Origin: Phallusia mammillata
Taxonomy: Eukaryota
Assembly: GCA_965637545.1 (NCBI GenBank)
Contig: OZ281499.1
Location: forward strand, 26,846,001-26,910,000
DNA: 64,000 bases
Direction of reading: 5' to 3'
Shown: positions 1 through 64,000 of the stretch, piece after piece
Numbering within the stretch: position 1 is the first letter of the stretch
Layout of the letters: every line of letters begins with the position of its first letter
The notes under the pieces: generated by a model
Seen by the model: only the letters and a program-made list of their open reading frames with translations
Database searches by the model: none
Told to the model about the DNA's origin: nothing
Made by a program: the position numbers and the translations under genes

Positions 1-226
1 TTTTACACAAACTTGCCTTGAAAGCATATGTTGCGAAAGTTTGTGGTACATTTCTAACTTGGGCATTTGGCCGAAAAAAAGCCTCAGTTTTATTGGCGAG
101 GAATTCCCCTTTTTGTCTGATAACTTTACGACTAGCATTTGATTTGGAAATTAGTCAGATTTAAAGCATAAAAAAGTTTTAAAAAGTCTGTGCTTTTTGC
201 AGGTTTAAATCACATAAACAAAAAAG

Positions 227-799
227 ATGTACAAGCTGACTTTGTTGTTCGTGTTTTGTTTGATGTTCACTTGCATTGTTGGACCGCATACTTCAAACAA
301 TGGAGGGTTGGTGTAGTTGATTTAAACATTTGGTGATGAAGTTGTTTTATATAACATGGGAAATGTATAGCTCGTGTTACTGCTGTAAAGGCTGGCCTTG
401 GAACAATGTGTATGTTTTATGTTAAACTGTTCTTGATTATCTAAATTTTGCAAGTTGAAAAAAATCCAAAAATATTGGCAAACCTGATCAGCAACTTTGC
501 GCAGAGCTTCCGTACCTTGGGATGAGGACGGAGATAATAATTCGGAACAACTTTCGAAGGAAAGCTTGGATCAGTTGACCAGAGGTAAAATAGGCGCAAA
601 CTTCAACAGTTTAGTCCTGAAATAAGTTATAAATTGGCAAAGTTTAAATTTCGTTTTAAACGACTAAAATTGAAATCATACGAATGTTTGTTTGATCCGT
701 AACAAATTCTTCTTAGTTTTCTGGTATAAGTGAAAAATAATTCATTTGTCAGATGTCGAAGAGCTGGAATTGGATTTTCTAAATGAATTGGGATTGTAA
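227..799 (+). CDS. Secreted acidic prepropeptide, subtype D (D1), 68 aa; exons 227-306, 505-584, 753-799
   Basis: GT-AG introns of phase 2 and 1 give the open frame MYKLTLLFVFCLMFTCIVGPHTSNNGGASVPWDEDGDNNSEQLSKESLDQLTRDVEELELDFLNELGL*. The same exons recur at 1777-4189 and 59501-60176. Confidence 0.75.
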
Positions 800-1776
800 A
801 TAGATTGAAGAATGGATTTGTCGCTGGAATTTTAAATATTGTTGTCAATGACTTTGAATGCAATCAGTGTAAGAATGTTGGTATTTACTAAAGGAAAATA
901 AATACAGAATCGTGTAAATATTCTTAGCACATTGTATCGATTTAGGGCGAGTATTATCAGTTTACCAGCTTACGTTTCTGCATGTGTGGCGTGGTAGTCA
1001 AAAACACGATTTTTCTTAACGCATCTTTGAAACCTATGGCTAGACGCTTAAGAACAGGGTCACACAGCAAAACAAGGAACATGATGTAAATACACTGTAT
1101 TAAGTAACTTATGCCTTGTACAGGATTCAACTGTATAATAAATGTACAAGTTGACTTTTCTATTCATGTGCAATTGCATTGGTTGCAAAAAATACCATAC
1201 GTATAATTTTGCTTCATTGTTTCCAAAGGTTGCGAAAAAAGTAATTGTTAGGAGGAAACTGTTTGCCGTATGTTTTAAGAAAAGTGGCAGTTAAAAAGTC
1301 TTTGTTTAATTTTAACTCGTCAGTTTGAAGCGGTTGCTTGGTGCTAATCCAGTTGGCAGTTTTACTAACTTTGCCGATTTGAAAACTTTAAACAAACTAA
1401 TGATAAGTTTATTTTGGTTGGTAAAAAGTTGCAGCGGCATAATTGTCACCAAACCAGTATAGTTGTGTAGTATTTGAACGATATAAAGTGCAAAACGCGC
1501 ATGTCACAATACGGATCTTGCAGCTACACTGCAAAAACTTTCAGTTAAAAGTTAAACTTTCAAGATTGCATTTGTTTAAACAGGAAGAAGTTTGTTGTGC
1601 ATTTCCAACGATGGGTATTTGGCAGGGAAAAAGCCCAAGTTTTTTGATGGGGTTTAGCTTTTTTGTCTGATAACTTCACGACTCCAATTTAATTTGGAAA
1701 TTAGGCATGTTTGAAGCTTACAAAAGTATAAAAAAAATTGTGCTTTTTGCAGGTTTAAATCTGATAAACATAAAAG

Positions 1777-4189
1777 ATGTACAAGCTGACTTTGTTGTTC
1801 GTGTTTTGTTTGATGTTCATTTCCATTGTTGGACATACCTCGTCATTAACTTCGCATAATGGAGGGTTGGTATAGTTGATTTAAACCTTTGGTGGTTCAT
1901 TACGATGTTTTATTATGAGGTATGACAAAACTTTGCCACCCGAGAACAAAACAACGGAAAATGTGACAAATCTCCAGCCGTGTCACTACTTAAAAAAATT
2001 AGCACTTTGTCTTGAAATACTGCTTACATTTTATATCATACTGATGTAGGCTACGCAGTTTGCTCATTTTCCTTATTGATGATCTGTATCCTTATGTTTA
2101 AAACAAGTCAAAACAAATCCAACATATTTGCAAACCTGATCAGAAACTTTGCGCACAGATCTTCCGTACCTTGGGATGAGGACGGAGATGAAGATTCGGA
2201 ACAACTTTCGGAGGAAAACTTGGATCAGTTGACCAGAGGTGAGATGTGAGATTGGCACAAACTCAAAACAGCTTGGTCCTGAAATATGAATTTGTGAAGT
2301 TCAAAAATGAATCAAATAACTTTATGTAAACAATAAAGTATATAAAGCTCCATTGATGCCATAATCGATTTGTTCGAAATGATATGTTAATTACACTGGG
2401 CAACAAAAAAATATTTTTTTACTGGTGTCTGTAATGTTTTAAGTGATTTTGACTAATTCTAGTGCCCTGATTTCAAAAATGCAATCGGTTTATCTGTATC
2501 ACGTCTAGTTTTCCTGTTATGGTACATCCACGTTTGAAAAACGTGTATACACTAGTGAAACTGGTTTTGAGTATTTTATTTGGAATTGCAGCGTGTGCAA
2601 AGCTGACTCCGGTTAATAACTGAGCATAGCACAGACTTAAGTATCTACTTCACGAGTTTTATTACAAGCAACATAACAAACAGACGAACACAGATAACTT
2701 ACTTTTACAAGTTCAACGTAACATCAAGTTGACGAGCGATTAGTACATTAAGCGAATAAAGACAGAATATAATATTCGCACTTTGACCAGAATTTTAACG
2801 GTTGAAAGATAGAATCAGAATTGGAATGGAATGAATCTCAATGTTTGTGGCGTGGTATTTATAAGTCCGATATTTTACTTAATCAAGATTAGAATCGATA
2901 CGACGATACGATACGAGAGATAAGAAATTGGACACACGGGGATTAGAAATCAATGTACCAAAGTCATTACGCTTGATCGACTCAAGGTTAATAGGGTCGA
3001 CGAAAAGGGAAAAATATAAATTACAAAAAGCAATCTCGAGAAAAGAACAGATGTTTGCTGATTAATCCGGAGAGACCACGTGATTTGAACACGTGATTTG
3101 ATGCAGAATTAACATTATTTCAAGAACAATATTTCGAAATTAATTTTAAATGTAACAGGTGGACACTCCTAACAAACAAAATTCAACACAAAAAAACAAA
3201 AAAATGTTTCAAGTTTGTAAGTTATTAGGTATAGGCCTACACATGTACTTTGGTAACTTTCGAAACTGAGTGGCAGCAATATCGTCCCGTTTAATTGACC
3301 AACAGCAGTTAGCTAGGACCACATTATTCCATCTTCCCTGACACGTTTCGTTTTACTGATATCCTGTTGGAATCTTTCAGCTTAATTCTCATCATTTATA
3401 TCCCCTACGTTATAAGGGAAGTGTAGCTTTATACTTATTTTCGTACTCAATTTTTCAGACCGCTTAACAACTTAGTTATGTACTCTTTCTATTAATTTCA
3501 GTCCCTTTCTACTGTTTTTGTCCATTACTGCAATATTCCAATCAACATTAGGTAAGTGGAGCCCATTGCTTGTCCTAAACCCCTAAAGCCACATCGAAGT
3601 GTGCAAGATATGCACATTTGATACGGATCTCTTTTTTCTTTTTAGTTGTGTTGTATGGGTATTCACCAGTAATGTAGCATAAACCATCTTGGTAATTCAT
3701 GCAACACCTTTAGATGACCTAGCCACTATTAATTTTAGTTTTACCACCTTGCTTTACTAGTCTGAAAATCACTCCATAAAACATGTATAGTTTAAAGTTA
3801 CCGCTAGCCTGCACCAACCATTTTTAGACAGAGCATAAGCATAGAACGCATATTCATGCTATGAAACTGACTGCACTGTAGGAAATTAATGTGTTTAATG
3901 TAACAAAACTTTAACAAGCACATAAAAGCATGATTTAAAAGTCATTAAATCAATATGGTCATAAATTTAGATTTTGTAAATAACTTAAAAAGTTGACCTG
4001 GTTAAAGAAAACCGTAATGATTTTTGAAATCAGCACCCCAAAATTAGTCAATATCAATTTAAACATTAAAGACACCAAAAATTGTGTTGGCCAGTGTTAT
4101 TCCTGTTTAAAGTAAATAAAAATTGTTTGTCAGATGTCGAAGAGCTGGATTTGGATTTTCTAAATGAAACGGGATTACAAATGGATTAA
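1777..4189 (+). CDS. Secreted acidic prepropeptide, subtype D (D2), 74 aa; exons 1777-1865, 2159-2238, 4134-4189
   Basis: Spliced product MYKLTLLFVFCLMFISIVGHTSSLTSHNGGSSVPWDEDGDEDSEQLSEENLDQLTRDVEELDLDFLNETGLQMD*. Canonical splice sites; intron 2 is enlarged by a 1.7-kb transposon. Confidence 0.75.
2394..4096. mobile_element. Non-autonomous CMC/Chapaev3-like DNA transposon in D2 intron 2
   Basis: Termini CACTGGGCAACA / TGTTGGCCAGTG, 3-bp TTA duplication, subterminal inverted repeats (gactaatt...ctgatttcaaaaat). Absent from the homologous intron of D3 (~59550-59600). CAC ends with a TWA TSD fit Chapaev3. Confidence 0.7.
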
Positions 4190-5095
4190 AGAAACTTTGA
4201 AGGTTGTCGGTGGAATTTTGGATATTGTTGTCGTTTTCTTTAAATGTAACAAGTGCAAGAATGTTTGCATTTACTAAACGAAAATAAATACAGAATCATG
4301 TAAATATTGTTTGTACATTGTATCGATTTAGGCCCAGTATTATCAGTTTACCAGCAAATGCTAATACATGTGTGTGGTGGTAGTAAAAAAACACGCTTTT
4401 TCTTAACGCAACTTAAAACCTATGGCTAGACAGTTAAGAACAGGGTTGCACAGCAAACAAGGAACGGGATGCAAAACCGCTGTAGCAAGTAACTTATGCA
4501 TTGTGCAGGATTCAACTCAACTGTATAATAAATGTACAAGTAGACTTTTCTATCTTGCTTTATGTGCAATTGCATTGTTTGCAAAAATTCCGGACGTTTT
4601 AAATTTTGCTGATGAGCAGTTTTGATGAAAACTTAACACGTCAACGCAAATGTTTTTTATTGTTCCCAAAGTTTTAGAAAAAAGTAATTGTTAGAGGAAA
4701 ACTCTCTGTCGTATGTTTTAAGGAAAGTGGCAGTAAAAAAGTCTTTGTTTAGTTTTAACCCGTCAGTTTGAAGCGGTTGTTTTAGATTTTGCTGACGAAT
4801 AGTTTCGATGAAAACTTTAAACGTCAACGCAAATGTTTTTTATTGTTTCCAAAGGTTTCAATAAAGTGATTGTTTGGGGAAACTGTTTGCCGTATGTTTT
4901 AAGGAATAGTTGCAGTTAAAAAAGTCTTTGTTTAATTTTTACTCGTCGGAAACAATGATAAACATTAATTAAGTCGATTTCAAATAGCATTGAGGAAACA
5001 AAAAACACCTTAAGCACATAGATTACTTTCAAATCCGCTCAAAATTATGAAAAAGGTATTTCATTGTTTTTAATATTAGCAGCGAGACAGAAGAG

Positions 5096-5960
5096 ATGAC
5101 AAAGTTAAGTTTGTTGCTTGTCGTTTGTTTGTTAGTTGCAATGTTGGTTGATCCAGGACACAGCAAGAAGAAAAACAGAAAGAAAGCCACGGGTATATCT
5201 CCTATATTGGGAAGCAGCTACGGAGGGTGAGATGGTTTGTAAACAAGGATTTTTAAACATTTTCGTGTTCGGGATTTATGGGACTTGTTGTAATTTCGTC
5301 TGAGCTATAAGTTATTGTGGTAAATCAAGAGTATTCTGTCATGTGATGCTACCGATTAGATTTCACCACAAAAATGTTTTAGTCCCGCACACATATTTGT
5401 AAGACGGACCGGGTTTGTGAAGACGACAATTTTAAATAAAACTGACTTGACTTTGCCAAACTTCGTAAATTTCGGGCTTATATGAATTCAAATTCGGGAA
5501 GGGTTTTGGTTTGGACTTTTTCGGGCCAGCCGTCTACTCCACAGTCTCAAACTGTTTGTACAAGTGTTGGAGATCTGTGATTGAAATATCTGACCCAAAC
5601 CGAAAATTAAAACGGTGTATTTCCGGTAGCGATGTGCAGAATGAAATTTACTTTTGACACCAACTTGTATTTTGTAGTGGTGATTCAGATCAACTGGAAA
5701 AAGAAGACGCTCGAGAAAAACGAGGTAAACGTCACTGAGTAAATCTGAACCAAAATACAAGAGAGTTCAGTTAGTTGCATATCGGTTAATATTACATTCT
5801 GGATAATCGCAACAAGGTTGGAAATTATATTCTTAGCATGTGGCAAAAAGTTATCTTCGTTTGAACCAAAAGTAAGTTGCATCAATCAAAACATCTAAGC
5901 ACAATAATTTTTATTTCATCGCGTTTTCCAGACATTCGAAGCCAAATCAAAAAGAACTAA
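5096..5960 (+). CDS. Secreted prepropeptide, subtype C (C1, A-type exon 1), 68 aa; exons 5096-5226, 5678-5724, 5932-5960
   Basis: MTKLSLLLVVCLLVAMLVDPGHS-KKKNRKKATGISPILGSSYGG-GDSDQLEKEDAREKR-DIRSQIKKN*. Phases 2/1; exons 2-3 homologous to 26022-26282 and 57785-58125. A TAC>TAA change shortens exon 3 relative to the paralogs. Confidence 0.65.
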
Positions 5961-6340
5961 GCAGAGACACCCGGAGGAGCATTGTGAAGTCACTATCTGA
6001 CCAATCAGATTCAAGGGCGCGCATTTTGAAATGTCCCAAAAAATAAAAAATAAAATCAGCACAATGTGAGATTGTTGTTGAGTGAAATAATTCTGAAAAT
6101 GGGTCTGACGAGTCTAACGACGACTGCTCAAAATATGTGGCTTACGCAAAAAAAGTATGTTTGTATCTGGTGGCTTTATCGAGACGGAAATAACTGCGCA
6201 GATTGAGATGGTAATACAGTTAAAACTTTACAGCAGTATTTGACAAAGTCCACATTGTCACATCCCATGAAAACACAAACATGAGTTGGAAACGGGATGT
6301 TTATCAAACTTTCATGTGGATTTCACATCACCACTTCCTG

Positions 6341-6846
6341 TATATAAGTTGAGTTCGCTTCGGTGCAAACTTCCAACAATACATTGTGACATATGTTGGT
6401 TCGGGATGAAAAGCAAGTGATCAAGTTTAATCTGTTAGTCCGCAGAAATGGTTTGCAACATTGCAGTGAGTTGTCGGTGTGAATCACCAAGTATCAAACA
6501 ACATCACCAAAACAGAGTTGTTTTCTATTACAAGGCAGTACATTTTGTTTGTTAGTTCTTGTCTTGTGTGTAACTGCGTGAACAAATGTTGGGTTGTTAA
6601 TATCAACAACAGTTGTTTACAAAGTTGGTTGCTTGTTGAGAAATAGACGATGTATTAAAAAAATTCTTTAGCTTCCAATAACGGGTTTCCTGCTAACTTG
6701 TTGCATTAAACCACGACAAATAAGTAAGCCGATTTCAAATAGCATTGAGGAAACAAAAACAGCGCTACCCCAGCTTAAACACATAAATTACTTCTAAACC
6801 AGCTCAAATTATGAAAAAGGTATTTCATTGTTTTTAGTGTTAGCAG
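6341..6846 (+). promoter_or_regulatory. Putative TATA box and 5'-UTR intron of A-type genes
   Basis: TATATAA at 6341-6347, donor-like CA|GTGAGT at 6466, acceptor ttagcag| at 6846, 13 nt before the ATG. The same block precedes other A-type copies (~27826, ~52260 minus, ~57420 minus). Confidence 0.35.
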
Positions 6847-6859
6847 CGAGACAGAAGAG

Positions 6860-7411
6860 ATGACAAAGTTAAGTTTGTTGCTTGCCGTTTGTTTGTTGGT
6901 TGCAATGTTGGTTGATCCGGGACACAGCATGAAGAAATCCCCTATATTGGTGAGCGTCAATGGAGGGTAAGATGGTTTGTAAACACAAATTACAAGAATT
7001 GAATTTGCTTGCAACTGTCAGGAAATGTACAACCATGTTATAGGTGATCCAAATATTTTGCTTAAAACTTTTCCGCAGGGTTTCTATTCCCTGGGATTTC
7101 GAAAACAACGAAGATCTTGAAATGTTCGAAGATCTTCTTAGAGGTAACAAGTGTTGCTTACAAGATCTCACTTGAGGCGTTTGCAGTTTGTAATTTTTCC
7201 CATATTAAGTAAATATATCCGCAATGCTGTGGTTTAAACAACAAACTATAAATCTTCCCAGTGATATTAAATTTCCTCTTAAATACTTTTGTCAGGAAAT
7301 CGAACCCATAACTCCACGATTACAAAACCGATGGCATAGAATTAAACAAATATTTTATTTCTTGCAGATTTCAAAGATGAACTGATTGAAGAAGACAGAA
7401 TGAAAGGATAA
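6860..7411 (+). CDS. Secreted prepropeptide, subtype A (A1), 71 aa; exons 6860-6966, 7079-7143, 7368-7411
   Basis: MTKLSLLLAVCLLVAMLVDPGHS-MKKSPILVSVNGG-VSIPWDFENNEDLEMFEDLLRDFKDELIEEDRMKG*. GG|GTAAG and AG|GTAAC donors, pyrimidine-rich acceptors. Confidence 0.8.
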
Positions 7412-8646
7412 ACTGAAAATACCGAAGTTGCCTTTATTCTGATGTGACACCTATTTTGGAAACTTAATAAAATTATTTATGTGCGGTTAATTGTACGCTG
7501 TGCTGCAATGTAAACATATTTGAACAACGATTGCTGAATTTAATAAAGCCATAAAACAAAACAAAAACGTGTTTGAAGTTTACGTAAATATGCATCACAG
7601 ATATACAAGAACATTTATGTTGAATGTAATCTTTTCATGTGAAAGCCGAATAGAGAGACTTAGACTGAAATGTAGGCCCTAAATATCAGCAGCAAACCTA
7701 TAGTGCAACCTATAGTGGATTTAGAGATATAAGGAAAGTAGACACCTACCGAAAGTTTGCGGAACATCATGCGGTGGAAGTGCTGGAAGTTGGTCGTGTC
7801 AATTGTTTGTGGTTCCTCACAAATATTAAACAACATCAACAAACCAGAGCTGTTTTGTATTGGAAGGCAGATCTGTGGTTTGGAGGCCCTTTCCTTTTGC
7901 CTGGAAGTACTTACTCTGTCCCTTGGCAAAGTGTGTCACACACAGCCTGTGTTGAACAAGACCCCTCTGCTTCCACTTGAAACAAGAAGTACAAAATTAA
8001 TTATATTCTCAATAACATGTAAAGCATTGCTATGTTTTAGCTAGAGTCATGTATATTTGTGATTGGACTTTTTACTGCTGGTAACTCCTTTTCTTGCACA
8101 AAGCAATCCAACTATAATTATACATCATCCGTGTTGTAAATCTGAATATTCAACTCAAACTTCGTTTACAACCTGTACTCATGGTGACAACAGTGATTGT
8201 TCAAACAACTGCACTAATATGTATTCTATATACACAATCTATCTGCCAGTTATAATTTCAATGAATATTTGTAATTTGATAAAACGTCATTATATAGGTT
8301 AAGTATTTACAATTATTGTTGCAATTCAAACTAATCTTTTCTCCGTTCGAGTTACAAATGGAAGCGCAGTTTAGTTGCAACAAAGACACCAACCAAGAAT
8401 GTCATTAGTTAAACGACGAACCAATCGAGAACCACAAGAGCCAGCGTCATTAAAATATTAATTTGTGCTGCGTGCTCAGCACCAGATGTGGTTGTTGTTG
8501 CTGTAGTGATTGTAGGAGTTGTTGTTGCTGTTGTGGTTGTAGGTGTTGTTGTTGCTGTTGTGTTTGTAGGTGTTGTTATTGCTGTAGCGGTTGTAGGTGT
8601 TGTTGTTGCTGTTGAGGTTGTAGGTGTTGTTGTTGCTGTAGCGGTT

Positions 8647-10654
8647 CACTAGAAAAACCGGTGTGTTGTAACAACACGCCAATTTTGAAGCCGTATACAA
8701 CACACGACACACCGAGCCGTGTTGTGAGGCGGTGTGTTGTTTGGAGGTGTGTTGTTCAACGACACGCCTGCCGTGTTGTTTGAAGCTGCAGTTTCGCGAC
8801 ACACCTGGTGTGTTGTTTGAACACACTCATACAACACGCGTGTTGCGTGTTGCTTAGAGCTATAAAGCATGACACACCCAATACCGTTTTTTATTTTATT
8901 GTAAACAGTACCGTACCAACGAAATAGCGCACATATCGAAGAAACAGAACATAACGTTTAACAGAACAAACAAAACAAAGTTATGGCATGAATGTAACGG
9001 TGGGGGAAACACAGGTAAAAAATACACGCAAAAACAAAAGTTCAACTGCATGTCCGATGCTATATAATTATAATGTGCTCAACAAGGCATATTGCATATG
9101 CACAGTCATGGCATGTTCAATATCACTACAATAAAAATAACAAGTATTACAATGAAAAATCGAAACCAGAAGAAAACCTGTTCATTTCATTCTTATTGAC
9201 AACAACACTTGGATAACCAGGCGATGTTGCAAACTGGTCCTGTAAAGTAAATAACCAGTTATTAAACAAGGTTTTACTGCCAGTTAATGTGATTGTAATG
9301 GTTAAGGTTACATGAAATCAAAGTTTGTTGGAGTTACTAATGGATCTAATCAAAATACCTGTGTTTCGAAGATGACAACATTTCTTTTTTTTGTAGCAAT
9401 TTCCTTTCACAAACAATCAGCCAGCATATGATTATCTAAAGGTTCCCCCATGGCACTTTTGAGAACATCAGTTACGTTTACCATCTGCAAATCAGTAAAC
9501 ACCACATATATTTAAAATATGCTGGAGAAAGAGGCCGATTACTTAAAAGCCATTTAAACTCACATACCAAATGTCCCTTCAAGATTTCTGGTAGCAAGTG
9601 ATATTGAGTGTCCCTTAATGTTGATTGTCTAAAAACAAGTAATGTATATGAGGCAATGTATAAGTAATGTATTTTCTCAAATGTAACTATCTCAAACATG
9701 TTTACTTGTTTGCAACTCAGCCATAAACATTGGGTTTAATGCCTGCCATGTGTCGCCTTGTAACAAAATTGGTTCCTTCATAGAATTCCCTTGGTTGTTC
9801 AATAATCCATGTTATGCACAGTAAGGCCAGTTGCATCATTAGGTTTTGTACAGGACTCTGCAACAAATTAAACCACTTGAAATACGCAATCATTAGGCAG
9901 AAAGTTCGGGTATAAAGGAATTGATATTGTTGAAAGTTAAATTCTTTACCACTTTCAAGCACTTGCCAACAGAACTGTAATAATTTGGCAAAAAAATGCA
10001 AATAGAGGTCACTTCAATGCATGTTTTGTATGTGTTCTACTTGACAGTGATACCAAGTTGATATAAAAACCACTTCGCTCAGTCATTTGGTAACAGTCTA
10101 TTCTAATACAAAAAACAACAAGCCATTACAACATGCACAAAGCACAAACATATGTTTTATACATGCACAAATATATGTAAAATTGTAAATATACCAACCT
10201 TTATTAGATTTGCAACACCATCTTGTTCACATTGTCCAAAAGTCTTGAATACATTGAAACTTGTCAATTAATACTCAAATAACTCCTATTAGCCTTGATA
10301 TTGAGTCTCTTACTCATCAAGTTACTAAGTTTTAGTCAATCAAAAGAAAAAAGAACCTGAAAAGCCGTTTCGTGCGTTCCCGCCGTTACGGTTGAGTGAC
10401 TTCCAAAGCCAAAGGAAAGAAGGAAAGCAACAAAACAACACGGCGGCGTGTTGTTCTGTGCTTCTGGACTTGAAACCCATCACCTTGACCTTGAAACGAC
10501 ACACCTGGTGTGCTGTCCGTACTGTGCGGCGTGTCGTTTAGCGAATACACATCGATTATCGCGGTAACAACACACCTGCCGTGTTCTTGGAACACACCGT
10601 TAGTGTGGTTGAAACACACCGGCGTGTTGAAACAACACACTGGTTTTTGTAGTG
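8647..10654. mobile_element. CACTA/EnSpm-like non-autonomous transposon inserted in the La1 Thr-rich exon
   Basis: TIRs CACTAGAAAAACCGGTGTGTTG / CAACACACTGGTTTTTGTAGTG, TT duplication of the target gcggtt|gtagg, and subterminal arrays of aacac/gtgtt motifs at both ends. Confidence 0.8.
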
Positions 10655-12037
10655 TTGTAGGTGTTGTTTTTGTAGTTATTGCTGTTGTGGCTGTTGTAGG
10701 TGTTGTTGTTTCTGTAGCGGTTGTAGGTGTTGTTCCTGTAGTGATTGTTGTTGTTGCTGTTGTGGTTGTAGGTGGTATAGTTGATGTCGTAGTTGTTGTT
10801 GCTGTTCTGATTACCCCTACATTGAGTTCAGCCACACTCAGGATGCTACAAACGTCGTTTTGGCAACAGGCAGCCACACAGTTTCTGTAAAAACACGTGT
10901 ATATTACTCATTATAGATATCTTAAACTAAAAAAATATTTTTGTAAAATCAATTATTGGTCGCTATCATCAGTTTAAGTTTATTTAATTATCTTCAGGTC
11001 GCTACTGTGAGTTCTTGACCAGTCTAAACTTAAAAATAACTTACGTTCTGTTTCCACAAAGTCCAGCATCGCAGGCAGCCGCTGTCTGACACGAAACCTC
11101 GGTTGCTGAAACAGAAAGAAGTTTTAGTTTTAAAGCAAACGTCTTTCAATCTCATTTCAGACAACTCACAAACAAATCATTGTTTCTCGTTTCAATCCAA
11201 CTTTTACAAACCACGATCAACAATTATTTAATTGTTTTTTCAGTTATTTAATTTATATCTTATTGTTTAAGTTTAGAACCAACTTTTTTGGTTCCCATCT
11301 TCTATTCTTCCACTGTGGAAGTTCCACACCGATAGCCTGGAGCACAAGTGCTGATTTTATGAAAACTGAAATCGGTCCCACAGCGCACAATGTTGTTTAT
11401 GTCACTAACTGGTCGAACGTTGCACTCATCCGCATCATGGCAACATGCCGATACACAATTTCTGAACAGAAGAAAATTTGTGATCTCATTTAGCAAACCA
11501 TCCAATCTTTTTCAATTTTTTTTGAATAATCTTTGTCGATCACAAACTAAAATATTTTAAAGTTACGAAATTTACTCACGTGAAATTGTTGCAGAGCATA
11601 TTGCAAGTTTTGTCTGTCGAACACATTCCGGTTGTTGTTGTGACTGCAAATATAACTACGTTGTAGTGAGACTTAAGTGTCGAGCCTCTGTGTTAAATAC
11701 TTTAACTTGAGTAAGAATTATACTATATTATGAATAGTTATAGAGAAATGAGAATTAGTCGATCTGTTGGTTCAAAATCGAATGCGGACTTCCATGTTTT
11801 ATCAAATAAACTTTCCTCACCTCCATCAGTGGTAACTTCTCTCCTTGCGCATAACTCAGATCGCTGACATGTTTTCTTCTCAATAAGGGTTCCATTTGTT
11901 GTTGTTCTCGTCATGCATGTCACCTCACTAGTCATTAAGCCCACAATGTAGTTGCAGTTTGGCCGATCGTTGCAACACGCCGACCAACAATTCCTAAAAA
12001 TATGTTTTTGTTAATAATCCTGTTACGAATACGAAGT

Positions 12038-12440
12038 GGGATTTGAATTTGAACATAGACGCTTCAAGGCTGATCCCAGTTATGAATTATAATGTTCATC
12101 TTAACTGATACTGGTCAATCTGGCGATCCCATACTACGAAGCTGACATGTGCAGCATACGAGGCAGGCAACTGTTCTTGTGATTTGACTTTCGGCGGATT
12201 CTGCACTGAGCCTGCGTAGCTCAGTTGGTAGAGCTCGAGTCCCGGATAGACTTTTGTCGTGGGTTCGAATCCCACCGCAGGCTAGATTTTTCTAGCCCAC
12301 ACCTTGCCATATGGTGCTGAATGCTTGGTGTCCGGCAGATTCGGTATAGCGCCTTCAATGGGTCTGGCGTACTGTGATTTATATACGAGTGTGCCGTGAT
12401 CGTTGGTCTGCATAGACGCTTCAGGGCTGATCCCAGTTAT
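12038..12440 (+). mobile_element. tRNA-derived SINE-like cassette in La1 intron 1
   Basis: Flanked by a 10-bp direct repeat gaatacgaag and absent from homologous introns (~17007, ~36035). Contains an A box (TAGCTCAGTTGG) and B box (GGTTCGAATCC) cloverleaf at 12210-12283 and a ~35-bp internal direct repeat near both ends. Confidence 0.65.
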
Positions 12441-13202
12441 GAATACGAAGACGTCATTATTTAGCAGTGAATGTCATTATAAGCATGCTACCAAAATGAA
12501 GTGTTATGATTTGATATAAGCCACAATGCGGAACCTTTTTAGCATTTTGAGCAAAGTTGCGATTAATCCGTTGTTTGTTTTAAGCCTTTAGGCGAACCGC
12601 AACTAAGCCTTCTTATATAGCTCGTTTAGTGAAAGTTTTTTTTTATTTCACTTACTTGAAACTCCAGTTTGAATAATATAAATTGATACTTACGGGACTC
12701 CTGCACAAAGTTGATCGCATGCGACGACGTCATCTTGGCAAGATCCGACAAACCTAATATCACGATTGTCAGAAGTTGTTTCTGTCCTGCCACAATAAGT
12801 AGCAGAGGCAGGACATTCAGCGTCTCTAAATCCAGGTGGTTCCGATCCCTGACCACAACTCCATCCGTCGACTAGTTGCGCTTCCAACAGCATCAAAGCA
12901 ACCAGTAAGACTACAGCAAGTATTTGGTTCATAGCTGTCGCTTTGAGCTTCACTAAAACCCCGAAATATATTTAAAACACTGTTGAAACTGAGCAATGCC
13001 ACCCTGAAATAGTGTTATTAGAAGCGCAAGCGTGTTTTATTCGTTCTTTCAACCCTGCCTGTATTTCATTACCTTTACTCAACACCAAACTTCCAGCTGC
13101 CATTAAACTAGTTACAGCAATAGGTCAACTAAACTAATGTTACAAAAGCATAGACTCGCAGCAGAATAAACACGAACCATAGACAAGCGAGCTTGTCTAA
13201 GT

Positions 13203-14121
13203 TAGGGTTGCCATTCGTCAGGATTTTCCCTGACATGTCAGGGAATTTAGGGTTTAAATCTGCGTCAGGGAGAAATGTTAAAATGTACCTAAAAGTCCGG
13301 AATTCAAGAAAAAATATTTGTATATTTTATGAAATTAATGTACCAACGGAGAAAGTTTCTAGTAGATAGCTACAACCGCGTCTAAACCATGAAACGATAA
13401 GAGGTGAACTGGCGGCGCGCAGGTTAACGTACAAGTTACTGTATGATGTGTGTGCGCGTAACAACACCTGTTTGTTACTAGATGTTTAACAATAGGCGTT
13501 AATTACACAAATAAAAATCCGCGTCTCAAACACGGCATTCGATGCTACATGAGAACGTGGGAAATTTCATTTCCTTAACTGTGTACCTATTATGCAGGGA
13601 ACTAACTAACAACTAAAAGTCGAATGCGTGTAACATAAGAACATTTTTACAGTGGCATTTTTCTTCAAATTTAAAAAGGTTCTTGTGACTTCCATCGTTT
13701 TGGTTCAAAAAAAAAACTTAACCAAACAGAAGCCTGCCCAGAAAAAAAAGGTGGAAGTAATTCTATATCCTCATTTGGCGTCAGTTTGTGCAACTGGATA
13801 AGTTGAAATCAAAGTGAAAGTGAGAATCAACCATCTCCATTGTTAAACAATAGGCTTTATTGCATGACAACTAACAAAAATGCAATTGTTCGCGCACAAT
13901 TGTAATGTTTTTGTCCTGTCTGTGATGTCAGATTATGCGCAATTTTGCATAACTCGTAAAAAAAAACTGCATAAAAATCCTGCAATCAACTTTCGTTTTT
14001 CTGAAATACACACTCAGACTTACGTCAACACATTTGGACTTAAAAGTTTGAGAAAAACTGGGTTCACGCGACCGAGATAAATTTTGTCAGGGATTGTGTT
14101 TCATAAAATATGGCAACCCTA
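13203..14121. mobile_element. hAT-type MITE (TAGGGTTGCCA TIR)
   Basis: TIR tagggttgcca / tggcaacccta and a perfect 8-bp TSD gtctaagt. A related copy lies at 26412-27590 in the opposite orientation. Confidence 0.85.
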
Positions 14122-15310
14122 GTCTAAGTTAACAACGAAAAGTCTACAAAACACATTTTTGTGCAATAACCCGGCGACGTTAAAGTTATTGGTATTGAGG
14201 CTGCAGCTCGAAGCAGTTTTATTTTCCCGAGGCAAAATACAAGACACGTCGCATTATCGAAGCCTCGCAAAACGCAGGCGTCGAAACAAAATGTGAAACA
14301 GAGCGGAATTTGATGATTATTCAGATAAAAACAGGAGGCAATTTGTTTGGGTTGCTGATTGCTAAACCGAAGTCAAGTTAGCCAAAGCGGCTGGCATATT
14401 CTCGCTGAAATAACAAAAAATAATAAAATTACAAATTTAAGACTTCAAACAACATAAATGCTTTATTGCGTAAAGCTGCTGAGAATTTAAAACACATACA
14501 AATGGGTGCCTTTACTTTATTTCGGGATCCAAGGCGATGACAACCCTGGTTATCAGTTTGATGCGTTTTTTGTAATGTGTAAGTTATATCGTAACGTTAT
14601 GTTTATTATTTTACTGTTCTTACGTTGCAATTATCTGCATCGATGCAACAGGCCGATAATTCATCATTTTTCTCTTTTATTTTACTTACGAAACACCGGC
14701 ACGGAGAGCATCACATTCAGCCAAAGTTCCCAAAATTAAATCAATTAAATATAACCAACATTAATTTTATCAAGTGCGGATGTATCTAAGGCAGTGCATC
14801 TCAATTGCTTTGCAGCGGCCCAAAGATTAATAGTGAATTATATCAAAGCTTTAATAAAAACATAATTGCCAGCGACATAGAATGAAACGTATCCATGCAA
14901 ACGTTTCGACAAAAACAATTGTTGTCATCAGTGAAAAAAAAATATTCTACATCACTGGCAATTTTGTTTTTAATAAAACTACTGTTCAAGTCCGTGTCTT
15001 GTGTACTTGTTTGAACTGCATTATACATCATCCATGTAGAAAATGTGAATATTTGTTTGAAACTTTGTTGACAACTTCACTGATGATGACAACGGCGATT
15101 GTTCAAACGACTGCACTAATATTTATTCTACAAACACAATCTCTCTGGCAGTAATGATTTTAATTAATTTTTGTTATTCGATAAAACGTCTTTATGTAGG
15201 TTAAGTATTTACAATCATTGTTGCAATTCAAACGAATCTTTTCTCCGTTCGATTTGCAAATGTATGCGCAGTTTAGTTGCAACAAAGACACCAACCAAGA
15301 ATGTCATTAG

Positions 15311-18291
15311 TTAAATCACGAACCAACCGAGAACCACAAGACACATTGTCATCAAAATATTAATTTGTGCTGCGTGTTTAGCACCAGATGTTGTTGCTGT
15401 AGTGATTGTAGGTGTTGTTGTTGCTGTAGTGGTTGTAGGTGTTGTTGTTGCTGTAGTGGTTGTAGGTGTTGTTGTTGCTGTTGTGGTTGTGGGTGTTGTT
15501 GTTGCTGTAGCGGTTGTAGGTGTTGAGGTTGTAGTTGTTGTTGCTGTTGTAGTATCCGGTGTTGTGGTTCTCCCTACATTGAGTTCAGCCGCACTCAGGA
15601 AGTTACATTCGTCGTTTTGGCAACAGGCAGCCACACAGTTACTGTAAGAAGATGTATTTTACTTATTATAAATATCTTAAAGTAAAAAAAGATATTTTAA
15701 TAAAATCCGATTTTGGAAATTTAAAAAACTTGCAATTATTGGTCGCTATCATCAGTTTATTTTTAATTAATTATCTTCAGGTCGCAACTGTACGTTCTTG
15801 ACCAGTCTAAACTTAAAAACAACTTACGTTCTTTGGAACACTATATACGGATCTGTTCATAAGTTTCATGGTGAAAATAACGGCCCAAATATGATGATAT
15901 CACTGATGATGGCATGAGCATTTGCCGAAACGTTTGAACAATAAAGCATGTCGCTTTTTACGTCTATTTGGGCCGTTATTTTCACCATTAAACTTACGTT
16001 CTCTTTCCACAAAGTCCAGCATTACAGGCAGCCGCTGTCTGACACGAAACTTCCTGTACTGAAACAGAAAGAAGTTTCGATTTTAAAGCAAACGACTTTC
16101 AATCGGATTTCAGACTCACAAACAAATTTTTGTTTCTCGTTTCAATCCAACTTTTACAAACCACCATCAACATTTTCACCTTTCAAGTGTTTAATTCATA
16201 TTTTGTTGTTTAAGTTAAGGACCAACCTTTTTGGTTCCCATCTTCTATTCTTGCACACTGATGGCCCGGAGCACAAGTGCTGCGTCGAACACTACTTCCA
16301 TCTGGTCTGAGATTTGTCACACAGCGCACAATGTTGTTTATGTCACTAACTGGTCGAACGTTGCACTCATCCGCATCATAGCAACTGGCCGATACACAAT
16401 TTCTGAACAGAAGAAAATGTGTGATTTCATTTAACAAACCATCCAATATTTTCGAAAAAATTTTGCTTTCGGAAAAGCTCAAAAATGTTTGTAGATCACA
16501 GACTAAAATATTTTAAAGTCACGAAATTTACTCACGTGAAATTGTCGCAGAGCATATTGCAAGTTTCGTATGTCGAACATATGGCGGTTGTTGTTGTGAC
16601 TGCAAACATATCTATGTTACAATGAGATGTAATTACCAACGTTACCTTGTGTCGAGCCTCTGTGCTAAGAACATTGACTTGACCATTGTTTTAACACAGC
16701 TATGAAAGATAGTAGAGAAATGAATAAAGAATTGGTCCATCTATTGGTGTATAATCGAATCCGGACTTCCGTGTTTTAACTTGCCAACTTTTCTCACCTC
16801 CATCAGTGATAACTTCTCTCCTTGCACAAAACTCAGATGGCTGACATGTTTTCTTCTCACTAAGGATTCCATTTGTTGTTGTTCCCATCATGCAAGTCAC
16901 CTCATCAACAAATTTAGCTATAGCGTCGTGGCTGCATTTTGATCGATCGTTGCAACACGCTGACCAACAATTCCTAAAGATATCATCTTGTTAATAATCC
17001 TGCTACGAATAGTAAGACGTCATTGTTAAACTGTGAATTTCATTATAAGCATCCTACTAATATAAAGTGTTATGGTTTGTACTTTGCCAAATGTGAAGAT
17101 CATTCTAGTCATTAGTCTATCCAGTAAATCAAGCCATGATATATCTTGCCATCCAATAAATCAACCATGATATATCTTGCCATGGTTGCTTTTTAAACAG
17201 GCCTTGTTATGATTCTTATCCCTCGTTGCCTGAAGCCACAGTGCGCAACGTTTTTGGCATTTTGAGCAAAGTTGCAATTATTCCGTTGTTTGTTTAAAGC
17301 CCTCAGGCGAACACGCTGGCTATATTTAGGCAACTGAATTATTTTGGACTTGAATGGGTTTTAGATTATCCAGTGGATCGGAAAACGGTGTCCATATTAA
17401 GTTCTCATAGTTCGGACCTTGTACAAATAGATACTGCTAAGATTCTCATGCGATCTCGGTACCTTACTTCACCATCGCATTTTTGTGTGTTAGCTAAGTT
17501 TGCCGCAGCAACAAATCTGTTGTTTGCATCGAGGCCTCGGGCTAATCTTGTCTTCTCGTTTTAACCAAAGAACTTACGCCGAAGAAATTCTTAGCATTCT
17601 GTTCCATTCACCATCACTCTTATAAGCTTATAGCTGATGTGTTCTTTACTTGGAAAAATATAAAACGTTTTTGTTTTGACCTAAATGTTTTTGCTTTTGA
17701 CCTTTCACAAACCGACCTTTCATGGTTTGTGTAAGGTCGATTTGTTTTTAACTAGTAATTGTTGCTGCGAGTTTGCTAATATCTGTGCTTTATTACAGTC
17801 AGCAAACTAAACCGGTATGTTCCTAAGATTGGGGAAAAACATATAATTATTCAAATATGTGTTAATTTCGAGTAAGGTATAGGGTGATTTAAATAACAAA
17901 CGCTTTTTACCATGTTTAATTTAAAGGTCTATTCAAGACTTCAATGAACAGTGCGTCATTAGGAATATTAAAGTTGACAATCGTCTTTGTTTTTCATACG
18001 TTGTTTGCCCTACACTTCAGCTTATGTAGCTAGTTTCTCACGGCAAATTGAATTAACTGATTCAAGATAAACACGTGACTCCTGCGCAGAGTTTATCGCA
18101 TGCAGTGGCGTCATCTTGGCATGTTTGAAAAAAAAAACTATCGTCCCGTCAAAACCTGTTTGAGGTAAATCACAGTAAGTCGAAGAAGCAGGACATTCTA
18201 TCGGTATATAATCTTTTTGTGCGCACTAGTTATTTGCGCACTCGTTAACATCAGAAGCGGCCATAAATACTACAACATGTGTCGGATTCAT
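15311..18291 (-). pseudogene. Three-LU-domain GPI-type gene copy La2/Lb1: exons 2-6 open, variant exon 1 inactivated
   Basis: Exons 16973-16798, 16599-16536, 16402-16227, 16058-15998, 15641-15311 are in phase and end in a Thr-rich stalk plus hydrophobic GPI-like tail. The upstream exon 1 (18291-18075, MNPTHVVVF...ECPASSTYC...CQDDATACDKLCAGVT) has an in-frame TAG (18226-18228) and a 1-nt shift in a poly-T run. Confidence 0.7.
15900..15937 (+). ncRNA. Minimal type I hammerhead ribozyme motif
   Basis: UCA-CUGAUGA-U-GGCA(8-nt loop)UGCC-GAAA-CG-UU-UGA: intact core, 4-bp stem II, palindromic ACGU stem III and 3-bp stem I, as in Penelope/retrozyme-type hammerheads. Confidence 0.6.
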
Positions 18292-18451
18292 TTTACTTTT
18301 AATCTTCACACATTCCCTAAACTTAAAAATCTTTCAAAAACAAGTAAAGCTTTCATAACAGACTGGGAATCAGCCTGGGCTACAAGGTTATGTTCGTTGG
18401 TTCAGCATTCACTTGTCAAATATTCAACAGTGTTAAATAATCTGTTTAAAT

Positions 18452-18933
18452 TCAAAGAAACCTTGCGATGCCTTGAAAATAAGCAAACGGAATGTTTTCT
18501 ACGATTAGGAGAATTTTTTTTATTGTAGCAGGTATTGTTGCTGTAGTGGTAGTTGTTTTTGTTGCTGTAGTTGTTGTGGTTGCTGTAGTTGTTGTTGTTG
18601 CTGTAGTACTGGTGGGAGTTGTATTTGGGACAATTCCGGAGTTACAACAATCAGTTTCGAAAGCGCAAAGATTAGCTGCACTTAATGCGTTACATTCGTC
18701 ATTCTTGCAACAGGCAGCCGTGCAGTTGCTGTAAAAGTGGAAATTGCATAGTTAGTTTAACGATTTCCGTAGTTTTTAAAACTGAACTTGATTTAAGATA
18801 TTGACTGCGATAAAGTTCTTAGTATTTTAGTAATAATAGTGCCATTAAGAGATTTTTAAAAAAAAAACTATTGTTTTGTTACCGAAAATTCCAGCTTTGC
18901 AGGCGGCAGTCGTCTGATATGATACCTCGGTTA
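18452..18933 (-). pseudogene. Ly6-family 3' fragment Lc1 (penultimate and last exon)
   Basis: The last exon encodes NCTAACCKNDECN...LCAFETDCCN plus a Thr-rich tract. The preceding 61-nt exon has Cys losses and no GT donor. A mirror copy lies at 38262-38655. Confidence 0.6.
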
Positions 18934-19658
18934 CTGTAAGCCAAAGAGTCGTAGTGTTAACACAGACAATATGGCGATACAAAATCGTTGTAGTTTGTTT
19001 TTGTGTCGTGTTAATTTTTTAAAAGCGCCATGGCATATTGGGTAAACAAGTTTGCTGAAATATTCTCGCAAGGAAAACGAAATCAAACAGAAACAACTCT
19101 TTCGATTTGGAATCTAATGATTAAACTTCGTAAGTTTTTCTTGCAAAAAAACACTAAAAACTTCAAACACAAACAAGTTATTACCTTACTTGATTTGCTT
19201 TAAAAAACTTCACAAACACAAACCGTCGTCAAACTTTACCCGATGAAGATGTGTTAAAATCTAAAACTTCCTGTGCATCATTCATTCGACAACACACGAC
19301 TAATGCAGTTTGCACTTTACCATATTACAAGGAAAGACCTGTAAGTCAACATTATCACAAGAAACGGTTGTTTGAACTCCATGATACATCATCTATGCAC
19401 TGCAGGGGTCTCCAACACGCGGTCCGCAGGCCAGATGTGGCCCTCGAGGCAATTTTCCGTGGACTGCGGCGTCATTAGTAAATTAAAAAATATTAATATC
19501 TAGTCAAATATGACCAACTTTTTTTGATTTACTCATTCGTCGAGTGTTTAACAAAAGAAAAGTAATGAAACTTTAACTCGTACCCATATAAAACTACGTT
19601 AAAAAATTCAACGTTTGTGATGCATAATTGTGATGAAACAATGCGAACTTAGTCTGAT

Positions 19659-22088
19659 CAGAGACTACTAAGCAGAGACTGCACACTCAGAGTTGCAAGT
19701 CGGGCCGGGCTTTTCGGGCCGGGTTCGGGTTCGGGCCGGGTTCGGGCTTAGGTATTTGTGAGAAAACGGGCTTAAAACGGGCCTGACTTTAAGTTTCGTG
19801 TCCGCCATTTTTTTTTTAATAAAATCACTCAGCTAAGTAACAAGTCTCTAGCTTTGACCTAATGCCCACTCTACTCTAAAACGTGTTGTTTACCCCATTG
19901 TCTACTATTATTTATTGTGTTTGTTGTCTTTCTCTTTTTCTTTCTCATCCTTTGTTGCAAGGCTTTTTTGGATAGGCCTGTCAATCAAAATTTCGGGCCT
20001 AAACGGGCTTCTCAAAAACGTTTCGGGTTCGGGCCGGGCTTCGGGCTTATACTTTCGGGTTCGGGCCGGGTTCGGGCTCAGATTTCGGGCCCGCTTGCAA
20101 CTCTGTGCACACTGCCTATTTAGCGACGACATAAATGGGGCGATATCTTTGCCGATACGCAACGGATCAAACTAAAATTTTGTATGTAAGTTTGAATTAA
20201 TTATTCAGATTTTTAGGTATTTTAATCTGATACTTATTAAACTTTATTTGTGTTTTAAAAATAAAAATGTTCTCTGCAAGTATTAAGATCGGTTCCGCAT
20301 GAACGCTACCACTAAGAGATTAAAGTGGTGTTGTCGTCGGTTTTTCGTGTTTACGTGAAGCGTAGACTTTCAAATCGGATATTATTGGTTGTTAAACAAA
20401 CTAGAATACTTTTTAAAAGATATAAAGGTAAAACACCCATCCGGCCCATTGAAATACAGGCCCAAGGTAGTGGCAGAAAGTGAGATTTCTGATATGAGCA
20501 CATGTGTTTAGGCAAAATTGGATATAGGTTACTTTTAAGTTGTGCTGCAGGTTTTTGTCGACAGCTCTCTCCTATACTAAGAATGTATTGACTGAAATAC
20601 ACTACTCCCAAACGATTTATTTGTCTTAATATTGTTGAACTGAAATTAAAAGAGCTGTGGTAAAACTTTTCTTTTGAAACTAATGTTGTGGTATTTTTTT
20701 TCTAGAATACAGTGACTTTAGAATGGTAATAAGTTGTTGATAGGCTCTGACTTAAAAAGATGGAGTTGCGTCACCACAGCAACATGCTTAAACTCATCAA
20801 ATGTGGAACCAAGTCACAAGTTTATTGTTACCATTAAATCAGCAGTTTCTGTTATGTTTTGTAACAGACTAGATTTGTATGCACCTTGCTACTTCAAAGT
20901 TCAGAGACAGACAATTCCAAAGTGTATCTTTTATACTTTTTTATTTTTGCTGCAAAACAATAAATTTGTATTTTAGCTGGTAGAAAAAATAAAGTTACAT
21001 GCAGATGCAGTGGTTGCTTTGCCAATTTTACCACATGGACACAAATGAAAATGTCACAACTCAAAGATAGACAATAGATGAAATATATGACTGAACAATG
21101 TACAAAAGTTCAAAAAAGTTTGCTTTAATGATGGAATAAACAAAAAACACACAAAAAAGTAGGCAGTTGATTTGAAAACAGTCCAGCCTCAATTGTATTT
21201 TAAATGCAATACCGTAAAACTTGTCAAATGCCTCAAAAATTATATATTAAAACTAATGGCAATATTGATTAAAATAATGAGTGATACTATTTCCAGTTTC
21301 ATCCTAAACATCAAATTAATATATCTGGGATCAACACCTATGAGATTGGATAGTTTAAGCTGCAAACACAACTTCTAAAAACACTTTTGTGTAAAAATGT
21401 TAAATTGATTAAAAAACAACACAACTACCAGAACAAAAAGCGAAATGACAAAACTGATTGCATTTCAAATGTGTAAGGCCTGGCATGGTCTTTATTTGAT
21501 GATGACTGATTTTAAAATTTAGTGCCATTCCCTTGAGAACATATGCTGTTTCCAGTTTCATCCTGATATTCATTAAAATAATATATCTGGAATCAACACC
21601 TATGAGGTTGGTTAGTTTGAGCTGCTTGAATTGATATTTAAAAAACACAAGTACCAGAACAAAAAGGCATAACAGATTTAAAATTTTAGTTACATTCTTT
21701 TGAGAACATTTGTAACTGCCAGCAATTCGTATTACATTTCTTTTCGCAAATATAATCTATACATGTTGGCAATGGTTCATTTTTCGTCATACATGCACAT
21801 CCGAAAAATTGGTAGCAAATTTCATACATTCAATCGCCACCTATGCCGTTTTTTTCGCCTGCGCAAAGTTTCTTTCTTCAATATGTTTTCAAAAGTAGTC
21901 AAGTTGATGTACCAATTAATAAAATTTAATTCAAAAGCCTACGCTTCACGTAAACACGAAAAAACAGACGACAACACCACATTTTCCTATCCTTTTCCAT
22001 TGTAAACGCCGCAATCTTACTGGTCGCGTTCAAGCGGAACCGATCTTTATCAAAATCGCAGTGTGCAGTCTCTGCTTAGTAGTCTCTG
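19659..22088. mobile_element. Non-autonomous DNA transposon with 29-31-bp TIRs and 7-bp TSD (P-element-like, inferred)
   Basis: Perfect TIR cagagactactaagcagagactgcacact at both ends, TSD gtctgat (19652-19658 / 22089-22095), extra internal inverted repeat 20325-20370 / 21934-21980. No transposase ORF recognised. Confidence 0.75.
19688..20105. mobile_element. hAT-type MITE nested in the TIR of the P-like element
   Basis: TIR cagagttgcaag / cttgcaactctg, 8-bp TSD tgcacact, subterminal ttcgggcc/ttcgggt repeats. Confidence 0.85.
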
Positions 22089-22344
22089 GTCTGATCATCA
22101 AAGCGTCAACTTCAGAATCCGTTTAGTTCTTTGTGTTTAGTGCATAGGATTAGTTAATGGATAAAGAACATTTACGTTAATGAAGGCGAACCAACATTTT
22201 ATTGATACTTGAGAAGGCCGCATAAGTTGTTTCAAAAGCCTAGGATCGTGGTTTCCAAACCATTTCATTTTCTTAAAGAAACAAATTGGATCCGCGGTCC
22301 AAGATAAATTCAATGCTAAAGCAAGTCAATTAAACCCCCTAGCA

Positions 22345-24145
22345 CATTGGTTCCCAAACTTTATCTACTCGCGTACCATTTTTTTGTTCATGCAGCGTTC
22401 TCGTACCACCTACAATAATTGTTAGAAAACCCTAGAATTCACAAATAAAAAATGATAGGCAAAATGTTTAATGAATACCATTGAATGAGATAATTAAAAC
22501 CCTCAAGTCAAAATTAACAAAACCACAAGACAATTTTAATGAGATGGATGAAGTTGTTTTTTCTCGACCAGTTGGTCGATGCGAGGAATCACTTTGCTGA
22601 CAGCGCATCGAATGTCATGTCCAGGCGCAACAAGACGGTTCCGTTTCTTCGATTTAATAGTCATCATAGCAGAGAACCCCTGCTCGCACTCCCACGTAGA
22701 CGGAAAAATTAATAACTGGGGAACAGCATGATTGGCTAGCGTAGGATACGATGACACCATACTCAGCCAGAAGTTTATAGGACAACATTCCTTGTGCATC
22801 GTTTTTGCTGTCTCATCAGCTTGAATGTCTATTAGCTCCTCTTGTTCCCCGGTTCCCACAGGCACATCGGCTGGATCAACGAAGAACGGGTTCGCGGAGT
22901 AAGCACAGCATGCAAAGTCCGGGAAGTAATGCATCAATTCAGTCTTGAGTTGTGAAAGATGACAGACAATTTCTTCGGAAATTTCGCATAGACATAGACG
23001 GAGCCCCGTCTGTTGTGCATCCAACCAACTTTCCCCAGTCCAATTCATTCAGTCTAAAAAATCGTTAACAATGTTAAAAATATCCTTTCCTCTTGTTGTA
23101 CTGGGAAGATCCTGGCACATAAGTAGCTCTGTCTTGACAGAATTATCTTGCGTAAAACGAACATAAACAAGTAACTGACAGCAGTTGGTTACGTCCGTTG
23201 ACGTCCAGTTGAATTGAAAACCCAAACTTTGAGGATTTAACTACCGCAATTACTTGGTCAGCGATATCGACTGACATCTCCTCTATTCGATTCTTCACAA
23301 TGTTGTTAGATAGGGGCACACTATCAAGCTTTGCAACCGCTTCCTCTCCGATCACTTGTCTAACCAAGATCTTCGCTGCTGGCATTATGAGAGACTCTGC
23401 AATTGTATGCGCCTTCATGTTTTCAGCCACCAGGAGGGAGACTTCATACGACGCTTTAACAATGCCCCTTTTCCTCTGGTAAATAGTGCCAGTTTTGTCC
23501 AAGCGTTACCGCTTAACATTCTCGCCAAGTCGCTGAAAGTAACTGGCATCTCGGTCCTTGTTGCTAGCATGAGTTGTCTCCAGATGGCGTTTGAGCAGGC
23601 TGGGTTTCATTGCTGCATTAGCAAGAGTCTTCATGCATACTACGCACTGCGGCAGTAACTCTCCTCTGTGCTCGATAGCTATGAACCCGTAATCTGGGCT
23701 ATACTTTCGTTTTGACATGTTACTAAACTTTAGCCTTTAGTAACCAACGGCTCGTAAATATTAAACAAAAATTAGTCAAACTTTTACCGCCCTCGCTACA
23801 GTGCTACTGTCAACACAACTACTAGCTTATTACAAAAACTATAACTTTAAGGATTTATTACGTCGTAATAACGGATTCATTACGTCGTAATGAACCTATT
23901 TCGTCACAAAGAAACCCTGCTTTACAGTTCAATGTGTCAATACACCAAGGAATTAGAATTTAGTAGAGAATATAGTATGAAATTTCACGCTCTACGTGAC
24001 TTGTGTGAATTAAAATAATGCTTACGATAATCACTAGAAGATCATTTGCGATCGTTTGGTGTGAACTTAATGAGTTGCTCGCGTACCACCCTGTAGACCT
24101 TCGCGTACCACTAGTGGTACGCGTACCATAGTTTGGGAACCACTG
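22345..24145 (-). mobile_element. Internally deleted hAT transposon (Buster/Charlie, ZBED8-like transposase remnants)
   Basis: TIR ca(g/t)tggttcccaaact and perfect 8-bp TSD ccctagca. Minus-strand ORF pieces encode a BED finger (PQCVVC...MKPSLLKRHLETTH), the DUF4371-type region (KAHTIAESLIMPAA...FSIQLD) and the hATC dimerisation motif (FPSTWECEQGFSAMMTIKSKKRNRL). The catalytic middle is deleted. Confidence 0.92.
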
Positions 24146-25063
24146 CCCTAGCACAACGAAGTTAAAGTATTTTTCAGTTTTACCACTACAGCTTTTAGGA
24201 TTCATTTCACCTAAATATTATTTGCTTGGTAACGCAAATCAATGATCTAAGAGCGGTTTGTGACATCACAGACAACTCCAAGATATGAATTATGCGCAAA
24301 CAATTGCTTTCATTGTTGCTTGTGTTGAAATAAACAAGCCTGGAACACGCACGTAAGATTTCAAAGAAAACCTCCTGAAAGTCGACGAAAATAGAGCCGT
24401 CAACCAATAAATAACCAGAAACTTTGGAAAGAGCAAGAATGATAAAGTGGTGTAGCGTGCAGTATCCATATCTTTAAAAGCGTTTTGGCATCTGTATCGG
24501 ATCTTGGACTTTTAATTCAAAACATATCGAACTTTGGACTTTAATACTTTATTTCAAATCATTTACTTGCATGCCCTAATCGTGACGCATTTGCCCCGGC
24601 CAAACTCGGTCAAACCTCGCCTTTTTGTCTGCACAAAAGCTTGACCAGCTATTAAACCTGTTTAAACCTGTTTTCTAATCACTGCACCGGTCATAAACTT
24701 GATCAAGGCTATATTTGTATCTCTAATTTACGTGTTAACGGGAACCATGTCTTAAACGGCTTCCAGCTATGTTACATTTGACGTTTCTATAAGCAATTTA
24801 ACGAATAATTACGGTTTAGAACTTAGTTAATCTTCTCGGGCGTGCGTTTTCACAACTATGCCCGCATAACAATATGTGACCTGAACGCTATAAAGATCGG
24901 CGTATTTCAGACTTAAAGTCAGTAGAGTTACCATAAGAGTTCATTAGTTACAATAACAGTGCTTTGGTGTAGCTCACGCGTTGGCGTTGTGACTTTTGTG
25001 TTGCGTGTTTAACCGCAAATTGCGCTGTCGTATTATGCTTTGTCGATAATATAGATGGGGGAA

Positions 25064-25581
25064 TGTTACTGAAGTGTTGCGTCATTTAGGTTTAGTTAAC
25101 AACATTAGTTTGTTTAATTAGGGAGTCAGATATACGGAAGTGTTATCAATTGTCTACTATAGGGTCAGTACAATATTGGTGACCCCGACATGATGAAATT
25201 GATTTCCGCGCAGTTGGCCTTCTGATAATATCGCTGTTAACAACGCCTAAATTTATGATGCAGAGAACTGCTAGCTTCGTTCCTGTTTGTGTAAGCTCTG
25301 CGACGCATTGTTATGATGTGCCTGTTCCGTCTGTATGGATTAGGTCGACGAGATTGTATTATTCTGACGTTGAGTTGGGCACGAATTATTCTGTTAAGCC
25401 GTCACCTAGTGACCAGGCCGCATCGTTGTTTATTCCGCCTAGCCAGACAACGTGTGCACCGTATTCTACGCCTCGTTATCCAGTTGTTCCTGCGCCTTTT
25501 GGGGTTGGTGAACTTAATTTTTCTCCCATGTGGACAGATGCGGTAAAATTTTGGTTTTACAAAAAACTTATGATAAATTAA
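25064..25581 (+). mobile_element. Gypsy-like LTR remnant: ~109-bp LTR (25064-25172), tRNA-Trp PBS (25177-25194), gag-like ORF fragment
   Basis: TGTTAC...GTACA ends preceded by purine tract GGGGGAA. PBS TGGTGACCCCGACATGAT matches the known tRNA-Trp PBS TGGTGACCCCGACGTGAT at 17/18. The ORF is homologous to 41811-42338 (minus) and ends in a FSPMW...FWF gag-like motif. Confidence 0.65.
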
Positions 25582-25687
25582 GTTGTTTTGGTGGTAAAAT
25601 CGTAGCAGGATAGTTGTAATTAAAAAATGTTTTTATTTTGTATTTGTTAGTTTGTATTTTCTTTGTTTTTAATGTTAGGCTTAAGAG

Positions 25688-26282
25688 ATGACAAAGATAA
25701 GTTTGTTGCTTGTCGTTTGTTTGTTAGTTGCAATGTTAGTTGATCCAGGACACAGCATGAAGAAGAAAGACACTGCCCCGCATCCAAACTCTGTATTGGG
25801 AAGCAACAACGGAGGGTGAGATGGTTTTGTAAACAAGGTTTTGTAAACATTTTAGTGTTCGGGATTTTCCGGGCCTGTCCTTTACTCTGCAGTCACAAAC
25901 TGTTTGTACGAGTGTTGGAGACCTGTGATTGAAATATCTGACCCAAACCGGAGGTTAAACGGTGTATTTCCGGCATTGTTGTTTTGTGCAACTACGTTTG
26001 ACACCAACTTGTATTTTGCAGTGGTGATTCAGATCAACTGAAAAAAGCAGTCGCTCAAGAAAAACGAGGTAAACGTCACTGAGTAATTTATTTTCTTAGA
26101 ATGTGGTTATAAGTTGGTCAAACGACCTGCTGAGTTTAAACCAAAAAAGATCACATAAAAATACCTCATTCATATATCTCATTCCATCAATCAAAACATC
26201 GAACATAATCAAATTTATTTCATCCCTTTCAGTCATTCGAAGCCAAATCGAAAGCAACTACGCAGTGCCACCAGGGAGTTGA
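25688..26282 (+). CDS. Secreted prepropeptide, subtype C (C2, A-type exon 1), 74 aa; exons 25688-25815, 26022-26068, 26233-26282
   Basis: MTKISLLLVVCLLVAMLVDPGHS-MKKKDTAPHPNSVLGSNNGG-GDSDQLKKAVAQEKR-VIRSQIESNYAVPPGS*; canonical splice sites, phases 2/1. Confidence 0.7.
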
Positions 26283-26411
26283 AGTCACCGTTGACTGACC
26301 AATCAGCTTCAAGGGCGCGCATTTTGAATTGTCGCCAAAATAAAATAAATAATCAAATCAGCTCAATGTGAGATTGTTGTTGAGTGAAATAATTCTGAAG
26401 AGGGTCTGACA

Positions 26412-27590
26412 TAGGGTTGCCATATTTTATGATACACAATCCCTGACAAAATTTATCTCAGTTGCGTTAAACCAGTGGTTCTCAAACTTTTTCGTTATTT
26501 TCTCTAAACGGTCTCTTTGCCATTATTTCGAGGGCTTGTTGTCCTTGAGCCTGAATGTGTTTTTCAGAAAAAGGAAAATTGATTGCAGGATTTTAGCTAG
26601 TTATGTAAAGTTCTGCATAACAATGATCCAAATCTGACACTACAGACAAGACAAGAACATTACCATTGTGCGTGAACAACAGCATTTTTGTTAGTTGACA
26701 TGCAATAAAGCCTATTGTTTGGCAATTGAGACGGTCGATGATTCTCAATTTCACATTGATTGAGAATCATCGATCGTCTCACAGAATTACTTCCAGCTTT
26801 GTCTCACGGAGCCCCAAAGGACCCAGTTTGAGAACCGTTGGGTTAACCTTTTTTGCGATCCAATTACTTCTATTGCGGAATAAATTTAGAATATTCGGAA
26901 TTCACAGTGACACGAGAAAACGTAAGATACAATACTCTGATCCTTGTTAATTAACTTTGTGCTTCTGTTTAGTTAAGTTTATTAGGCTTAGCTTACTAAC
27001 CCTTGCCACTCTAAAGTCGCCAACCCTTGCCACTCTGAAAACTATTCGGACCAATTTCAAATTGTCACAGAAAACAACAACACTGGGAGCCGCCCTTTTA
27101 AAGATCTTTTTAATTTGAAATACAATGCAACTAGTGTAAAAACGTTTCTATATCTCATGACATTCGACTTTTTGTTGTTAGTTAATTCCTTGCATATTAG
27201 GTACACAGTTAAAGCAAATAAAACTTCCCACGTTCCCACGTAGCATCGAACGCTTTGTTTTCTTGAGACGCGGATTTTTATTTCTGTATTTAACGCGTAT
27301 TGTTAGACAATTAGTAACAAACAGGTATTGGTACGCGCGCACACACAGTACAAAACGAAACAGTAACGCTAACCTGCCCGCCGCCAGTTTACCTCTTTAC
27401 GTTTCATGGTATAGACACGGTTGTAGCTACGTAATAGAGATTTTGTCCATTGATACATTTATTTCATAGTATACCTATATATTTTCTTAAATTCCTGACT
27501 TTTAAGTACATTTTAACATTTCTCCCTGACGCAGATTTAAACACTAAATTCCCTGCATGTCAGGGAAAATCCTGACGTATGGCAACCCTA
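26412..27590. mobile_element. hAT-type MITE (TAGGGTTGCCA family) with an internal Charlie-type segment (26473-26840)
   Basis: TIRs as at 13203-14121, TSD gtctgac(a/g). The homologous site near 57650-57665 is empty (ggtctgacagcggctg on the minus strand). Confidence 0.8.
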
Positions 27591-28327
27591 GTCTGACGGC
27601 GGCTGTTCACAGTTTGTGGCTTACGTAAGAAAACGCATGTTTGTATCTGGTGGAAATAGGCTTTATCAAGTCGGAAATAGCTGCATATATTGAGATGGTA
27701 ATATAGTTAAAACTTTACAGCAATATTTGACAAAGTCCACATTGTCACATCCCATGAAAACACAAACATGAGTTGGAAACAGGATGTTTATGAAACTTTC
27801 ATGTGGATTTCACATCACAACTTCCTGTGTATAAGTTGAGTTCGCTTCGGTGCAAACTTCCAGCAATACATTGTGACATATGTTGGTTCGGGATGAAAAG
27901 CAAGAGATCAAGTTTAATCTGTTAGTCCGCATAAAGTGTTTGCAACATTGCAGTGAGTTGTCGGTGTGAATCACCAAGTATTAAACAACATCAACAAAAC
28001 ATAGTTGTTTTGTGTTGGAAGGCAGATCTGTGGTTAAGAGGACGTTACCTTTGCCTGGAAGTAGATTCTGTTTATTAATTCTTGCCTTGTATGTAATTCC
28101 ATGAACATATGTTGGGTAGTTAATATCAACAACAGTTTATTTACAAAGTTAGTTGCTTGTGCAAACTTGTTGCATTAAACCATGACAAATATTAAGTAAA
28201 CCAATTTCAAATAGCATTGAAGAAACAAACAGCGATGCCACAGCTTAAACGCATAGATTTTTTTTAAACCCGCTCAAATTATGACAAAGTACTTCATCGT
28301 TTCTGTGTTTCCAGCGAGACAGAAGAG

Positions 28328-28892
28328 ATGACAAAGTTAAGTTTGTTGCTTTTTGTTTGTTTGTTGGTTGGTTGCAATGTTGGTTGATCCAGGACACAGC
28401 ATGAAGAAATCCCCTATATTGGTGAGCATTAATGGAGGGTAAGATGGTTTGTAAACACAAAATACAAAACTTGAAATTTAATTGTCAGGAAATGTACAAC
28501 CAAGTTATATGTGATCCGAATATTTTGCCTAAAACTTTTCGTAGGGTTTCTGTTCCCTGGGATTTCGAAAACAACGAAGATCTTGAAATGTTTGAAGATC
28601 TTCTCAGAGGTAACAAGTGTTGACTACAATATATCGCTTGAGGAGTTTACAGTTTGTAATCTTCTCATATTAACTAAATACATCCGCAATATAAACCGCA
28701 ATGCTGCGGTTTAAACAACAAACCATAAATCTGCCCAGTGATATCACATTTTATCTTAAATACTTTTGTCAGGTCGGGAATCGAACCCACAACTCCACGA
28801 TTACAAAACCGATGGCATAAAATTAAACAAATGTTTTATTTCTTGCAGATTTCAAAGATGAACTGATTAAAAAAGACAGAATGAAAGGATAA
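28328..28892 (+). pseudogene. Subtype A copy A2, frameshifted
   Basis: A 4-nt duplication (gttg) in the signal-peptide codons gives an early TGA. Exons 2 (28545-28609) and 3 (28849-28892) are intact and near-identical to A1. Confidence 0.8.
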
Positions 28893-29832
28893 ACTGAAAA
28901 TACCGAAGTTGCCTTTATTCAGATGTGATCCGTAGTTGGGAAAGTTAATAAAATTATTTAAGTGCGGTTATTTATACGCTGTGCTACAATGTAAACAGAT
29001 TTAAACAATAATTGCTGAATTTAATTAAAGTCAACAAAACAAAACAAACGTCTTTGAAGTTTTTGCAAATGTGCATCACAGGTATAAAGAACATTTATGT
29101 TGAATGTAATCTTTTCATGTGAAAGCCGAATAGAGAGACTTAGACTGAAATGTGGGCCCTAAATATCAGCAGCAAACCTATGGTGCAACATATAGTGGAT
29201 TAAGCAACATAAGGAAAGTAGACACTTACCGAAAGTTTGCGGAAGACCAGGCGTTGAAAGTGCTGAAAGTTAGTCGTGTCAATTGTTGGTGGTTCTTCTC
29301 AAGTATCAAACAACATCAACAAAACTGTTTGCTAAACTCATTGTTAAAACGGGAAGTGCATACGGACGTTTGGTATGGATGGGCGATTTGAACGAGCTGC
29401 AAGCACTGTTTTGTATTGGAAGGCAGATCTGCGGTTAAGAGGGCGTTTCCTCTGCCTGGAAGTAGATTATGTTTATTAGTTCTTGACTTGTATGTAATTC
29501 CGTGATTAACATATGTTGGGTCGTTAATATCAACAACACTTTGTTTACAAAGTTAGTTGCTTCGCAAGAAATGGACGATGTGTTAGAATTATTATTGTTA
29601 GCTTCCAATAACGGGTTTCCCTTCAAAATTGTGCATTTAACTGTAACAAAAGTAAATTAACCCGATTTCAAATAGCATAAGTAAAACAACAACAGCTGTA
29701 CCACAGTTATATCACGATGCTCTTGAGCCCGCTTAAATTAGGAAAGTGTATTTTATCGTTTTGTGTGTTTGCAGCGAGTTAGACGCACGGCGTAATGTTT
29801 CTTATGTTTACAGTTGATTCCAAGTAGGAGAG

Positions 29833-30731
29833 ATGACGAAGTTAAGTTTGTTGCTTGTGGTTTGTTTGTTTGTTGCAATGTTAGTTGATCCAGGACACAG
29901 CAAGAAGAAGAAACGAAAGAAAACCACAATCCCGGTTATACGCCCTGTACAAGGAAGCATCAATGGAGGGTAAGATGTTTTAAACAGTGATTTCAAGTTT
30001 GAAATTTTTTGGCAACTGTAAGGAGTTGGACATATACAACCGAGTTTCAAACGATCTAAATCAGGCGCGATGAAATCCTGGCATCGCATGCGGCCCATGA
30101 ACACTTTCAGCTTACCGTCAGGCAAATACAATGTGTGTTTATTTAGGAGGTAACAAGTGCTTTATGACGGTATAAACGCGTTTACTTTAGGTAATATTTG
30201 GGTTTCAAAACATGGTGTCGATTAGAACAGCAAAGTTAGTTCTTCAATACAAATGAGGTTTACTATTTGCGGCAAGAATTTGCCAAACGATAATGTGGCT
30301 CTCCATCTTCTCAGTCTTGGAACATTTTGAGTTGGATAATTTACACGAAACTTTTTCGCTGGGTTTCTATTGCCTGGGATTTGGAAAACAACAACGATGG
30401 GAATGAAGATCTTGAAATGTTCGAAGATCTTCTCAGAGGTAACAAGTGTTGCTTACAAGATCTCACTTGAGGCGTTTGCAGTTTGTAATTTTTCCCATAT
30501 TAAGTAAGTATATCCGCAATATAAAGCCGCAATGCTGTGTTTTAAACAACAAACCATAAATCTTCCCAGTGATATCAGATTTCTTCTTAAATTCCTTTGT
30601 CAGGTTGGGAATCGAACCCACAACTCCACGAGAACAAAACCGATGAAATAAAATTAAACAAATACTTGATTTTTCTTGCAGATTTCGAAGATGAACTGAT
30701 TGAAGAAGACAGAATGAAAAGGATAAACTAA
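29833..30731 (+). CDS. Subtype A copy A3 (exon 1 KKKKRKKTTIPVIRPVQGSINGG); intron-1 acceptor mutated AG>TG, possibly non-functional
   Basis: Exons 29833-29969, 30362-30438, 30682-30731 are open and in phase, but the acceptor reads tttttcgctg instead of cgcag. Confidence 0.55.
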
Positions 30732-31230
30732 AAATATCGAAGTTGACTTTATTTAAATGTGAAACTGAGATTAAAACTTTAATAACTTATTTTATGTGTT
30801 ATTTAATTACAGATAACTGATTACTGAATTTAATAAGTTTAACAACAACAACATGTGTGCTCGATGTTTTTGTAAATGTGCATCACAGGCATAAAGAATA
30901 TTTATATTGAATGTAATCTTTACATCTGGCAGTAAGTCTACATTGTTGTTGCGGAGTTGATAGAAATGTGGAAAGTTTGTAAGTTGGAAGTTGCTTACGT
31001 TTATTATTTCTTGTTCCGCAGTTGCCTTGCTAGTCAACATATGCTTGGGTCGTTAACATCAACAACATTATACCTACAAAGTTGGTGTTTATGTGGAAGG
31101 CGGTGTTGGCAACGTAAGGGTTTGAAAGTGTTGGTTTGCATTCAAAGTTTTACATTTAAAGTGGGTTTCCTAAAGAGTATTTTACCAAGACAAACAATAA
31201 ATCCAAGAGGTGTTTTGTCATGGTTTAGAG

Positions 31231-31449
31231 CAGTGGTTCTCAATTTTTTTTATTGTCGGGGCCAAATGGTACTTTTTTAATTGTGTAAGGATCCACACAA
31301 AAAACGAGACCCTTTAGTAAATCACTAAAGATTATTACCTTGAAAGCTGAAATAGCAATCTTTGGTCGTTTTATGACGTCTGGTGCGAGCCGCAAAATAA
31401 GTAGTTGGGAACCGCATGCGGCCCTGAGAGCCGCGTTTGAGAATCACTG
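31231..31449. mobile_element. hAT/Charlie-type MITE upstream of B-type genes
   Basis: TIR cagtggttctcaa / ttgagaatcactg, TSD (g/a)tttagag. A copy at 49489-49706 has a perfect TSD ctctaaac; the site near 52830 is empty. Confidence 0.8.
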
Positions 31450-31533
31450 ATTTAGAGGGCGAAGCTTGTTCCCGAGAATTATGTAAAGAATAATGCTTGT
31501 TGTATTAGCAGCTGATTTTAAGCAGAAGTTATA

Positions 31534-32430
31534 ATGAAGTTAAGTTTGTTGCTCGTTGTTTGTTTGTTGGCGGCAATGTTGGTTGATACAGTATGCAGCA
31601 AGAAGAGAAAAAAGCGAAGTTAGCTGTAAAAGTTCGAAGTGTCAACGGAGAGTAAGTTCATGTGGTGGAATAGACCAGGGGTGTGCAACCTGTGGCCAGC
31701 GGGCCAAATGCGGCCCATTGATTAAAGGTTGTGCGACCCGCAGAGACGCTGGAATTTCAAATGTACTGGCAAACGAGTCCAATTATTATACATTTTTGAG
31801 CAGATTAATGCGCCCGGTGCTGCTTTTTCTGCCACCTGACAATGCGGCTGGAATCAAAAGCGAAAGTTAACTCAAAGTAGGCAAGTATTTGGTATGCAAG
31901 TAAAATCACCTTGCGTTATATAAATGTGCGGCCTGCGATCTAATCACGGTAATTGTATTTGGGCCCACAGTGACAAAAGTTTCACACCCCTGGTCTAAAT
32001 GTTTCCGGGACTTATAATATGATTAACTGCAAGTCGTTTTTGTAGTTTGAAGTAATCGAAGTATTTCGCGTGATATTTGCGCAGGGTTTCTATCGCGTGG
32101 GATTTTGAAAGAAGCGACAATGAGAAAGAGGAGCTAAAACTATTGGAAGATCTTCTCAAAGGTGAAGAACTGTTTAAACCTGAGTTCGACATCTCAAGAG
32201 AGGCGTTTGCAATTATTTTTATAAAGCTAAACATAGTCGAATATTGCACCAACAAAGTGTTTCTTATACAATATACAGTAGAATTAGAATATCCTAATAT
32301 GTAACGTTTCCTTCAAAAAACCAGATTGGGTTCGAACCCACATCGTCACGAATAAAAGACTATTACAAGTTTAAAACAAAATTATTTTTCTGTAGATTTC
32401 GAAGAAGAGCTCAACAATGAAGATGTTTAA
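31534..32430 (+). pseudogene. Subtype B copy B1, frameshifted
   Basis: A 1-nt deletion after KKRKK gives TAG at 31621-31623. Exon 2 (32085-32161, VSIAWDFERSDNEKEELKLLEDLLK) and exon 3 (32396-32430, DFEEELNNEDV*) are intact. Confidence 0.8.
31676..31992. mobile_element. hAT/Charlie-type MITE in intron 1 of B-type genes
   Basis: TIR caggggtgtgcaa / tt(g)cacacccctg. Same position in paralogs at 45066-45422 and 48899-49263, partial at ~52380-52640, so it predates their duplication. Confidence 0.8.
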
Positions 32431-32891
32431 CAAAAAAAGGACAAAAACCAAAATCTGGATGCAACAATGCTTATTATTTAAAAAATAAAAAGTATATATG
32501 TTCCGTACTTTATGACAAAGTAAGTTTGAGTTGATTTGCAAACTGCGAATGTTATAAAGCACAAAAAAGTTGCGAGCACAATTAGGGTATCAATGTTTGA
32601 AACGCTGCATCTACACCTCCACCAAGACAGAGACTGCTGGAATATAGGGAGAGCAAACACGAATAATACAACAATAGCAGAAATTAGGTGTATATTTGTT
32701 TGTGTTGATTTATCCTATTGGTTGACCAAATAGATCAGTGGTTCAAAACCTGAGTCAAAAGAAAACGTTTTCGACGCCTGACCTTTCGTAATTCCGAAAT
32801 ATTTTAAGAATGCTTAAATGAAATATCACTGTTGAATAATGACGTCTTCCTATTCGTAGCAGGATTTTTTTTGACAAGAAGATATTTTTAG

Positions 32892-33068
32892 GAATTGTTG
32901 GTCAGTGTGTTGCAACGATCGGTCAAACTGCAACTACCACGTTGTGGACGTAATAGTTGATAAAGTGACTTGTATGACGGGAACAACAACAAATGGAACC
33001 CTTAGTGAGAAAAAAACCACGTCAGAAATCTGAGTTTTGCGCAAAGAGAAAAACCATCATTGATGGAG
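32892..33068 (+). pseudogene. Orphan Ly6-family exon 2 copy with frameshift
   Basis: NCWSVCCNDRSNCN...VTCMTGTTTNGTLSEKK then a +1 shift. Joined upstream to the B1 3' flank and cut downstream by a gag fragment. Confidence 0.75.
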
Positions 33069-33399
33069 GTGAGGAAAGCTGGCAAGATAAAACATGGAAG
33101 TCCGCATTCGAGTATAAACCAACAGATAGACCAATTCTGTATTAATTTCTCTATAACTATTCATAATATAGCTCAACAATTAAGTCAAATTATTTAACAC
33201 AAAGGCCCGACACAAGGCAATGTTGTTAATTCTCATGGTAATGTAGTTTTGTTAAAAAAAAAATTCTTCTGTTTATAAATTGTGCATCGGCATGCTGTAA
33301 ATGTCTATTGTCTCCAGCATAAACCAACGCAATGTATGACCGGAAGGTGCTGCCACCTAGCGGAATTATCGATTCGGCTGAACAACCCTATTGGTTACG

Positions 33400-33797
33400 A
33401 CAGTAAATCGGACAAGGTAAAAAGTTCTTTGTTGTTGCATGTGCTCGGAGATAGAGTACAAGAAATTTACAATACCGTCAAGTTTAAAGAAGGAACTGAA
33501 TTGCGCTTTGATTGCATTGTGGAACAGTTTGATAGTTTTTGCTGCCCAAGACGTAATCTAACATTTGAGCGTTTCAAGTTTTTTTCTCGGGCTCAAATGC
33601 CTGGTGAAACATATGGCAACTTTACCACGGTCTTAAAAACGATGGCTGCTGCGTGTGAATTTGGTGATTTGATGGATTCACTTATACGTGATAGGTTAGT
33701 GTGTGGGATTTTATGTGACAAAACCCGCCAGTGTCTTCTTCGCGAGGAAAACTTAACTTTGGAAAAGGCTTTAAAACTGTGCAAGGCACACAAGTAG
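33400..33797 (+). mobile_element. Ty3/Gypsy gag fragment
   Basis: ERFKFFSRAQMPGETYGNFTTVLKTMAAACEFGDLMDSLIRDRLVCGI...LLREENLTLEKALKLC is the typical Gypsy gag capsid-region signature. Confidence 0.85.
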
Positions 33798-33993
33798 GTC
33801 TTATCACAAATTGCGGAAATGAAATCTAACTTTATTCCAGTGGGCTCGTCTGTTGATGAAGTCAAAAGTATTGTTGGGCAGTCTCGGGTACTTCCTTGAA
33901 TGCAATTAGTATTGTGCACAATAAACAAAGAAATAAAGGAATGGAAGGCAAGCACGTCACAACGCATATACTAATTGCATTCAGTTTTATTTA

Positions 33994-34033
33994 CCCTGAT
34001 GAAGGCGACCTGTATAGGACTTCGAAACGTCGG
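33994..34033 (+). ncRNA. Penelope-type hammerhead ribozyme motif (stem II partly degenerate)
   Basis: CC-CUGAUGA-A-GGCGACCU GUAU AGGACUUC-GAAA-CG-UC-GG. The surrounding ~90 bp match the 3' end of the PLE fragment at ~39835-39925 (minus). Confidence 0.5.
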
Positions 34034-35200
34034 AATTAAATTACATTTGCCAGAAGAGCTTTATAAAGTTGATAATAAGCCTGGCACCAATAGCTTATGT
34101 GTTATGAATTGATAATTTGATTTGTTTTTTGCAGCTAGAATATGCCGGCCGTTTTGACTAACTTGACATCGGTTTAACAATCAGCGCGACCCAGACAAAT
34201 TGCAAATTTCGCTCTGTTTAGCATTTTGTTTCGGCGCATTCGTTTTGCGAGGATTCAATGATGCGACGTGTCTTGCAATTGTCGCACGGTACGTAAAACT
34301 GCTCTAAGTTGAAGCTCAAATACTAATAGCTTTAACCATAACATTCGTTAACTAGGGGGCAATACACTAATTTTCTCTCCCCCAGCATGCGACGTCCGTT
34401 TCATTTTAACACACTAAAAAGAGAGTAAATGCACATAAACGTCACGACAGTTAGGAGGAAAAATGCGTCCGGTTATCGTTTGATAATGAATGGTTTTATA
34501 TACGATTAACTACGGCAAGATTAAACGTTTTGTCATCATCCCAGTAAACCGAGCCCCGTGCAAAGGACATGACATCCTGCTTTCTTTAGGCAAAACGTTC
34601 AGCGTGTAATATGCAACTTGACGGAAATGAGTCATTGTGTGTGTTGCCACAACGGCTTGTTGGAAAAGATCTAAATTTACGTTAAAAAGAGCGGCAGACC
34701 ATCAGTGTCAGTGTAACATTTTATATTTGAAACAAAAAACATTCCGTTTGATTATTTTTAAGGCATCGTAAGGTTTCTTTGAATTTTTTTTAACACTGTT
34801 GAATATTTGACAAGTGAATGCTGAACCAACGAACATAACCCTGTAGCCCAGGCTGATTCCTAGTCTGTACTAATAGCTTTAACCTCGCCGGGTCATTGCA
34901 CAAAAATGTCCGTTGTAGACTTTTGTTGTACACTTAGACAAGCTCGCTTGTCTATAGTTCGTGCTTATTCCGCTGCGAGTCTATGTTTTGGTGGCAATAT
35001 TTTGTTTGGCTTGTTGCTGTAACTTGTTTAATGGCATCTGGAAGTTTGGTGTTGAGTAAAAGTAATGAAATATATGCAGGGCTGGAAAAAACGGACAAAA
35101 CACGCTTGTGTTTCTAATAACACTATTTCAGGGTGGCCTTGCTCAGTTTCAACAAATTTTTAAAATGTTTAGGGTTTTCGTAAAGTTTTAAGCGACAGCA

Positions 35201-37573
35201 ATGAACAAAATACTTGCTGTAGTCTTGCTGGTTGCTTTGATGTTGTTGGAAGCGCAACTAGTCAACAGTTTAAACTGTGTTGTGGGAACATATCCACCTG
35301 GATTTAACAACGCAGAATGTCCTGCTTCTGCTACTTATTGTGGATTGACAAAAACAACTTTTGACAATGGCTCTAAGATATCTGCTGCATCATGCCAGGA
35401 TGACCTCGTCGCATGCGATCAACTTTGCGCAGGAGTCCCGTAAGTATCAATTTCTATGATTCCAACTGGAGGTTTAAGTAAGTGAAATAAAAAAAAAAAA
35501 AAAAACACTTTACTTTAGAGTGACATGTTTTTAAAATGTTCAGCGGCCATCGGTTGATTAAAATGCTTAGTTGCACTTCACTTAAATGGCAGCTGTACAT
35601 TTTTTGGATTTAGTGTTAAATAAAGCAGGTTTTATAGGGTTAAGAAAATAGTCATTGAGCTTGTGGGGGTTGTTTTAGAAACAATGAACCAAACAAGGGT
35701 AAGGAAATAAATGAAACAGATTGTTAAGAAAACAATGGCTAAACCAGCTACACATGAAAGCTTATTTGCCGTTCGCCTAAAGGGCTTAAAACAAACAACG
35801 GAATAATTGCAACTTTGCTAAAATGTCAAAACGTTTCGCACTGTGACTTTAGGCAACGATGGATAAGAATCGTATCAAAGCCATTTTGAAAAGCAACCAT
35901 GGCAAGATATATCATCTTGATTTACTGAGAGACATATGACTAGTAATGAACTTCACATTTGGCAATGTTTATATCAAAACATAACACTCCATATTAGTAG
36001 AATGCCTATAATGACATTGTTGGATAATGACGTTTTCATATTCGTAGCAGGATTATTGACAAGAAGATATCTTTAGGAATTGTTGGTCAGTGTGTTGCAA
36101 CGATCGGCCAAACTGCAACTACAACACCATTTATAGTATAGTTTATGAGGTGACTTGTATGACGGGAACAACAACAAATGGAACCCTTAGTGAGAAGAAA
36201 ACATGTCAGGAGAGTGAGCTTTGCGCAAGGAGGGAAACCATTATTGATGGAGGTGAGGAAAGTTTTTTTTGGCAAGTGAATACATGGAATTCCGCATTTA
36301 TTTATAAACCAACAGATGGACTAATTCTTTATTCATTTCTCTACAACTGTTCATAATATAGTTCAATTAATACTCAATTCAAAGTATTTAACACAAAGAA
36401 TCGACATAAGGCAACGTTGTTAACTAACTCCCATTGTAACGTAGTTATGTTTGCAGTCACAACAACAACCGGAATGTGTTCGACAAAAAGAACTTGCAAT
36501 ATGCTCTGCAACAATTTTACGTGGGTAAATTTCGTGAATTTAAAACATTCTAGTCTGTGATCTACAAAGGTTTTTGAGCTTTTCCGAAAGCAAACAAGTT
36601 GGAAAAGATTGGATGGTTTGTTAAATGAAATCACAAATTTTCTTCTGTTCAGAAATTGTGTTTCGGCATGTTGCAATGATGCGGATGAGTGCAACGTTCG
36701 ACCAGTTAGTGACATAAACAACATTGTGCATTGTGTCACCAAAGTCGGACATGGAAGTATTTACGGGCCCAACACTTGTCCTCCGGGCTATCGGTGTGGA
36801 AGAACAGAAGATGGGAACTTTCCATTTGGGAAGCTAGAAGGTTGGTCCTTAACTGAACCAACAAAATATGAATTAAATAACTGAAAGGTGAAATTGTTGA
36901 TGGTGGTTTGTAAAAGTTGGATTGAAACGAGAAACAAAGATTTGTTCGTGAGTTGTCTGAAATGAGATTGAAAGTCGTTTGGTTTTAACCCAAAACTTCT
37001 TTCTGTTTCAGCAACCAAAGTTTCATGTCAGACAGCGGCTGCCTGTGATGCTGGACTTTGTGGAAACAGAACGTAAGTTATGTTTTAGGTTTAGAGTGGT
37101 CAAGAACTTACAGTAGCGACCTGAAGATAATTAATTAAACATAAACTGATGAGAGCGACCAACAATTGCAAGTTTTTCAAATTTTAAAAGTCCGATTTTT
37201 CAAAATATTATTTTTAGTTTAAGACATCTATTTTAATGAGTAAAATGCACGCGTTTTTTACAGTAACTGTGTGGCTGCCTGTTGCCAAAACGACGATTGT
37301 AACATGATGAGTGTGGCTAAACTCAATGTAGGGGTAACCTGGACAGCAACAACAACTACAACCTCAACAACAACTACAACCACAACAACATTTACAACCA
37401 CTACAGCAACAACAACACCTACAACAACAACAGCAACAACAACTACAACCGATACAGCAACAACAACACCTACAACCACTACAGCAGCAACAACATCTGG
37501 TGCTAAACACGCAGCACAAACAAATATTTTGATGACAATGTGTCTTGTGGTTCTGGGTCGGTTTTTGATTTAA
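35201..37573 (+). CDS. Intact secreted/GPI-anchored protein with three Ly6/uPAR (LU) domains and a Thr-rich mucin stalk (La3), 345 aa; exons 35201-35439, 36077-36252, 36457-36520, 36653-36840, 37012-37072, 37264-37573
   Basis: The six exons sum to 1038 nt in frame. Signal peptide MNKILAVVLLVALMLLEAQL; three 10-Cys repeats each ending CC-x4/5-CN; Thr-rich tract; C-terminal SGAKHAAQTNILMTMCLVVLGRFLI* resembling a GPI signal. Confidence 0.85.
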
Positions 37574-38261
37574 CTAATGACACTATTGGTTGGTGTTTTT
37601 GTTACAACTAAACTGCGCATACATCTAGAACACGAACGGATCGAATTACAAACATTTATCAAAAGCATTACCACCAGTAAGATTGTGTATATAGAATACT
37701 TATAAGTGCCGTTGTTTAAACAATCGCTGTTGTCATCATCACTGCAGGTTGTAAACTAAGCTTGAAATAAATAATCACATTCACTACATGGATGTATAAT
37801 GCAGTTCAAACAACCGTTCCTTGTGATCAAGTTGAGTTACAGGTATTTTCGTGATTAAGTGCAAAATGCATTAGTGTAGTCGTTTGTTCTCGAATGTCAC
37901 TGGTAAGGAAGACGCACATGAGGTTTAGATTTTAACATATCTTCATAGGGTAAAGTTTGACGACAATTTGTGTCTGTGAAGTTTTTTCAAGGCAAATCAA
38001 GTAAGGTGATAATTTGTTTGTGTTTAAAGTTTTCAGTGTTTTTGCACAAGAAAAAAACTTACGAAATTTAATCATTAGATTTTAAATCAGAAGAGTTGAT
38101 TCTGTTTGCTTTTGTTTTTTGCTTGCGAAAATATTTGATCAAATTTGTTTGCTCAATGTGCCATGGCGGTTTTATAAAGATTAGCATGACACGAAAACAA
38201 ACTACAGTAAATTTGTTTCGTCATAATGTCTGTGTTACGAGTACGACTACTTGACTTACAG

Positions 38262-38655
38262 TAACCGAGGTATCATGTCAGACGACTACCGCCTGTAAAG
38301 ATGGAATTTGTGATAACAAAACGTAAGTTTTCAAAAAATCTTTTAATTGCAATGTTTTTACCAAAATACTAAGAACTTTGTGGCAGTAAATATCTTAAAT
38401 CATGTTTAGTTTCAAAAACTACGGAAATGGTCCAACTAACTATGTAACTTCCACTTTTACAGCAACTGAACGGCTGTCTGTTGCAAGAATGACGAACGTA
38501 ACGCATTAAGTGTAGCTGATCTTTGCGCTTTCGAAACTGATGCGTGTAACTCCGGAATTGTGCCAAATACACCAACTCCTACCAGTACAGCAACAACAAC
38601 AACTGCTACAGCAACAACACCTGCTACAATAAAAATCGTTTGTCCTAATCGTAGG
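38262..38655 (+). pseudogene. Ly6-family 3' fragment Lc2
   Basis: Exon 38262-38322 (TEVSCQTTTACKDGICDNKT) and a last exon from 38463 with TGC>TGA at 38467-38469; homologous to 18452-18933. Confidence 0.65.
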
Positions 38656-39659
38656 AAAGCCGGCTGTGTTATAAGCCTGGCAACATAGCTTATATGTTTA
38701 AATAGATAACTTAATTCGTTTTTTTGCAGCTAGAGTATGTCGGCCGCTCTGACTAACTTGACATCGGTTTAACAATCAGCGCGACCCACACAAACTGCAA
38801 ATTTCGCTCTGTTTATGATTTGTTTCAGCGCGTGCGTTTTGCGAGCATTCCATGATGCGACGTGTCTTGTAATTTGCCGCAGGGTAAATAATTCTGCTTT
38901 GAATTGGAGCTTAAATACTAATATCTTTAACTATAGCATTCATTAACCAGGGGCCAAAGCATACATCTTCTCTCCCCCAGCATGCGACGTCCGTTTCATT
39001 TTAACACACTAAAAGAGAGTAAATGCGCATAAACGTCACGCAGTTAGGAGGAAAAATGCGTCCGGTTATCGGTTTGATGATGAATGGTTTTGTATATGTT
39101 TAACCACGGCAAGATTTAACATTTTGTCCTCATCCGAGTAAACCGAGCCTTGTGCAAAGGACATTACATCCTGCTTTCTTTAGGTAAAACGTTCAGAGTG
39201 TAATGTGCAACTTGACGGAAATGAGTCATTGTCTGTGTTGCCATAAGGCTTGTTGGTATTCGCGAAATGACACCATGTTGGATGATGCAATTTCAAACCA
39301 TGTGGAATCACGCCCCATTAATAGAAAAATAAAACATAACAGACTTTACAATGGTATGTTCTTACCACCAGCTCAGCCAAAGTACTTCACATTAACACTA
39401 TAGAGCGAGAGCGACAGACCATTAGCGTCAGTATAACATTTTATATTTGAAACAAAAACATTCCGTTCGCTTATTGTGAAGGCATCGTAAGGTTTCTTTG
39501 ATTTTTACCTGATTTTTCAACACTGTTAAATATTGGACTTTTGAATGCTGAACCACCGAACATAACCATGTAGCCGAGACTGATTTCCAGTCCGTTATGA
39601 CAGCTTTACTTGTTTTTGAAAGTTTGATAAGTTTAGGAAAGGTGTGAAGATTAAAAGTA

Positions 39660-39814
39660 AATGGAATCCGACACGTGTTGTAGTATTTCTTACCGTTTTA
39701 GTGTTTATGGGGTGCGCAGATAACTTATTGTACAAAGTGCGCACAAAATGATAATACACCAATGTAATGTCTTGCTTCTTCGACTTATTGTGGTTTAGCT
39801 CAACCAGATTTTGA
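39660..39814 (+). pseudogene. Variant Ly6 exon 1 fragment Lb2, truncated by retroelement sequence
   Basis: Homologous to 18291-18075 (NPTRVVVFLTVLVFMGCADN...CLASSTYCGLAQPDFD) with frameshifts; ends at the PLE fragment. Confidence 0.6.
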
Positions 39815-40349
39815 CAAGGCACAACATCAAGTTTATTGAGCTTTTCTGGCAAATGTGTTTTTATTCCGACGTTTCGGCGTCCTATACAGGTCGTCTTTAT
39901 CAGGGTAAATAACACTGAATGCGCGTGGTACAGTGCATGATGAACAAAGGAAAAAAGAATGAAACGCAAACACGTCACAACGCAACGAAAACACCGCGCG
40001 ATAACGAATGACTGGGCTTCTAATCTTTGAGCAATAGCCTGTAGCACGTTGAAAGAATCAGGTCTGTTTAGTAATTTATTGTGTTGCCAAGTTGATGAAT
40101 ATTTCATGACCCAAGAAATAGTATTTTCCTGTAGTCAGGCCCCCAGGCCAAAACAGACGCCGCATTGAAATCAATATGATACCGCGTGATTGGAGAGGGC
40201 CGACTTCTTCGCGTCGTTGTTGGCAACATCCCGTTGATGTTCTTTTCGTCGGGTGTTGAGTGACCTTCCAGTCTCCCCGATGTATATTAACGGTGACTCG
40301 GCGCAGGGAATGGAATATACAACACCTCGTTGTTCAAAGTTGTTGATGG
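39815..40349 (-). mobile_element. Penelope-like element 3' fragment (GIY-YIG endonuclease) with degenerate hammerhead at 39866-39905
   Basis: GVVYSIPCAESPLIYIGETGRSLNTRRKEHQR...SALSNH is the PLE GIY-YIG signature. It is followed by CUGAUAA...GAAACGUC (core G8>A). Confidence 0.85.
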
Positions 40350-42306
40350 TGTAGTGACCTTCAAGGTAGACAATTAACAACACTGCCGTATATCTGACTC
40401 TAATAAACCCAACTACACCTAAAGCACGCAAAACTGGTTTCACGTTCCCCCATTGTATTTCAATAAACATGCATTTGCTTTAACATCTTTCCGCTTTATT
40501 ACTGTAGCATTCTCCTGCATTTTTCCTTAGCACGTTTAATTGATTAAACACCATTTCATATTTATCGTTTTGGTTTCACATATAGTCATGTCAAATCTAA
40601 AATTATTTTTATACAGGGTCAACCTACTAGGTACTTAGAACGAATGTCATGATGGTTTTTTTATTATCAAGGTAGTTATTAGAAGGCCAATCTACAAGGT
40701 TCTTAGAACGCTTATAGCTGTATTGGCGTGAGCAAGGCCAATGTGATTTGACGTATAAAGACGATAATGTACTTACTGCTTGACAAGTCGTCGTCAGTAT
40801 CGATAGAAATCGTTCGAACCTCCAGTAGCATTGATCTATCTGTAAAACTACACTCAAAAAACAAAACATTAAATCTGCAACTTTGCGACGCTAACTATTT
40901 AGAGCAAACAAACTGCCATGTAAGAGTATTAGTAATAAACCAAACAAGAATATGCTTATCTATGAATGATAACGGTGTGCAATTTTCTATGCCTTAATGA
41001 CCAACTTTCGCTTGTAAGTCCATAGCGAGAAGCAGTCCTTATGTGCAAGGACTTAGAGACTATTGGGTCAGACATGTAGGTAGAAGGTAATAAAAATGAA
41101 ATAATTGTTGCCTTGAGTGCAACGGCCCCAATAACTGCTGTACGAGAGAGACGAAGATTTCTAAATATGTAGGCAAGTAGATATTTTTTGGACCGTATTA
41201 AGCATAAAGGTGACATTTCCCAGTAAAAATTATAGTCAAAACATGGTACAGTTGCTGCATTTTAAGATTAGCAATCGCAAGGTAGAGATTAAAAGTATAG
41301 GGAGTAGGCAATATCATTATTAGGTAATCAAATTCGTCCGTAAACAATAGTCAATCAATAATTATACTTACCTGCTATCCGATTCTCAGATCGCCTGCGG
41401 ATCTAAACAATCCGGCCTTTCGTTTAACGAGTTGCTGGAATCGGCACGCATCGACTACGACATGTTTATTGCCGGCGACAATTGTGTCCCTTTCCTTAAA
41501 AGACTGAAAGTTCGTTGGTTCGCTAATCAATGCGATTTGATCAGCGTTTTCAGCCAATGCTTCCATGGACAAACCGTAATCAGGCACAAAAAACGACTGG
41601 TTCAACAACTTTTCGGCAACCGGTACTACATCTTGGTTATCGCCCGGAGGAACCAAACTATCGACAGAGACACTAGGGCGCTTACTTTCCAACTTAACAT
41701 CGGGAAGCGACTCTTGTACCTCAGCAACAGGGTTAACGCCAAAAGCCTGTATGAGAGCCTGTTTTACATCATACGAAAGACAACCACCAACAGCACCCAA
41801 AATGACGTGACTAATCCGTTTCGCTTGTACCTCGTTCAACGCGGAGACAACTAAACCCATTTTCACAGCGATTTAGTTCACCAATCCCAAAACTACGCGC
41901 AGGATAAACTGGATAACGAGGCGTAGAATACGGTGCACGCGGTGGCTGGTTCGATAACGATGCGGCCTGGGCACTATCTGAAAACTTGACAGAATAATTT
42001 GAGCGGAGCTCAGTCTCAGAGTAATACAATACCGTTGGTGCAGTCCACACAGACTGGAAAGGCGTGTTATAACAATGTGTCGCAGCGCTTACAGAAACGG
42101 GAACGAAGTTAGCAATTCTCTGCATCATTAATTTAGGCGTTATTAACAGCGATTCAATCAGAAGGTTAAATGCGCGGAAATCAATATCACGGCAGAGGGC
42201 GTCACCAAATTTGTACTGACCCCGTGGGTAGACAATTAACAACACTGCCGTATATCTGACTCTAATAAACCCAACTAAACCTAAAGCACGCAAAACTGGT
42301 TTAACG
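40350..42306 (-). mobile_element. Short internally deleted Gypsy-like LTR element (LTRs ~42212-42306 and ~40350-40444)
   Basis: Two ~95-bp direct repeats, PBS-like TGGTGACGCC after the first, purine tract GGGGGAA before the second. Gag-like frames include LVVSALNEVQAKRISHVILG...LSYDVKQALIQAFG. Confidence 0.65.
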
Positions 42307-43566
42307 TTCTCCCATTGTATTTCAATAAGGCATGCCACGAAAGGTTAAACACGCAACACAAAAGTCACAACGCCAACGCGTGAGCTACACCAAAGCACGC
42401 TATTGTCTAATGAACTTGGTAACTCTTGGTAACTGATTTTTAGTTTAAAATACGTCGGTCTTTATAGAGTTCAGGTCACCTGTTGTTATGCCAGCGTAGT
42501 TGTAAAAACGTACGCCCGAGAAGATTAACTGAGTTCTAAACCGTAATTATTCTTTTGGTTGATTTTAAAAACGTCAACATGGCTGGAAGCCAAGTAATAC
42601 GTGGGTTACTGTTAACAAGTTAAAAACGATACAACGATAGCCTTAAGCCAGTATATGACCATCGTGGTGATTAGAAAACAGGTTTAATAGCCGGTCAAGC
42701 TTTTGTGTAGAAAAAAGGTGAGGTTTGACCGTGACAAATGGCTACGTCACGACAATTACATACAAGTTTTGAAATTAAAAATCCAAGTCCGATGTATGTT
42801 GAATTAAAAGTCCAAGGTCCGATACAATGGGATTTCGGGTGACTTAGTAGCTTATGAAAAGTACTAATATATAATCTCTTCTAAAACACGTTTAATATAA
42901 TATGCAAAGACAATAACATTAGATTACGACAGAGCGCTTTTCAATGTTCCAATACAACGCAACTTGAGATCACAACGCTACCACGTTTTTCCACCGCACT
43001 CACAACACTACGAACGACACGAGGCCCAAGCGAGAACTGCCTCAGATCGAAAACGAAACATGGCAGTCACAAAGTCACGTGATCTTTGGGTCCAATTACA
43101 ATGCACAAGCGCGACACGTCGATTTCTAAATTATTGTGCGAGAAAGCAATTGATTAAGGAAATGAATAAAACTGTACATGAGAACATGTCAACACAAAAA
43201 AGTGGATTGCAAATACAAACAAACGCAAAGTTGAAAATAAAGCAACAAACCTTTGAAACCTTAACTATTACAAGTGCATAAATAAGATAACGAAATGCTG
43301 TGCAAGAAACAAAGTAGGCGAGTTCGCTTGTCTGTGGTTGGTGCTTATTCCGCTGCGAGTCTATGTTTTTGTGACATTAATTTCTTTAACTTTTTTCTGT
43401 AACTTGTGTTAAGCGTTAAGTAAAGGTAATGGAATATATGCATGGTTGAAAAAAACGGACAAAACACGCTTGCGTTTAAAATACTACTATTTCAGGGTGG
43501 CCTTGCTCAGTTTCAACAGTGTTTTTAATATATTTCGGAGTTTTAGAAAATTTTAAAGCGACAGGA

Positions 43567-43782
43567 ATGAATCAAATACTTGCTGTAGTCTTGCTGGTTG
43601 CTTTCATGTTGTTGGATGCGCAACTAGTCAACGGTTTAAGTTGTTCTCAGGGATCAAGTTTAACCGGATATAAAGACGTGGAATGTCCTGCCTCTGCTAC
43701 TTATTGTAGATTGACTGAATAAATTTCTAGCAATGGTTCTATAAGGTCTGCTGCATCATGCCAGGATGACGTGGTCGCATGT
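43567..43782 (+). pseudogene. Isolated Ly6 La-type exon 1 with premature stop
   Basis: MNQILAVVLLVAFMLLDAQLVNGLSCSQG...ECPASATYCRLTE*ISSNGSIRSAASCQDDVVAC, after which homology is lost. Confidence 0.75.
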
Positions 43783-44530
43783 GCGGGGACGACGGTGAGC
43801 ATAGAATAACAATTGCCCTGCAGTGACTATTGGTTTGGAAATGTTCTCCGGCGTCAGCTGAGTTTCTTGGGCTATGTTATTCTTTACTTGAAAGCTTGTT
43901 AATTCTTCTGCTTCTTGTGGCTCGTATCGATCGTCTGCAGTAGCGAGTAAGTTCATTATTACGATTCTTAACGCTTGCTGCTTAGAGCCGACATGATCGA
44001 CAAAAGATCAATTTAGTTCTTGTCTTTTATTCTGGTTACGCAACACACATCAAGTCTTATTTATCTCAAGGAAAGGATACGGTGGGACAGAGAGAGATCA
44101 AAGATAAAACATTGGCTTTTGAACTGATACTCGTTTCTCGTGCGATCATTGCAAAACAGTACCTTCTTTTACTCACATCAGTTATTAGTTTGTTTTATAT
44201 TAAACGCTTGCAAAGATATGGAGCACTGCAATGGATTGCACAACTATTTCGAAACACCCGGTTTACGCAACAGCCTGTCTTATGGTCAGGCTGTCGGAAG
44301 ATATCAGGAAGACGGGAACATGTAACAACGACACTGAATATGTGCTTCAACAGTTACTGAATCATGAGAACCGACGGAACAGTAAAGTTACACCGCTCGA
44401 TACCATATGTCGCAAAAGCAGCATATAAATTCCATGGAACGAAAAGTCATGGTTGCAAAGTTAAAATTTTCCATTACATCAGAAGCATTGTCGCATCTGG
44501 ATTTCGATTTCTTGTTTGTCCTCCATCTTG

Positions 44531-45525
44531 TCAAATATCTTCATTGTTGAGTTCTTCCTCGAAATCTACATTAAAAAATGTTTTAAACTTGCAATATTTT
44601 TTTAAAGTGAAGTAATAGGTTCGAACCCAAGTCCATGCAGGAAATGTACCGTATCATGATACGTATGTTCTGTGGAACATTCTAATTATGAATTGCATAA
44701 GAAACATTTCGTTGGTGCAATACTCGACTGTATCACGACTTTAATTAATTGGTAATAATAAATGATAATGCAACTTTTAGATGTCGGACTTAGGTTTTAC
44801 ATTTTGTTGGTGCAATATTTAACCATGTTGAGCTTTATAAAAAAAAACGTAAACGCCTCATTTAAAATGTCGAAATCAGGTTTTAACAATTCTGAACCTT
44901 CAAGAAGATCTTCCAACATTTTCAGCTTCTTTTTCTCGTTGTTGCTTCTTTTAAAATCCCATGCTACAGTGATCCTGTGAAAATTTCACGCAAAATACTC
45001 GATTACTTTAAACTACAAAGACAACGTGCAATTGAAAATGTTTTAAGTCTTGGAAACATTTAGATCAGGGGTGTGCAACCTTTATCATGGTGCATCTAAA
45101 TTAAATTTCCAGGATTAGATCGCGGGCCGCACCTTTATATAACACAAAATGATTTTAATTTATTGCATATTCTACCTGCTTTATTGTCCGGCCGCAGAAA
45201 TAATCTGCTCGTATAATAATTAAACTCGTTTGTTAGTACATTTGATTCTAGTCGAATATTGTCAGGTAACAGAAAGCAGCACCGGGCGCATTAATCTGCT
45301 CGAAAATGTATAATAATTGGACTCGTTTGCCAGTACATTTGAAATCTCAGCGTCTCTGCTGGCCGCACATTCTTTAGTTAAGGGCCGCATTTGGCCCGCA
45401 GGCCACAGGTTGCACACCCCTGGTCTATTCCACCACATGAACTTACCCTCCGTTGACACTTCGAACTTTTACAGCCAACTTCGCTTTTTTTCTCTTCTTG
45501 CTGCATCCTGGATCAACCAAAAAAT
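44531..45525 (-). pseudogene. Subtype B copy B2, 5'-truncated
   Basis: Exon 1 remnant ends at 45447, exon 2 is 44974-44898 (ITVAWDFKRSNNEKKKLKMLEDLLE), exon 3 is 44565-44531. The start codon and most of the signal peptide are replaced by D-type sequence. Confidence 0.75.
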
Positions 45526-45544
45526 GGTGAATTAGGCACAATTT

Positions 45545-45911
45545 CAGTTTTCCTCCGAATGTTGTTCCAAATCTTTATCTCCGTCCTCATCCCAAGCTAC
45601 GGAAGCTCTGCGCAAAGTTTCTGATCAGGTTTGTAAATATGTTTGAATTGTTTTGATTTGTAAAGTTTAGAAAATTGAGAAAACATAAAGCGGTAAGCAA
45701 ATGTTGAAAACATAAACAGTATTTGAAGACTAGACTTTACAGCGGTAACACGAACTGGAGATTTGTCATTATTTCATTTCCTAAAACATTGAAACAACTT
45801 AACCACCAAAGGTTTACATAAACTAACTAACCCTCCATTGACTGAAGTAAAAGGTCCAACAATGCAAGTGGACATCAAACAAAACACGTACAATAAAGTC
45901 AGCCTGTACGT
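45545..45911 (-). pseudogene. Subtype D copy D4 (ATG>ACG, exon 2 truncated)
   Basis: Exon 1 starts ACG TAC AGG CTG...; exon 2 (ASVAWDEDGDKDLEQHSEEN) breaks off and joins the B2 exon 1 remnant. Confidence 0.7.
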
Positions 45912-46624
45912 CTTTGTTTATATGATCTGAACCTATAAAAGTAACGTTTTGTACTTAAAGCTAAAAAAGCTAAACTGTCACAAATAAAACTGAGGCTTTC
46001 CTCCGCCAAATGCCCAAGTTAGAAATGCACAACAAACTTTCGCAACATAACGCAACTTTGTGTTATACCACGTCTGTATAAATGGTTGGAAGTCTACACC
46101 ACCGCTTACAACAGCTGAGCGCGTTCTGGCTGCTTTGCGTTAGCTGCAGTGCGTTGGATATTTATCCACCATTTGTTCCTTTTGTTGTTTTCGCGCTTCA
46201 TGACGTGCCGACGTTGCGCAGGATGACTGTTTTAGTGCATTTGTGTTGCTACGATTTCAACAAAGGGACTGAACTCCATTGAACTCAAACATCTCAAATC
46301 CTATTTATCGACCACGAAGCTTACAATACTTGCATGCGTGCTGCAATTTGGCATTGTTAGATTTTATTGAAGCTCAGACCAAAATCATCCAGCAACACAA
46401 CAAGATACAAATCAATTGAAGTAGTTTTTTGATATTATTCCGTATTTGTTTACGAAACCAAACAAAAGTTCAAAATTTGAAGAATATTACTCCATTGCAA
46501 AAACATGAAACCAATCTGATTAACAAAACATTAACGGTGGATAAACAAATAAATCCAAGTGTAAATTTAAAAATTTCTGGTGTACCACAATTATTTTTTT
46601 CAGTTGGATTTATATTGTCAGAAA

Positions 46625-47166
46625 TCAAATATCGAAGAGCTCTTTAATGACATCTGCCAAAAAGATGAAGAAATAGTCATGTATATAGATTTATTTCTGC
46701 TAAAAGCAATGCCCACCTTGCATCAATTCGTCCACATTTTGCTCCGAAATATGTTTAGACTTCTGATGTGCTTCTTCCCAAGGTATGGTGGTTCTGGGAA
46801 CAAAATATTAAATCAGATTTACAAACACGTTTCTCTGTCATTGGCAAACACCAGATCGCAAAGTTGCATCTACATCCTAATTAACTGCGACCGGAAAAAG
46901 TCCGAACACGATTTGTCAATACAGTGGGATTTGGTTGCTACACATTTCAACTTCCTCGCAGCCTTTGAGCTAGCGAGTCAAAACCGAGCTATTTTGGTAA
47001 ACAAATATTGCAAAGTTTGCACAAATTATGTCGCAACCGCTACAAAATACCCCCCGCCATGTTTTTGAGCACTGAGCAACATATGGTCATTGCGGGATTG
47101 GGCATGAAAGTGGAGCACAAGAAAATACATGTCATACACAACACAAAACAGTACATAATTAATCAT
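46625..47166 (-). CDS. Divergent family member, subtype E, 73 aa; exons 47166-47051, 46793-46717, 46653-46625
   Basis: Same phase 2/1 layout: MINYVLFCVVYDMYFLVLHFHAQSRNDHMLLSAQKHGGG-TTIPWEEAHQKSKHISEQNVDELMQ-DVIKELFDI*. It has the IPWE motif and the GG| exon-1 end. The signal peptide is atypical, so exon 1 is the least certain part. Confidence 0.5.
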
Positions 47167-47277
47167 TCGTTGATTTCTGTGCATTTCTGGATCAACTACT
47201 CAAAAATACATAAGTTACAGCACAAATACAAGAATTTCTTCATTAAGCATTGAAAACAGTATGAGCATATAGATTAT

Positions 47278-47493
47278 TCACAAACAAACAACATTCGCTT
47301 TTACACCACACCAATTATCGAATTTGATTATCGCATTTCGAGCGTAACGTTTTGTTTCTGGAGATGGATTGTCTCCAGTCTTCAGACATCTGCATCGCTG
47401 AAATTCTGTGTCTGTCAGTATGGTGAATTTAAATGTCCTCTGCTCTTGGTCACAATCAAAGTTTGATGTCACTTCGTTCGGAAACAATAACAT
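47278..47493 (-). other. Short ORF weakly resembling the N-terminal motif of Crypton-type tyrosine recombinase proteins
   Basis: SPETKRYARNAIIKFDNWC resembles the nTkk.t..a...F..Wc pattern; no catalytic region is seen. Confidence 0.15.
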
Positions 47494-48464
47494 AGCAAGC
47501 AGTATACCGAAATAACAATGACATTTATTTCACACATACGTTGCTACGTTTTAGTGTGTAACAATAGGACATAGTAATTGCGGTAGAGCAGCGCATTTAT
47601 TGCCTGAGAATCGAATTCATTATTATGTGTTACAATTGGGCAGGCAATAAACTTCGCAATTGAACCGGTAGTCTTGGCTGACTATATTTGATAAAATTGT
47701 ACAAAAAATGAATATGTTCGATAAAGTAGAACATGAAATCAAGTTGTGATTGCAGGTTTACCCCCAATGCACCCCCAAGCTAGCCGATGTTCAGACTAAA
47801 CCTAAAATTGAGATGGTACTCAGAAGTATATTGATGTAAATAATTATTTGCATGAAGTATAATAGTATTCATTCCTCGTGGGAAAGTAATAAAAAGTACG
47901 TACGTGTATCGAGCCATGCTCGGAAGCTACGACAAGCTTCGATAGTTCGTTCTTTTGTAATGTATAGTAAATTCGCCCAGTTGGCGTATCATGCAATACA
48001 GAGAGCGTCTAGTTGGCGTTTAGTAATGCAATAATCTTTCTATGAACCGAAATAAATAGTTGGATACTTCATTTAAAGCCAGCATTCTTAAAATATTTCG
48101 GAATAACGTAAGGTCAGGCGTCGAAAACGTTTTCTTTTGACTCAGGTTTTGAACCACTGATCTATTTGGTCAACCAATAGGATAAATCAACACAAACAAA
48201 TATCCACCTAATTTCTGCTATTGTTGTATTATTCGTGTTTGCTGTCCCTAAATTCCAGCAGTCTCTGTCTTGGTGAAGGTGTAGATGCAGCGTTACAAAC
48301 ATTGATACACTAATTGTGCTCTCAACTTTTTTGTGTTTTATCACATTCGCAGTTTGCAAATCAACTCAAACTTACTTTGTCATAAGGTACGCAACATATA
48401 TACTTTTTATTTTTTAAATAATAAGCATTGTTGCATCCAGATTTTGGTTTTTGTCCTTATTTTG

Positions 48465-49406
48465 TTAAACATCTTCATTGTTGAGCTCTTCTTCGAAATC
48501 TACAGAAAAATAATTTTGTTTTAAACTTGTAATATTCTGTTATTCGTGACGATGTGGGTTCGAACCCAGCCTGGTTTTATGAAGGAAACGTTACATATTA
48601 GGATATTCTAATTGTATATTGTATAAGAAACATTTTGTTGGTGCAATATTCGAATATGTTTAGTTTTATAAAAATTAATTGCAAACGCCTCTCTTGAGAT
48701 GTCGAACTCAGGTTTAAACAGTTCTTAACCTTTGAAACGATCTTCCAATATTTTTAGATCCTCCTTCGCATTGTCGCTTCTTTCAAAATCCCACGCGATA
48801 GAAACCCTGCGCAAATATGACGCGAAATACTCCGATTACTTCAAACTACAAAGACGACTTGCACTTAATCATATTATAAGTCCTGGAAACATTTAGACCA
48901 GGGGTGTGCAATTTTTTTTACTGTAGGCCCAAAAACAATTACCGTGATTAGATCGCGGGCCGCACCTTTATACAACACAAGGTGATTTTGCTTGTGCGTA
49001 CCAAATATGCCTATCTTGAGTTAACAAGTAAAATCCACATTTGATTCTAGTCGCATATTGTCAGGTCACAGAAAGCAGCAACGGGCGCATTAATCTGCTC
49101 AAAAATGTATTATAATTGTACTCAATTTTTGTATAATTTTTATGTAATAATTGAAAAATTGAAAAGTTTGCCAGTACATTTGAAATCTCAGCGTCTCTGC
49201 TGGCCGCACAACCTTTAGTTAAGGGCCGCATTTGGCCCGCAGGCCACAGGTTGCACACCCCTGATTTATTCCACCACATACACTTACCCTCCGTTGACAC
49301 TTCGAACTTTTACAGCCAACTTCGCCTTTTTTCTCTTCTTGCTGCATACTGGATCAACCAAAAATGCCACCAACAAACAAACAACGAGCAACAAACGTAA
49401 CTTCAT
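48465..49406 (-). CDS. Secreted prepropeptide, subtype B (B3), 76 aa; exons 49406-49288, 48806-48730, 48499-48465
   Basis: MKLRLLLVVCLLVAFLVDPVCS-KKRKKAKLAVKVRSVNGG-VSIAWDFERSDNAKEDLKILEDRFKDFEEELNNEDV*; canonical splice sites. Confidence 0.8.
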
Positions 49407-50254
49407 TATAACTTCTGCTTAAAATCAGCTGCTATACAAAAGCATTATTCCTTACATACTTCTCGGAAACAAGCTTCGCCCTCTAAACCATTGATTCTCA
49501 AACGCGGCTTTCAGGGCCGCATGCGGCTCCCAACTACTTATTTTGCGGCTCGCACCAGACCTCATAAAACGACCAAAGATCGCTATTCTAGCTTTCAAGG
49601 TAATAATCTTTAGTGATTTACTAAAGGGTCTCGTTTTTTTGTGGATCCTTACACAATTAAAATAGTACTATTTGGCCCCGACAATAAAAAAGTTTGAGAA
49701 CCACTGCTCTAAACCATGACAATGCGGCTTCAAAAAACCTCTTGGATTTATTGTTTGTCTTGGTAACATACTATTCAGGAAACCCGCTTTAAATGTAAAA
49801 CTTTGAATGCAAACCAACACTTTCAAACCCTTACATTGTCAGCAACGTCTTCCACATTGACACTAACTTTGCAAATAAAATGTTGTTGATGTTAACGGCT
49901 CAAGCATATGTTAACTAGTAAGGCAACTGCGGAACAAGAACTAATAAACACTGCCAACTTCCAACTAACGAACTTTCCACATTTGCATCAACTCCGCAAC
50001 AACAATGTAGACTTACTGCCAGATGTAAAGATTACATTCAATATAAATGTTTTTATGCCTGTGATGCACATTTACAAAACATCGAGCACACTTGTTGTTG
50101 TTGTTGTTGACTTTATTAAATTCAGTAATCTGTATTTAAATCTGTGTATCTATCTGTTTACATAGTAACAAAGCGTAAAATTAATAACACATAAAACAAG
50201 TTATTAAAGTTTTAATCTCAGTTTCAGATTTAAATCAAGGCAACTTCGATATTT

Positions 50255-51765
50255 TTAGTTTATCCTTTTCATTCTGTCTTCTTCAATCATTTCATCTTCG
50301 AATTCTGCAAGAAAAATAAAATATTTCCTTAATTTTATGGCCTCGGTTTTGTAATCGTGGAGTTGTGGGTTCGATTTCCGACCTGACAAAGGTGTTTATA
50401 AGAGAAATGTGATATCACTGGGAACATTTATGATTTGTTGTTTAAACCACACCATTGCGGCTTTATATTGCGGATATATTTACTTAATATGAGAAAAATT
50501 ACAAACTGCTAACGCCTCAAGTGAGATCCAACACTTATTACCTCTGAGAAGATCTTCAAACATTTCAAGATCTTCGTTGTTGTCGTAATCCCATGATTTT
50601 GTAGGGAATGATTTTGTAGGGGATGATTTTTTAGGGGATGATTTTGTAGGGGATGATTTTTTAGGGGATAATTTTGTAGGGGATAATTTTGTAGGGAATG
50701 ATTTTTTAGGGGATGATTTTTTAGGGGATGATTTTGTAGGGGATGATTTTGTAGGAGATGATTTTGTAGGGAATGATTTTGTAGGAGATGATTTTTTAGG
50801 GGATAATTTTGTAGGGGATAATTTTTTAGGGGATGATTTTGTAGGGAATGGTTTTGTAGGGAATGATTTTTTAGAGAATGATTTTGTAGGGAATGATTTT
50901 TTAGGGGATGGTTTTGTAGGGAATGATTTTTTAGGGGATGATTTTTTAGGGGATGATTTTTTAGGGGATGATTTTGTAGGGGATGATTTTTTAGGGGATG
51001 GTTTTGTAGGGAATGATTTTTTAGGGAATGATTTTTTAGGGGATGATTTTTAGGGGATGATTTTGTAGGGAATGATTTTTTAGGGGATGATTTTTTAGGG
51101 GATGATTTTGTAGGGGATGATTTTTTAGGGGATAATTTTGTAGGGAATGGTTTTGTAGGGAATGATTTTTTAGGGAATGATTTTGTAGGAGATGATTTTT
51201 TAGGGAATGATTTTTTAGGAGATGATTTTTTACGGGATGATTTTGTAGGGGATGATTTTTTAGAGGATGGTTTTGTAGGGAATGATTTTTTAGGGGATGA
51301 TTTTTTAGGGGATGATTTTGTAGGGAATGGTTTTGTAGGGAATGATTTTTTAGGGAATGATTTTGTAGGAGATGGTTTTTTAGGGGATGATTTTTTAGGG
51401 GATAATTTTGTAGGGGATGATTTTTTAGGGAATGGTTTTGTAGGGAATGATTTTGTAGGGGATGATTTTATAGGGGATGACTTTAAAGGGAATGATTTTA
51501 TAGGGAATGATTTTATAGGGGATAATTTTATAGGGGATGATTTTGTAGGGAATGATTTTTTAGGGAATGATTTTTTAGGGGATGATTTTGTAGGGGATGA
51601 TTTTATAGGGAATGATTTGATAGGGAATGATTTTATAGGGAATGATTTTATAGGGGATAATTTCGGGATTGTGGTTTTCTTTATGTTCTTCTTCATGCTG
51701 TGTCCTGGTTCAACCACCATTGCAACCAACAAACAAACGACGAGCAACAAACTTAACTTTGTCAT
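50255..51765 (-). CDS. Repeat-expanded subtype A gene A5: exons 1+2 fused (51765-50542), exon 3 at 50304-50255, one 1-nt frameshift inside the repeat
   Basis: Signal peptide plus KKNIKKTTIP, then 71 pentapeptide units running directly into WDYDNNEDLEMFEDLLR. One unit is 14 nt (T5 instead of T6 at ~51047-51051). With that base restored the product is 424 aa. Confidence 0.7.
50594..51663 (-). repeat. Coding 15-nt minisatellite, 71 units (K-S-[SF]-P-[KTI])
   Basis: Period-15 array gg(g/a)atgatttt(t/g)tagg on the plus strand; the 1064 nt of full units equal 71x15-1. Confidence 0.95.
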
Positions 51766-52649
51766 CTCTTCTGTCTCGCTGCAAACACAATCATAATTTG
51801 AGCGGATTTGGAAAAAATCTATGCGTTTAAGCTGTGGCAGGGCTGTTCAATGCTATTTGAAATCGGCCTAATTAATATTTGTTCTGTTATTGAAAGCTAA
51901 CAAAAGATCTTCCAATACATTGTCTATTTCGTACCGAGCTACTAACTTTGTAAACAAACTGTTTTTGATATTAACGGCCCAACATATGTTTACGCAGTTA
52001 CTTGCAAGACAAGAACTAATAAACACAATCTACTTCCAGACAAGCAGACCACACAACCGCATATCTGCCTTACAACACAAAACAACTCTCTTTTGTTGAT
52101 GTTGTTTAATACTTGAAGATTCACACCGACAACTCACTGCAATGTTGCAAACACTTTCTGCGGACTAACAGATTAAACTTGATCACTTGCTTTTCATCCT
52201 GAACCAACATATGTCACAATGTATTGCTGGAAGTTTGCACCGAAGTGAACTCAACTTATACACAGCAAGTTCTGATGGGAAATCCACATGAAAGTTTGAT
52301 AAACATCCCGTTTCCAACTCATGTTGGATATTTGTGTTTTCATGGGATGTGACAATGTGAACTTTGTCAATTATTGCTGTAAAGTTCAAGGGTATACAAC
52401 CCTCGCGGTGGACCAAATTAAATTTCCGTGATTATATCGCGAGCCGCACACCATGTGATTTTACTTTGTTGCACATATTACTAACCTTCACATTGTATTG
52501 AAGACGCATTATTGTCGCATAAACGATCAGCTTCAAAAATATAAAACATTTGGATTCGTTTGCCAGTAAATTTGAATTCCCAGCGTTTCTGCTGGCCGTA
52601 CATCCTTTGGTCAATGGGCCTCATTCGCAGGTTGCACACTTCTGATTTT

Positions 52650-52755
52650 TTCCAACACATTTACAGCCAACTTCGCCTTTTTTCTTCTTGCAGCATCCTG
52701 GATCAACAAACATTGCCACCAACAAACAAACAACGAGCAACAAACGTAACTTCAT
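52650..52755 (-). pseudogene. Subtype B exon 1 fragment B4
   Basis: MKLRLLLVVCLLVAMFVDPGCCKKKK then a 2-nt deletion and truncation into the intron MITE; exons 2-3 are absent. Confidence 0.7.
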
Positions 52756-53364
52756 TATAACTTCTTCTTAAAATCAGCTGCTAATACAGAAGCATTATTC
52801 TTTACATATTTCTCGGGAACGAGATTCGTCCTCTAAACTATGACAAAGTAGTTTCAAAATAGCTCTTGGATTTAATGTTTGTCATGGTAGAATACTTATT
52901 AGGAAACCGCTTTAAATGTAAAACCCTAAATACAAACCAATGCTTTTGGACTGTTACGTTGTCAGTACCGTCTTTCACATAAACACCAACTTTGCAAACA
53001 AGCAACTGTTGATGTTAACGACTCAAGCATATGTTGACTAGTAATGCAACTACACATACAACTTCCAACTTACAAACTCTCCAAATTTGCATTAACCCCA
53101 CAATAACTTTGTTGGTTGCTGCTGATATTCAGGGCGTTCATTCGAGTATAATGAATGTTCTTTATTTCTGTGACGCACATTTACAAAAAAAAGTTGTTCG
53201 TTTTGATGAGTTTATTAAATTCAGCTATCTGTATTCAAATCTGTGTCTCTTTCTGTTTACATTGCAACATATGACGTAAAATTAATAGCACATAAAACAA
53301 GTTATTAAAGTTTCAAACTCAGTTTCACATCAGAATATTGACAACTTCAATATTTTTCATTTCA

Positions 53365-54213
53365 TCATTTTCTTCTTCTCTCTTCTTCAATTGTTTCATC
53401 TTCGGAATCTGCAAAAAAATTAAATATTTGTTTAAGTTTATGCCATCAGTTTTGTAATCGTGGAGTTTTGGGTTCGATTCCCGACCTGACAAAGGTGTTT
53501 ATAAGAGAAATGTGATATCACTGGGAAGATTTATGGTTTGTTGTTTAAAACACAGCATTGCGGCTTTATAATGCGGATATATTTACTTGAGAAAAATTAC
53601 AAACTGCAAACGCCTCAAGTGAGATCTTGTAAGCAACACTTGTTACCTCTGAGAAGATCTTCGAACATTTCAAGATCTTCGTTGTTTTCGAAATCCCACG
53701 CAATAGAAACACTATGAAACAAAAAAATTCAAATTATTTAGCTTAAAATGTTCCAAGGCTGGGAAGATGGAAGGCCAAATGAATGAGGACAAATACTTGG
53801 CAGACCATAAATAGGGACACTCATTTGCTGTTCTAATCGACGCCAGGTTTGGAAACCCAAATATACTTTAACTAAACGCGTTGATAGCGTCGTAAAGTAC
53901 TTGTTATCTCGTATATAAACACGCATTGTATTTGCCTGACTGTCAGCCGAAAGTGTTGATGGACCGCATGCGACTCACATGTCACAATTTGACCTGATTT
54001 ACATCGTTTGTAACTCGGTTGTATGTGACCAACTCCTCACAATTGAACTTGTATTTTGTGTTTAAAGCCATCTTACCCTCCATTGATTCTTCCCAATACG
54101 GGAGACAAACCCTGGATTTTGGTTTTCTTTCTTTTCTTCTTCTTGCTGTGTCCTGGATCAACCAACATTGCAACTAACAAACAAACGACAAGCAACAAAC
54201 TTAACTTGGTCAT
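53365..54213 (-). CDS. Secreted prepropeptide, subtype A (A4), 81 aa; exons 54213-54077, 53711-53647, 53408-53365
   Basis: MTKLSLLLVVCLLVAMLVDPGHS-KKKKRKKTKIQGLSPVLGRINGG-VSIAWDFENNEDLEMFEDLLRDSEDETIEEERRRK*; all splice sites canonical. Confidence 0.8.
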
Positions 54214-55144
54214 CTCTTCTGCTTGGAATCAACTGTGAACATAAGAAACATTACGCCGCGCGTCTGGTTCTCTGCAAACACACAAAACGATAAAAATACC
54301 TTTTTGCAATTTAAGCGAACTCAAGAGCTTTGATCTGTGATATAACTGCGGAACAGCTGTTGTTGTTTTACTTATGCTATTTGAAATCGGGTCAATTTAC
54401 TTTTTTCACAGTTAAAAGCACGATTTTGTAGGGAAATCCGTTAGTGGAAGCCAGCAATCATAATTCTGACAGTCCGTCTATTACTTGCGAAGTAACTAAC
54501 TTTGTAAACAAAGTGTTGTTGCTTTTAACGACCCAACATATGTTAATCACGGAATTACATACAAGGCAAGAATTAATAAACATTATCTACTTCCAGGCAG
54601 AGGAAACGCCCTCTTAACCGCAGATCTGCCTTCCAATACAAAACAGTGCTTGCAGCTCGTTAAAATCGCCCATCCATACCAAACGTCCGTATGCACTTCC
54701 CGTTTTAACAATGAGTTTAGCAAACAGTTTTGTTGATGTTGTTTCATACTTGAGAAGAACCACAAACAATTGACACGACTAACTTTCAGCATTTCCAACA
54801 CATAATGTTCCGCAAACTTTCGGTAAGTGTCTACTTTCCTTATATCTCTAAATTCACAATAGGTTGCAGTATAGGTTTTCTGCTGATATTTAGGGCCCAC
54901 ATTTCAGTCTAAGTCTCTCTATTCGACTTTCACATGAAAAGATCACATTCAACATAAATGTTCTTTATGCCTGTGATGCACATTTACAAAAACATCGACC
55001 AAAGTTTGTTTTGTTTTGTTGACTTTATTCAATTCAGCGAGACTTGTTTAAATCTGTTTACATTGTAGCGAAGCGTACAATTAACCGCACATAAAAAATC
55101 TTGTTAAGTTTCCAAAATAGGTGTTAGAGGCAACTTCGATATTT

Positions 55145-56913
55145 TTAGTTTATCCTTTTCATTATGTCTTCTTTAATCAGTTCATCTTCGAATTCTGCAA
55201 GAACATAAAATATTTGTTTAATTTTATTTCATCGGTTTTGTTCTCGTGGAGTTGTGGGTTCGATTCCCGACCTGACAAAGGAATTTAAGAAGAAATGTGA
55301 TATCACTGGGACGATTTATGGTTCGTTGTTTAAACCACAGCATTGCGGCTTTATATTGCGGATATATTTAATTATTATGAGAAAAATTACAAACTGCAAA
55401 CGCCTCAAGTGAGATCTTGTAACCAACACTTGTTACCTCTGAGAAGATCTTCAAACATTTCAAGATCTTCGTTGTTTTCGAAATCCCACAGAATAGGAAC
55501 CCTACGAAAAGTTTTATGCAAAATATTGAGATCATTTATAACTTGGTTTTGCATTTTCTAACAACTAATTTCAAGTTTTGTCATTTGTGTTTACAAAACA
55601 TCTTACCATTCGTTGATGGTCATCGATATAGGGATTAATTTTATAGGGGATTTCTTTATAGGGGATAATTTTATAAGGGATGATTTGATAGGGAATGATT
55701 TTGTAGGGGATGATTTTATAGGGGATGATTTCATAGGGAATGATTTTACAGGGGATGATTTTATAGGGAATGATTTTGTAGGGAATGATTTTGTAGGGGA
55801 TTTCTTTATAGGGGATGATTTTATAGGGAATGATTTTATAGGGAATGATTTTGTAGGGAATGATTTTATAGGGAATGATTTTGTAGGGAATGATTTTGTA
55901 GGGAATGATTTTATGGGGGATTTCTTTATAGGGGATGATTTTATAGGGAATGATTTTATAGGGAATGATTTTATAGGGGATGATTTTATAGGGAATGATT
56001 TTATAGGGAATGATTTTATAGGGGATGATTTTATAGGGGATGATTTTATAGGGAATGATTTTATAGGGAATGATTTTATAGGGGATGATTTTATAGGGAA
56101 TGATTTTATAGGGAATGATTTTATAGGGGATGATTTTATAGGGAATGATTTTATAGGGAATGATTTTATAGGGAATGATTTTATAGGGAATGATTTTGTA
56201 GGGAATGATTTTGTAGGGGATTTCTTTATAGGGGATGATTTTATAGGGAATGATTTTATAGGGAATGATTTTATAGGGGATGATTTTATAGGGAATGATT
56301 TTATAGGGAATGATTTTATAGGGAATGATTTTACAGGGGATGATTTTATAGGGAATGATTTTGTAGGGAATGATTTTGTAGGGGATTTCTTTATAGGGGA
56401 TGATTTTATAGGGAATGATTTTATAGGGAATGATTTTGTAGGGAATGATTTTATAGGGAATGATTTTGTAGGGAATGATTTTGTAGGGAATGATTTTATG
56501 GGGGATTTCTTTATAGGGGATGATTTTATAGGGAATGATTTTATAGGGAATGATTTTATAGGGGATGATTTTATAGGGAATGATTTTATAGGGAATGATT
56601 TTATAGGGGATGATTTTATAGGGGATGATTTTATAGGGAATGATTTTATAGGGAATGATTTTATAGGGGATGATTTTATAGGGAATGATTTTATAGGGAA
56701 TGATTTTATAGGGGATGATTTTATAGGGAATGATTTTATAGGGAATGATTTTATAGGGAATGATTTTATAGGGAATGATTTTATAGGGGATGATTTTATA
56801 GGGGATAATTTCGGGATTGTGGTTTTCTTTATGTTCTTCTTCTTGCTGTTTCCTGGTTCAACCACCATTGCAACCAACAAACAAACGACAAGCAACAAAC
56901 TCAACTTTGTCAT
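55145..56913 (-). CDS. Repeat-expanded subtype A gene A6, intact, 473 aa; exons 56913-55607, 55501-55437, 55194-55145
   Basis: Signal peptide, 79 K-S-[FS]-P-[IT] units, SMTINE, phase-2 donor TG|GTAAG, then WVPILWDFENNEDLEMFEDLLR-EFEDELIKEDIMKRIN*. Confidence 0.85.
55627..56811 (-). repeat. Coding 15-nt minisatellite, 79 units, with a 585-bp higher-order duplication
   Basis: Period-15 array; rare variant units (ttaca, ttatg) recur exactly 585 bp apart (55746/56331 and 55911/56496). Confidence 0.95.
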
Positions 56914-57784
56914 CTCTTCTGTCTCGCTGCAAACACAATCATAATTTGAGCGGATTTAGAAAAAATCTATGCGTTTAAGCTGTGGTAGGGCTGTTTTTTC
57001 TGCAATGCTATTTGAAATCGGCTTAATTAATATTTGTCCTGTTATTTAAAGCTAACAAAAGATCTTCCAATACATTGTCTTTTTCGTACCGAGCTACAAA
57101 CTTTGTCAACAAACTGTTTTTGATGTTAACGGCCCCACATATATTTACGGAATTACATGCAAGACAAGAACTAATCAACACAATCTACTTCCAGACAACC
57201 AGACCACACAACCGCATATCTGCCTTCCAACACAAAACAACTCTGTTTTTTCCAACACATTGTTTAATACTTCGTGATTCACACCGACAACTCACTGCAA
57301 TGTTGCAAACACTTTATGCGGACTAACAGATTAAACTTAATCTCTTGCTTTTCATCCCAAACCAACATATGTCACAATGTATTGCTGGAAGTTTGCACCG
57401 AAGTGAACTCAACTTATACACAGGAAGTTGTGATGTGAAATCCACATGAAAGTTTGATAAACATCCTGTTTCTAACTCATGTTGGATATTTGTGTTTTCA
57501 TGGGATGTGACAATGTGAACTTTGCAAAATACTGCAGTTAAGTTTTAACTATATTACCATCTCAATCTGCGCAGCTATTTCCACTCGAAAAATCCTATTT
57601 CCATCCGATACAACTTGCGTTTTCTTGCGTAAGCCACATACTGTGAACAGCCGCTGTCAGACCTATTTCAGAATTATTAAACTTGACAACAATCCCACAT
57701 TGAACTGATCTGATGATTTATTTTATTTTAGGTGACAATTCGAAATGGGCGCCCTTGAAGCTGATTGGTCAAACCACGGTGACT

Positions 57785-58637
57785 TTATCCCCCTGGTGGC
57801 CGTGCGTAGTTGTTTTCGATTTGACTTTGAATGTCTGGAAAACGCGATAAAATACAAATAACTGTGCTTAGATGTTTTGATTTCGATCTAAATACAGTAT
57901 TTTTTATGCAACTTATTTTTTTGTTTTAAACGCAGCAGGTCGATTGACCAACTTTTCAACCTCATGCTAAGATTACAATTTCCAATCTTGATGCGATTAT
58001 CCAGAACATAATATTAACCGTTATGCAACTAACTGAATCCTCTTGTATTTCGGTTCAGGTTCACTCAGTGACGTTTACTTCGTTTTTCTCGGTCGTCTGC
58101 ATCTTCCAGTTGATCTGAATCACCACTGCAAAACACAAGTTGGTTTAAAAAGTAGCACAACACAACGCTGCCGGAAATACACCGTTTTGATTTCCGGTTT
58201 GGATCAGATATTTGAAGGCTTCCATCACAAGCACAAACAGTTTTTTTCCTGCAGAAATGAGGACAGGCCCGAAAAATCCCGAACGCGAAAGTATAAACAA
58301 AAACCCGACCCGATTTCGGATTTATAACAGGTCGACATTTATGACACAAATTTGGCAAAGTCCAACTAAAAGCCAAACCCGAACTGTATTGCAACTACAT
58401 GTGTGCGGGAATAAAAACATTTTTGTGGTTAAATCTAATCGGTAGCAACACACGATAAAATACTTGATTTACCACAAGCATTTATAGCTGGGTTTGTAAC
58501 TTTAAAAAAATCCTGTTAAATTGAATTATTTACTACTTGATGAATCTTGACTTTCCTGGTTTGACGACAAAAGCCGACCTCGCAAGGTTTGTGACGACCA
58601 AAACGACGAGCAGAAGAATCAACGTATGTTTATTCAT
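57785..58637 (-). CDS. Secreted prepropeptide, subtype C (C3, own exon 1), 65 aa; exons 58637-58537, 58125-58079, 57834-57785
   Basis: MNKHTLILLLVVLVVTNLARS-AFVVKPGKSRFIN-GDSDQLEDADDREKR-NIQSQIENNYARPPGG*. The intron 1 donor (GTAGTA) is weak but in phase, and intron 1 is homologous to those of C1/C2. Confidence 0.65.
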
Positions 58638-59500
58638 CTTTGCAGCAGATTATGGCTGATGACTTGACAATTTTTATTTTTAGTTGAAACCTAAGTGAAG
58701 TTGATGCAGCTAAACATAAAAGTTATCACCAAATTTTTCTTGTTGTTTAAACAAATGTAATCTTGGAAGTTTAACAACAAATTTTTAAAGTGTAGCTTCA
58801 ATGATCCATTATTGTGACCCTACTCGTTTTGCGCTTCATGCCGTTCTAATACTACACAACCACACTGGGTTAGTGATTTTATTGGTACAAATATGCCGCT
58901 ACGAACTTTTTATCACCCAATATAAACTTTTCATTAGTTTGTTCAAAGTTTTCAAATCGGCAAAGTTAGTAAAACTGCCAACTGCATCAGCACCAAGCAA
59001 CCGCTTCAAACTGACGAGTTAAAATTAAACAAAGACTTTTTCAACTGCAAGTATTCTTAAAACATACGGCAAGCAAGCAGTTTTTCCCAACAACCACTTT
59101 TTCTGAAACCGTAAAATTTTTCCTTAAAACGTACGGCAGACAGTTTTCTCCCTAACAATTAATTTTTTCGCAACATATGGAAACAATGAAGCAGAATAAT
59201 ATGCATGGTATTGTTGCAACCAACGCAATTGCATGTTCCTTTTCCTTGTTTGCTGTGCGACCCTGTTCTTAAGCGTCTAGCCATAGGATATAAAGTTGCG
59301 TTAAAAAAAAGGGTGACTGCCACCTCACACATGTATAAGCATTTGCTGGTTGACTGGTAATACTGGGCCTAAATCGATACAATGTACTAACAATATTTAC
59401 ACGATTCTGTATTTATTTTTCTTCCGTAAACACCAAACATTCTTGCAATGGTTACATTTAAAGTCAACGACAACAATATTCAAATCCATCGACAATCTAT

Positions 59501-60176
59501 TTATAATCCCAATTCGTTCAGAAAATCCAAATCCAGCTCTTCGACATCTGACAAACAATTTTTTTCTTTAAATAACTAACATGTCATTCCGAACAAATGG
59601 ATTATGACATCAATGTAACTTTATATACTATATATTGTTTATGTAAAGTTATTTGATTCATTTTTACACTTTACAAATTCATAATTAAGGACAAAGCTGT
59701 TTTGAGTTTGTGCACATCTCACATCTCACCTCTGGTCAACTGATCCAAGTTTTCCTCCGAAAGTTGTTCCGAATCTTCATCTCCGTCCTCATCCCAAGGT
59801 ACGGAAGATCTGTGCACAAAAGTTTGTGATCAGGTTTGTAAATATTTTGGATTTGTTTTGACTTGTTTTAACATAAGGAAACATATCATCAATAAGGAAA
59901 ATGAGCAAATTGCGTAGCCTACAATATATAAAATGTAAGCCGTATATCAAGACAAAGTGTTAAGTCTTTTAAGGAGTGACACGGCTGGAAATATGTCACA
60001 TTTTCCGTTGTTTTGTTCTCGGGTGGCAAAGTTTTGTCATACCTCATAATAAAACATCGTAATAAACCACCAAAGGTTTAAATCAACTATACCAACCCTC
60101 CATTATTCGAAGTATACCCTCCAACAATGCAAGTGAACATCAAACAAAACACGAACAACAAAGTCAGCTTGTACAT
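59501..60176 (-). CDS. Secreted acidic prepropeptide, subtype D (D3), 68 aa; exons 60176-60097, 59809-59730, 59547-59501
   Basis: MYKLTLLFVFCLMFTCIVGGYTSNNGGSSVPWDEDGDEDSEQLSEENLDQLTRDVEELDLDFLNELGL*. Confidence 0.78.
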
Positions 60177-61650
60177 CTTTTATGTTTATCAGATTTAAAC
60201 CTGCAATAAGCACAATTTTTTTTTATACTTTTGTAAGCTTCAAACATGCCTAATTTCCAAATTAAATTAAAGTCGTGAAGTTATTAGACAAAAAGGCTAA
60301 ATCCACACCAATAAAACTGAGGCTTTTTCCCTGCCCATCGTTGCAAATACACGACAAACTTCTTGCTGTTCCAAAAAATGTTATCTTGGAAGTTTAACTA
60401 CAAGTTTTTGCAGTGTAGCTGCAAGATCCGTTATTGTGACCTGCGCGTTTTGCACTTTATGTTGTTCTAATACTACACAACTATACTGGTTTGGTGACAA
60501 TTATGCCGCTACGATTTTGTACCACCCAAAATAAACTTATCATCAGTTTGTTTAAAGTTTTTAAATCGGCGAAGTTGATAAAACTGCCAACTGCATCAGC
60601 ACCAAGCAACCGCTTCAAACTGACGAGTTAAAATTAAACAAAGACTTTTGCAACCGCCACTGTCCTTAAAACATACGACAGAGAGTTTTCTCCCTTAACA
60701 ATTACTTTTCCGAAACCTTTGGAAACAATGAAAAAATGTGTTAACGTTTTCATCGAAACTATTCGTCAGCAAAATTTAGAACAACCTCTTCAAACTGACG
60801 GGTTAAAACTAAACAAAGACTTTTTTAACAGCCACTTTTCTTTAAACATACGGCAAACAGTTTTCCCTTAAAACAATTACTTTTTTCTAAAACTTTGGGA
60901 ACAATAAAAAAACATTTGCGTTGACATCTTAAGTTTCCATCAAAACTTTTCATCAGTAAAAAAACGTACGGTATGTTTTGCAACCAATGCAATTGCACAT
61001 AAAACAAGATAGTAAAGTCAACTTGTACATTTATTATACAGTTAAATCTTGCACAATGTCTAACCATGGGTTTTAATATTGTTTGATATTTGTGCAATAT
61101 CCCACAAATGCATGAACATTTGCTGATAAACTGATAATACCATTCCTTGGATCAATAAAAACACCAGCTAAATTTCACAGATTTTTGCATTTATTATACT
61201 CCAGTGAAAAGCAATCATTCTTGCATGTTGTCATGTAAAATCCATTGCTGGTTACATTTAAAGAAAACGACAACAATATTCAAATCCAGCGGATGCTTTG
61301 TCATTATCACTGCGATTTTCAACAACATTATCGCTTTGCGTCGTTTGTTTTGAGGACCCACTAGTACTTGGCGTAGTCATGGTTACAACTGACGGAGTCT
61401 GTATTGCAACGGTACGTTGTTTAGGCTTTTCTTTATCTTTAGATTTCGTTTTACTGCGCGTACCTTGGCTAACAGCCGATTTGATTACTTCGTGGAAACT
61501 TGGGTTATTCCCACAAGTTGCTTGGCGAATTGTTTTAGACAGTTTGACCGTTATTGATCATACACATTCAACAAAATACATGCAAGCAGTAATCAAACAA
61601 CAGCCAAGAATAATTTCAAATTCTGCTCACCTTTCGTGGGGCAGCTGAAA

Positions 61651-62289
61651 TTAGAATTCCTCAATCCTAGCAGTCTCCTCAGTTTCTGCAATCTCCTCGG
61701 TTTCTGCAATGTCCTCGGGTTCCACAGTTTGCTCGGGTTCAAAGATTATTGTCTGGATGGTGAAAATGTGTACACCTTCTCCTCTCTCAGCTGGGATTTC
61801 ACTTGCGTGATACACGAGAAGTAAATCAACGGTCTCGGAACGAATGGTGAGATCTTGTGTCCAAACTTCGGGAAGCACCAAACTTTGTGGGTACAAAGGT
61901 TTAGTAAATTGCCTTCGTAAGCTGCTTAACAACGCAGTGCTTATGTTGGTAAATTTACGTATAGCGTATAGATCGTGATAACGATCAGCCTCGTCTGGAT
62001 CTCTGATGATTAGTTGATTGAAGCTATACGTTGTGATGATATACCTTCGGTTGGTATTGAATGAACTTATTTGCACGGCAATGTCTTTAGTCAAAACACC
62101 TTCGATGAATTCTTCCCTAGGCGGGAGTTCAAAATAGTCTGCTAGAACAAACAGTCTAGCGCACCAGTCTCTGTATACGTTTCTGTAATAAACCAGCGGA
62201 CGGCGCGGTGGCACGCCAATCGGTATTACGTTGTGGTAGATAAAGGCTACCTGTACTTTCGTCCTCACTTTCAGAGTTTCCTTCATCAA
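61651..62289 (-). CDS. Orphan intronless 212-aa ORF of unknown function
   Basis: Longest non-repetitive ORF in the window, with protein-like composition and an acidic (AETEEI)-type tail; no family recognised. Confidence 0.35.
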   Translation of the reverse strand: MMKETLKVRTKVQVAFIYHNVIPIGVPPRRPLVYYRNVYRDWCARLFVLADYFELPPREEFIEGVLTKDIAVQISSFNTNRRYIITTYSFNQLIIRDPDEADRYHDLYAIRKFTNISTALLSSLRRQFTKPLYPQSLVLPEVWTQDLTIRSETVDLLLVYHASEIPAERGEGVHIFTIQTIIFEPEQTVEPEDIAETEEIAETEETARIEEF

Positions 62290-63605
62290 TCAATGTCATG
62301 AGTCTCGATCAACAAGGGTTTTGCACGTCAGTTTGTTTATTCAATCAACATGCTTATTCAAATAGAAGGTTTAAGAAACAAAACAAGTCGTTAGAAAGTA
62401 ATAATAACAACCTTTACTCATAATTTCAAGTTCTACTAGCAACAAACACATTACTCTAAAGCAACCATTTTGAACAGCAAGCAAATTAAGTTAACTGCTA
62501 TTGGGCTAAAACTGTTGTGACCAATTACATTAGCGGTGCGTTTTATCAATTCATAACACGTGGCAATAAACTGCACAACTATGCTCTGGCCATTGGCTCT
62601 TGCACAAATTTCCACAGAAAGTAACGTCCAATCACAACACGGTACAAAACATACGGTTAAAGCTCGCAAACACCAGATCACACAGTTGCATTTACATCCT
62701 AATTAACTGCGACAGGAAATATTACAAAGTCCGAACATGATTTGTCAATACAGTGGGATTTGGTTGCTATTCATTTTAACTTCCTCGCAGCCTTTCAGCT
62801 AGCGAGTCAAAACCGAGCTATTTTGGTAAACAATTATTGCAAAGTTTGCACAAATTATCTCGCAACCGCTACACGTGTAATCAGCGCCTTTTTCTGTTGC
62901 AGTTCGGTAGAGCTTTACACTTCTGATGTTGTGCGTTGTGTAAAACGTTTGCTGCCAGCGAAATCTTAATGCAGACTCATCAGACTAAGTGCTATATCTT
63001 ATGGATTCTGTACATAGGATTAAGCAAAGGTGTTGTTGTATAAAGCGTATGAAGCTGAACGAAGTTTAAATATAGACTCTGGCTTTTTATAGACTCAGGA
63101 AATCTGACACGTTTTATGTAATTGTTTCATCGTGCTTTAACTTTGGGTACATGCTTGATATATGATGTGTGACAAGGAACAAACGAATTCAAAATTAATA
63201 AAAGTTTCCTGACAGTTAAGAGTGGACCAGCTCCCTGGAAATTTGGTTTATTTCACGGGATGTTTAACTATTGGCACGGGAATACTTTTCGTTCAGCTTA
63301 TTTATTTGTGGCTATCAAACTCAGAAGTATGTCCTATCATCTACTTAAAATATTTTTTTGAAAATTTCGGAATGAAATCAGCATTCTTAATTTCTGCTGT
63401 TTTTTTTATTTTTTTCTATTTGTTCTTCCGAAATTCCAGCAGCACTCTTTGTGTAAGTCTTAGTGGAGAAGCAGCGTTTCCAACATTGATTCACTAAGTG
63501 TGCTCTCAACTTTTTTCCTTAATTTGCAAAATCAACTTTTATTTTTAAAATTATCTGAAGCATTGTCGCATCTGGATTTCGATTTCTGGTTTGTCCTCTG
63601 TCTTG

Positions 63606-64000
63606 TCAAATATCCCGACTGTTGAGTTCTTCCTCGAAATCTACACACACAAAATGTGAAGTAATATGTTCGAACCCGTGTCCATGCAGAAAATGTAACG
63701 TACTAGAATATTCTAATTGTATATTGCATAAGAAACATTTCGTTGGTGCAATACTCGACACGACTTTAATTAATTGATAATAATAAATGTTAATGCAACT
63801 TTTACATGTCGGACTTAGGTTTTCACATTTAAAATATTGGGTTATTCTAAGTGTATATTGTATAATAAACATTTTGTTTTTGTTGGTGCAATATTTAACC
63901 ATATTTAGCTTTATCAAAATAATTGCAAACGCCTCCTTTAATATGCCGAAATCAGGTTTTAACAATTCTTAACCTTCAAGAAGATCTTCCAACATTTTCA
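63606..64000 (-). CDS. Subtype B copy B5, partial (exon 3 at 63640-63606 and 3' part of exon 2 ending at 63974); the rest lies outside the window
   Basis: Exon 3 DFEEELNSRDI*; exon 2 tail KMLEDLLE with donor G|GTTAAG; intron homologous to B2. Confidence 0.65.

What the first reader, a model, noticed from the sequence alone, without database searches (positions are those of the whole stretch)
227..64000. Hidden 19-locus family of three-exon secreted prepropeptide genes with invariant intron phases
Seen: 19 loci (D1, D2, C1, A1, C2, A2, A3, B1, B2, D4, E, B3, A5, B4, A4, A6, C3, D3, B5). All complete copies share phase-2 and phase-1 introns except A5, which has lost intron 1. The layout is signal peptide + variable segment | acidic exon | short tail. 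About 11 look intact; most are absent from the ORF track because each exon is under 50 codons. Established: signal / cationic mature / anionic C-terminal propiece is the layout of ascidian antimicrobial precursors such as styelins and clavanins. Inference: a rapidly evolving host-defence or secreted structural peptide cluster under birth-and-death evolution. I do not recognise sequence homology to a named family.
Basis: partly seen in the sequence, partly recalled or inferred. Interest (0 to 1): 0.9.

Follow-up and report, generated by a model that had tools for sequence, protein, structure and literature searches.

The report
Orphan secreted-peptide gene cluster, sea squirt
The window really holds about 19 copies of a tiny three-exon gene family for secreted peptides (conserved signal, variable basic middle, acidic helical tail) that has evolved under protein-level selection, but no transcript or outside relative was found, so a defence role is only an analogy.

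Summary
I located all 19 loci, and their GT..AG splice sites and intron phases (2, then 1) are conserved. Ten genes are cleanly intact: D1-3, C1-3, A1, A4, A6 and B3. A3 and E are intact only if a nearby alternative splice site is used. A2, A5, B1, B2, B4 and D4 are broken, and B5 is cut by the window end.

Protein-level selection is visible:
- In the signal-peptide codons, 10 of 14 substitutions fall at third positions (P=0.004), with omega about 0.1.
- The acidic tail between subfamilies A and B has omega about 0.2-0.4.
- Among recent A copies, however, exons 2-3 are no better conserved than intron 2.

The C tail is only marginally similar to the PW(D/E) tail of A, B, D and E. C1 and C2 carry an A-type exon 1 joined within intron 1.

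Four RNA contig sets covered only a transposon inside D2 and none of the exons of D2, C1 or A1. Three protein searches, Pfam and two metagenome scans found no relative.

The layout matches published ascidian antimicrobial precursors (Ciona Ci-MAM and others). Sequence homology to them is not significant, and the basic segment is not an amphipathic helix. Function remains inferred. The scan noted a similar cluster on another piece of this genome (s1-375376), which I did not examine.

The parts
227..799 (+). D1, intact. Exons 227-306, 505-584, 753-799. 68 aa: signal peptide MYKLTLLF.., no basic segment, acidic PWD tail.
   Evidence: donor GG|GTTGGT, acceptor AG, phases 2 and 1, stop TAA
1777..4189 (+). 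D2, intact ORF. Exons 1777-1865, 2159-2238, 4134-4189. Intron 2 carries a roughly 1.7-kb repeat element (2389-4101). The stop is shifted by 3 codons.
   Evidence: one search places RNA contigs only on the intronic element
5096..5960 (+). C1, intact. Exons 5096-5226, 5678-5724, 5932-5960. A-type exon 1 joined to a C-type tail (GDSDQLEKEDAREKR / DIRSQIKKN).
   Evidence: upstream region and signal peptide are 83-95% identical to A1; homology to C3 starts in intron 1 at 5303
6860..7411 (+). A1, intact. Exons 6860-6966, 7079-7143, 7368-7411. 71 aa.
25688..26282 (+). C2, intact. Exons 25688-25815, 26022-26068, 26233-26282.
28328..28892 (+). A2, broken: a 4-nt insertion in the signal-peptide codons shifts the frame. 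Exons 2 and 3 (28545-28609, 28849-28892) are preserved.
29833..30731 (+). A3. The ORF is intact, but the intron-1 acceptor is TG instead of AG. Exons 29833-29969, 30362-30438, 30682-30731. An in-frame AG lies 30 nt upstream.
31534..32430 (+). B1, broken: a 1-nt deletion in the A-run of exon 1. Exons 31534-31651, 32085-32161, 32396-32430.
44531..45522 (-). B2, fragment. Only the 3' half of exon 1 remains (45522-45447), abutting the truncated D4 exon 2. Exons 2 and 3 are at 44974-44898 and 44565-44531.
45547..45911 (-). D4, broken: the start codon is ACG, exon 2 is truncated at 45547, and there is no exon 3.
46625..47156 (-). E, a D-like singleton. Exon 1 runs from 47156 to 47050 or 47044, exon 2 is 46793-46717, exon 3 is 46653-46625. 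Phase 2 holds only with the weak GTAGCG donor.
48465..49406 (-). B3, intact. Exons 49406-49288, 48806-48730, 48499-48465. 76 aa.
50255..51765 (-). A5. Exons 1 and 2 are fused by a deletion (51765-50542), with 71.5 copies of a 15-nt unit. The frame from the ATG leaves the exon-2 frame. Exon 3 is 50304-50255.
52661..52755 (-). B4, remnant: exon 1 with an internal deletion; no exon 2 or 3 found downstream.
53365..54213 (-). A4, intact. Exons 54213-54077, 53711-53647, 53408-53365. 81 aa.
55145..56913 (-). A6, intact. Exon 1 is 56913-55607 with 79 copies of a 15-nt unit (KSFPI/KSSPI; variable part +89). Exons 2 and 3 are 55501-55437 and 55194-55145. 473 aa.
57785..58637 (-). C3, intact. Unrelated exon 1 (MNKHTLILLL.., 58637-58537), then C-type exons 58125-58079 and 57834-57785.
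59501..60176 (-). D3, intact. Exons 60176-60097, 59809-59730, 59547-59501.
63606..64000 (-). B5, cut by the window end. The end of exon 2 is 64000-63974 and exon 3 is 63640-63606.
1142..1200 (+).
60971..61030 (-). Extra D-type exon-1 relic, the mirror copy of the one at 1142.

Best explanation
This is a lineage-restricted, tandemly and invertedly duplicated family of small genes for secreted prepropeptides. The genome is apparently an ascidian's, according to other notes of this scan.

Gene layout:
- Exon 1 gives a hydrophobic signal peptide, followed in A, B, C1 and C2 by a short, fast-changing polybasic segment ending in N-G-G.
- Exon 2 opens with the conserved x-S-(I/V)-(P/A)-W-(D/E) motif and runs into an acidic stretch.
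- Exon 3 completes an acidic amphipathic helix.

Shown here: the paralogy, the conserved splice sites and phases, purifying selection on the signal peptide and (between subfamilies) on the tail, and turnover by duplication, decay, recombination in intron 1 and a 15-nt repeat expansion.

Inferred: the proteins enter the secretory pathway. The acidic helical tail neutralises or chaperones the basic part during storage, as proposed for ascidian cationic peptide precursors. Proteolysis, perhaps at the polybasic run, at the R/K-D exon 2/3 junction, or N-terminal to D, then releases the active pieces.

A host-defence or granule-peptide role is the most likely function, but it is only an analogy. My odds are about 0.7 that some members are functional coding genes and about 0.3 that the function is antimicrobial or defensive.
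For: - Conserved GT..AG sites and phases 2/1 in all complete copies.
- Signal-peptide codons: 10 of 14 substitutions at third positions in A/C (P=0.004); pN 0.00-0.04 against pS 0.07-0.28; omega 0.08-0.11.
- Acidic tail, A against B and B1 against B2: omega 0.17-0.43, Fisher P down to 0.0008.
- Between A and B, exon 2 (82% identity) and the signal peptide (79%) stand above the other segments; intron 2 is next at 67%.
- Charge blocks and tail hydrophobic moment of 0.46-0.56 over 18 residues.
- AATAAA or ATTAAA lies 38-144 nt after the stop in 11 of 12 models. A pyrimidine tract plus AG lies 10-30 nt before each ATG, as expected for trans-spliced ascidian genes (spliced-leader notes).
- Published Ciona precursors have the same order of parts and family-conserved signal peptides. 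They are haemocyte-expressed and partly LPS-induced (PMC7387483), which could explain their absence from ordinary RNA sets.
Against: - No exon of D2, C1 or A1 is covered in four RNA contig sets from three studies.
- No protein with shared words was found for spliced A1, spliced D3 or the A6 ORF in the 5.8-billion-cluster collection. The collection did not return the window's own A6 ORF either, though a repeat-rich ORF may be missed.
- Within subfamilies, exons 2-3 change as fast as intron 2 (position 1: 0.28, position 2: 0.22, position 3: 0.31, intron: 0.31).
- Seven to nine of the 19 copies are broken or incomplete.
- The basic segments contain Pro and Gly and are unlikely to be helical. D and E have no basic segment.
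- No signal-peptide predictor was available, so secretion rests on inspection of the n, h and c regions.
Confidence: 0.5

Rival explanations
1. This is a dead or dying family. An ancestral peptide gene was amplified by segmental duplication, and the copies now drift as unexpressed pseudogenes. The intact ORFs survive only because they are short and the duplications are young.
For: - No RNA coverage of the exons and no protein on record.
- Exons 2-3 are no better conserved than intron 2 among A copies.
- Seven to nine of 19 copies are visibly broken or incomplete.
- Whole blocks, introns included, align at 82-90% identity.
Against: - Third-position bias and omega of about 0.1 in the signal-peptide codons of copies that have diverged by 7-28% at synonymous sites.
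- Omega of 0.17-0.43 in the tail at the A-B and B1-B2 distances.
- Splice sites are kept in all intact copies.
- The only indel within exon 2 of the A copies is an in-frame 12-nt insertion in A3.
Confidence: 0.2
2. These are precursors of signalling peptides (neuropeptide-like or hormone-like). Cleavage at the polybasic run and at the basic residue before exon 3 would release short peptides, with the acidic parts acting as spacers.
For: - Runs such as KKKKRKK directly after the signal peptide.
- EKR|D in the C tail and R/K|D at the exon 2/3 junction in A, B and D.
- A conserved central core, SxNGG-xS(I/V)PW(D/E).
Against: - A tandem cluster of about 19 copies with a fast-changing middle and frequent gene death is unusual for neuropeptide genes (my general knowledge).
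- There is no Gly-basic amidation site in the usual order.
- No relative was found in any search.
Confidence: 0.12
3. These are secreted structural or adhesive material. Polycation and polyanion blocks (A6 carries +89 in its repeat against -9 in its tail; D members are anion-only) would associate by charge, for example in tunic, granule matrix or adhesive secretions.
For: - A6 and A5 carry 79 and 71.5 copies of a 15-nt unit encoding Lys/Pro/Ser-rich pentapeptides.
- The composition resembles extensin-like wall proteins, but below threshold: Pfam gives 95.6 bits against a cutoff of 105, and the atlas scores are at most 0.73.
- Anion-only D genes sit beside the cationic ones.
Against: - Most members encode only about 45-60 residues after the signal peptide.
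- A5 is frameshifted.
- The similarity to structural proteins is compositional only.
Confidence: 0.1

Closest known systems
Ciona intestinalis linear cationic antimicrobial peptide precursors (Ci-MAM, Ci-PAP and Ci-META4/6-like candidates; PMC7387483)
   Same: - Precursors of 50-100 aa.
- Signal peptide conserved within each family.
- Cationic part followed by an anionic helical C-terminal region, in that order.
- Small multigene families.
- Many Ciona tails begin W-N-(E/Q), and here they begin W-(D/E).
   Different: - No significant sequence similarity. A profile of eight Ciona tails scored A and B tails no better than shuffles; D reached about 0.02 and E about 0.07.
- The basic segment here is a Lys-rich run plus a Pro/Gly linker, not an amphipathic helix.
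- D and E lack a basic part.
- I could not compare the gene structure of the Ciona genes.
Styelins and clavanins of Styela clava, and botryllin of Botryllus schlosseri (refs 36 and 37 of PMC7387483; PMC9966394)
   Same: These are ascidian haemocyte prepropeptides with a signal peptide, a cationic mature peptide and a removed propiece. Cleavage N-terminal to D or DD is reported for styelins and clavanins.
   Different: The mature peptides are helical, amphipathic and aromatic- or His-rich. Botryllin is a 158-aa precursor. No sequence relation to this family was detectable.
Gene families with a conserved signal peptide and a hypervariable mature part, such as frog preprodermaseptins and cone-snail toxin superfamilies (from my general knowledge, not tested here)
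   Same: Strong conservation of the signal-peptide exon next to a rapidly diverging secreted part; tandem duplication with gene death.
   Different: - The order of the parts differs: in frogs the acidic propiece precedes the mature peptide.
- The taxa are unrelated.
- The conotoxin scaffold is cysteine-rich, whereas these peptides are essentially Cys-free.

Membership tests
Ascidian LCAMP-type precursor (Ci-MAM / Ci-PAP kind, as defined in PMC7387483) | N-terminal signal peptide, conserved within the family | tested here: met
   The signal region has an n-region with Lys, 14-15 hydrophobic residues, and small residues at -3 and -1 (G-H-S), judged by eye. Signal-peptide codons are 79-95% identical with omega of about 0.1. 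No SignalP run was possible.
Ascidian LCAMP-type precursor (Ci-MAM / Ci-PAP kind, as defined in PMC7387483) | Short precursor (50-100 aa) without cysteines in the secreted part | tested here: met
   Precursors are 65-87 aa, except A6 (473 aa) and A5. Cysteines occur only in the signal region. E exon 1 is Cys-rich.
Ascidian LCAMP-type precursor (Ci-MAM / Ci-PAP kind, as defined in PMC7387483) | Cationic amphipathic alpha-helical segment after the signal peptide | tested here: not met
   The segments are Lys/Arg runs followed by Pro- and Gly-containing linkers such as ..TKIQGLSPVLGRINGG. D and E have no net positive segment. This is judged from composition and hydrophobic moment only; no secondary-structure predictor was run.
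Ascidian LCAMP-type precursor (Ci-MAM / Ci-PAP kind, as defined in PMC7387483) | Anionic helical C-terminal region | tested here: met
   A, B and D tails have a net charge of -8 to -16 and an 18-residue hydrophobic moment of 0.46-0.56. This is not met for the C tail, whose charge is 0 to -4.
Ascidian LCAMP-type precursor (Ci-MAM / Ci-PAP kind, as defined in PMC7387483) | Sequence homology to a named Ciona family | tested here: inconclusive
   An HMM of eight Ciona W-N-E/Q tails gave these fractions of 300 shuffles scoring at least as well: D 5-7, E 20, A and B 98-229.
Ascidian LCAMP-type precursor (Ci-MAM / Ci-PAP kind, as defined in PMC7387483) | Expression in haemocytes and antimicrobial activity of the cationic peptide | not testable with these tools
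   It showed no exon coverage in four RNA contig sets of unknown tissue.
   A, B, D and E share xS(I/V)(P/A)W(D/E) and a D-x-x-EL exon 3. The C tail lacks the motif. C against D2/D3 exon 2 gave P of 0.025-0.048, and at protein level 0.065-0.37. C1 and C2 share only exon 1 and the upstream region with A.

The most novel reading that the evidence does not exclude
The conserved, selected element may be the acidic PW(D/E) helical tail rather than the basic part. On this reading the cluster is a modular system: promoter-plus-signal exons are recombined within a phase-2 intron with alternative tail modules, and cation-rich (A6), zwitterionic (A, B) and anion-only (D) products act together. They could act as charge-paired granule or tunic components, or as a new ascidian-specific peptide class with no counterpart among known antimicrobial precursors.
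Probability: 0.15. Interest if true: 0.7.

Novelty: new variant of a known kind. Interest (0 to 1): 0.45.

Why it matters
If these genes are expressed, they add an unannotated, fast-evolving secreted-peptide family to ascidian biology. Its exons are too short for ordinary gene finders, so it illustrates how much small-peptide coding capacity is missed.

The cluster also records several evolutionary processes in one 64-kb stretch:
- exon-1 exchange within a phase-compatible intron;
- expansion of a 15-nt unit to 79 copies, which turns a 70-aa precursor into a 473-aa polycation;
- loss of the cationic part in one subfamily.

It offers testable candidates for invertebrate-chordate host defence or secretory-granule biology. 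Without transcripts, its value is as a well-defined hypothesis rather than a discovery.

Tried and rejected
- RNA support. One runs search and one reads call on 1700-7600 (D2, C1, A1) with four RNA contig sets placed contigs only on 2390-4100, a multi-copy element in D2 intron 2 at 92-99% identity, and none on any exon. This is uninformative rather than negative, because contigs drop rare transcripts and the tissues are unknown.
- Word-indexed protein searches with spliced A1, the A6 ORF and spliced D3 found nothing. The A1 query also covers A and C1/C2 products through shared signal-peptide words.
- An exact look-up of a 212-aa window ORF, meant to test whether this genome is in the collection, found nothing on record.
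- Pfam on A1, D3 and A6 gave only a sub-threshold compositional Extensin_1 match for A6. The ESM atlas on A6 gave scores of at most 0.73 to extensin-like, apidaecin-like and other repeat proteins, which are leads only.
- Two metagenome scans with exon-2 cores gave no hit for the A core and one hit for the D core (L001). L001 is a GC-rich bacterial-looking contig and a chance 21-mer match.
- A Rfam search of the whole window found only one tRNA.
- A look-up of earlier findings by sequence was blank.
- The E-like stretch at 62666-62873 is a copy of E intron 1 only, with no exons beside it.
- Not attempted: structure prediction and the exhaustive HMMER search. Both accept only contiguous window sequence, and the spliced products have no reference.

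Full report
**What the window is.** The window is AT-rich (34-41% GC) eukaryotic DNA with no N runs. A self-comparison shows many duplicated blocks at 70-90% identity. These include large inverted duplications (28412-31217 against 55633-52855; 30402-32827 against 50578-48063), so the left half carries + strand genes and the right half carries their - strand mirror copies. Other agents' notes on this genome describe sea-squirt-type genes and the ascidian spliced leader. I did not test the taxon myself.

**Checking the observation.** Starting from the first locus, I searched the window with the peptide pieces of D1, A1 and C1. I read the splice sites of every hit, aligned the exon-1 regions and built explicit models.

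- Exon 1 ends in phase 2 at ..GG|GT in A, B, C1, C2 and D. C3 ends at AA|GTAGTA and A6 at TG|GTAAGA.
- Exon 2 begins after AG and ends in phase 1 before GT(A/G)A.
- Exon 3 begins after AG.
- Ten genes read through cleanly: D1, D2, D3, C1, C2, C3, A1, A4, A6, B3.
- A3 has TG in place of the intron-1 acceptor, with an in-frame AG 30 nt upstream.
- E keeps phase 2 only with a weak GTAGCG donor; the first GT gives phase 1.
- A2 (4-nt insertion), B1 (1-nt deletion), B2 (half of exon 1 missing, abutting D4), D4 (ACG start, truncated), B4 (exon-1 remnant only) and A5 are broken.
- B5 runs off the window.

A5's 'intron loss' is a deletion from inside its 15-nt array into exon 2. The frame set by its ATG is not the frame of the WDYDNNEDLEMFEDLLR stretch that follows. 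Tandem Repeats Finder gives 71.5 copies in A5 and 79.0 in A6. Two more D-type exon-1 relics lie at 1142(+) and 61030(-).

**Are these coding genes?** Three tests address this.

1. Signal-peptide codons. Across the seven A/C copies, 10 of 14 minimum substitutions are at third positions (binomial P=0.004). Pairwise pN is 0.00-0.04 against pS of 0.07-0.28, giving omega of about 0.1.
2. The acidic tail (exons 2+3). Between subfamilies A and B, and between B1 and B2, pN is about 0.12-0.24 against pS of 0.46-0.65. That is omega 0.17-0.43, with Fisher P down to 0.0008. These pairs are not independent.
3. Segment identity between A1 and B3. The signal peptide (79% identity, z 4.3) and exon 2 (82%, z 3.9) stand out. 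Intron 2 is next (67%, z 3.0), and intron 1 and the flanks are not above shuffles.

Against this, exons 2-3 within subfamilies change as fast as intron 2. Minimum substitutions per site are 0.28, 0.22 and 0.31 for codon positions 1-3 and 0.31 for the intron (pairwise values).

In the A family the 3' block (exon 2, intron 2, exon 3) differs by only 5-12%, while intron 1 differs by 10-40%. Intron 1 comes in two length classes, about 105-112 nt in A1, A2 and A6 and about 365-392 nt in A3 and A4. This suggests homogenisation or re-assortment of 5' and 3' modules.

Taken together, the family has been under protein-level constraint over its longer history. The youngest copies are too similar, or too relaxed, to show it in the tail.

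**Anatomy of the products.**

- A and B: a signal peptide (MTKLSLLLVVCLLVAMLVDPGHS or MKLRLLLVVCLLVAFLVDPVCS), then a basic variable segment (+2 to +9; +89 in A6) ending in NGG. Next comes xSI(P/A)WDFE.. and an acidic stretch. Exon 3 (DF(K/E)(D/E)EL..) completes a tail with a net charge of -8 to -11 and a hydrophobic moment of 0.46-0.56 over 18 residues, consistent with an acidic amphipathic helix.
- D: a related signal peptide (50% identical to the A type), essentially no variable segment, and a longer acidic tail (-11 to -16).
- E: D-like, with a less acidic tail (-5).
- C1 and C2: these share their upstream region (83% identical) and signal peptide (95%) with A1. Their exons 2-3 (GDSDQLEKEDAREKR / DIRSQIKKN) lack the PW(D/E) motif and are not anionic.
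- C3: it has the C-type introns and tail but an unrelated exon 1 (MNKHTLILLL..). The C1-C3 homology begins inside intron 1, at 5303 against 58489. Similarity of the C tail to the D tail is marginal (P 0.025-0.07), so the '19-locus family' may be 16 PW(D/E)-tail genes plus 3 C-tail genes joined by a shared exon 1.

Each ATG is preceded within 10-30 nt by a pyrimidine tract and AG. AATAAA or ATTAAA follows the stop within 38-144 nt in 11 of 12 models. The polyadenylation motif is weak evidence in AT-rich DNA. I read the upstream AGs as possible trans-splice acceptors, which is an inference.

**Expression and outside relatives.** When four of them were laid on the stretch, they covered only 2390-4100, a repeat element in D2 intron 2, at 92-99% identity. 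They covered no exon of D2, C1 or A1. Contigs show presence, not absence, and the runs were selected through that repeat, so this is a failed attempt rather than a refutation.

Other searches also found nothing:
- Spliced A1, the A6 ORF and spliced D3 had no relative in the word-indexed protein collection. The collection also lacks a 212-aa window ORF, so it may not hold this genome's products at all.
- Pfam gave only a sub-threshold compositional Extensin_1 match for A6.
- The ESM atlas gave only low-score repeat-protein look-alikes.
- The metagenome scans gave nothing for the A core and one chance 21-mer match, in a GC-rich bacterial-looking contig, for the D core.

[quoted passage not shown] Their signal peptides are conserved within families. 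Some of the genes are LPS-inducible in haemocytes, and styelins and clavanins are cleaved N-terminal to D or DD.

The layout here is the same for A and B. Many Ciona tails in that paper's Table 1 begin W-N-(E/Q) just after the basic part, reminiscent of the W-(D/E) here. I tested this with a profile of eight Ciona tails against our tails and 300 composition-preserving shuffles each. D scored above all but 5-7 shuffles and E above all but 20, while A and B were no better than shuffles. Homology is therefore not established.

The defining cationic amphipathic helix is not met, because the basic parts are Lys runs with Pro/Gly linkers. I therefore file this as a variant of the kind, not as a member of a named family. 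Botryllin (PMC9966394) is a longer, styelin-like precursor and is no closer.

**Verdict.** Transcription is unproven and the defence function is only an analogy. The main rival, a decaying unexpressed family, keeps about 0.2. Signalling-peptide and structural or charge-pairing roles are minor alternatives.

Noticed in passing
window 8117-8826, 10386-12953, 15244-17312, 35201-37573, 43315-43781: A second duplicated gene family is interleaved with the peptide genes. It has a signal peptide (MNKILAVVLLVALMLLEAQLV), Cys-rich exons with a CCQND(D/E)CN motif, and long Thr-rich stretches. Pfam found nothing on single exons.
   Followed up: partly
window 2389-4101: A repeat element of about 1.7 kb lies inside D2 intron 2. 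It is the only part of 1700-7600 present in four RNA contig sets, at 92-99% identity. Some contigs skip 2582-3106 and run on into unrelated sequence, so it is a multi-copy and possibly transcribed element.
   Followed up: partly
window 7290-7345 and the matching place in intron 2 of A2, A3, A4 and A6: Intron 2 of every aligned A-type gene contains, on the antisense strand, a stretch that looks like the 3' half of a tRNA (..GGGAATCGAACCC..). It is as well conserved as the exons and may be a SINE remnant. ARAGORN does not call it.
   Followed up: partly
window 12209-12284 (+): A single tRNA-Ser (anticodon GGA) gene lies between the LU-like genes.
   Followed up: no
window 22536-23048 (-), 33282-33797 (+), 40171-40470 (-), 41811-42338 (-): Transposon remains are present. 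One ORF has a weak hAT dimerisation-domain match and one passes the GIY-YIG threshold, as in Penelope-like elements. A third ORF looks gag-like by eye but has no Pfam hit.
   Followed up: partly
window 62666-62873: This is a 91%-identical copy of E intron 1 only, starting at the position of the alternative GTAGCG donor, with no E-like exons beside it.
   Followed up: yes
window, 10-30 nt upstream of the ATGs at 227, 1777, 5096, 6860, 29833, 49406, 54213, 56913, 60176: A pyrimidine tract followed by AG lies just before each start codon. These could be spliced-leader trans-splice acceptors if the genome is an ascidian's, as other notes say.
   Followed up: no
window 28412-32827 against 55633-48063: A large inverted segmental duplication at 82-88% identity carries A, B and flanking sequence, giving the cluster a roughly mirror-image layout.
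   Followed up: partly

What the first reader, a model, noticed from the sequence alone, without database searches (positions are those of the whole stretch)
5096..5960. Exon-1 swapping builds chimeric genes (C1 and C2 versus C3)
Seen: intron 1, exon 2 (GDSDQL...EKR) and exon 3 are homologous among C1, C2 and C3. C3 has an unrelated exon 1 (MNKHTLILLLVVLVVTNLARS...) and a D-type upstream region, whereas C1/C2 use the A-type signal exon (MTKLSLLLVVCLLVAMLVDPGHS). At C1 the D-type flank switches abruptly to A-type upstream sequence at ~4945. Shared intron phases make the exons interchangeable. Inference: modular shuffling by ectopic recombination or gene conversion generates new mature-peptide/propiece combinations.
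Basis: partly seen in the sequence, partly recalled or inferred. Interest (0 to 1): 0.7.

Follow-up and report, generated by a model that had tools for sequence, protein, structure and literature searches.

The report
Signal-exon swap between sea-squirt peptide genes
In a sea-squirt cluster of tiny secreted-peptide genes, two copies carry the export-signal exon of one subfamily joined to the body of another, an ordinary kind of gene chimera whose DNA breakpoints are still readable, though nothing shows that the chimeras are expressed.

Summary
C1 (5096-5960) and C2 (25688-26282) join an A-type signal/cationic-peptide exon to the intron 1, exon 2 and exon 3 of the C subfamily. C3 (58637-57785, minus strand) has the same body behind a different first exon (MNKH...).

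C1 matches C3 at 69-93% in every segment except a 330-base cassette (4948-5277). There identity is 41.8%, the level of unrelated DNA. That cassette is 86% identical to the next gene downstream, A_6860.

- C3 is not a chimera. Its first exon is found only with C bodies, at three loci in two clusters 8.5 Mb apart, so it is the native C exon.
- The "D-type flank" is the last exon, 3' end and spacer of the preceding D gene.
- C1 and C2 are the derived chimeras. They share one 3' junction, so they have one origin.
- Neither junction has flanking homology. This points to illegitimate, probably duplication-linked, rearrangement rather than homologous gene conversion.

Weak points: C1 and C2 both lack the conserved promoter/leader module of normal A genes, C1 has a premature stop in exon 3, and I found no transcript or homologue evidence.

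This is a new member of a known kind. The scan noted a comparable mosaic (a lectin-receptor cluster) elsewhere in this genome.

The parts
4106..4464 (+). S1: last exon of D2 (4134-4189), its 3' end, and the start of the D-to-C spacer. This is the 'D-type flank'.
   Evidence: It is 82-90% identical to C3 59572-59242 and to 734-1079 behind D1. D2 exon 3 was translated.
4596..4947 (+). S2: two tandem copies of a spacer unit (4596-4764 and 4779-4947). D-type homology ends at 4947.
   Evidence: The two copies are 85% identical to each other. They match C3 59233-59013 and D spacers. In C3, C4, C5, D2 and D3 the spacer continues for 275 more bases (S3), which C1 lacks.
4948..5095 (+). 5' junction and the A-type upstream part of the cassette. 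This is the 3' end of the leader intron of A-i genes, with a pyrimidine tract and AG acceptor just before the ATG.
   Evidence: See the alignment. In normal A-i genes homology runs unbroken from element T to the ATG, so the break at 4947/4950 is specific to C1.
5096..5226 (+). C1 coding exon 1, A-type. It encodes a signal peptide plus a lysine-rich peptide ending in GG, and ends with a phase 2 donor GG|GTGAGA.
   Evidence: The signal part is 97% identical to C2. The cassette groups with A_6860 at 85/93 support.
5227..5277 (+). 3' junction. About 21 bases of A-type intron start (5227-5247) are followed by a roughly 30-base copy of the C-type mid-intron motif 'p-m' (ending in GTTCGGGATTT).
   Evidence: It is 94% identical to C2 25816-25867. 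The exact 11-mer occurs only in the C1, C2 and C3 introns within the window. See the alignment.
5278..5677 (+). C-type intron 1. It joins the C-type intron at about its 14th base.
   Evidence: It is 74% identical to C3 and 90.6% to C5. C1+C5 are sisters at 98/97 support.
5678..5724 (+). C1 exon 2 (GDSDQL...EKR), with a phase 1 donor.
   Evidence: It is 91.5% identical to C2 and 87% to C3.
5932..5960 (+). C1 exon 3. It ends at a TAA where C2 and C3 read TAC, so the protein is 7 residues shorter.
6231..6460 (+). Element T: a conserved TATA-containing module with a conserved GTGAGT donor at about 6465. It is the likely promoter plus non-coding leader exon of the next gene, A_6860.
   Evidence: Eleven copies are 92-97% identical while neighbouring DNA is 70-85%. 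The donor is conserved. T runs continuously into the A-i genes.
6860..7412 (+). A_6860, the next gene downstream and the closest relative of the C1 cassette. It is the likely donor lineage.
25607..26282 (+). C2, the second A/C chimera.
- Possible S2-end remnant at 25607-25638.
- A-type homology runs from 25658.
- Exons are 25688-25815, 26022-26068 and 26233-26282.
- Intron 1 goes straight from the A-type start into the C-type mid-intron and lacks the 5' part.
   Evidence: A dispersed repeat (44 or more copies) ends near 25562.
57785..58637 (-). C3, the C gene with its native first exon (MNKH...). Exons are 58637-58537, 58125-58079 and 57834-57785.
   Evidence: The first exon has only two other copies in the genome, both joined to C-type intron 1.
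58738..59572 (-). S1-S2-S3 spacer upstream of C3. It holds the last exon and 3' end of D3 and the D-to-C spacer. It is collinear with D-D spacers up to 58738.

Best explanation
The window holds a tandem cluster of small three-coding-exon genes for secreted peptide precursors, in subfamilies A, C and D. They share intron phases 2 then 1 and so share one ancestral gene structure.

The native C gene is a D-gene spacer (S1-S2-S3), then the MNKH signal exon, then the C body. C3, C4 and C5 have this form.

In the lineage of C1 and C2, a piece of about 300 bases replaced the end of the spacer (S3), the MNKH exon and the first ~13 bases of intron 1. The piece holds:
- the last ~146 bases of the A-i leader intron, with its splice acceptor;
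- the A-type signal/cationic-peptide exon;
- the first ~21 bases of the following intron.

It was copied from a neighbouring A-i gene, in the A_6860 lineage. The joins were made by non-homologous, microhomology-type repair. They were probably linked to a local duplication that did not respect gene boundaries, and they left a displaced copy of a mid-intron motif at the 3' join.

The result is an in-frame precursor: A signal and lysine-rich peptide, then the C acidic piece, a KR site and the C tail.

Shown: the mosaic, the breakpoints, the direction of the swap, and the common origin of C1 and C2.
Inferred: the repair mechanism and the order of events.
Not shown: that either chimera is transcribed or made.
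For: Mosaic structure:
- C1 vs C3 is 69-93% identical in eight segments but 41.8% across the cassette. Background is 42.9 +/- 2.8%.
- The cassette is 86.3% identical to A_6860, with background-level flanks on both sides.

Direction of the swap:
- The MNKH exon has only three copies in 240 Mb. All are joined to C-type intron 1 behind S3, including one in a second cluster 8.5 Mb away.
- The A cassette sits on A bodies in 15 or more copies and on C bodies only in C1 and C2.
- S2-S3 is contiguous in C3, C4, C5, D2 and D3 but broken in C1.

Single origin:
- C1 and C2 share the first 51 bases of intron 1, including the displaced motif, at 94% identity. Neighbouring intron is 82%.

Local parents:
- The cassette is sister to the adjacent A_6860 (85/93 support).
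- The 5' part of the intron is sister to C5, 7.4 kb upstream (90.6% identity, 98/97 support).
- The gene order C5 - C1 - A_6860 is the order a boundary-crossing tandem duplication predicts (PMC5460883).

Frames and phases.
Against: - No RNA evidence was available.
- C1 and C2 both lack element T, the conserved promoter/leader module in front of every normal A-i gene. C2 has a transposon about 125 bases upstream of its ATG.
- C1 has a stop where C2 and C3 read Tyr, which removes the conserved tail.
- The history is not one clean event. A D-gene array (D0-D1-D2) lies between C5 and C1. The spacer tree does not pair C1 with C5.
- Relative to the distance to C3, C1 is closer to C5 (in the 5' part of intron 1) than to C2 (in the 3' part). 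A second exchange or later conversion is therefore needed.
- Whether the C1 or the C2 form of the 3' junction came first is unresolved.
- Only one assembly was available, so read support for the junctions could not be checked.
Confidence: 0.7

Rival explanations
1. Homologous ectopic gene conversion, the first reader's mechanism: an A gene converted the 5' end of a C gene through aligned paralogous sequence.
For: - The donor-like gene A_6860 lies 1.7 kb away in the same orientation and is intact.
- The signal-coding 69 bases are far more uniform among copies (97% for C1 vs C2) than surrounding DNA. This fits ongoing conversion among signal exons after the swap.
Against: - No homology flanks the tract. 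C1 4779-4947 vs A_6860 upstream is 46.2%, and C1 5253-5500 vs the A_6860 intron is 43.7%. Both are at background.
- The junctions show only a few shared bases, and the 3' join carries a displaced 30-base motif. Conversion does not produce that.
Confidence: 0.1
2. Reverse direction: the C body originally carried the A-type exon, and the MNKH exon with the S3 spacer was the invader, so C3, C4 and C5 are the chimeras.
For: - A, D and C share gene structure, and the A signal exon is the commonest in the cluster.
- No outgroup species could be searched.
Against: - MNKH never occurs without a C body.
- MNKH plus C body is present in two clusters 8.5 Mb apart, whereas A plus C body is confined to one cluster and shares one junction.
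- C1 retains S1-S2 of the same spacer but lacks S3. That is a broken version of the arrangement seen in five other places.
Confidence: 0.08
3. Assembly artefact: the join at about 4945 is a misjoin of reads from different paralogues.
For: The region is a dense array of paralogues, and no reads could be inspected.
Against: - Both sides of the join differ by 11% or more from every other copy in the assembly, so no other locus could have supplied the reads.
- The same A/C architecture and the same 3' junction exist at a second locus, C2, 20 kb away and 15-18% diverged.
- C2 may also keep a remnant of the S2 end upstream (27/33 matches; 0 of 2000 shuffles reach the score).
Confidence: 0.04
4. The chimeras are real DNA rearrangements but dead debris of a churning cluster. 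They are not genes that add peptide combinations.
For: - Both lack element T.
- C1 has a premature stop in exon 3.
- Exon 3 (74-76% identical) is no better conserved than the introns.
- The C subfamily is decaying. C4 has an in-frame TAG in exon 2 and has lost exon 3, and C5 is truncated.
- Other dead fusions exist, such as D exon 2 joined to an A-iii exon at 45489-45661 with ATG changed to ACG.
Against: - C1 and C2 keep the ATG, all four splice sites and open frames after 15-18% divergence.
- The signal part is 97% and exon 2 is 91.5% conserved, against 82-86% in neighbouring non-coding DNA.
- Every coding first exon in the cluster has an acceptor just upstream, so transcription may not depend on T.
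Confidence: 0.4

Closest known systems
Chimeric genes made by tandem duplications that cross gene boundaries (Drosophila; Rogers, Shao and Thornton 2017, PMC5460883)
   Same: - The 5' end comes from the downstream parent and the 3' end from the upstream parent.
- The chimera lies between its two closest relatives (C5 - C1 - A_6860).
- The breakpoints are in non-coding DNA and lack homology.
   Different: - This case is old (9-18% divergence), not polymorphic.
- A D-gene array now separates the upstream parent from the chimera.
- A second junction (4947/4950) cuts off the donor's promoter.
- No expression data are available.
'Export exon' hypothesis for frog skin antimicrobial peptide genes (discussed in PMC13128954)
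   Same: - A highly conserved signal-peptide exon is combined with different downstream coding parts.
- The signal part is far better conserved than the mature peptide (97% vs 69.5% between C1 and C2).
   Different: - That paper states the shuffling step has not been demonstrated in frogs. Here both DNA junctions are preserved.
- The family here is an unannotated sea-squirt family with no detectable homology to frog or other known peptides, and no activity data.
Nabaecin of the wasp Nasonia: exon shuffling between abaecin and navitripenicin through a conserved intron (PMC2853521)
   Same: An immune-type small-peptide gene was built from two families through a shared intron position and phase, then duplicated.
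   Different: In Nasonia the inference rests on 41-56% similarity without breakpoints. Here the parents are neighbours at 86-91% identity and the joins can be read to within a few bases.
Ascidian cationic peptide precursors such as styelins, clavanins and Ciona peptides (recalled from memory; Ciona survey in PMC7387483)
   Same: The layout is the same: signal peptide, short cationic peptide ending in Gly, then an acidic C-terminal extension.
   Different: No sequence homology was found. This resemblance of layout is a lead, not a test.

Membership tests
Chimeric gene by exon shuffling / boundary-crossing duplication | Adjacent segments of one gene have different closest paralogues | tested here: met
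   The cassette is closest to A_6860 (86-89% identity, 85/93 support). The body is closest to C5, C2 and C3. Across the cassette, C1 vs C3 is at background.
Chimeric gene by exon shuffling / boundary-crossing duplication | Breakpoints lie in introns or non-coding DNA and the reading frame is preserved by matching intron phases | tested here: met
   The joins are at 4947/4950 (leader intron or spacer) and 5247-5277 (intron 1). All subfamilies have phases 2 then 1.
Chimeric gene by exon shuffling / boundary-crossing duplication | The chimera lies between its parents: the 3' donor upstream and the 5' donor downstream | tested here: inconclusive
   The order C5 - C1 - A_6860 fits. However, D0-D1-D2 lie in between, the T tree is unresolved and the spacer tree disagrees.
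Chimeric gene by exon shuffling / boundary-crossing duplication | The chimeric transcript is made | not testable with these tools
   No RNA data were available. No protein or ORF is on record.
Homologous ectopic gene conversion | Donor and acceptor are alignable on both sides of the converted tract | tested here: not met
   The flanks are 46.2% and 43.7% identical, against a background of 42.9 +/- 2.8%.
Known antimicrobial or secreted-peptide families | Sequence homology to a described family | tested here: not met
   The first exons have no Pfam match. No protein in the 5.8-billion-cluster search shares enough words with C1 exon 1. The signal string appears in no paper.
'Export exon' type peptide gene family | Conserved signal exon, hypervariable mature peptide | tested here: met
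   Between C1 and C2 the signal part is 67/69 identical and the mature part 41/59, with indels. See the alignment of 14 A-type exons.
'Export exon' type peptide gene family | The peptides have a defence or signalling activity | not testable with these tools
   This needs synthesis and assay.

The most novel reading that the evidence does not exclude
The A-type signal exon is a true movable 'export exon'. It is an internal exon with its own acceptor and a phase-2 donor. It has been pasted onto another subfamily's body at least once, possibly twice (C2-type and C1-type junctions), and yields expressed new precursors. That would make this cluster the first case where the export-exon idea is documented with both DNA breakpoints. 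A bolder version is that read-through transcripts in this same-phase array also mix signal exons and bodies at the RNA level.
Probability: 0.2. Interest if true: 0.55.

Novelty: new member of a known kind. Interest (0 to 1): 0.35.

Why it matters
Families of defence-type and toxin-type peptides often share a signal exon while their mature parts differ. The proposed explanation, shuffling of an 'export exon', is rarely seen at the DNA level because breakpoints erode.

Here the two parents, the chimera and both joins are still legible within 10 kb. The case therefore shows how such a swap happens: non-homologous joining in flanking introns, made harmless by shared intron phases.

It also corrects the picture of this cluster. 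C3 is the ancestral form, and the 'D-type promoter' is the tail of the neighbouring gene.

The value is limited. The mechanism is well known from other animals, the family has no known function, and expression is unproven.

Tried and rejected
- Protein homologue search with C1 exon 1 found nothing.
- Pfam scan of the C1 and C3 first exons found nothing.
- Exact-ORF look-up of the C1 exon 1 ORF in public assemblies, meant to find an independent assembly of the junction, found nothing on record.
- A paper search for the signal-peptide string gave 0 hits.
- A tree of the 11 copies of element T, meant to test whether the C5 and C1 copies are sisters, was unresolved because the copies are 92-97% alike.
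- A tree of 14 A-type first exons, meant to test whether C1 and C2 are sisters, was unresolved. C1 groups loosely with the A-i genes and C2 sits on a long branch.
- Deep homology of the MNKH and A signal exons is weak: 53 of 2000 codon shuffles reach the score. The window used was one base off, which is immaterial for a DNA local alignment.
- Divergence instead of replacement was rejected, because the cassette is at background identity between well-conserved flanks.
- Retroposition was rejected, because the cassette carries intron sequence on both sides.
- I saw no target-site duplication at the joins by eye. This was not tested formally.
- Joined (spliced) protein models were not built or searched. 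All searches were exon by exon.

Full report
**What is there.** Earlier notes of this scan place the window in a sea-squirt genome. I did not test that. The window is G000:C6:26846001-26910000. It holds a dense array of very small genes with three coding exons. I translated each exon separately.

- C1: exon 1 5096-5226 (signal peptide plus a lysine-rich peptide ending in GG), exon 2 5678-5724 (GDSDQL...EKR), exon 3 5932-5960.
- C2: 25688-25815, 26022-26068, 26233-26282.
- C3 (minus strand): 58637-58537 (MNKH... signal, 33 codons plus 2 bases), 58125-58079, 57834-57785.

All splice sites are GT/AG. The first intron is in phase 2 and the second in phase 1. The same is true of A_6860 and of the D genes D1 and D2. 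All searches were exon by exon.

Self-comparison of the window and segment-wise global alignments give these identities for C1 vs C3:

| Segment | Identity |
|---|---|
| S1 spacer | 89.7% |
| S2 spacer | 69.0% |
| 5' part of intron 1 | 73.1% |
| 3' part of intron 1 plus exon 2 | 79.5% |
| intron 2 | 84.2% |
| exon 3 plus 3' flank | 76.2% |
| downstream element T | 93.0% |
| C1 4948-5277 vs C3 59012-58522 (cassette) | 41.8% |

Thirty unrelated 300-base pairs from the same window give 42.9 +/- 2.8%. The cassette region is therefore at background.

The same C1 stretch (4950-5252) is 86.3% identical to the next gene downstream, A_6860 (6705-6992). The DNA on either side of it is at background against A_6860 (46.2% and 43.7%). 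This is replacement, not divergence.

No other locus in the 240-Mb assembly spans the 4947/4950 join. No paralogue is more than 89% identical on either side of it. That argues against a misjoin of near-identical copies.

**What the 'D-type flank' is.** S1 starts inside the last exon of the preceding D gene. D2 exon 3 is 4134-4189 and D1 exon 3 is 753-799. S1-S2-S3 is therefore the 3' end of a D gene plus the spacer that follows it. The same spacer lies between D1 and D2, upstream of D3, and upstream of C3, C4 and C5. In all of those it runs 275 bases further (S3) than in C1. After S3 it is followed either by a D first exon or by the MNKH exon (alignment). C3 having a 'D-type upstream region' reflects only the conserved gene order D - C - A. 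It is not a swap.

**Direction of the swap.** A whole-genome search with the MNKH exon region found just three copies:
- C3;
- C5, 2.3-2.5 kb left of the window (G000:C6:26843514-26843759);
- C4, at C6:18.39 Mb, which is 8.5 Mb away.

All three are joined to C-type intron 1. C4 sits in a second cluster with the same order, C - T - A - A - A. C4 and C5 are dead. C4 has an in-frame TAG in exon 2 and has lost exon 3. C5 keeps exon 1 and about 180 bases of intron and then jumps to element T.

The A-type cassette sits on A bodies in at least 15 copies and on C bodies only in C1 and C2. MNKH plus C body is therefore the native form, and C1 and C2 are the derived chimeras.

**The junctions.**

*5' side.* The spacer reads ...TTTTACTCGTCGG, and A-type sequence follows from AAACAATGATAAAC. 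The two parents share at most a loose 8-10 base resemblance (AACTYGTYG) at that point.

In normal A-i genes, homology runs unbroken from element T through about 245 bases of spacer to the ATG. The C1 break therefore cuts inside what is probably the leader intron. T has a TATA box and a conserved GTGAGT donor about 95-100 bases after it. Each A-type coding exon is preceded by a pyrimidine tract and an AG. The so-called exon 1 is thus most likely an internal exon, and the cassette is an exon with both of its splice sites.

*3' side.* C1 and C2 share the first 51 bases of the intron at 94% identity. About 21 of these bases are A-type. The next ~30 bases copy a motif (ending in GTTCGGGATTT) that lies in the middle of intron 1 in C3 and C4. 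Within the window, the exact 11-mer occurs only in these three introns.

After the motif, C2 continues as C3 and C4 do after theirs, so C2 lacks the 5' part of the C intron. C1 instead continues with the C intron from about its 14th base, and it lacks the motif at its normal mid-intron place.

Two readings fit:
- The first chimera was C2-like, and C1 arose by a second illegitimate join onto a C5-like gene.
- The first chimera was C1-like with a templated copy of the motif at the join. C2 then lost the DNA between the two motif copies, and C1 lost the second copy by slippage.

I cannot decide between them. Either way the shared junction shows one origin for the A-on-C arrangement. C2 may also retain the end of S2 upstream (25607-25638; 27/33 matches; 0 of 2000 shuffles reach the score). 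The rest of its upstream is a dispersed repeat ending near 25562.

**Where the pieces came from.** The upstream-plus-signal part of the C1 cassette groups with its neighbour A_6860 (88-89% identity, support 85/93). The 5' part of C1's intron groups with C5 (90.6% identity, support 98/97), against 73.7% with C3.

The gene order C5 - C1 - A_6860 is the order expected when a tandem duplication starts inside an upstream gene and ends inside a downstream gene. The chimera then takes its 5' end from the downstream parent and its 3' end from the upstream parent (PMC5460883). Junctions with microhomology and short templated inserts are typical of polymerase-theta type end joining, which also makes tandem duplications (PMC7368036, PMC8654963; titles and abstracts only, not read in full).

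I give this specific route about 40%. Three things do not fit a single clean event:
- A D-gene array (D0, D1, D2) now lies between C5 and C1.
- The spacer tree does not pair C1 with C5.
- Relative to C3, C1 is closer to C5 than to C2, although C1 shares its junction with C2.

Later exchange between neighbours is needed under any model.

Homologous gene conversion as the primary event is unlikely, because nothing alignable flanks the tract. It may explain why signal-coding sequence stays so uniform (97% for C1 vs C2, against 82-86% for neighbouring non-coding DNA).

**Are the chimeras genes?** This is unknown.

For:
- Both keep the ATG, all splice sites and open frames after 15-18% divergence.
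- The signal part and exon 2 are better conserved than the introns.

Against:
- Both lack element T.
- C2 has a transposon close upstream.
- C1 has TAA where C2 and C3 have TAC, which cuts off the conserved ...YAxPPG(G/S) tail.
- Exon 3 is no better conserved than the introns.
- The cluster holds other dead fusions.
- No homologue, Pfam family, recorded ORF or paper mention was found.

**Comparison with what is known.** This is an ordinary mechanism, exon shuffling or chimeric gene formation in a tandem array, acting in an unannotated sea-squirt peptide family. The family's layout recalls ascidian cationic peptide precursors: signal, cationic peptide ending in Gly, acidic tail. That resemblance is recalled from memory and was not tested.

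The case is a clean illustration of the 'export exon' idea for secreted peptide families. A 2026 frog study says the shuffling step of that idea has not been demonstrated there (PMC13128954). A weaker, similarity-only case is Nasonia nabaecin (PMC2853521).

The scan has already reported a comparable mosaic in another gene cluster of this genome (lectin receptors, s1-375418) and judged it ordinary.

**Verdict.** This is a new member of a known kind, of modest interest.

Noticed in passing
window 6231-6460; also 27718-27947, 57301-57535(-), 52143-52379(-); L016 6146-6353; L009 957-1189; L010 1025-1251: Element T is a roughly 230-base module that is 92-97% identical in 11 copies, including copies on another contig, while neighbouring DNA is 70-85%. 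It has a TATA box, a conserved GTGAGT donor about 95-100 bases later, and a 10-codon relic ORF (MKSKRSSLIC) resembling the start of a signal exon. It is probably the promoter plus non-coding leader exon of the first A gene in each series. It always follows a C gene or C remnant, or precedes an A-i or D gene.
   Followed up: partly
G000:C6:26843514-26844120 (L015 about 7514-8120; window coordinates -2486 to -1880): C5 is a truncated C gene with an intact MNKH-type first exon and about 180 bases of intron, joined directly to element T. T is in turn fused to the remainder of a D-type first exon (D0, with ATA in place of ATG). These are two more non-homologous joins just outside the window.
   Followed up: partly
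window 45489-46037 (-): A dead fusion: a D-type first exon (ATG changed to ACG) and the first part of D exon 2 are joined to the 3' part of an A-iii first exon.
   Followed up: partly
L016 4883-5603 (G000:C6:18390883-18391603): C4 lies in a second cluster 8.5 Mb away with the same order, C - T - A - A - A. It has an MNKH-type first exon, an in-frame TAG in exon 2, and most of exon 3 missing.
   Followed up: partly
window 24900-25562 and 22536-23048(-): A dispersed repeat with 44 or more copies in the genome ends about 125 bases upstream of the C2 ATG. A nearby ORF has a weak match to the hAT transposase dimerisation domain (E = 9e-4, below the Pfam cut-off).
   Followed up: partly
window 26411-27590: An insertion of about 1.2 kb splits the 3' flank of C2 from its element T. 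In C1 and C3 the two parts are contiguous.
   Followed up: no
L009 1190-1597(-), L010 1262-1488(-), window coordinates -9694 to -9410: Three 5'-truncated C remnants hold exon 3 with or without part of intron 2. Each is followed by T and an A-i gene. Duplication blocks in this family therefore often start inside a C gene.
   Followed up: partly
all coding first exons, e.g. 5070-5095, 1745-1776, 58700-58638(-), 29800-29832: Every subfamily's first coding exon is preceded within about 15-60 bases by a pyrimidine tract and an AG. This suggests leader exons or spliced-leader trans-splicing throughout the cluster.
   Followed up: no

What the first reader, a model, noticed from the sequence alone, without database searches (positions are those of the whole stretch)
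50255..51765. Sister repeat gene A5 lost intron 1 in frame and carries a mid-array frameshift giving a diblock protein
Seen: the array runs directly ...CCT ACA AAA TCA TGG GAT TAC GAC AAC AAC GAA (PTKS-WDYDNNE). The end of exon 1, all of intron 1 and four codons of exon 2 are deleted while the ancestral frame is kept. One unit lacks a T (~51047-51051). As assembled, about 41 K-S-[SF]-P-[KT] units are followed by about 30 N-H-[PS]-L-[QK] units with no stop. Either this is a homopolymer assembly error (true product 424 aa, SPKK-rich) or a real frameshift that created a Lys-rich/His-rich diblock protein. Its units have diverged from A6 (SPK/FPT versus FPI).
Basis: partly seen in the sequence, partly recalled or inferred. 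Interest (0 to 1): 0.75.

Follow-up and report, generated by a model that had tools for sequence, protein, structure and literature searches.

The report
Frameshifted repeat gene missing one intron
One copy of a sea-squirt gene for a secreted, lysine-rich repeat protein has lost an intron through a small deletion and carries a one-letter loss that garbles its second half; the loss is probably real but recent, and nothing shows the garbled protein is used.

Summary
A5 lies on the minus strand at 51765-50255. It has a signal peptide, then 71 tandem 15-nt units, fused straight onto the family's acidic tail (…PTKS|WDYDNNEDLEMFEDLLR). All 12 other family copies with a recognisable exon 2 keep intron sequence at that point. 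About 138 nt or more were deleted, in frame. One of the array's 31 A runs of five or more has five A's (T5, 51047-51051); the other 30 have six. So units 1-41 read K-S-x-P-x and units 42-71 read N-H-x-L-x. The acidic tail goes out of frame and the stop falls in the last exon. An assembly error is unlikely: histone repeats in this assembly keep exact periods over about 171 kb with no indel. The open shifted frame is compositional, because every K/T-type unit lacks a stop in that frame. Units on either side of the shift are indistinguishable, and the old frame downstream is still intact. Best reading: a young, real frameshift allele in a fast-turnover, orphan, antimicrobial-peptide-like precursor family. 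It is not a selected diblock design. No expression data could be reached. Interest is modest.

The parts
51697..51765 (-). Start codon and predicted signal peptide MTKLSLLLVVCLLVAMVVEPGHS
   Evidence: ORF listing. The signal exon is shared at 75-94% with at least 8 paralogs in the window. It is modelled as helix 5-17 in the single-sequence AlphaFold model. The signal-peptide call rests on inspection only.
51664..51696 (-). Pre-array cationic linker MKKNIKKTTIP
   Evidence: It differs from A6 by one residue in this segment (M24K); H22N lies in the signal peptide.
51049..51663 (-). Repeat units 1-41 (15 nt each), read K-[SLP]-[SF]-P-[IKT]. Units 1-4 and 9-13 are I/L-type, like A6.
   Evidence: Unit table. 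TRF array.
51047..51051 (-). The frameshift: an A5 run (T5 on the + strand) where the other 30 K-K junctions have A6
   Evidence: Homopolymer census (A runs: 30 of length 6, 1 of length 5). Sequence.
50600..51048 (-). Repeat units 42-71. As assembled they read N-[HY]-[PSL]-L-[KQ]. One base further on they read K-S-[SF]-P-[KT], with no stop or further indel.
   Evidence: Unit-type composition is the same as in units 14-41.
50594..50599 (-). Truncated last unit AAA TCA. The deletion junction lies between 50594 and 50593.
50542..50593 (-). Homolog of exon 2 without its first 13 nt: WDYDNNEDLEMFEDLLR plus the first base of a split codon. It is in frame with units 42-71 in the ancestral register and out of frame with the ATG as assembled.
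   Evidence: tblastn, alignment A1. 50 of 52 nt are identical to A6.
50305..50541 (-). Intron 2 (GTAATAAG ... TTCTTGCAG), retained. It contains a conserved tRNA-T-arm-like box at 50357-50383.
   Evidence: Alignment A1. 90.8% identity to A6 intron 2. Splice sites were read.
50255..50304 (-). Last exon. In the ancestral frame it reads (E)FEDEMIEEDRMKRIN*. In the as-assembled frame it reads NSKMK*.
   Evidence: The stop TAA is at 50257-50255.
55145..56913 (-). Sister gene A6, the reference for the ancestral structure. Exon 1 is 56913-55607 (79 units), intron 1 is 55606-55502, exon 2 is 55501-55437, and exon 3 ends at 55145.

Best explanation
A5 is a real paralog in a tandem cluster of small secreted-peptide precursor genes. 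The family layout is a signal peptide, a short cationic core, and a conserved acidic C-terminal piece, spread over three exons. In the common ancestor of A5 and A6, one 15-nt piece of the cationic core (K-K/S-S-P-I) was amplified into a long coding minisatellite.

Two lesions then hit A5.

(i) A genomic deletion of at least 138 nt removed the last codons of exon 1, all of intron 1 and the first four codons of exon 2. It fused the array in frame to the acidic piece. This is an imprecise intron loss by deletion, not a reverse-transcriptase-mediated one.

(ii) One A was lost from one of 31 A6 runs, in unit 42. In the sequenced haplotype the last 30 units are therefore read one base off as N-H-x-L-x. 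The acidic piece is replaced by 24 unrelated residues, and the stop falls in the last exon.

I take lesion (ii) to be a true feature of this haplotype but evolutionarily very young. It is most likely a segregating or recently fixed degenerative or neutral allele in a birth-and-death family, not a selected two-block design.

Shown: both lesions, their uniqueness in the family, the low indel noise of the assembly, and the compositional openness of the shifted frame. Inferred: the order and age of the events, secretion, and lack of function of the new block.
For: - Structure and junction.
- Family layout and sister status: at least 10 paralogs in the window share the three-exon layout. A5 and A6 alone share the array, VVEPG in the signal peptide, and an E-initial exon 3. 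The 15-nt array occurs nowhere else in the 240-Mb assembly: all 100 listed of 135 pattern matches lie in A5 or A6.
- The lesion is real rather than noise: histone H3 matches recur at exactly 4993 nt (23 intervals) and 6198 nt (9 intervals). Six fetched units differ by 0-3 substitutions and no indel, with 26 homopolymers of 5 nt or more each. Within the array, 30 of 31 identical contexts are called A6.
- The lesion is young and unselected. Unit types do not differ across the shift. The ancestral frame downstream (449 nt of array, the 6-nt truncated unit and 102 nt of tail) has no stop or further indel, and both intron-2 splice sites and the stop are intact. By contrast, A5-A6 non-coding DNA shows about one indel per 80-180 nt.
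- Real lesions are common in this family. There is a TTGG duplication in the signal exon of the copy at 28328. Two paralogs share a shortened A run. Two copies have lost the acceptor AG.
Against: - No reads, second haplotype, transcript or protein record could be reached. So the T5 call itself is not independently verified.
- The histone control measures stochastic noise. An error mode specific to this array cannot be excluded.
I did not check that.
- Non-array coding differences between A5 and A6 are 2 synonymous and 7 non-synonymous. There is thus no sign that either gene was under purifying selection even before the shift.
- The roughly 14 distinct substitution events in the array would predict about one indel under neutrality. 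The 'kept clean until recently' argument is therefore weak.
Confidence: 0.6

Rival explanations
1. Consensus or assembly error. The true sequence has A6 at 51047-51051, and A5 encodes an uninterrupted 424-aa signal / 71-unit Lys-Ser-Pro array / acidic-tail protein.
For: The lesion is a one-base length change in a homopolymer inside a 1-kb array of near-identical units, which is a classic site for consensus errors. Everything downstream is intact in the ancestral frame.
Against: There is no indel noise in about 171 kb of histone tandem repeats carrying more than 900 homopolymers of 5 nt or more. The other 30 identical contexts in the array are called A6, and A6's 30 consecutive identical units are clean. 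Real frame-breaking lesions are common in this family.
Confidence: 0.15
2. A5 was already a dead gene. The array is a runaway minisatellite in a pseudogene. The intron-removing deletion kept the frame by chance (1 in 3), and the frameshift is just the next hit.
For: dN/dS is about 1 in the non-array coding parts (2 synonymous, 7 non-synonymous). The number of indels in the array is about what neutrality predicts from its substitution events. The cluster contains many wrecks. No transcript or protein of the family is on record.
Against: The start codon, signal peptide, both remaining splice sites and the stop are intact. The 5' flank is 93.6% identical to A6 over 535 nt. The K frame has no stop across 71 units. 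None of these is decisive.
Confidence: 0.15
3. A selected two-block protein. The frameshift is fixed and maintained because a secreted polymer with a polycationic SPKK-like half and a His/Asn/Leu-rich half (pH- or metal-responsive) is useful.
For: The shifted frame stays open to the last exon. The transcript should therefore escape nonsense-mediated decay (established rule; stop position and the splice sites). The NH block is 17% His.
Against: The openness is purely compositional. There is no substitution pattern specific to the new frame. The conserved acidic piece is lost yet still undecayed in the old frame. No second gene in the genome uses this frame. No structure is predicted for either block (mean pLDDT 46.7).
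Confidence: 0.07

Closest known systems
Ascidian cationic antimicrobial-peptide precursors (Ciona Ci-MAM-type LCAMP precursors; PMC7387483)
   Same: The order of parts in the family is the same: a conserved signal peptide, a short cationic core, then an anionic C-terminal proregion. Like them, the genes sit in clusters of divergent paralogs with a conserved signal.
   Different: No sequence relative was found in the word searches. In A5 and A6 the 10-25-residue core has become a 355-395-residue proline-rich repeat that cannot form the amphipathic helix of LCAMPs. Its charge (at least +59 in the first 41 units alone) far exceeds what the acidic piece (net -10) could neutralise. No activity has been shown.
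Frameshifts inside coding tandem repeats that create a new repeat protein, e.g. MUC1 VNTR frameshift (MUC1-fs) in ADTKD (PMC5843638)
   Same: A one-base length change in a homopolymer inside one unit of a coding VNTR. All downstream units are then read in another frame that happens to be open, giving a protein with two different repeat blocks and a new C-terminus. Such changes are hard to verify by short reads.
   Different: Here it is a deletion in an A run of a 15-nt unit in an orphan invertebrate gene. No phenotype, expression or toxicity is known. It may be a mere polymorphism.
Imprecise intron loss by genomic deletion / end joining (PMC3296678; PMC3020277)
   Same: The intron is removed together with flanking exon bases by a single deletion. 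The 3' intron is retained, and there is no sign of a cDNA intermediate.
   Different: At most 1 nt of microhomology is present at the junction. One breakpoint lies in a coding minisatellite, so the exact size of the deletion cannot be reconstructed.
Proline-rich pentapeptide-repeat wall or adhesive proteins (plant extensin/PRP-like; Pfam Extensin_1)
   Same: Secreted, Lys/Pro/Ser-rich, five-residue period, predicted to be unstructured. A6 scores 95.6 bits against Extensin_1. The nearest Atlas cluster to A5 is 'vegetative cell wall protein gp1-like' at 0.78.
   Different: Both scores are below threshold and reflect composition only. A5 itself does not match Extensin_1.

Membership tests
Local three-exon precursor family of this cluster | Conserved signal-peptide exon (MTKLSLLLVVCLLVAM...) | tested here: met
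   tblastn: 75-94% identity to at least 8 copies in the window.
Local three-exon precursor family of this cluster | Acidic exon 2 (WDFENNEDLEMFEDLLR), conserved intron 2, and exon 3 ([DE]FEDELIEEDRMKRIN*) | tested here: met
   In A5 these are present and intact, but only in the ancestral frame, not in the frame set by the ATG as assembled.
Local three-exon precursor family of this cluster | Intron 1 between the cationic core (...NGG|gtaaga) and exon 2 | tested here: not met
   It is absent in A5 only. All 12 other copies with a recognisable exon 2 have intron sequence there.
Ascidian AMP-type precursor (Ci-MAM-like architecture) | Signal peptide, then cationic region, then anionic proregion | tested here: met
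   Met for the family and for A5 in the ancestral frame. Not met for the as-assembled reading, which lacks the anionic piece. The architecture definition comes from PMC7387483.
Ascidian AMP-type precursor (Ci-MAM-like architecture) | Sequence homology to a described AMP family | tested here: inconclusive
   Word searches with the whole ORF, the N-terminal piece and the C-terminal piece found nothing. Pfam gave only sub-threshold compositional hits. The pieces are too short and too biased for a profile search.
Ascidian AMP-type precursor (Ci-MAM-like architecture) | Antimicrobial activity of the released cationic peptide | not testable with these tools
   Needs synthesis or expression and an assay.
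Frameshifted coding VNTR (MUC1-fs type) | One-base indel in a homopolymer within one unit of an in-frame coding tandem repeat | tested here: met
Frameshifted coding VNTR (MUC1-fs type) | The alternative frame is open through the remaining units, giving a second repeat block | tested here: met
   There are 30 units, no stop, and the new stop lies in the last exon.
Frameshifted coding VNTR (MUC1-fs type) | The frameshift product is made | not testable with these tools
   No transcript or protein record was found.
Imprecise intron loss by genomic deletion | Intron present at the homologous site in relatives, absent here, with flanking exon bases co-deleted and the frame kept | tested here: met
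   Eleven ancestral codons, the 105-nt intron and part of a unit are missing. The junction reads AAA TCA|TGG GAT.
Imprecise intron loss by genomic deletion | Microhomology at the junction | tested here: not met
   At most one shared T when compared with A6. A 7-nt ATTCCCT shared by units and the exon-2 start of the copy at 6860 does not give the observed junction.
SPKK / histone H1-like DNA-binding proteins (Pfam HC2) | Score over the Pfam cut-off; nuclear protein | tested here: not met
   22 bits against a cut-off of 40. An N-terminal signal peptide argues for secretion.

The most novel reading that the evidence does not exclude
The T5 allele is real, fixed or common, transcribed, spared by nonsense-mediated decay because its stop lies in the last exon, and translated. 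The animal would then secrete a 413-residue two-block polymer: an SPKK-like polycation followed by a His/Asn/Leu-rich block, without the family's acidic propiece. That would be a new repeat protein caught at birth by frameshift inside a coding minisatellite. Its histidine-rich half would add pH- or metal-dependent behaviour in an animal lineage known for metal accumulation (the last point is from my own knowledge and was not tested).
Probability: 0.07. Interest if true: 0.6.

Novelty: new member of a known kind. Interest (0 to 1): 0.3.

Why it matters
If the allele is real, A5 is a compact natural example of two textbook processes in one young gene. One is intron removal by a sloppy genomic deletion that happens to keep the frame. 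The other is a one-base slip inside a coding minisatellite that rewrites 150 residues at once without creating an early stop. Such events are one proposed route to new low-complexity proteins, and in human MUC1 a route to disease. For annotation, the practical point is this: the gene should not be silently repaired, and the open shifted frame should not be read as evidence of function. Beyond that, the gene belongs to an unannotated, lineage-restricted family with no expression data, so the wider significance is limited for now.

Tried and rejected
(1) Independent sequence evidence for T5 versus T6.
- The assembly has only one copy of A5's 3' part at 100%; the next best is A6 at 90%. So there is no haplotig to compare.
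- The 15-nt array occurs only in A5 and A6.
- Exact-product look-ups for the A5 and A6 ORFs found nothing.

(2) Relatives and transcripts.
- All three word searches found nothing: the whole 418-aa ORF, the ancestral-frame C-terminal piece 50543-50689, and the N-terminal 65 aa.
- The non-repetitive pieces are only 16-46 aa and the rest is low complexity, so a blank would say nothing.
- Spliced products (413 and 424 aa) were only counted. They were never joined or sent to a tool. Exons were searched apart, by reference.

(3) Family scans. Pfam gave only sub-threshold compositional hits: HC2 at 22 bits against a cut-off of 40, Pentapeptide_4 at 15 against 38, and for A6 Extensin_1 at 95.6 against 105. 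The Atlas feature search gave one weak look-alike at 0.78.

(4) Structure. The single-sequence AlphaFold model had mean pLDDT 46.7. Only the signal helix and the shifted-frame C-terminal helix were modelled, so no fold search was warranted.

(5) Selection tests.
- Stops in the K frame: about 1.1 expected from roughly 14 substitution events, 0 seen. This has no power.
- Indels: about 1 expected, 1 seen.
- Unit-type contingency tests across the shift: p = 0.55-0.84.

(6) Rescue by cryptic splicing. Unit 29 has the only GT in the array (CCC|GTAAAA). A splice from there to the first downstream AG (…AACGAAG|AT, in exon 2) would land in the acidic frame. But that AG has no pyrimidine tract, and the in-frame outcome is a 1-in-3 coincidence. 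Rejected as unsupported.

(7) Slippage. Programmed or transcriptional slippage on an A5/A6 run was rejected as too short a run (established knowledge; not tested).

(8) Reading on the opposite strand. A6's + strand is open by composition. Only the minus strand has the start codon, signal peptide, splice sites and family homology.

(9) RNA families. Rfam and ARAGORN found nothing in the gene.

(10) Unit 42. For classifying its type I treated the 14-nt unit by its remaining bases.

Full report
**What is there**

The stretch 50255-51765 holds one gene on the minus strand. From the ATG at 51765 it encodes:
- a typical signal peptide, MTKLSLLLVVCLLVAMVVEPGHS;
- a short basic linker, MKKNIKKTTIP;
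- a tandem array of 71 units of 15 nt, at 51663-50600 (TRF: period 15, 71.5 copies, 88% matches; unit table).

After a truncated unit (AAA TCA) the sequence runs straight into TGG GAT TAC GAC AAC AAC GAA GAT CTT GAA ATG TTT GAA GAT CTT CTC AGA G. A GTAATAAG donor follows, then a 237-nt intron (50541-50305), then a last exon (50304-50255) ending in TAA.

**The gene family**

A tblastn map of the window and the paralog sequences show at least ten relatives on both strands, all with one layout:
- exon 1: signal peptide plus a short cationic core ending …NGG|gtaaga;
- intron 1;
- exon 2: V[SP]I[PA]WDFENNEDLEMFEDLLR;
- intron 2, which is strikingly conserved;
- exon 3: [DE]FEDELIEEDRMKRIN*.

More copies lie in three other places of the 240-Mb assembly.

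Earlier notes of this scan call the genome a sea squirt, one of them Phallusia mammillata. They describe a similar cluster elsewhere as antimicrobial-peptide-like, and they describe the sister gene A6 as a peptide gene swollen by a 15-base repeat. I did not verify the species.

The order signal / cationic region / anionic proregion is that of Ciona LCAMP precursors (PMC7387483). I found no sequence relative of the family anywhere.

**A5 and A6 are sisters**

- Only these two genes carry the array. All 100 listed of the 135 matches to a two-unit pattern in the whole assembly lie in A5 or A6; 35 further matches were not listed.
- They share VVEPG in the signal peptide and an E-initial exon 3.
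- Their 5' flanks are 93.6% identical over 535 nt and intron 2 is 90.8% identical.
- The seed of the unit is visible in an unexpanded paralog: …HSMKKSPILVSVNGG at 6860.
- A5's first 13 units are still mostly the I-type that dominates A6. Its interior units end in K or T, one base away from I.
- A6 contains a 39-unit internal duplication with 30 identical consecutive units. A5 has no higher-order repeat; its longest identical run is 4 units. A5's array therefore looks the older and more scrambled of the two.

**Intron loss**

In the alignment of A5 with A6 and three short paralogs (A1), homology begins at TGGGAT.

All 12 other copies with a recognisable exon 2 have intron sequence just upstream of TGGGAT. 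Ten of them have an AG acceptor, and all have GTTTCTATTSCS. A5 alone has array units there.

Relative to A6, three pieces are missing:
- 20 nt of exon 1 (SMTINEW);
- the 105-nt intron 1 (55606-55502);
- 13 nt of exon 2 (VPIL).

Part of a repeat unit is missing as well. The reading frame of the adjoining units continues into WDYDNNE….

Exon bases were removed on both sides and the downstream intron is retained. This is therefore an imprecise loss by genomic deletion, a known mechanism (PMC3296678), and not a cDNA-mediated loss. I see at most one base of microhomology at the junction. Keeping the frame is a 1-in-3 event, so by itself it proves nothing about selection.

**The frameshift**

- The array contains 30 A6 runs, all in the context CCT AAA AAA TCA, and one A5 run at 51051-51047.
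- From the ATG, units 1-41 read K-S-x-P-x and units 42-71 read N-H-x-L-x.
- The exon-2 homolog then reads GITTTTKILKCLKIFSE. After splicing, the last exon reads NSKMK*.
- By counting, the product is 413 aa as assembled. With a sixth A it would be 424 aa, ending in the acidic piece (33 residues, 14 acidic and 4 basic).
- I only counted these spliced products.

**Error or real?**

I could not reach reads or a second haplotype. I used the assembly itself as a control.

- Histone H3 matches recur at exactly 4993 nt in 23 successive intervals and at exactly 6198 nt in 9 intervals, on several contigs. That is about 171 kb with no net length change.
- Six fetched 4993-nt units differ by 0-3 substitutions and no indel. 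Each holds 26 homopolymers of 5 nt or more, up to 12 nt.

A noisy consensus would have scattered one-base length differences over these copies. A systematic miscall would have hit all 31 identical contexts in A5. Real frame-breaking lesions are also frequent in this family:
- a TTGG duplication in a signal exon at 28364;
- a shortened A run shared by two paralogs, at 7397 and 28878;
- two copies without an acceptor AG.

I therefore put the probability that T5 is a true feature of the sequenced haplotype at about 0.85.

**Is the two-block protein a design?**

Nothing says so.

- The +1 frame has no stop in any K- or T-type unit. It has TAA only in the I-type units and the single L-type unit (unit 12), all upstream of the shift. 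Any one-base deletion after unit 13 would read through to the end of the array.
- Unit types upstream (units 14-41) and downstream (units 42-71) are statistically indistinguishable (p = 0.55-0.84).
- The ancestral frame downstream has no stop or second indel. Both splice sites of intron 2 and the stop codon are intact. By contrast, A5-A6 non-coding DNA has about one indel per 80-180 nt.
- Both blocks are predicted to be unstructured (mean pLDDT 46.7).

So the lesion is young.

I also cannot show that A5 was under constraint before the shift:
- the non-array coding differences from A6 are 2 synonymous and 7 non-synonymous;
- the few independent substitution events in the array predict about one indel and about one stop under neutrality.

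**Verdict**

The intron loss is real and of a known kind. The frameshift is probably real. It is best read as a recent degenerative or neutral allele in a fast-turnover orphan family.

The closest analogue in kind is a frameshift inside a coding VNTR, such as MUC1-fs (PMC5843638). Because the new stop lies in the last exon, a two-block product would be expected if the gene is expressed. That keeps a small chance (about 0.07) for a genuinely new protein. Reads, population genotypes and cDNA would settle it.

Noticed in passing
window 55627-56811 (A6 array): The A6 array contains a 39-unit (585-nt) internal duplication. Units 3-32 and 42-71 are identical over 30 consecutive units, so about half of the array is a very recent copy. 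A5 has no such higher-order repeat.
   Followed up: partly
window 28328-28900 (+), at 28364: A short paralog has a 4-nt tandem duplication (TTGG) inside its signal-peptide exon. This shifts the frame (MTKLSLLLFVCLLVGCNVG*). It looks like a real pseudogenising lesion, not a homopolymer change.
   Followed up: no
window 7397 and 28878 (+): Two short paralogs share a one-A-shorter run in exon 3 (…AGAATGAAAGGATAA). This ends the protein early at RMKG*. Being shared, the change is inherited, not an assembly error.
   Followed up: no
window 30330-30375 (+) and L008 near 1828 (-): Two family copies have no AG at the intron-1 acceptor (…tttcgctg|ggtttct and …ttcgcatg|gtttct). They are likely further wrecks or use another acceptor.
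   Followed up: no
window 50357-50383 (A5 intron 2), and the same place in every paralog: Intron 2 is as conserved among paralogs as the exons are. It carries a tRNA T-arm/B-box-like motif (GTGGAGTTGTGGGTTCGATTTCCGACC on the + strand), possibly a SINE or tRNA-derived remnant or a regulatory element. ARAGORN and Rfam do not call it.
   Followed up: partly
window about 51233 (unit 29, minus strand): A CCT to CGT change gives KSSRK and creates the only GT in the array (CCC|GTAAAA, donor-like). A splice from it to the first downstream AG would be in frame with the acidic tail, but that AG has no pyrimidine tract. I judged it a coincidence.
   Followed up: partly
G000:C6:14305565-14427667 and contigs C21, C38, C57, C93, C257, C261: Large histone tandem arrays with exact periods of 4993 and 6198 nt. 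Units differ by 0-3 substitutions. Several small contigs are made only of these units.
   Followed up: partly
window 5096-5700 and 25688-26300 (+): Two copies share the family's signal exon but end exon 1 with …YGG|gtgaga or …NGG|gtgaga. They continue into a different second exon (…GDSDQLKKAVAQEKR). This is a sub-family with another tail.
   Followed up: no
window 12209-12284 (+): A tRNA-Ser(GGA) gene, called by both ARAGORN and Rfam.
   Followed up: no

Follow-up and report, generated by a model that had tools for sequence, protein, structure and literature searches.

A putative young coding minisatellite in a structurally intact paralog of a clustered peptide-precursor family in Phallusia mammillata

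The analyzed window, a 64-kb stretch of Phallusia mammillata DNA, contains about 12 related loci distributed over both strands. One of them, named A6 (55145-56913, minus strand), has the complete structure of a gene with three exons, the first of which accommodates a long array of a 15-nt coding unit. The start codon, both splice donors and acceptors, the stop codon, an AATAAA signal and an upstream region conserved among the paralogs are all in place. The array lies in a minus-strand open reading frame that opens at the ATG at 56913 and encodes a hydrophobic N-terminal leader of 23 residues, a polybasic stretch, and pentapeptides of the form K-S-F/S-P-I/T; the exon-1 open reading frame amounts to 436 amino acids. 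The short paralogs of the cluster served as the splice template, with a phase-2 donor ending exon 1, an exon 2 reading (V)S(I/V)PWDFENNEDLEMFEDLLR and an exon 3 reading FKDELI. On this template A6 splices at canonical sites (exon 1, 56913-55607; exons 2 and 3 in Table 1), and the predicted product is exactly 473 amino acids long with a pI of 10.7, in agreement with the length and coordinates that a preliminary description of this locus had given. The product consists of 22% Ser, 20% Lys, 17% Pro, 15% Ile, and 11% Phe, and carries 95 basic residues (K+R) against 15 acidic ones (D+E). The last 38 residues form an acidic tail with 13 D/E, the number claimed before for the propiece.

Table 1 Coordinates of the features of A6 and of its sister gene A5 in the 64-kb window.
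Feature	Position	Strand	Basis or remark
5' flank and leader	56914..56990	-	Acceptor-like TTTGCAG 13 nt upstream of the ATG; conserved with A5, c1, c2, c4
Predicted signal peptide part of exon 1, MTKLSLLLVVCLLVAMVVEPGNS, 23 codons	56845..56913	-	AlphaFold2 helix at residues 3-17; putative cleavage site
Polybasic N-terminal stretch KKKNIKKTTIP	56812..56844	-	Common to short paralogs c1, c5, c11
79-unit 15-nt coding array, consensus AAATCATTCCCTATA = KSFPI	55627..56811	-	Tandem Repeats Finder, unit cutting
First copy of the exact 465-nt block	56318..56782	-	Repeated at a distance of 585 nt (39 units) toward the 3' end
Second copy of the exact 465-nt block	55733..56197	-	Longest exact run at lag 585
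Exon 1 end, SMTINE and two bases of a Trp codon, before donor GTAAGA	55607..55626	-	Short paralogs end in the homologous LVSVNGG
Intron 1, 105 nt, GT..AG	55502..55606	-	DNA contigs of runs X1 and X2 span 55460-55718
Exon 2, acidic, VPILWDFENNEDLEMFEDLLR	55437..55501	-	Splice model and paralog comparison
Intron 2, 242 nt, GT..AG, tRNA-like fragment at 55257	55195..55436	-	Splice model
Exon 3 coding part EFEDELIKEDIMKRIN with stop codon	55145..55194	-	Splice model
AATAAA polyadenylation-type signal in the 3' UTR	55024..55029	-	Sequence
Sister gene A5, 71.5 units (array 50593-51663), intron 1 lost	50255..51765	-	Tandem Repeats Finder, sequence comparison

The related loci share a layout of signal peptide, short polybasic stretch and acidic tail, and can be divided into three subgroups. 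The first consists of c1 (5096), c2 (6860), c4 (28328), A5 and A6, which have the leader and the upstream sequence in common. The second, c5 (29833) and c11 (54213), has the same signal peptide with a different upstream region, and the more distant third subgroup comprises copies at about 31.5, 49.4, and 52.7 kb. The spliced c2 precursor is 71 amino acids long. The exon-1 cores of the short paralogs (KKKKRKKTKIQGLSPVLGRINGG, KKKNRKKATGISPILGSSYGG, MKKSPILVSVNGG) are short and basic and contain one SP(I/V) core each, as is the case for c1, c5, and c11. A single AAGAAATCCCCTATA is present in the first exon of each of the short genes at 6860(+) and 28328(+), which bears out the earlier claim that a short paralog holds a single copy of it. 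The signal peptide and the acidic exons had also been described as unchanged between the short and the expanded genes. They are conserved, but three residues of the signal peptide and several in exons 2-3 differ, and so does the C-terminus, where a 1-nt difference in exon 3 switches the ending from MKG to MKRIN in A5, A6, and c5.

Damaged copies are found within the cluster. In c4 (28328-28400, plus strand), a 4-nt GGTT duplication in the signal peptide ends the frame at a stop after 19 codons; from its sequence c4 is probably a pseudogene, despite seemingly intact exons 2 and 3. The copy at about 52.7 kb is represented by a match to the signal exon alone, with no acidic tail. Furthermore, A6 itself is a mosaic. 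Comparison of 55020-55606 with 6990-7560, 28455-29010, 30270-30850, 53230-53790 and 50130-50600 revealed that intron 1 and the 3' UTR are nearest to c2/c4, and intron 2 and exon 3 are nearest to c5/A5. This pattern of similarity suggests frequent gene conversion or unequal exchange within the cluster.

Two short elements outside the coding regions recur among the paralogs. TTTGCAG together with CGAGACAGAAGAG stands immediately 5' of the ATG (56914-56935, minus strand) and is kept in five paralogs, those with ATGs at 56913, 51765, 5096, 6860, and 28328; the TTTGCAG could be a candidate acceptor for spliced-leader trans-splicing. A tRNA-like T-arm fragment (GGTTCGATTCCCGAC) is present in intron 2 of at least three paralogs (A6, 55257-55271; c11, 53471-53485; c4, 28773-28787) and is perhaps the relic of a tRNA-derived SINE older than the duplications. 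Neither ARAGORN nor Rfam recognizes a tRNA or a SINE in A6 intron 2.

The array of A6 was resolved as a single one by Tandem Repeats Finder, with a period of 15, 79.0 copies in the assembly, 90% matches and 0% indels. Together with the open frame, this agrees with the preliminary count of 79 in-frame units. Cutting the array into 15-nt units yielded 38 copies of KSFPI (37 with the sequence AAATCATTCCCTATA), 18 of KSSPI, 9 of KSFPT, 6 of KKSPT/KKSPI and a few singletons, and the variants named previously (KSFPI, KSSPI, KSFPT) are among them. The unit pattern has 131 matches in the window against 0.03 expected, and all of them fall in the array of A6 or in that of A5. Written with one letter per unit type, the A6 array reads EB-AAAABAABAABBAABAABFCCACAABDCAG-AAABAABDC-AAAABAABAABBAABAABFCCACAABDCAG-HBIJKELMN, in which a block of 30 units is present twice. 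At the nucleotide level, the 465-nt stretch 56782-56318 is repeated 585 nt downstream with zero differences, so about half of the array stems from one very recent internal duplication. The AAB motif that recurs inside the block represents a 45-nt higher-order unit (KSFPI-KSFPI-KSSPI), and the divergent units are confined to both edges of the array. The exact duplicate at a lag of 585, the AAB pattern and the divergent edge units together point to unequal exchange as the mode of growth.

The edges of the array retain the likeness of different short paralogs. Its 5' start, like that of A5, resembles c1 (KKKNIKKTTIPKLSPI), and its 3' end (KKSPI KLIPI SMTINE) resembles c2/c4. Since paralogs with a single unit exist in the cluster, amplification from one unit is the parsimonious direction; the opposite course, contraction of a long array to produce c2/c4, is a less parsimonious but conceivable alternative.

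The sister gene A5 (ATG at 51765) provides a second, diverged array. It starts with the same leader as A6 and continues with 41 in-frame units, one unit of 14 nt, and 30 units in a shifted frame; the frameshift is located at about 51049 in the assembly, where one A is missing from a run of six. Intron 1 is lacking in A5, whose array is fused directly to exon 2. The original reading frame is kept across this joint, a hint of constraint in the past. The interior units of A5 have drifted to KSSPK/KSFPT, and its first units are KSFPI as in A6. Between the two genes, identity amounts to 92% over 733 nt of upstream flank and to 83% over 582 nt of downstream flank. Given that the flanks have diverged by 8-17% and yet KSFPI-type units occupy the common 5' edge, a proto-array probably existed before the A5/A6 duplication, and each array has probably been homogenized separately since then. 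The freedom of A6 from indels since the split of A5 and A6 could reflect selection.

We searched for relatives of the expanded and the short proteins. A word-indexed protein search returned nothing for the 436-residue exon-1 open reading frame of A6 or for the 71-residue c2 precursor, the ESM Atlas gave no usable match, a search of the JGI metagenomes for an exact two-unit pattern gave no match, and Pfam gave nothing for the 71-residue parent. An exhaustive phmmer search gave 3187 matches. The 14 that were inspected are unrelated low-complexity proteins with a five-residue period (QSSPV, VKSSQ, bacterial PLGSF, GSFPI/GSFPL), and none of the best 150 of the 3187 contains at least two KSFPI-type motifs. 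Against Pfam, A6 matches only Extensin_1 (PF02095), with 95.6 bits, below the gathering cutoff of 105; as Extensin_1 is a proline-rich repeat family, we read this match as periodic composition, not as homology. A pentapeptide-repeat beta-helix was also considered and rejected, with no such Pfam match at E<=1 and no strands in the AlphaFold2 model.

The model of the first 240 residues of A6 has a mean pLDDT of 53.5, and its only helix, at residues 3-17, corresponds to the predicted signal; the prediction is consistent with a disordered chain. The repeats place one Pro at every fifth residue and contain no Gly. Tyr and SPKK are missing from the whole exon-1 product, Gly and Cys occur once each, and the dibasic sites are limited to eight KK pairs. 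These counts do not sustain the analogies to mussel foot protein 1 and to SPKK DNA-binding motifs that had been proposed for the repeat. Mussel foot protein 1 and the SPKK motifs share with A6 the use of Lys-rich short tandem repeats. In contrast to mussel foot protein 1, the exon-1 product of A6 lacks Tyr, which makes DOPA chemistry impossible. In contrast to SPKK repeats, it lacks the tetrapeptide; SPKK acts on nuclear DNA, whereas the A6 product has a predicted signal peptide.

The uninterrupted frame of A6 carries no weight as a sign of function. Because the 15-nt unit is a multiple of three, the flanks stay in frame at any copy number, and selection is not needed to keep them so. Moreover, three of the six frames are without a stop across the array (that of the gene, one more on the minus strand and one on the plus strand), which renders the open frame uninformative on function. 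The open plus-strand frame, a 442-codon open reading frame at 55616-56941 (+) with GNDFI/GDDFI repeats, was discarded as a by-product of the antisense strand; it lacks a signal peptide and a family context, and its Pfam match is marginal and attributable to chance.

Variation among the units shows no sign of constraint on the unit sequence and looks neutral, with the qualification that about 12 independent variants give such tests little power. Compared with the consensus, the A6 units carry 12 distinct substitutions, 3 synonymous and 9 non-synonymous, where the random expectation is 10/45 synonymous. The variants fall on codon positions 1, 2, and 3 in numbers of 3, 5, and 4, with no excess at the third position, and 3 of the 15 unit positions are free of variants, against about 3 of 15 by chance (counted from the variant lists). 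The zero indels beside these 12 substitutions are unremarkable. A5 behaves alike, with synonymous variants making up 2 of 11 before the frameshift and 1 of 6 after it. At the level of the whole gene, comparison of six paralogs gave an identity of 96% for the exon-2 core against 91% for the introns, and of 85% for exon 3 against 91% for intron 2. These differences between exons and introns are too small to show selection.

Public sequencing runs were searched for words of the whole gene and of exon 1 alone, and no run holding them is recorded as RNA. In thirteen runs of the same species that are presumed to be RNA, the share of sampled words present is 0.00. This is a weak negative result; the tissues of these runs may exclude an expressing one. 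The only real holders of the array words are three runs (X1, X2, and X3) from two or three studies; they cover introns and intergenic DNA evenly, and for this reason we take them as DNA. One further run (X25), tentatively RNA and from another organism, holds 7% of the words and was rejected as a chance match of 33 nt with unrelated flanks. In two of the DNA runs, a contig of 259 nt at 55460-55718 confirms the passage from the array through intron 1 into exon 2, with no differences in X1 and one intronic difference in X2. The fusion junction of A5 is likewise reproduced by a short-read contig of X1, with the joint 55487->55695 on A6 coordinates and AAATCAT joined to GGGATT; no contig with this array-to-exon-2 fusion was seen among those aligned from X2 or X3. 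At the array edge, the summed word depth reaches about 140, 57, and 24 times the single-copy depth in X1, X2, and X3, respectively, a quantity not equivalent to copy number. Its spread might hint at differences in array copy number between the samples.

Based on the sequence, we read A6 as a young coding minisatellite driven by unequal exchange, housed in a paralog with complete gene structure, one of a cluster of secreted peptide precursors that is restricted to its lineage and turns over fast, and we give this reading about an even chance of being correct. One exon-1 unit of 15 nt (K-x-S-P-I) would have been amplified in place via slippage and unequal exchange. The array would first have reached the 45-nt higher-order unit KSFPI-KSFPI-KSSPI, and the latest step would be the internal duplication of 585 nt, by which the array roughly doubled. 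As the unit length is divisible by three, each step would automatically have left the reading frame, the signal peptide and the later exons intact. If the promoter is active, the gene would yield a secreted, intrinsically disordered polycation with a net charge of about +80, an exaggerated form of the polybasic segment of the parent. Judging from its composition, such a product, if translated, should bind polyanions; it may act by attaching, through electrostatic and cation-pi (Lys-Phe) contacts, to polyanionic surfaces, for example microbial envelopes or the sulfated glycans of tunic or mucus.

The preliminary description had interpreted the locus as a neofunctionalization. Its structural part holds, in that the layout of a precursor of about 70 residues was turned into a 473-residue repeat protein by in-place amplification with all signals intact. 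Its functional part gains no support from the tests made here, without being refuted by them: the frame is kept automatically, the variation looks neutral, the RNA runs contain no array words, and A5 is frameshifted.

An alternative is that A6 is a silent or decaying copy and that its array is a neutral minisatellite which by chance is still open, a possibility that we consider rather unlikely. The wrecks in the cluster, namely the stop in the signal peptide of c4 and the copy near 52.7 kb without an acidic tail, speak for it, as do the frameshift of A5, the antisense frame that is equally open, the lack of array words in any RNA run listed, and an exon 3 conserved no better than intron 2. However, not one element of A6 is broken, from the ATG, splice sites and stop codon to the AATAAA and the upstream region, and conservation of the exon-2 core slightly exceeds that of the introns. 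If A6 is silent, it would be an ordinary coding minisatellite in a quickly duplicating and decaying gene family, and a caution that an open frame over a multiple-of-three repeat is no evidence of function.

It is doubtful, and in our view quite unlikely, that A6 represents an expressed and selected new gene for a secreted Lys/Ser/Pro/Phe polymer (adhesive, coacervate-forming, matrix or antimicrobial) that is no longer neutralized by the acidic propiece. Such a gene would account for the intact signals and the product in frame across three exons, the strong excess of basic over acidic residues, the large arrays retained by both A5 and A6 despite the divergence of their flanks, the nearly invariant K at position 1 and P at position 4 of the units in both genes, and the original frame kept through the intron loss of A5. 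It is opposed by the absence of array words from the RNA runs, the lack of relatives in the protein searches, a unit variation that fits neutrality, the frameshift in the sister gene, and the lack of Tyr, SPKK and repeat Gly, by which the named analogues do not transfer. In addition, half of the array was duplicated with zero differences, so its present size has been little exposed to selection. We find it rather improbable, too, that some adult or larval tissue makes a new secreted polycationic Lys-Phe repeat polymer from A6, and perhaps also from A5 should the 1-nt deletion there be an error or a rare allele, and that this polymer serves as a self-coacervating or polyanion-binding matrix, a glue or an antimicrobial coat. 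The 64-kb cluster, with the single-unit parents and a frameshifted sibling of A6, would then preserve a stepwise series of gene birth like that of the antifreeze glycoprotein/trypsinogen locus. If the product is made, one small cluster would illustrate how a long repetitive protein with a structural or defensive role emerges from a tiny secreted peptide gene. Copies of the parent type, expanded ones and broken ones are neighbors, and a recent doubling is visible, which would then make the early birth of a repeat protein testable in a chordate relative.

It is very improbable that faulty assembly of a repetitive stretch produced the copy number of A6 or the perfect duplicate of 465 nt: although the unit count inside the array is that of the assembly only and the best DNA holder has about two thirds of the sampled words, an array of 1.2 kb should fit within a long read, the 3' junction is reproduced in short-read contigs from two samples, and the summed depth in X1, while not a copy number, is similar in magnitude to the 150 units that A5 and A6 together have in the assembly.

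The proposed growth of A6 as a coding minisatellite within a secreted-peptide gene has a close analog in the antifreeze glycoprotein gene of notothenioid fishes. That gene arose from a trypsinogen-like protease gene by amplification of a 9-nt element, with the signal peptide and the 3' end kept (Chen, DeVries and Cheng 1997, summarized in PMC6410882). In that gene and in A6 alike, a secreted parent gene supplies the signal peptide and the 3' end (PMC6410882), a short coding element is tandemly amplified (9 nt there, 15 nt here), genes of the parent type adjoin in the cluster, and pseudogene copies are frameshifted. The two cases differ in that the antifreeze glycoprotein has a demonstrated function, expression, selective driver and polyprotein processing, whereas A6 is known from its sequence. 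In A6, unlike the antifreeze case, the middle exons of the parent are kept, and the unit was coding beforehand.

The layout of the family as a whole recalls the precursors of antimicrobial peptides in Ciona, which consist of a signal peptide, a cationic segment and an anionic C-terminal region (PMC7387483). The linear cationic antimicrobial peptides of ascidians (Ci-MAM, clavanins, styelins) share with A6 this three-part order and the same host group, and their families resemble the A6 cluster in being clustered with conserved signal peptides (PMC7387483). In contrast, A6 has no sequence similarity to them, its cationic part is not an amphipathic helix, and the charge of its repeat region is about six-fold that of its acidic tail.

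With respect to the kind of product, the plant PRPs (Extensin_1, PPVYK-type) and the mammalian basic salivary proline-rich proteins resemble the predicted A6 protein in being secreted and basic, with short tandem repeats of Pro and Lys. Repetitive proline-rich secreted proteins are encoded by one large exon, are disordered, and change in length by unequal crossing-over. Unlike the PRPs, A6 has a single Pro per unit instead of Pro-Pro, no Tyr for cross-linking and no common descent with them. By analogy, the mode of origin that we propose for A6 is already known from the antifreeze glycoprotein and its trypsinogen ancestor, and the kind of protein from salivary proline-rich proteins and mucins.

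Other features of the window lie among the members of the cluster. Arrays with units of 27 nt and 9 nt, rich in ACA/TGT and Thr-rich if coding, are located at 8487-8756, 10649-10812, 15389-15553, 18535-18607, and 37343-37498, and are presumably the mucin-like stalks of neighboring genes. An open reading frame at 40171-40470 (-) contains a GIY-YIG-like motif (IYIGETGRSLNTRRKEHQRD) and is accompanied by more long open reading frames at 41375-42338; by its sequence, this region may be a mobile element of the Penelope type, with one half of the peptide cluster on either side.
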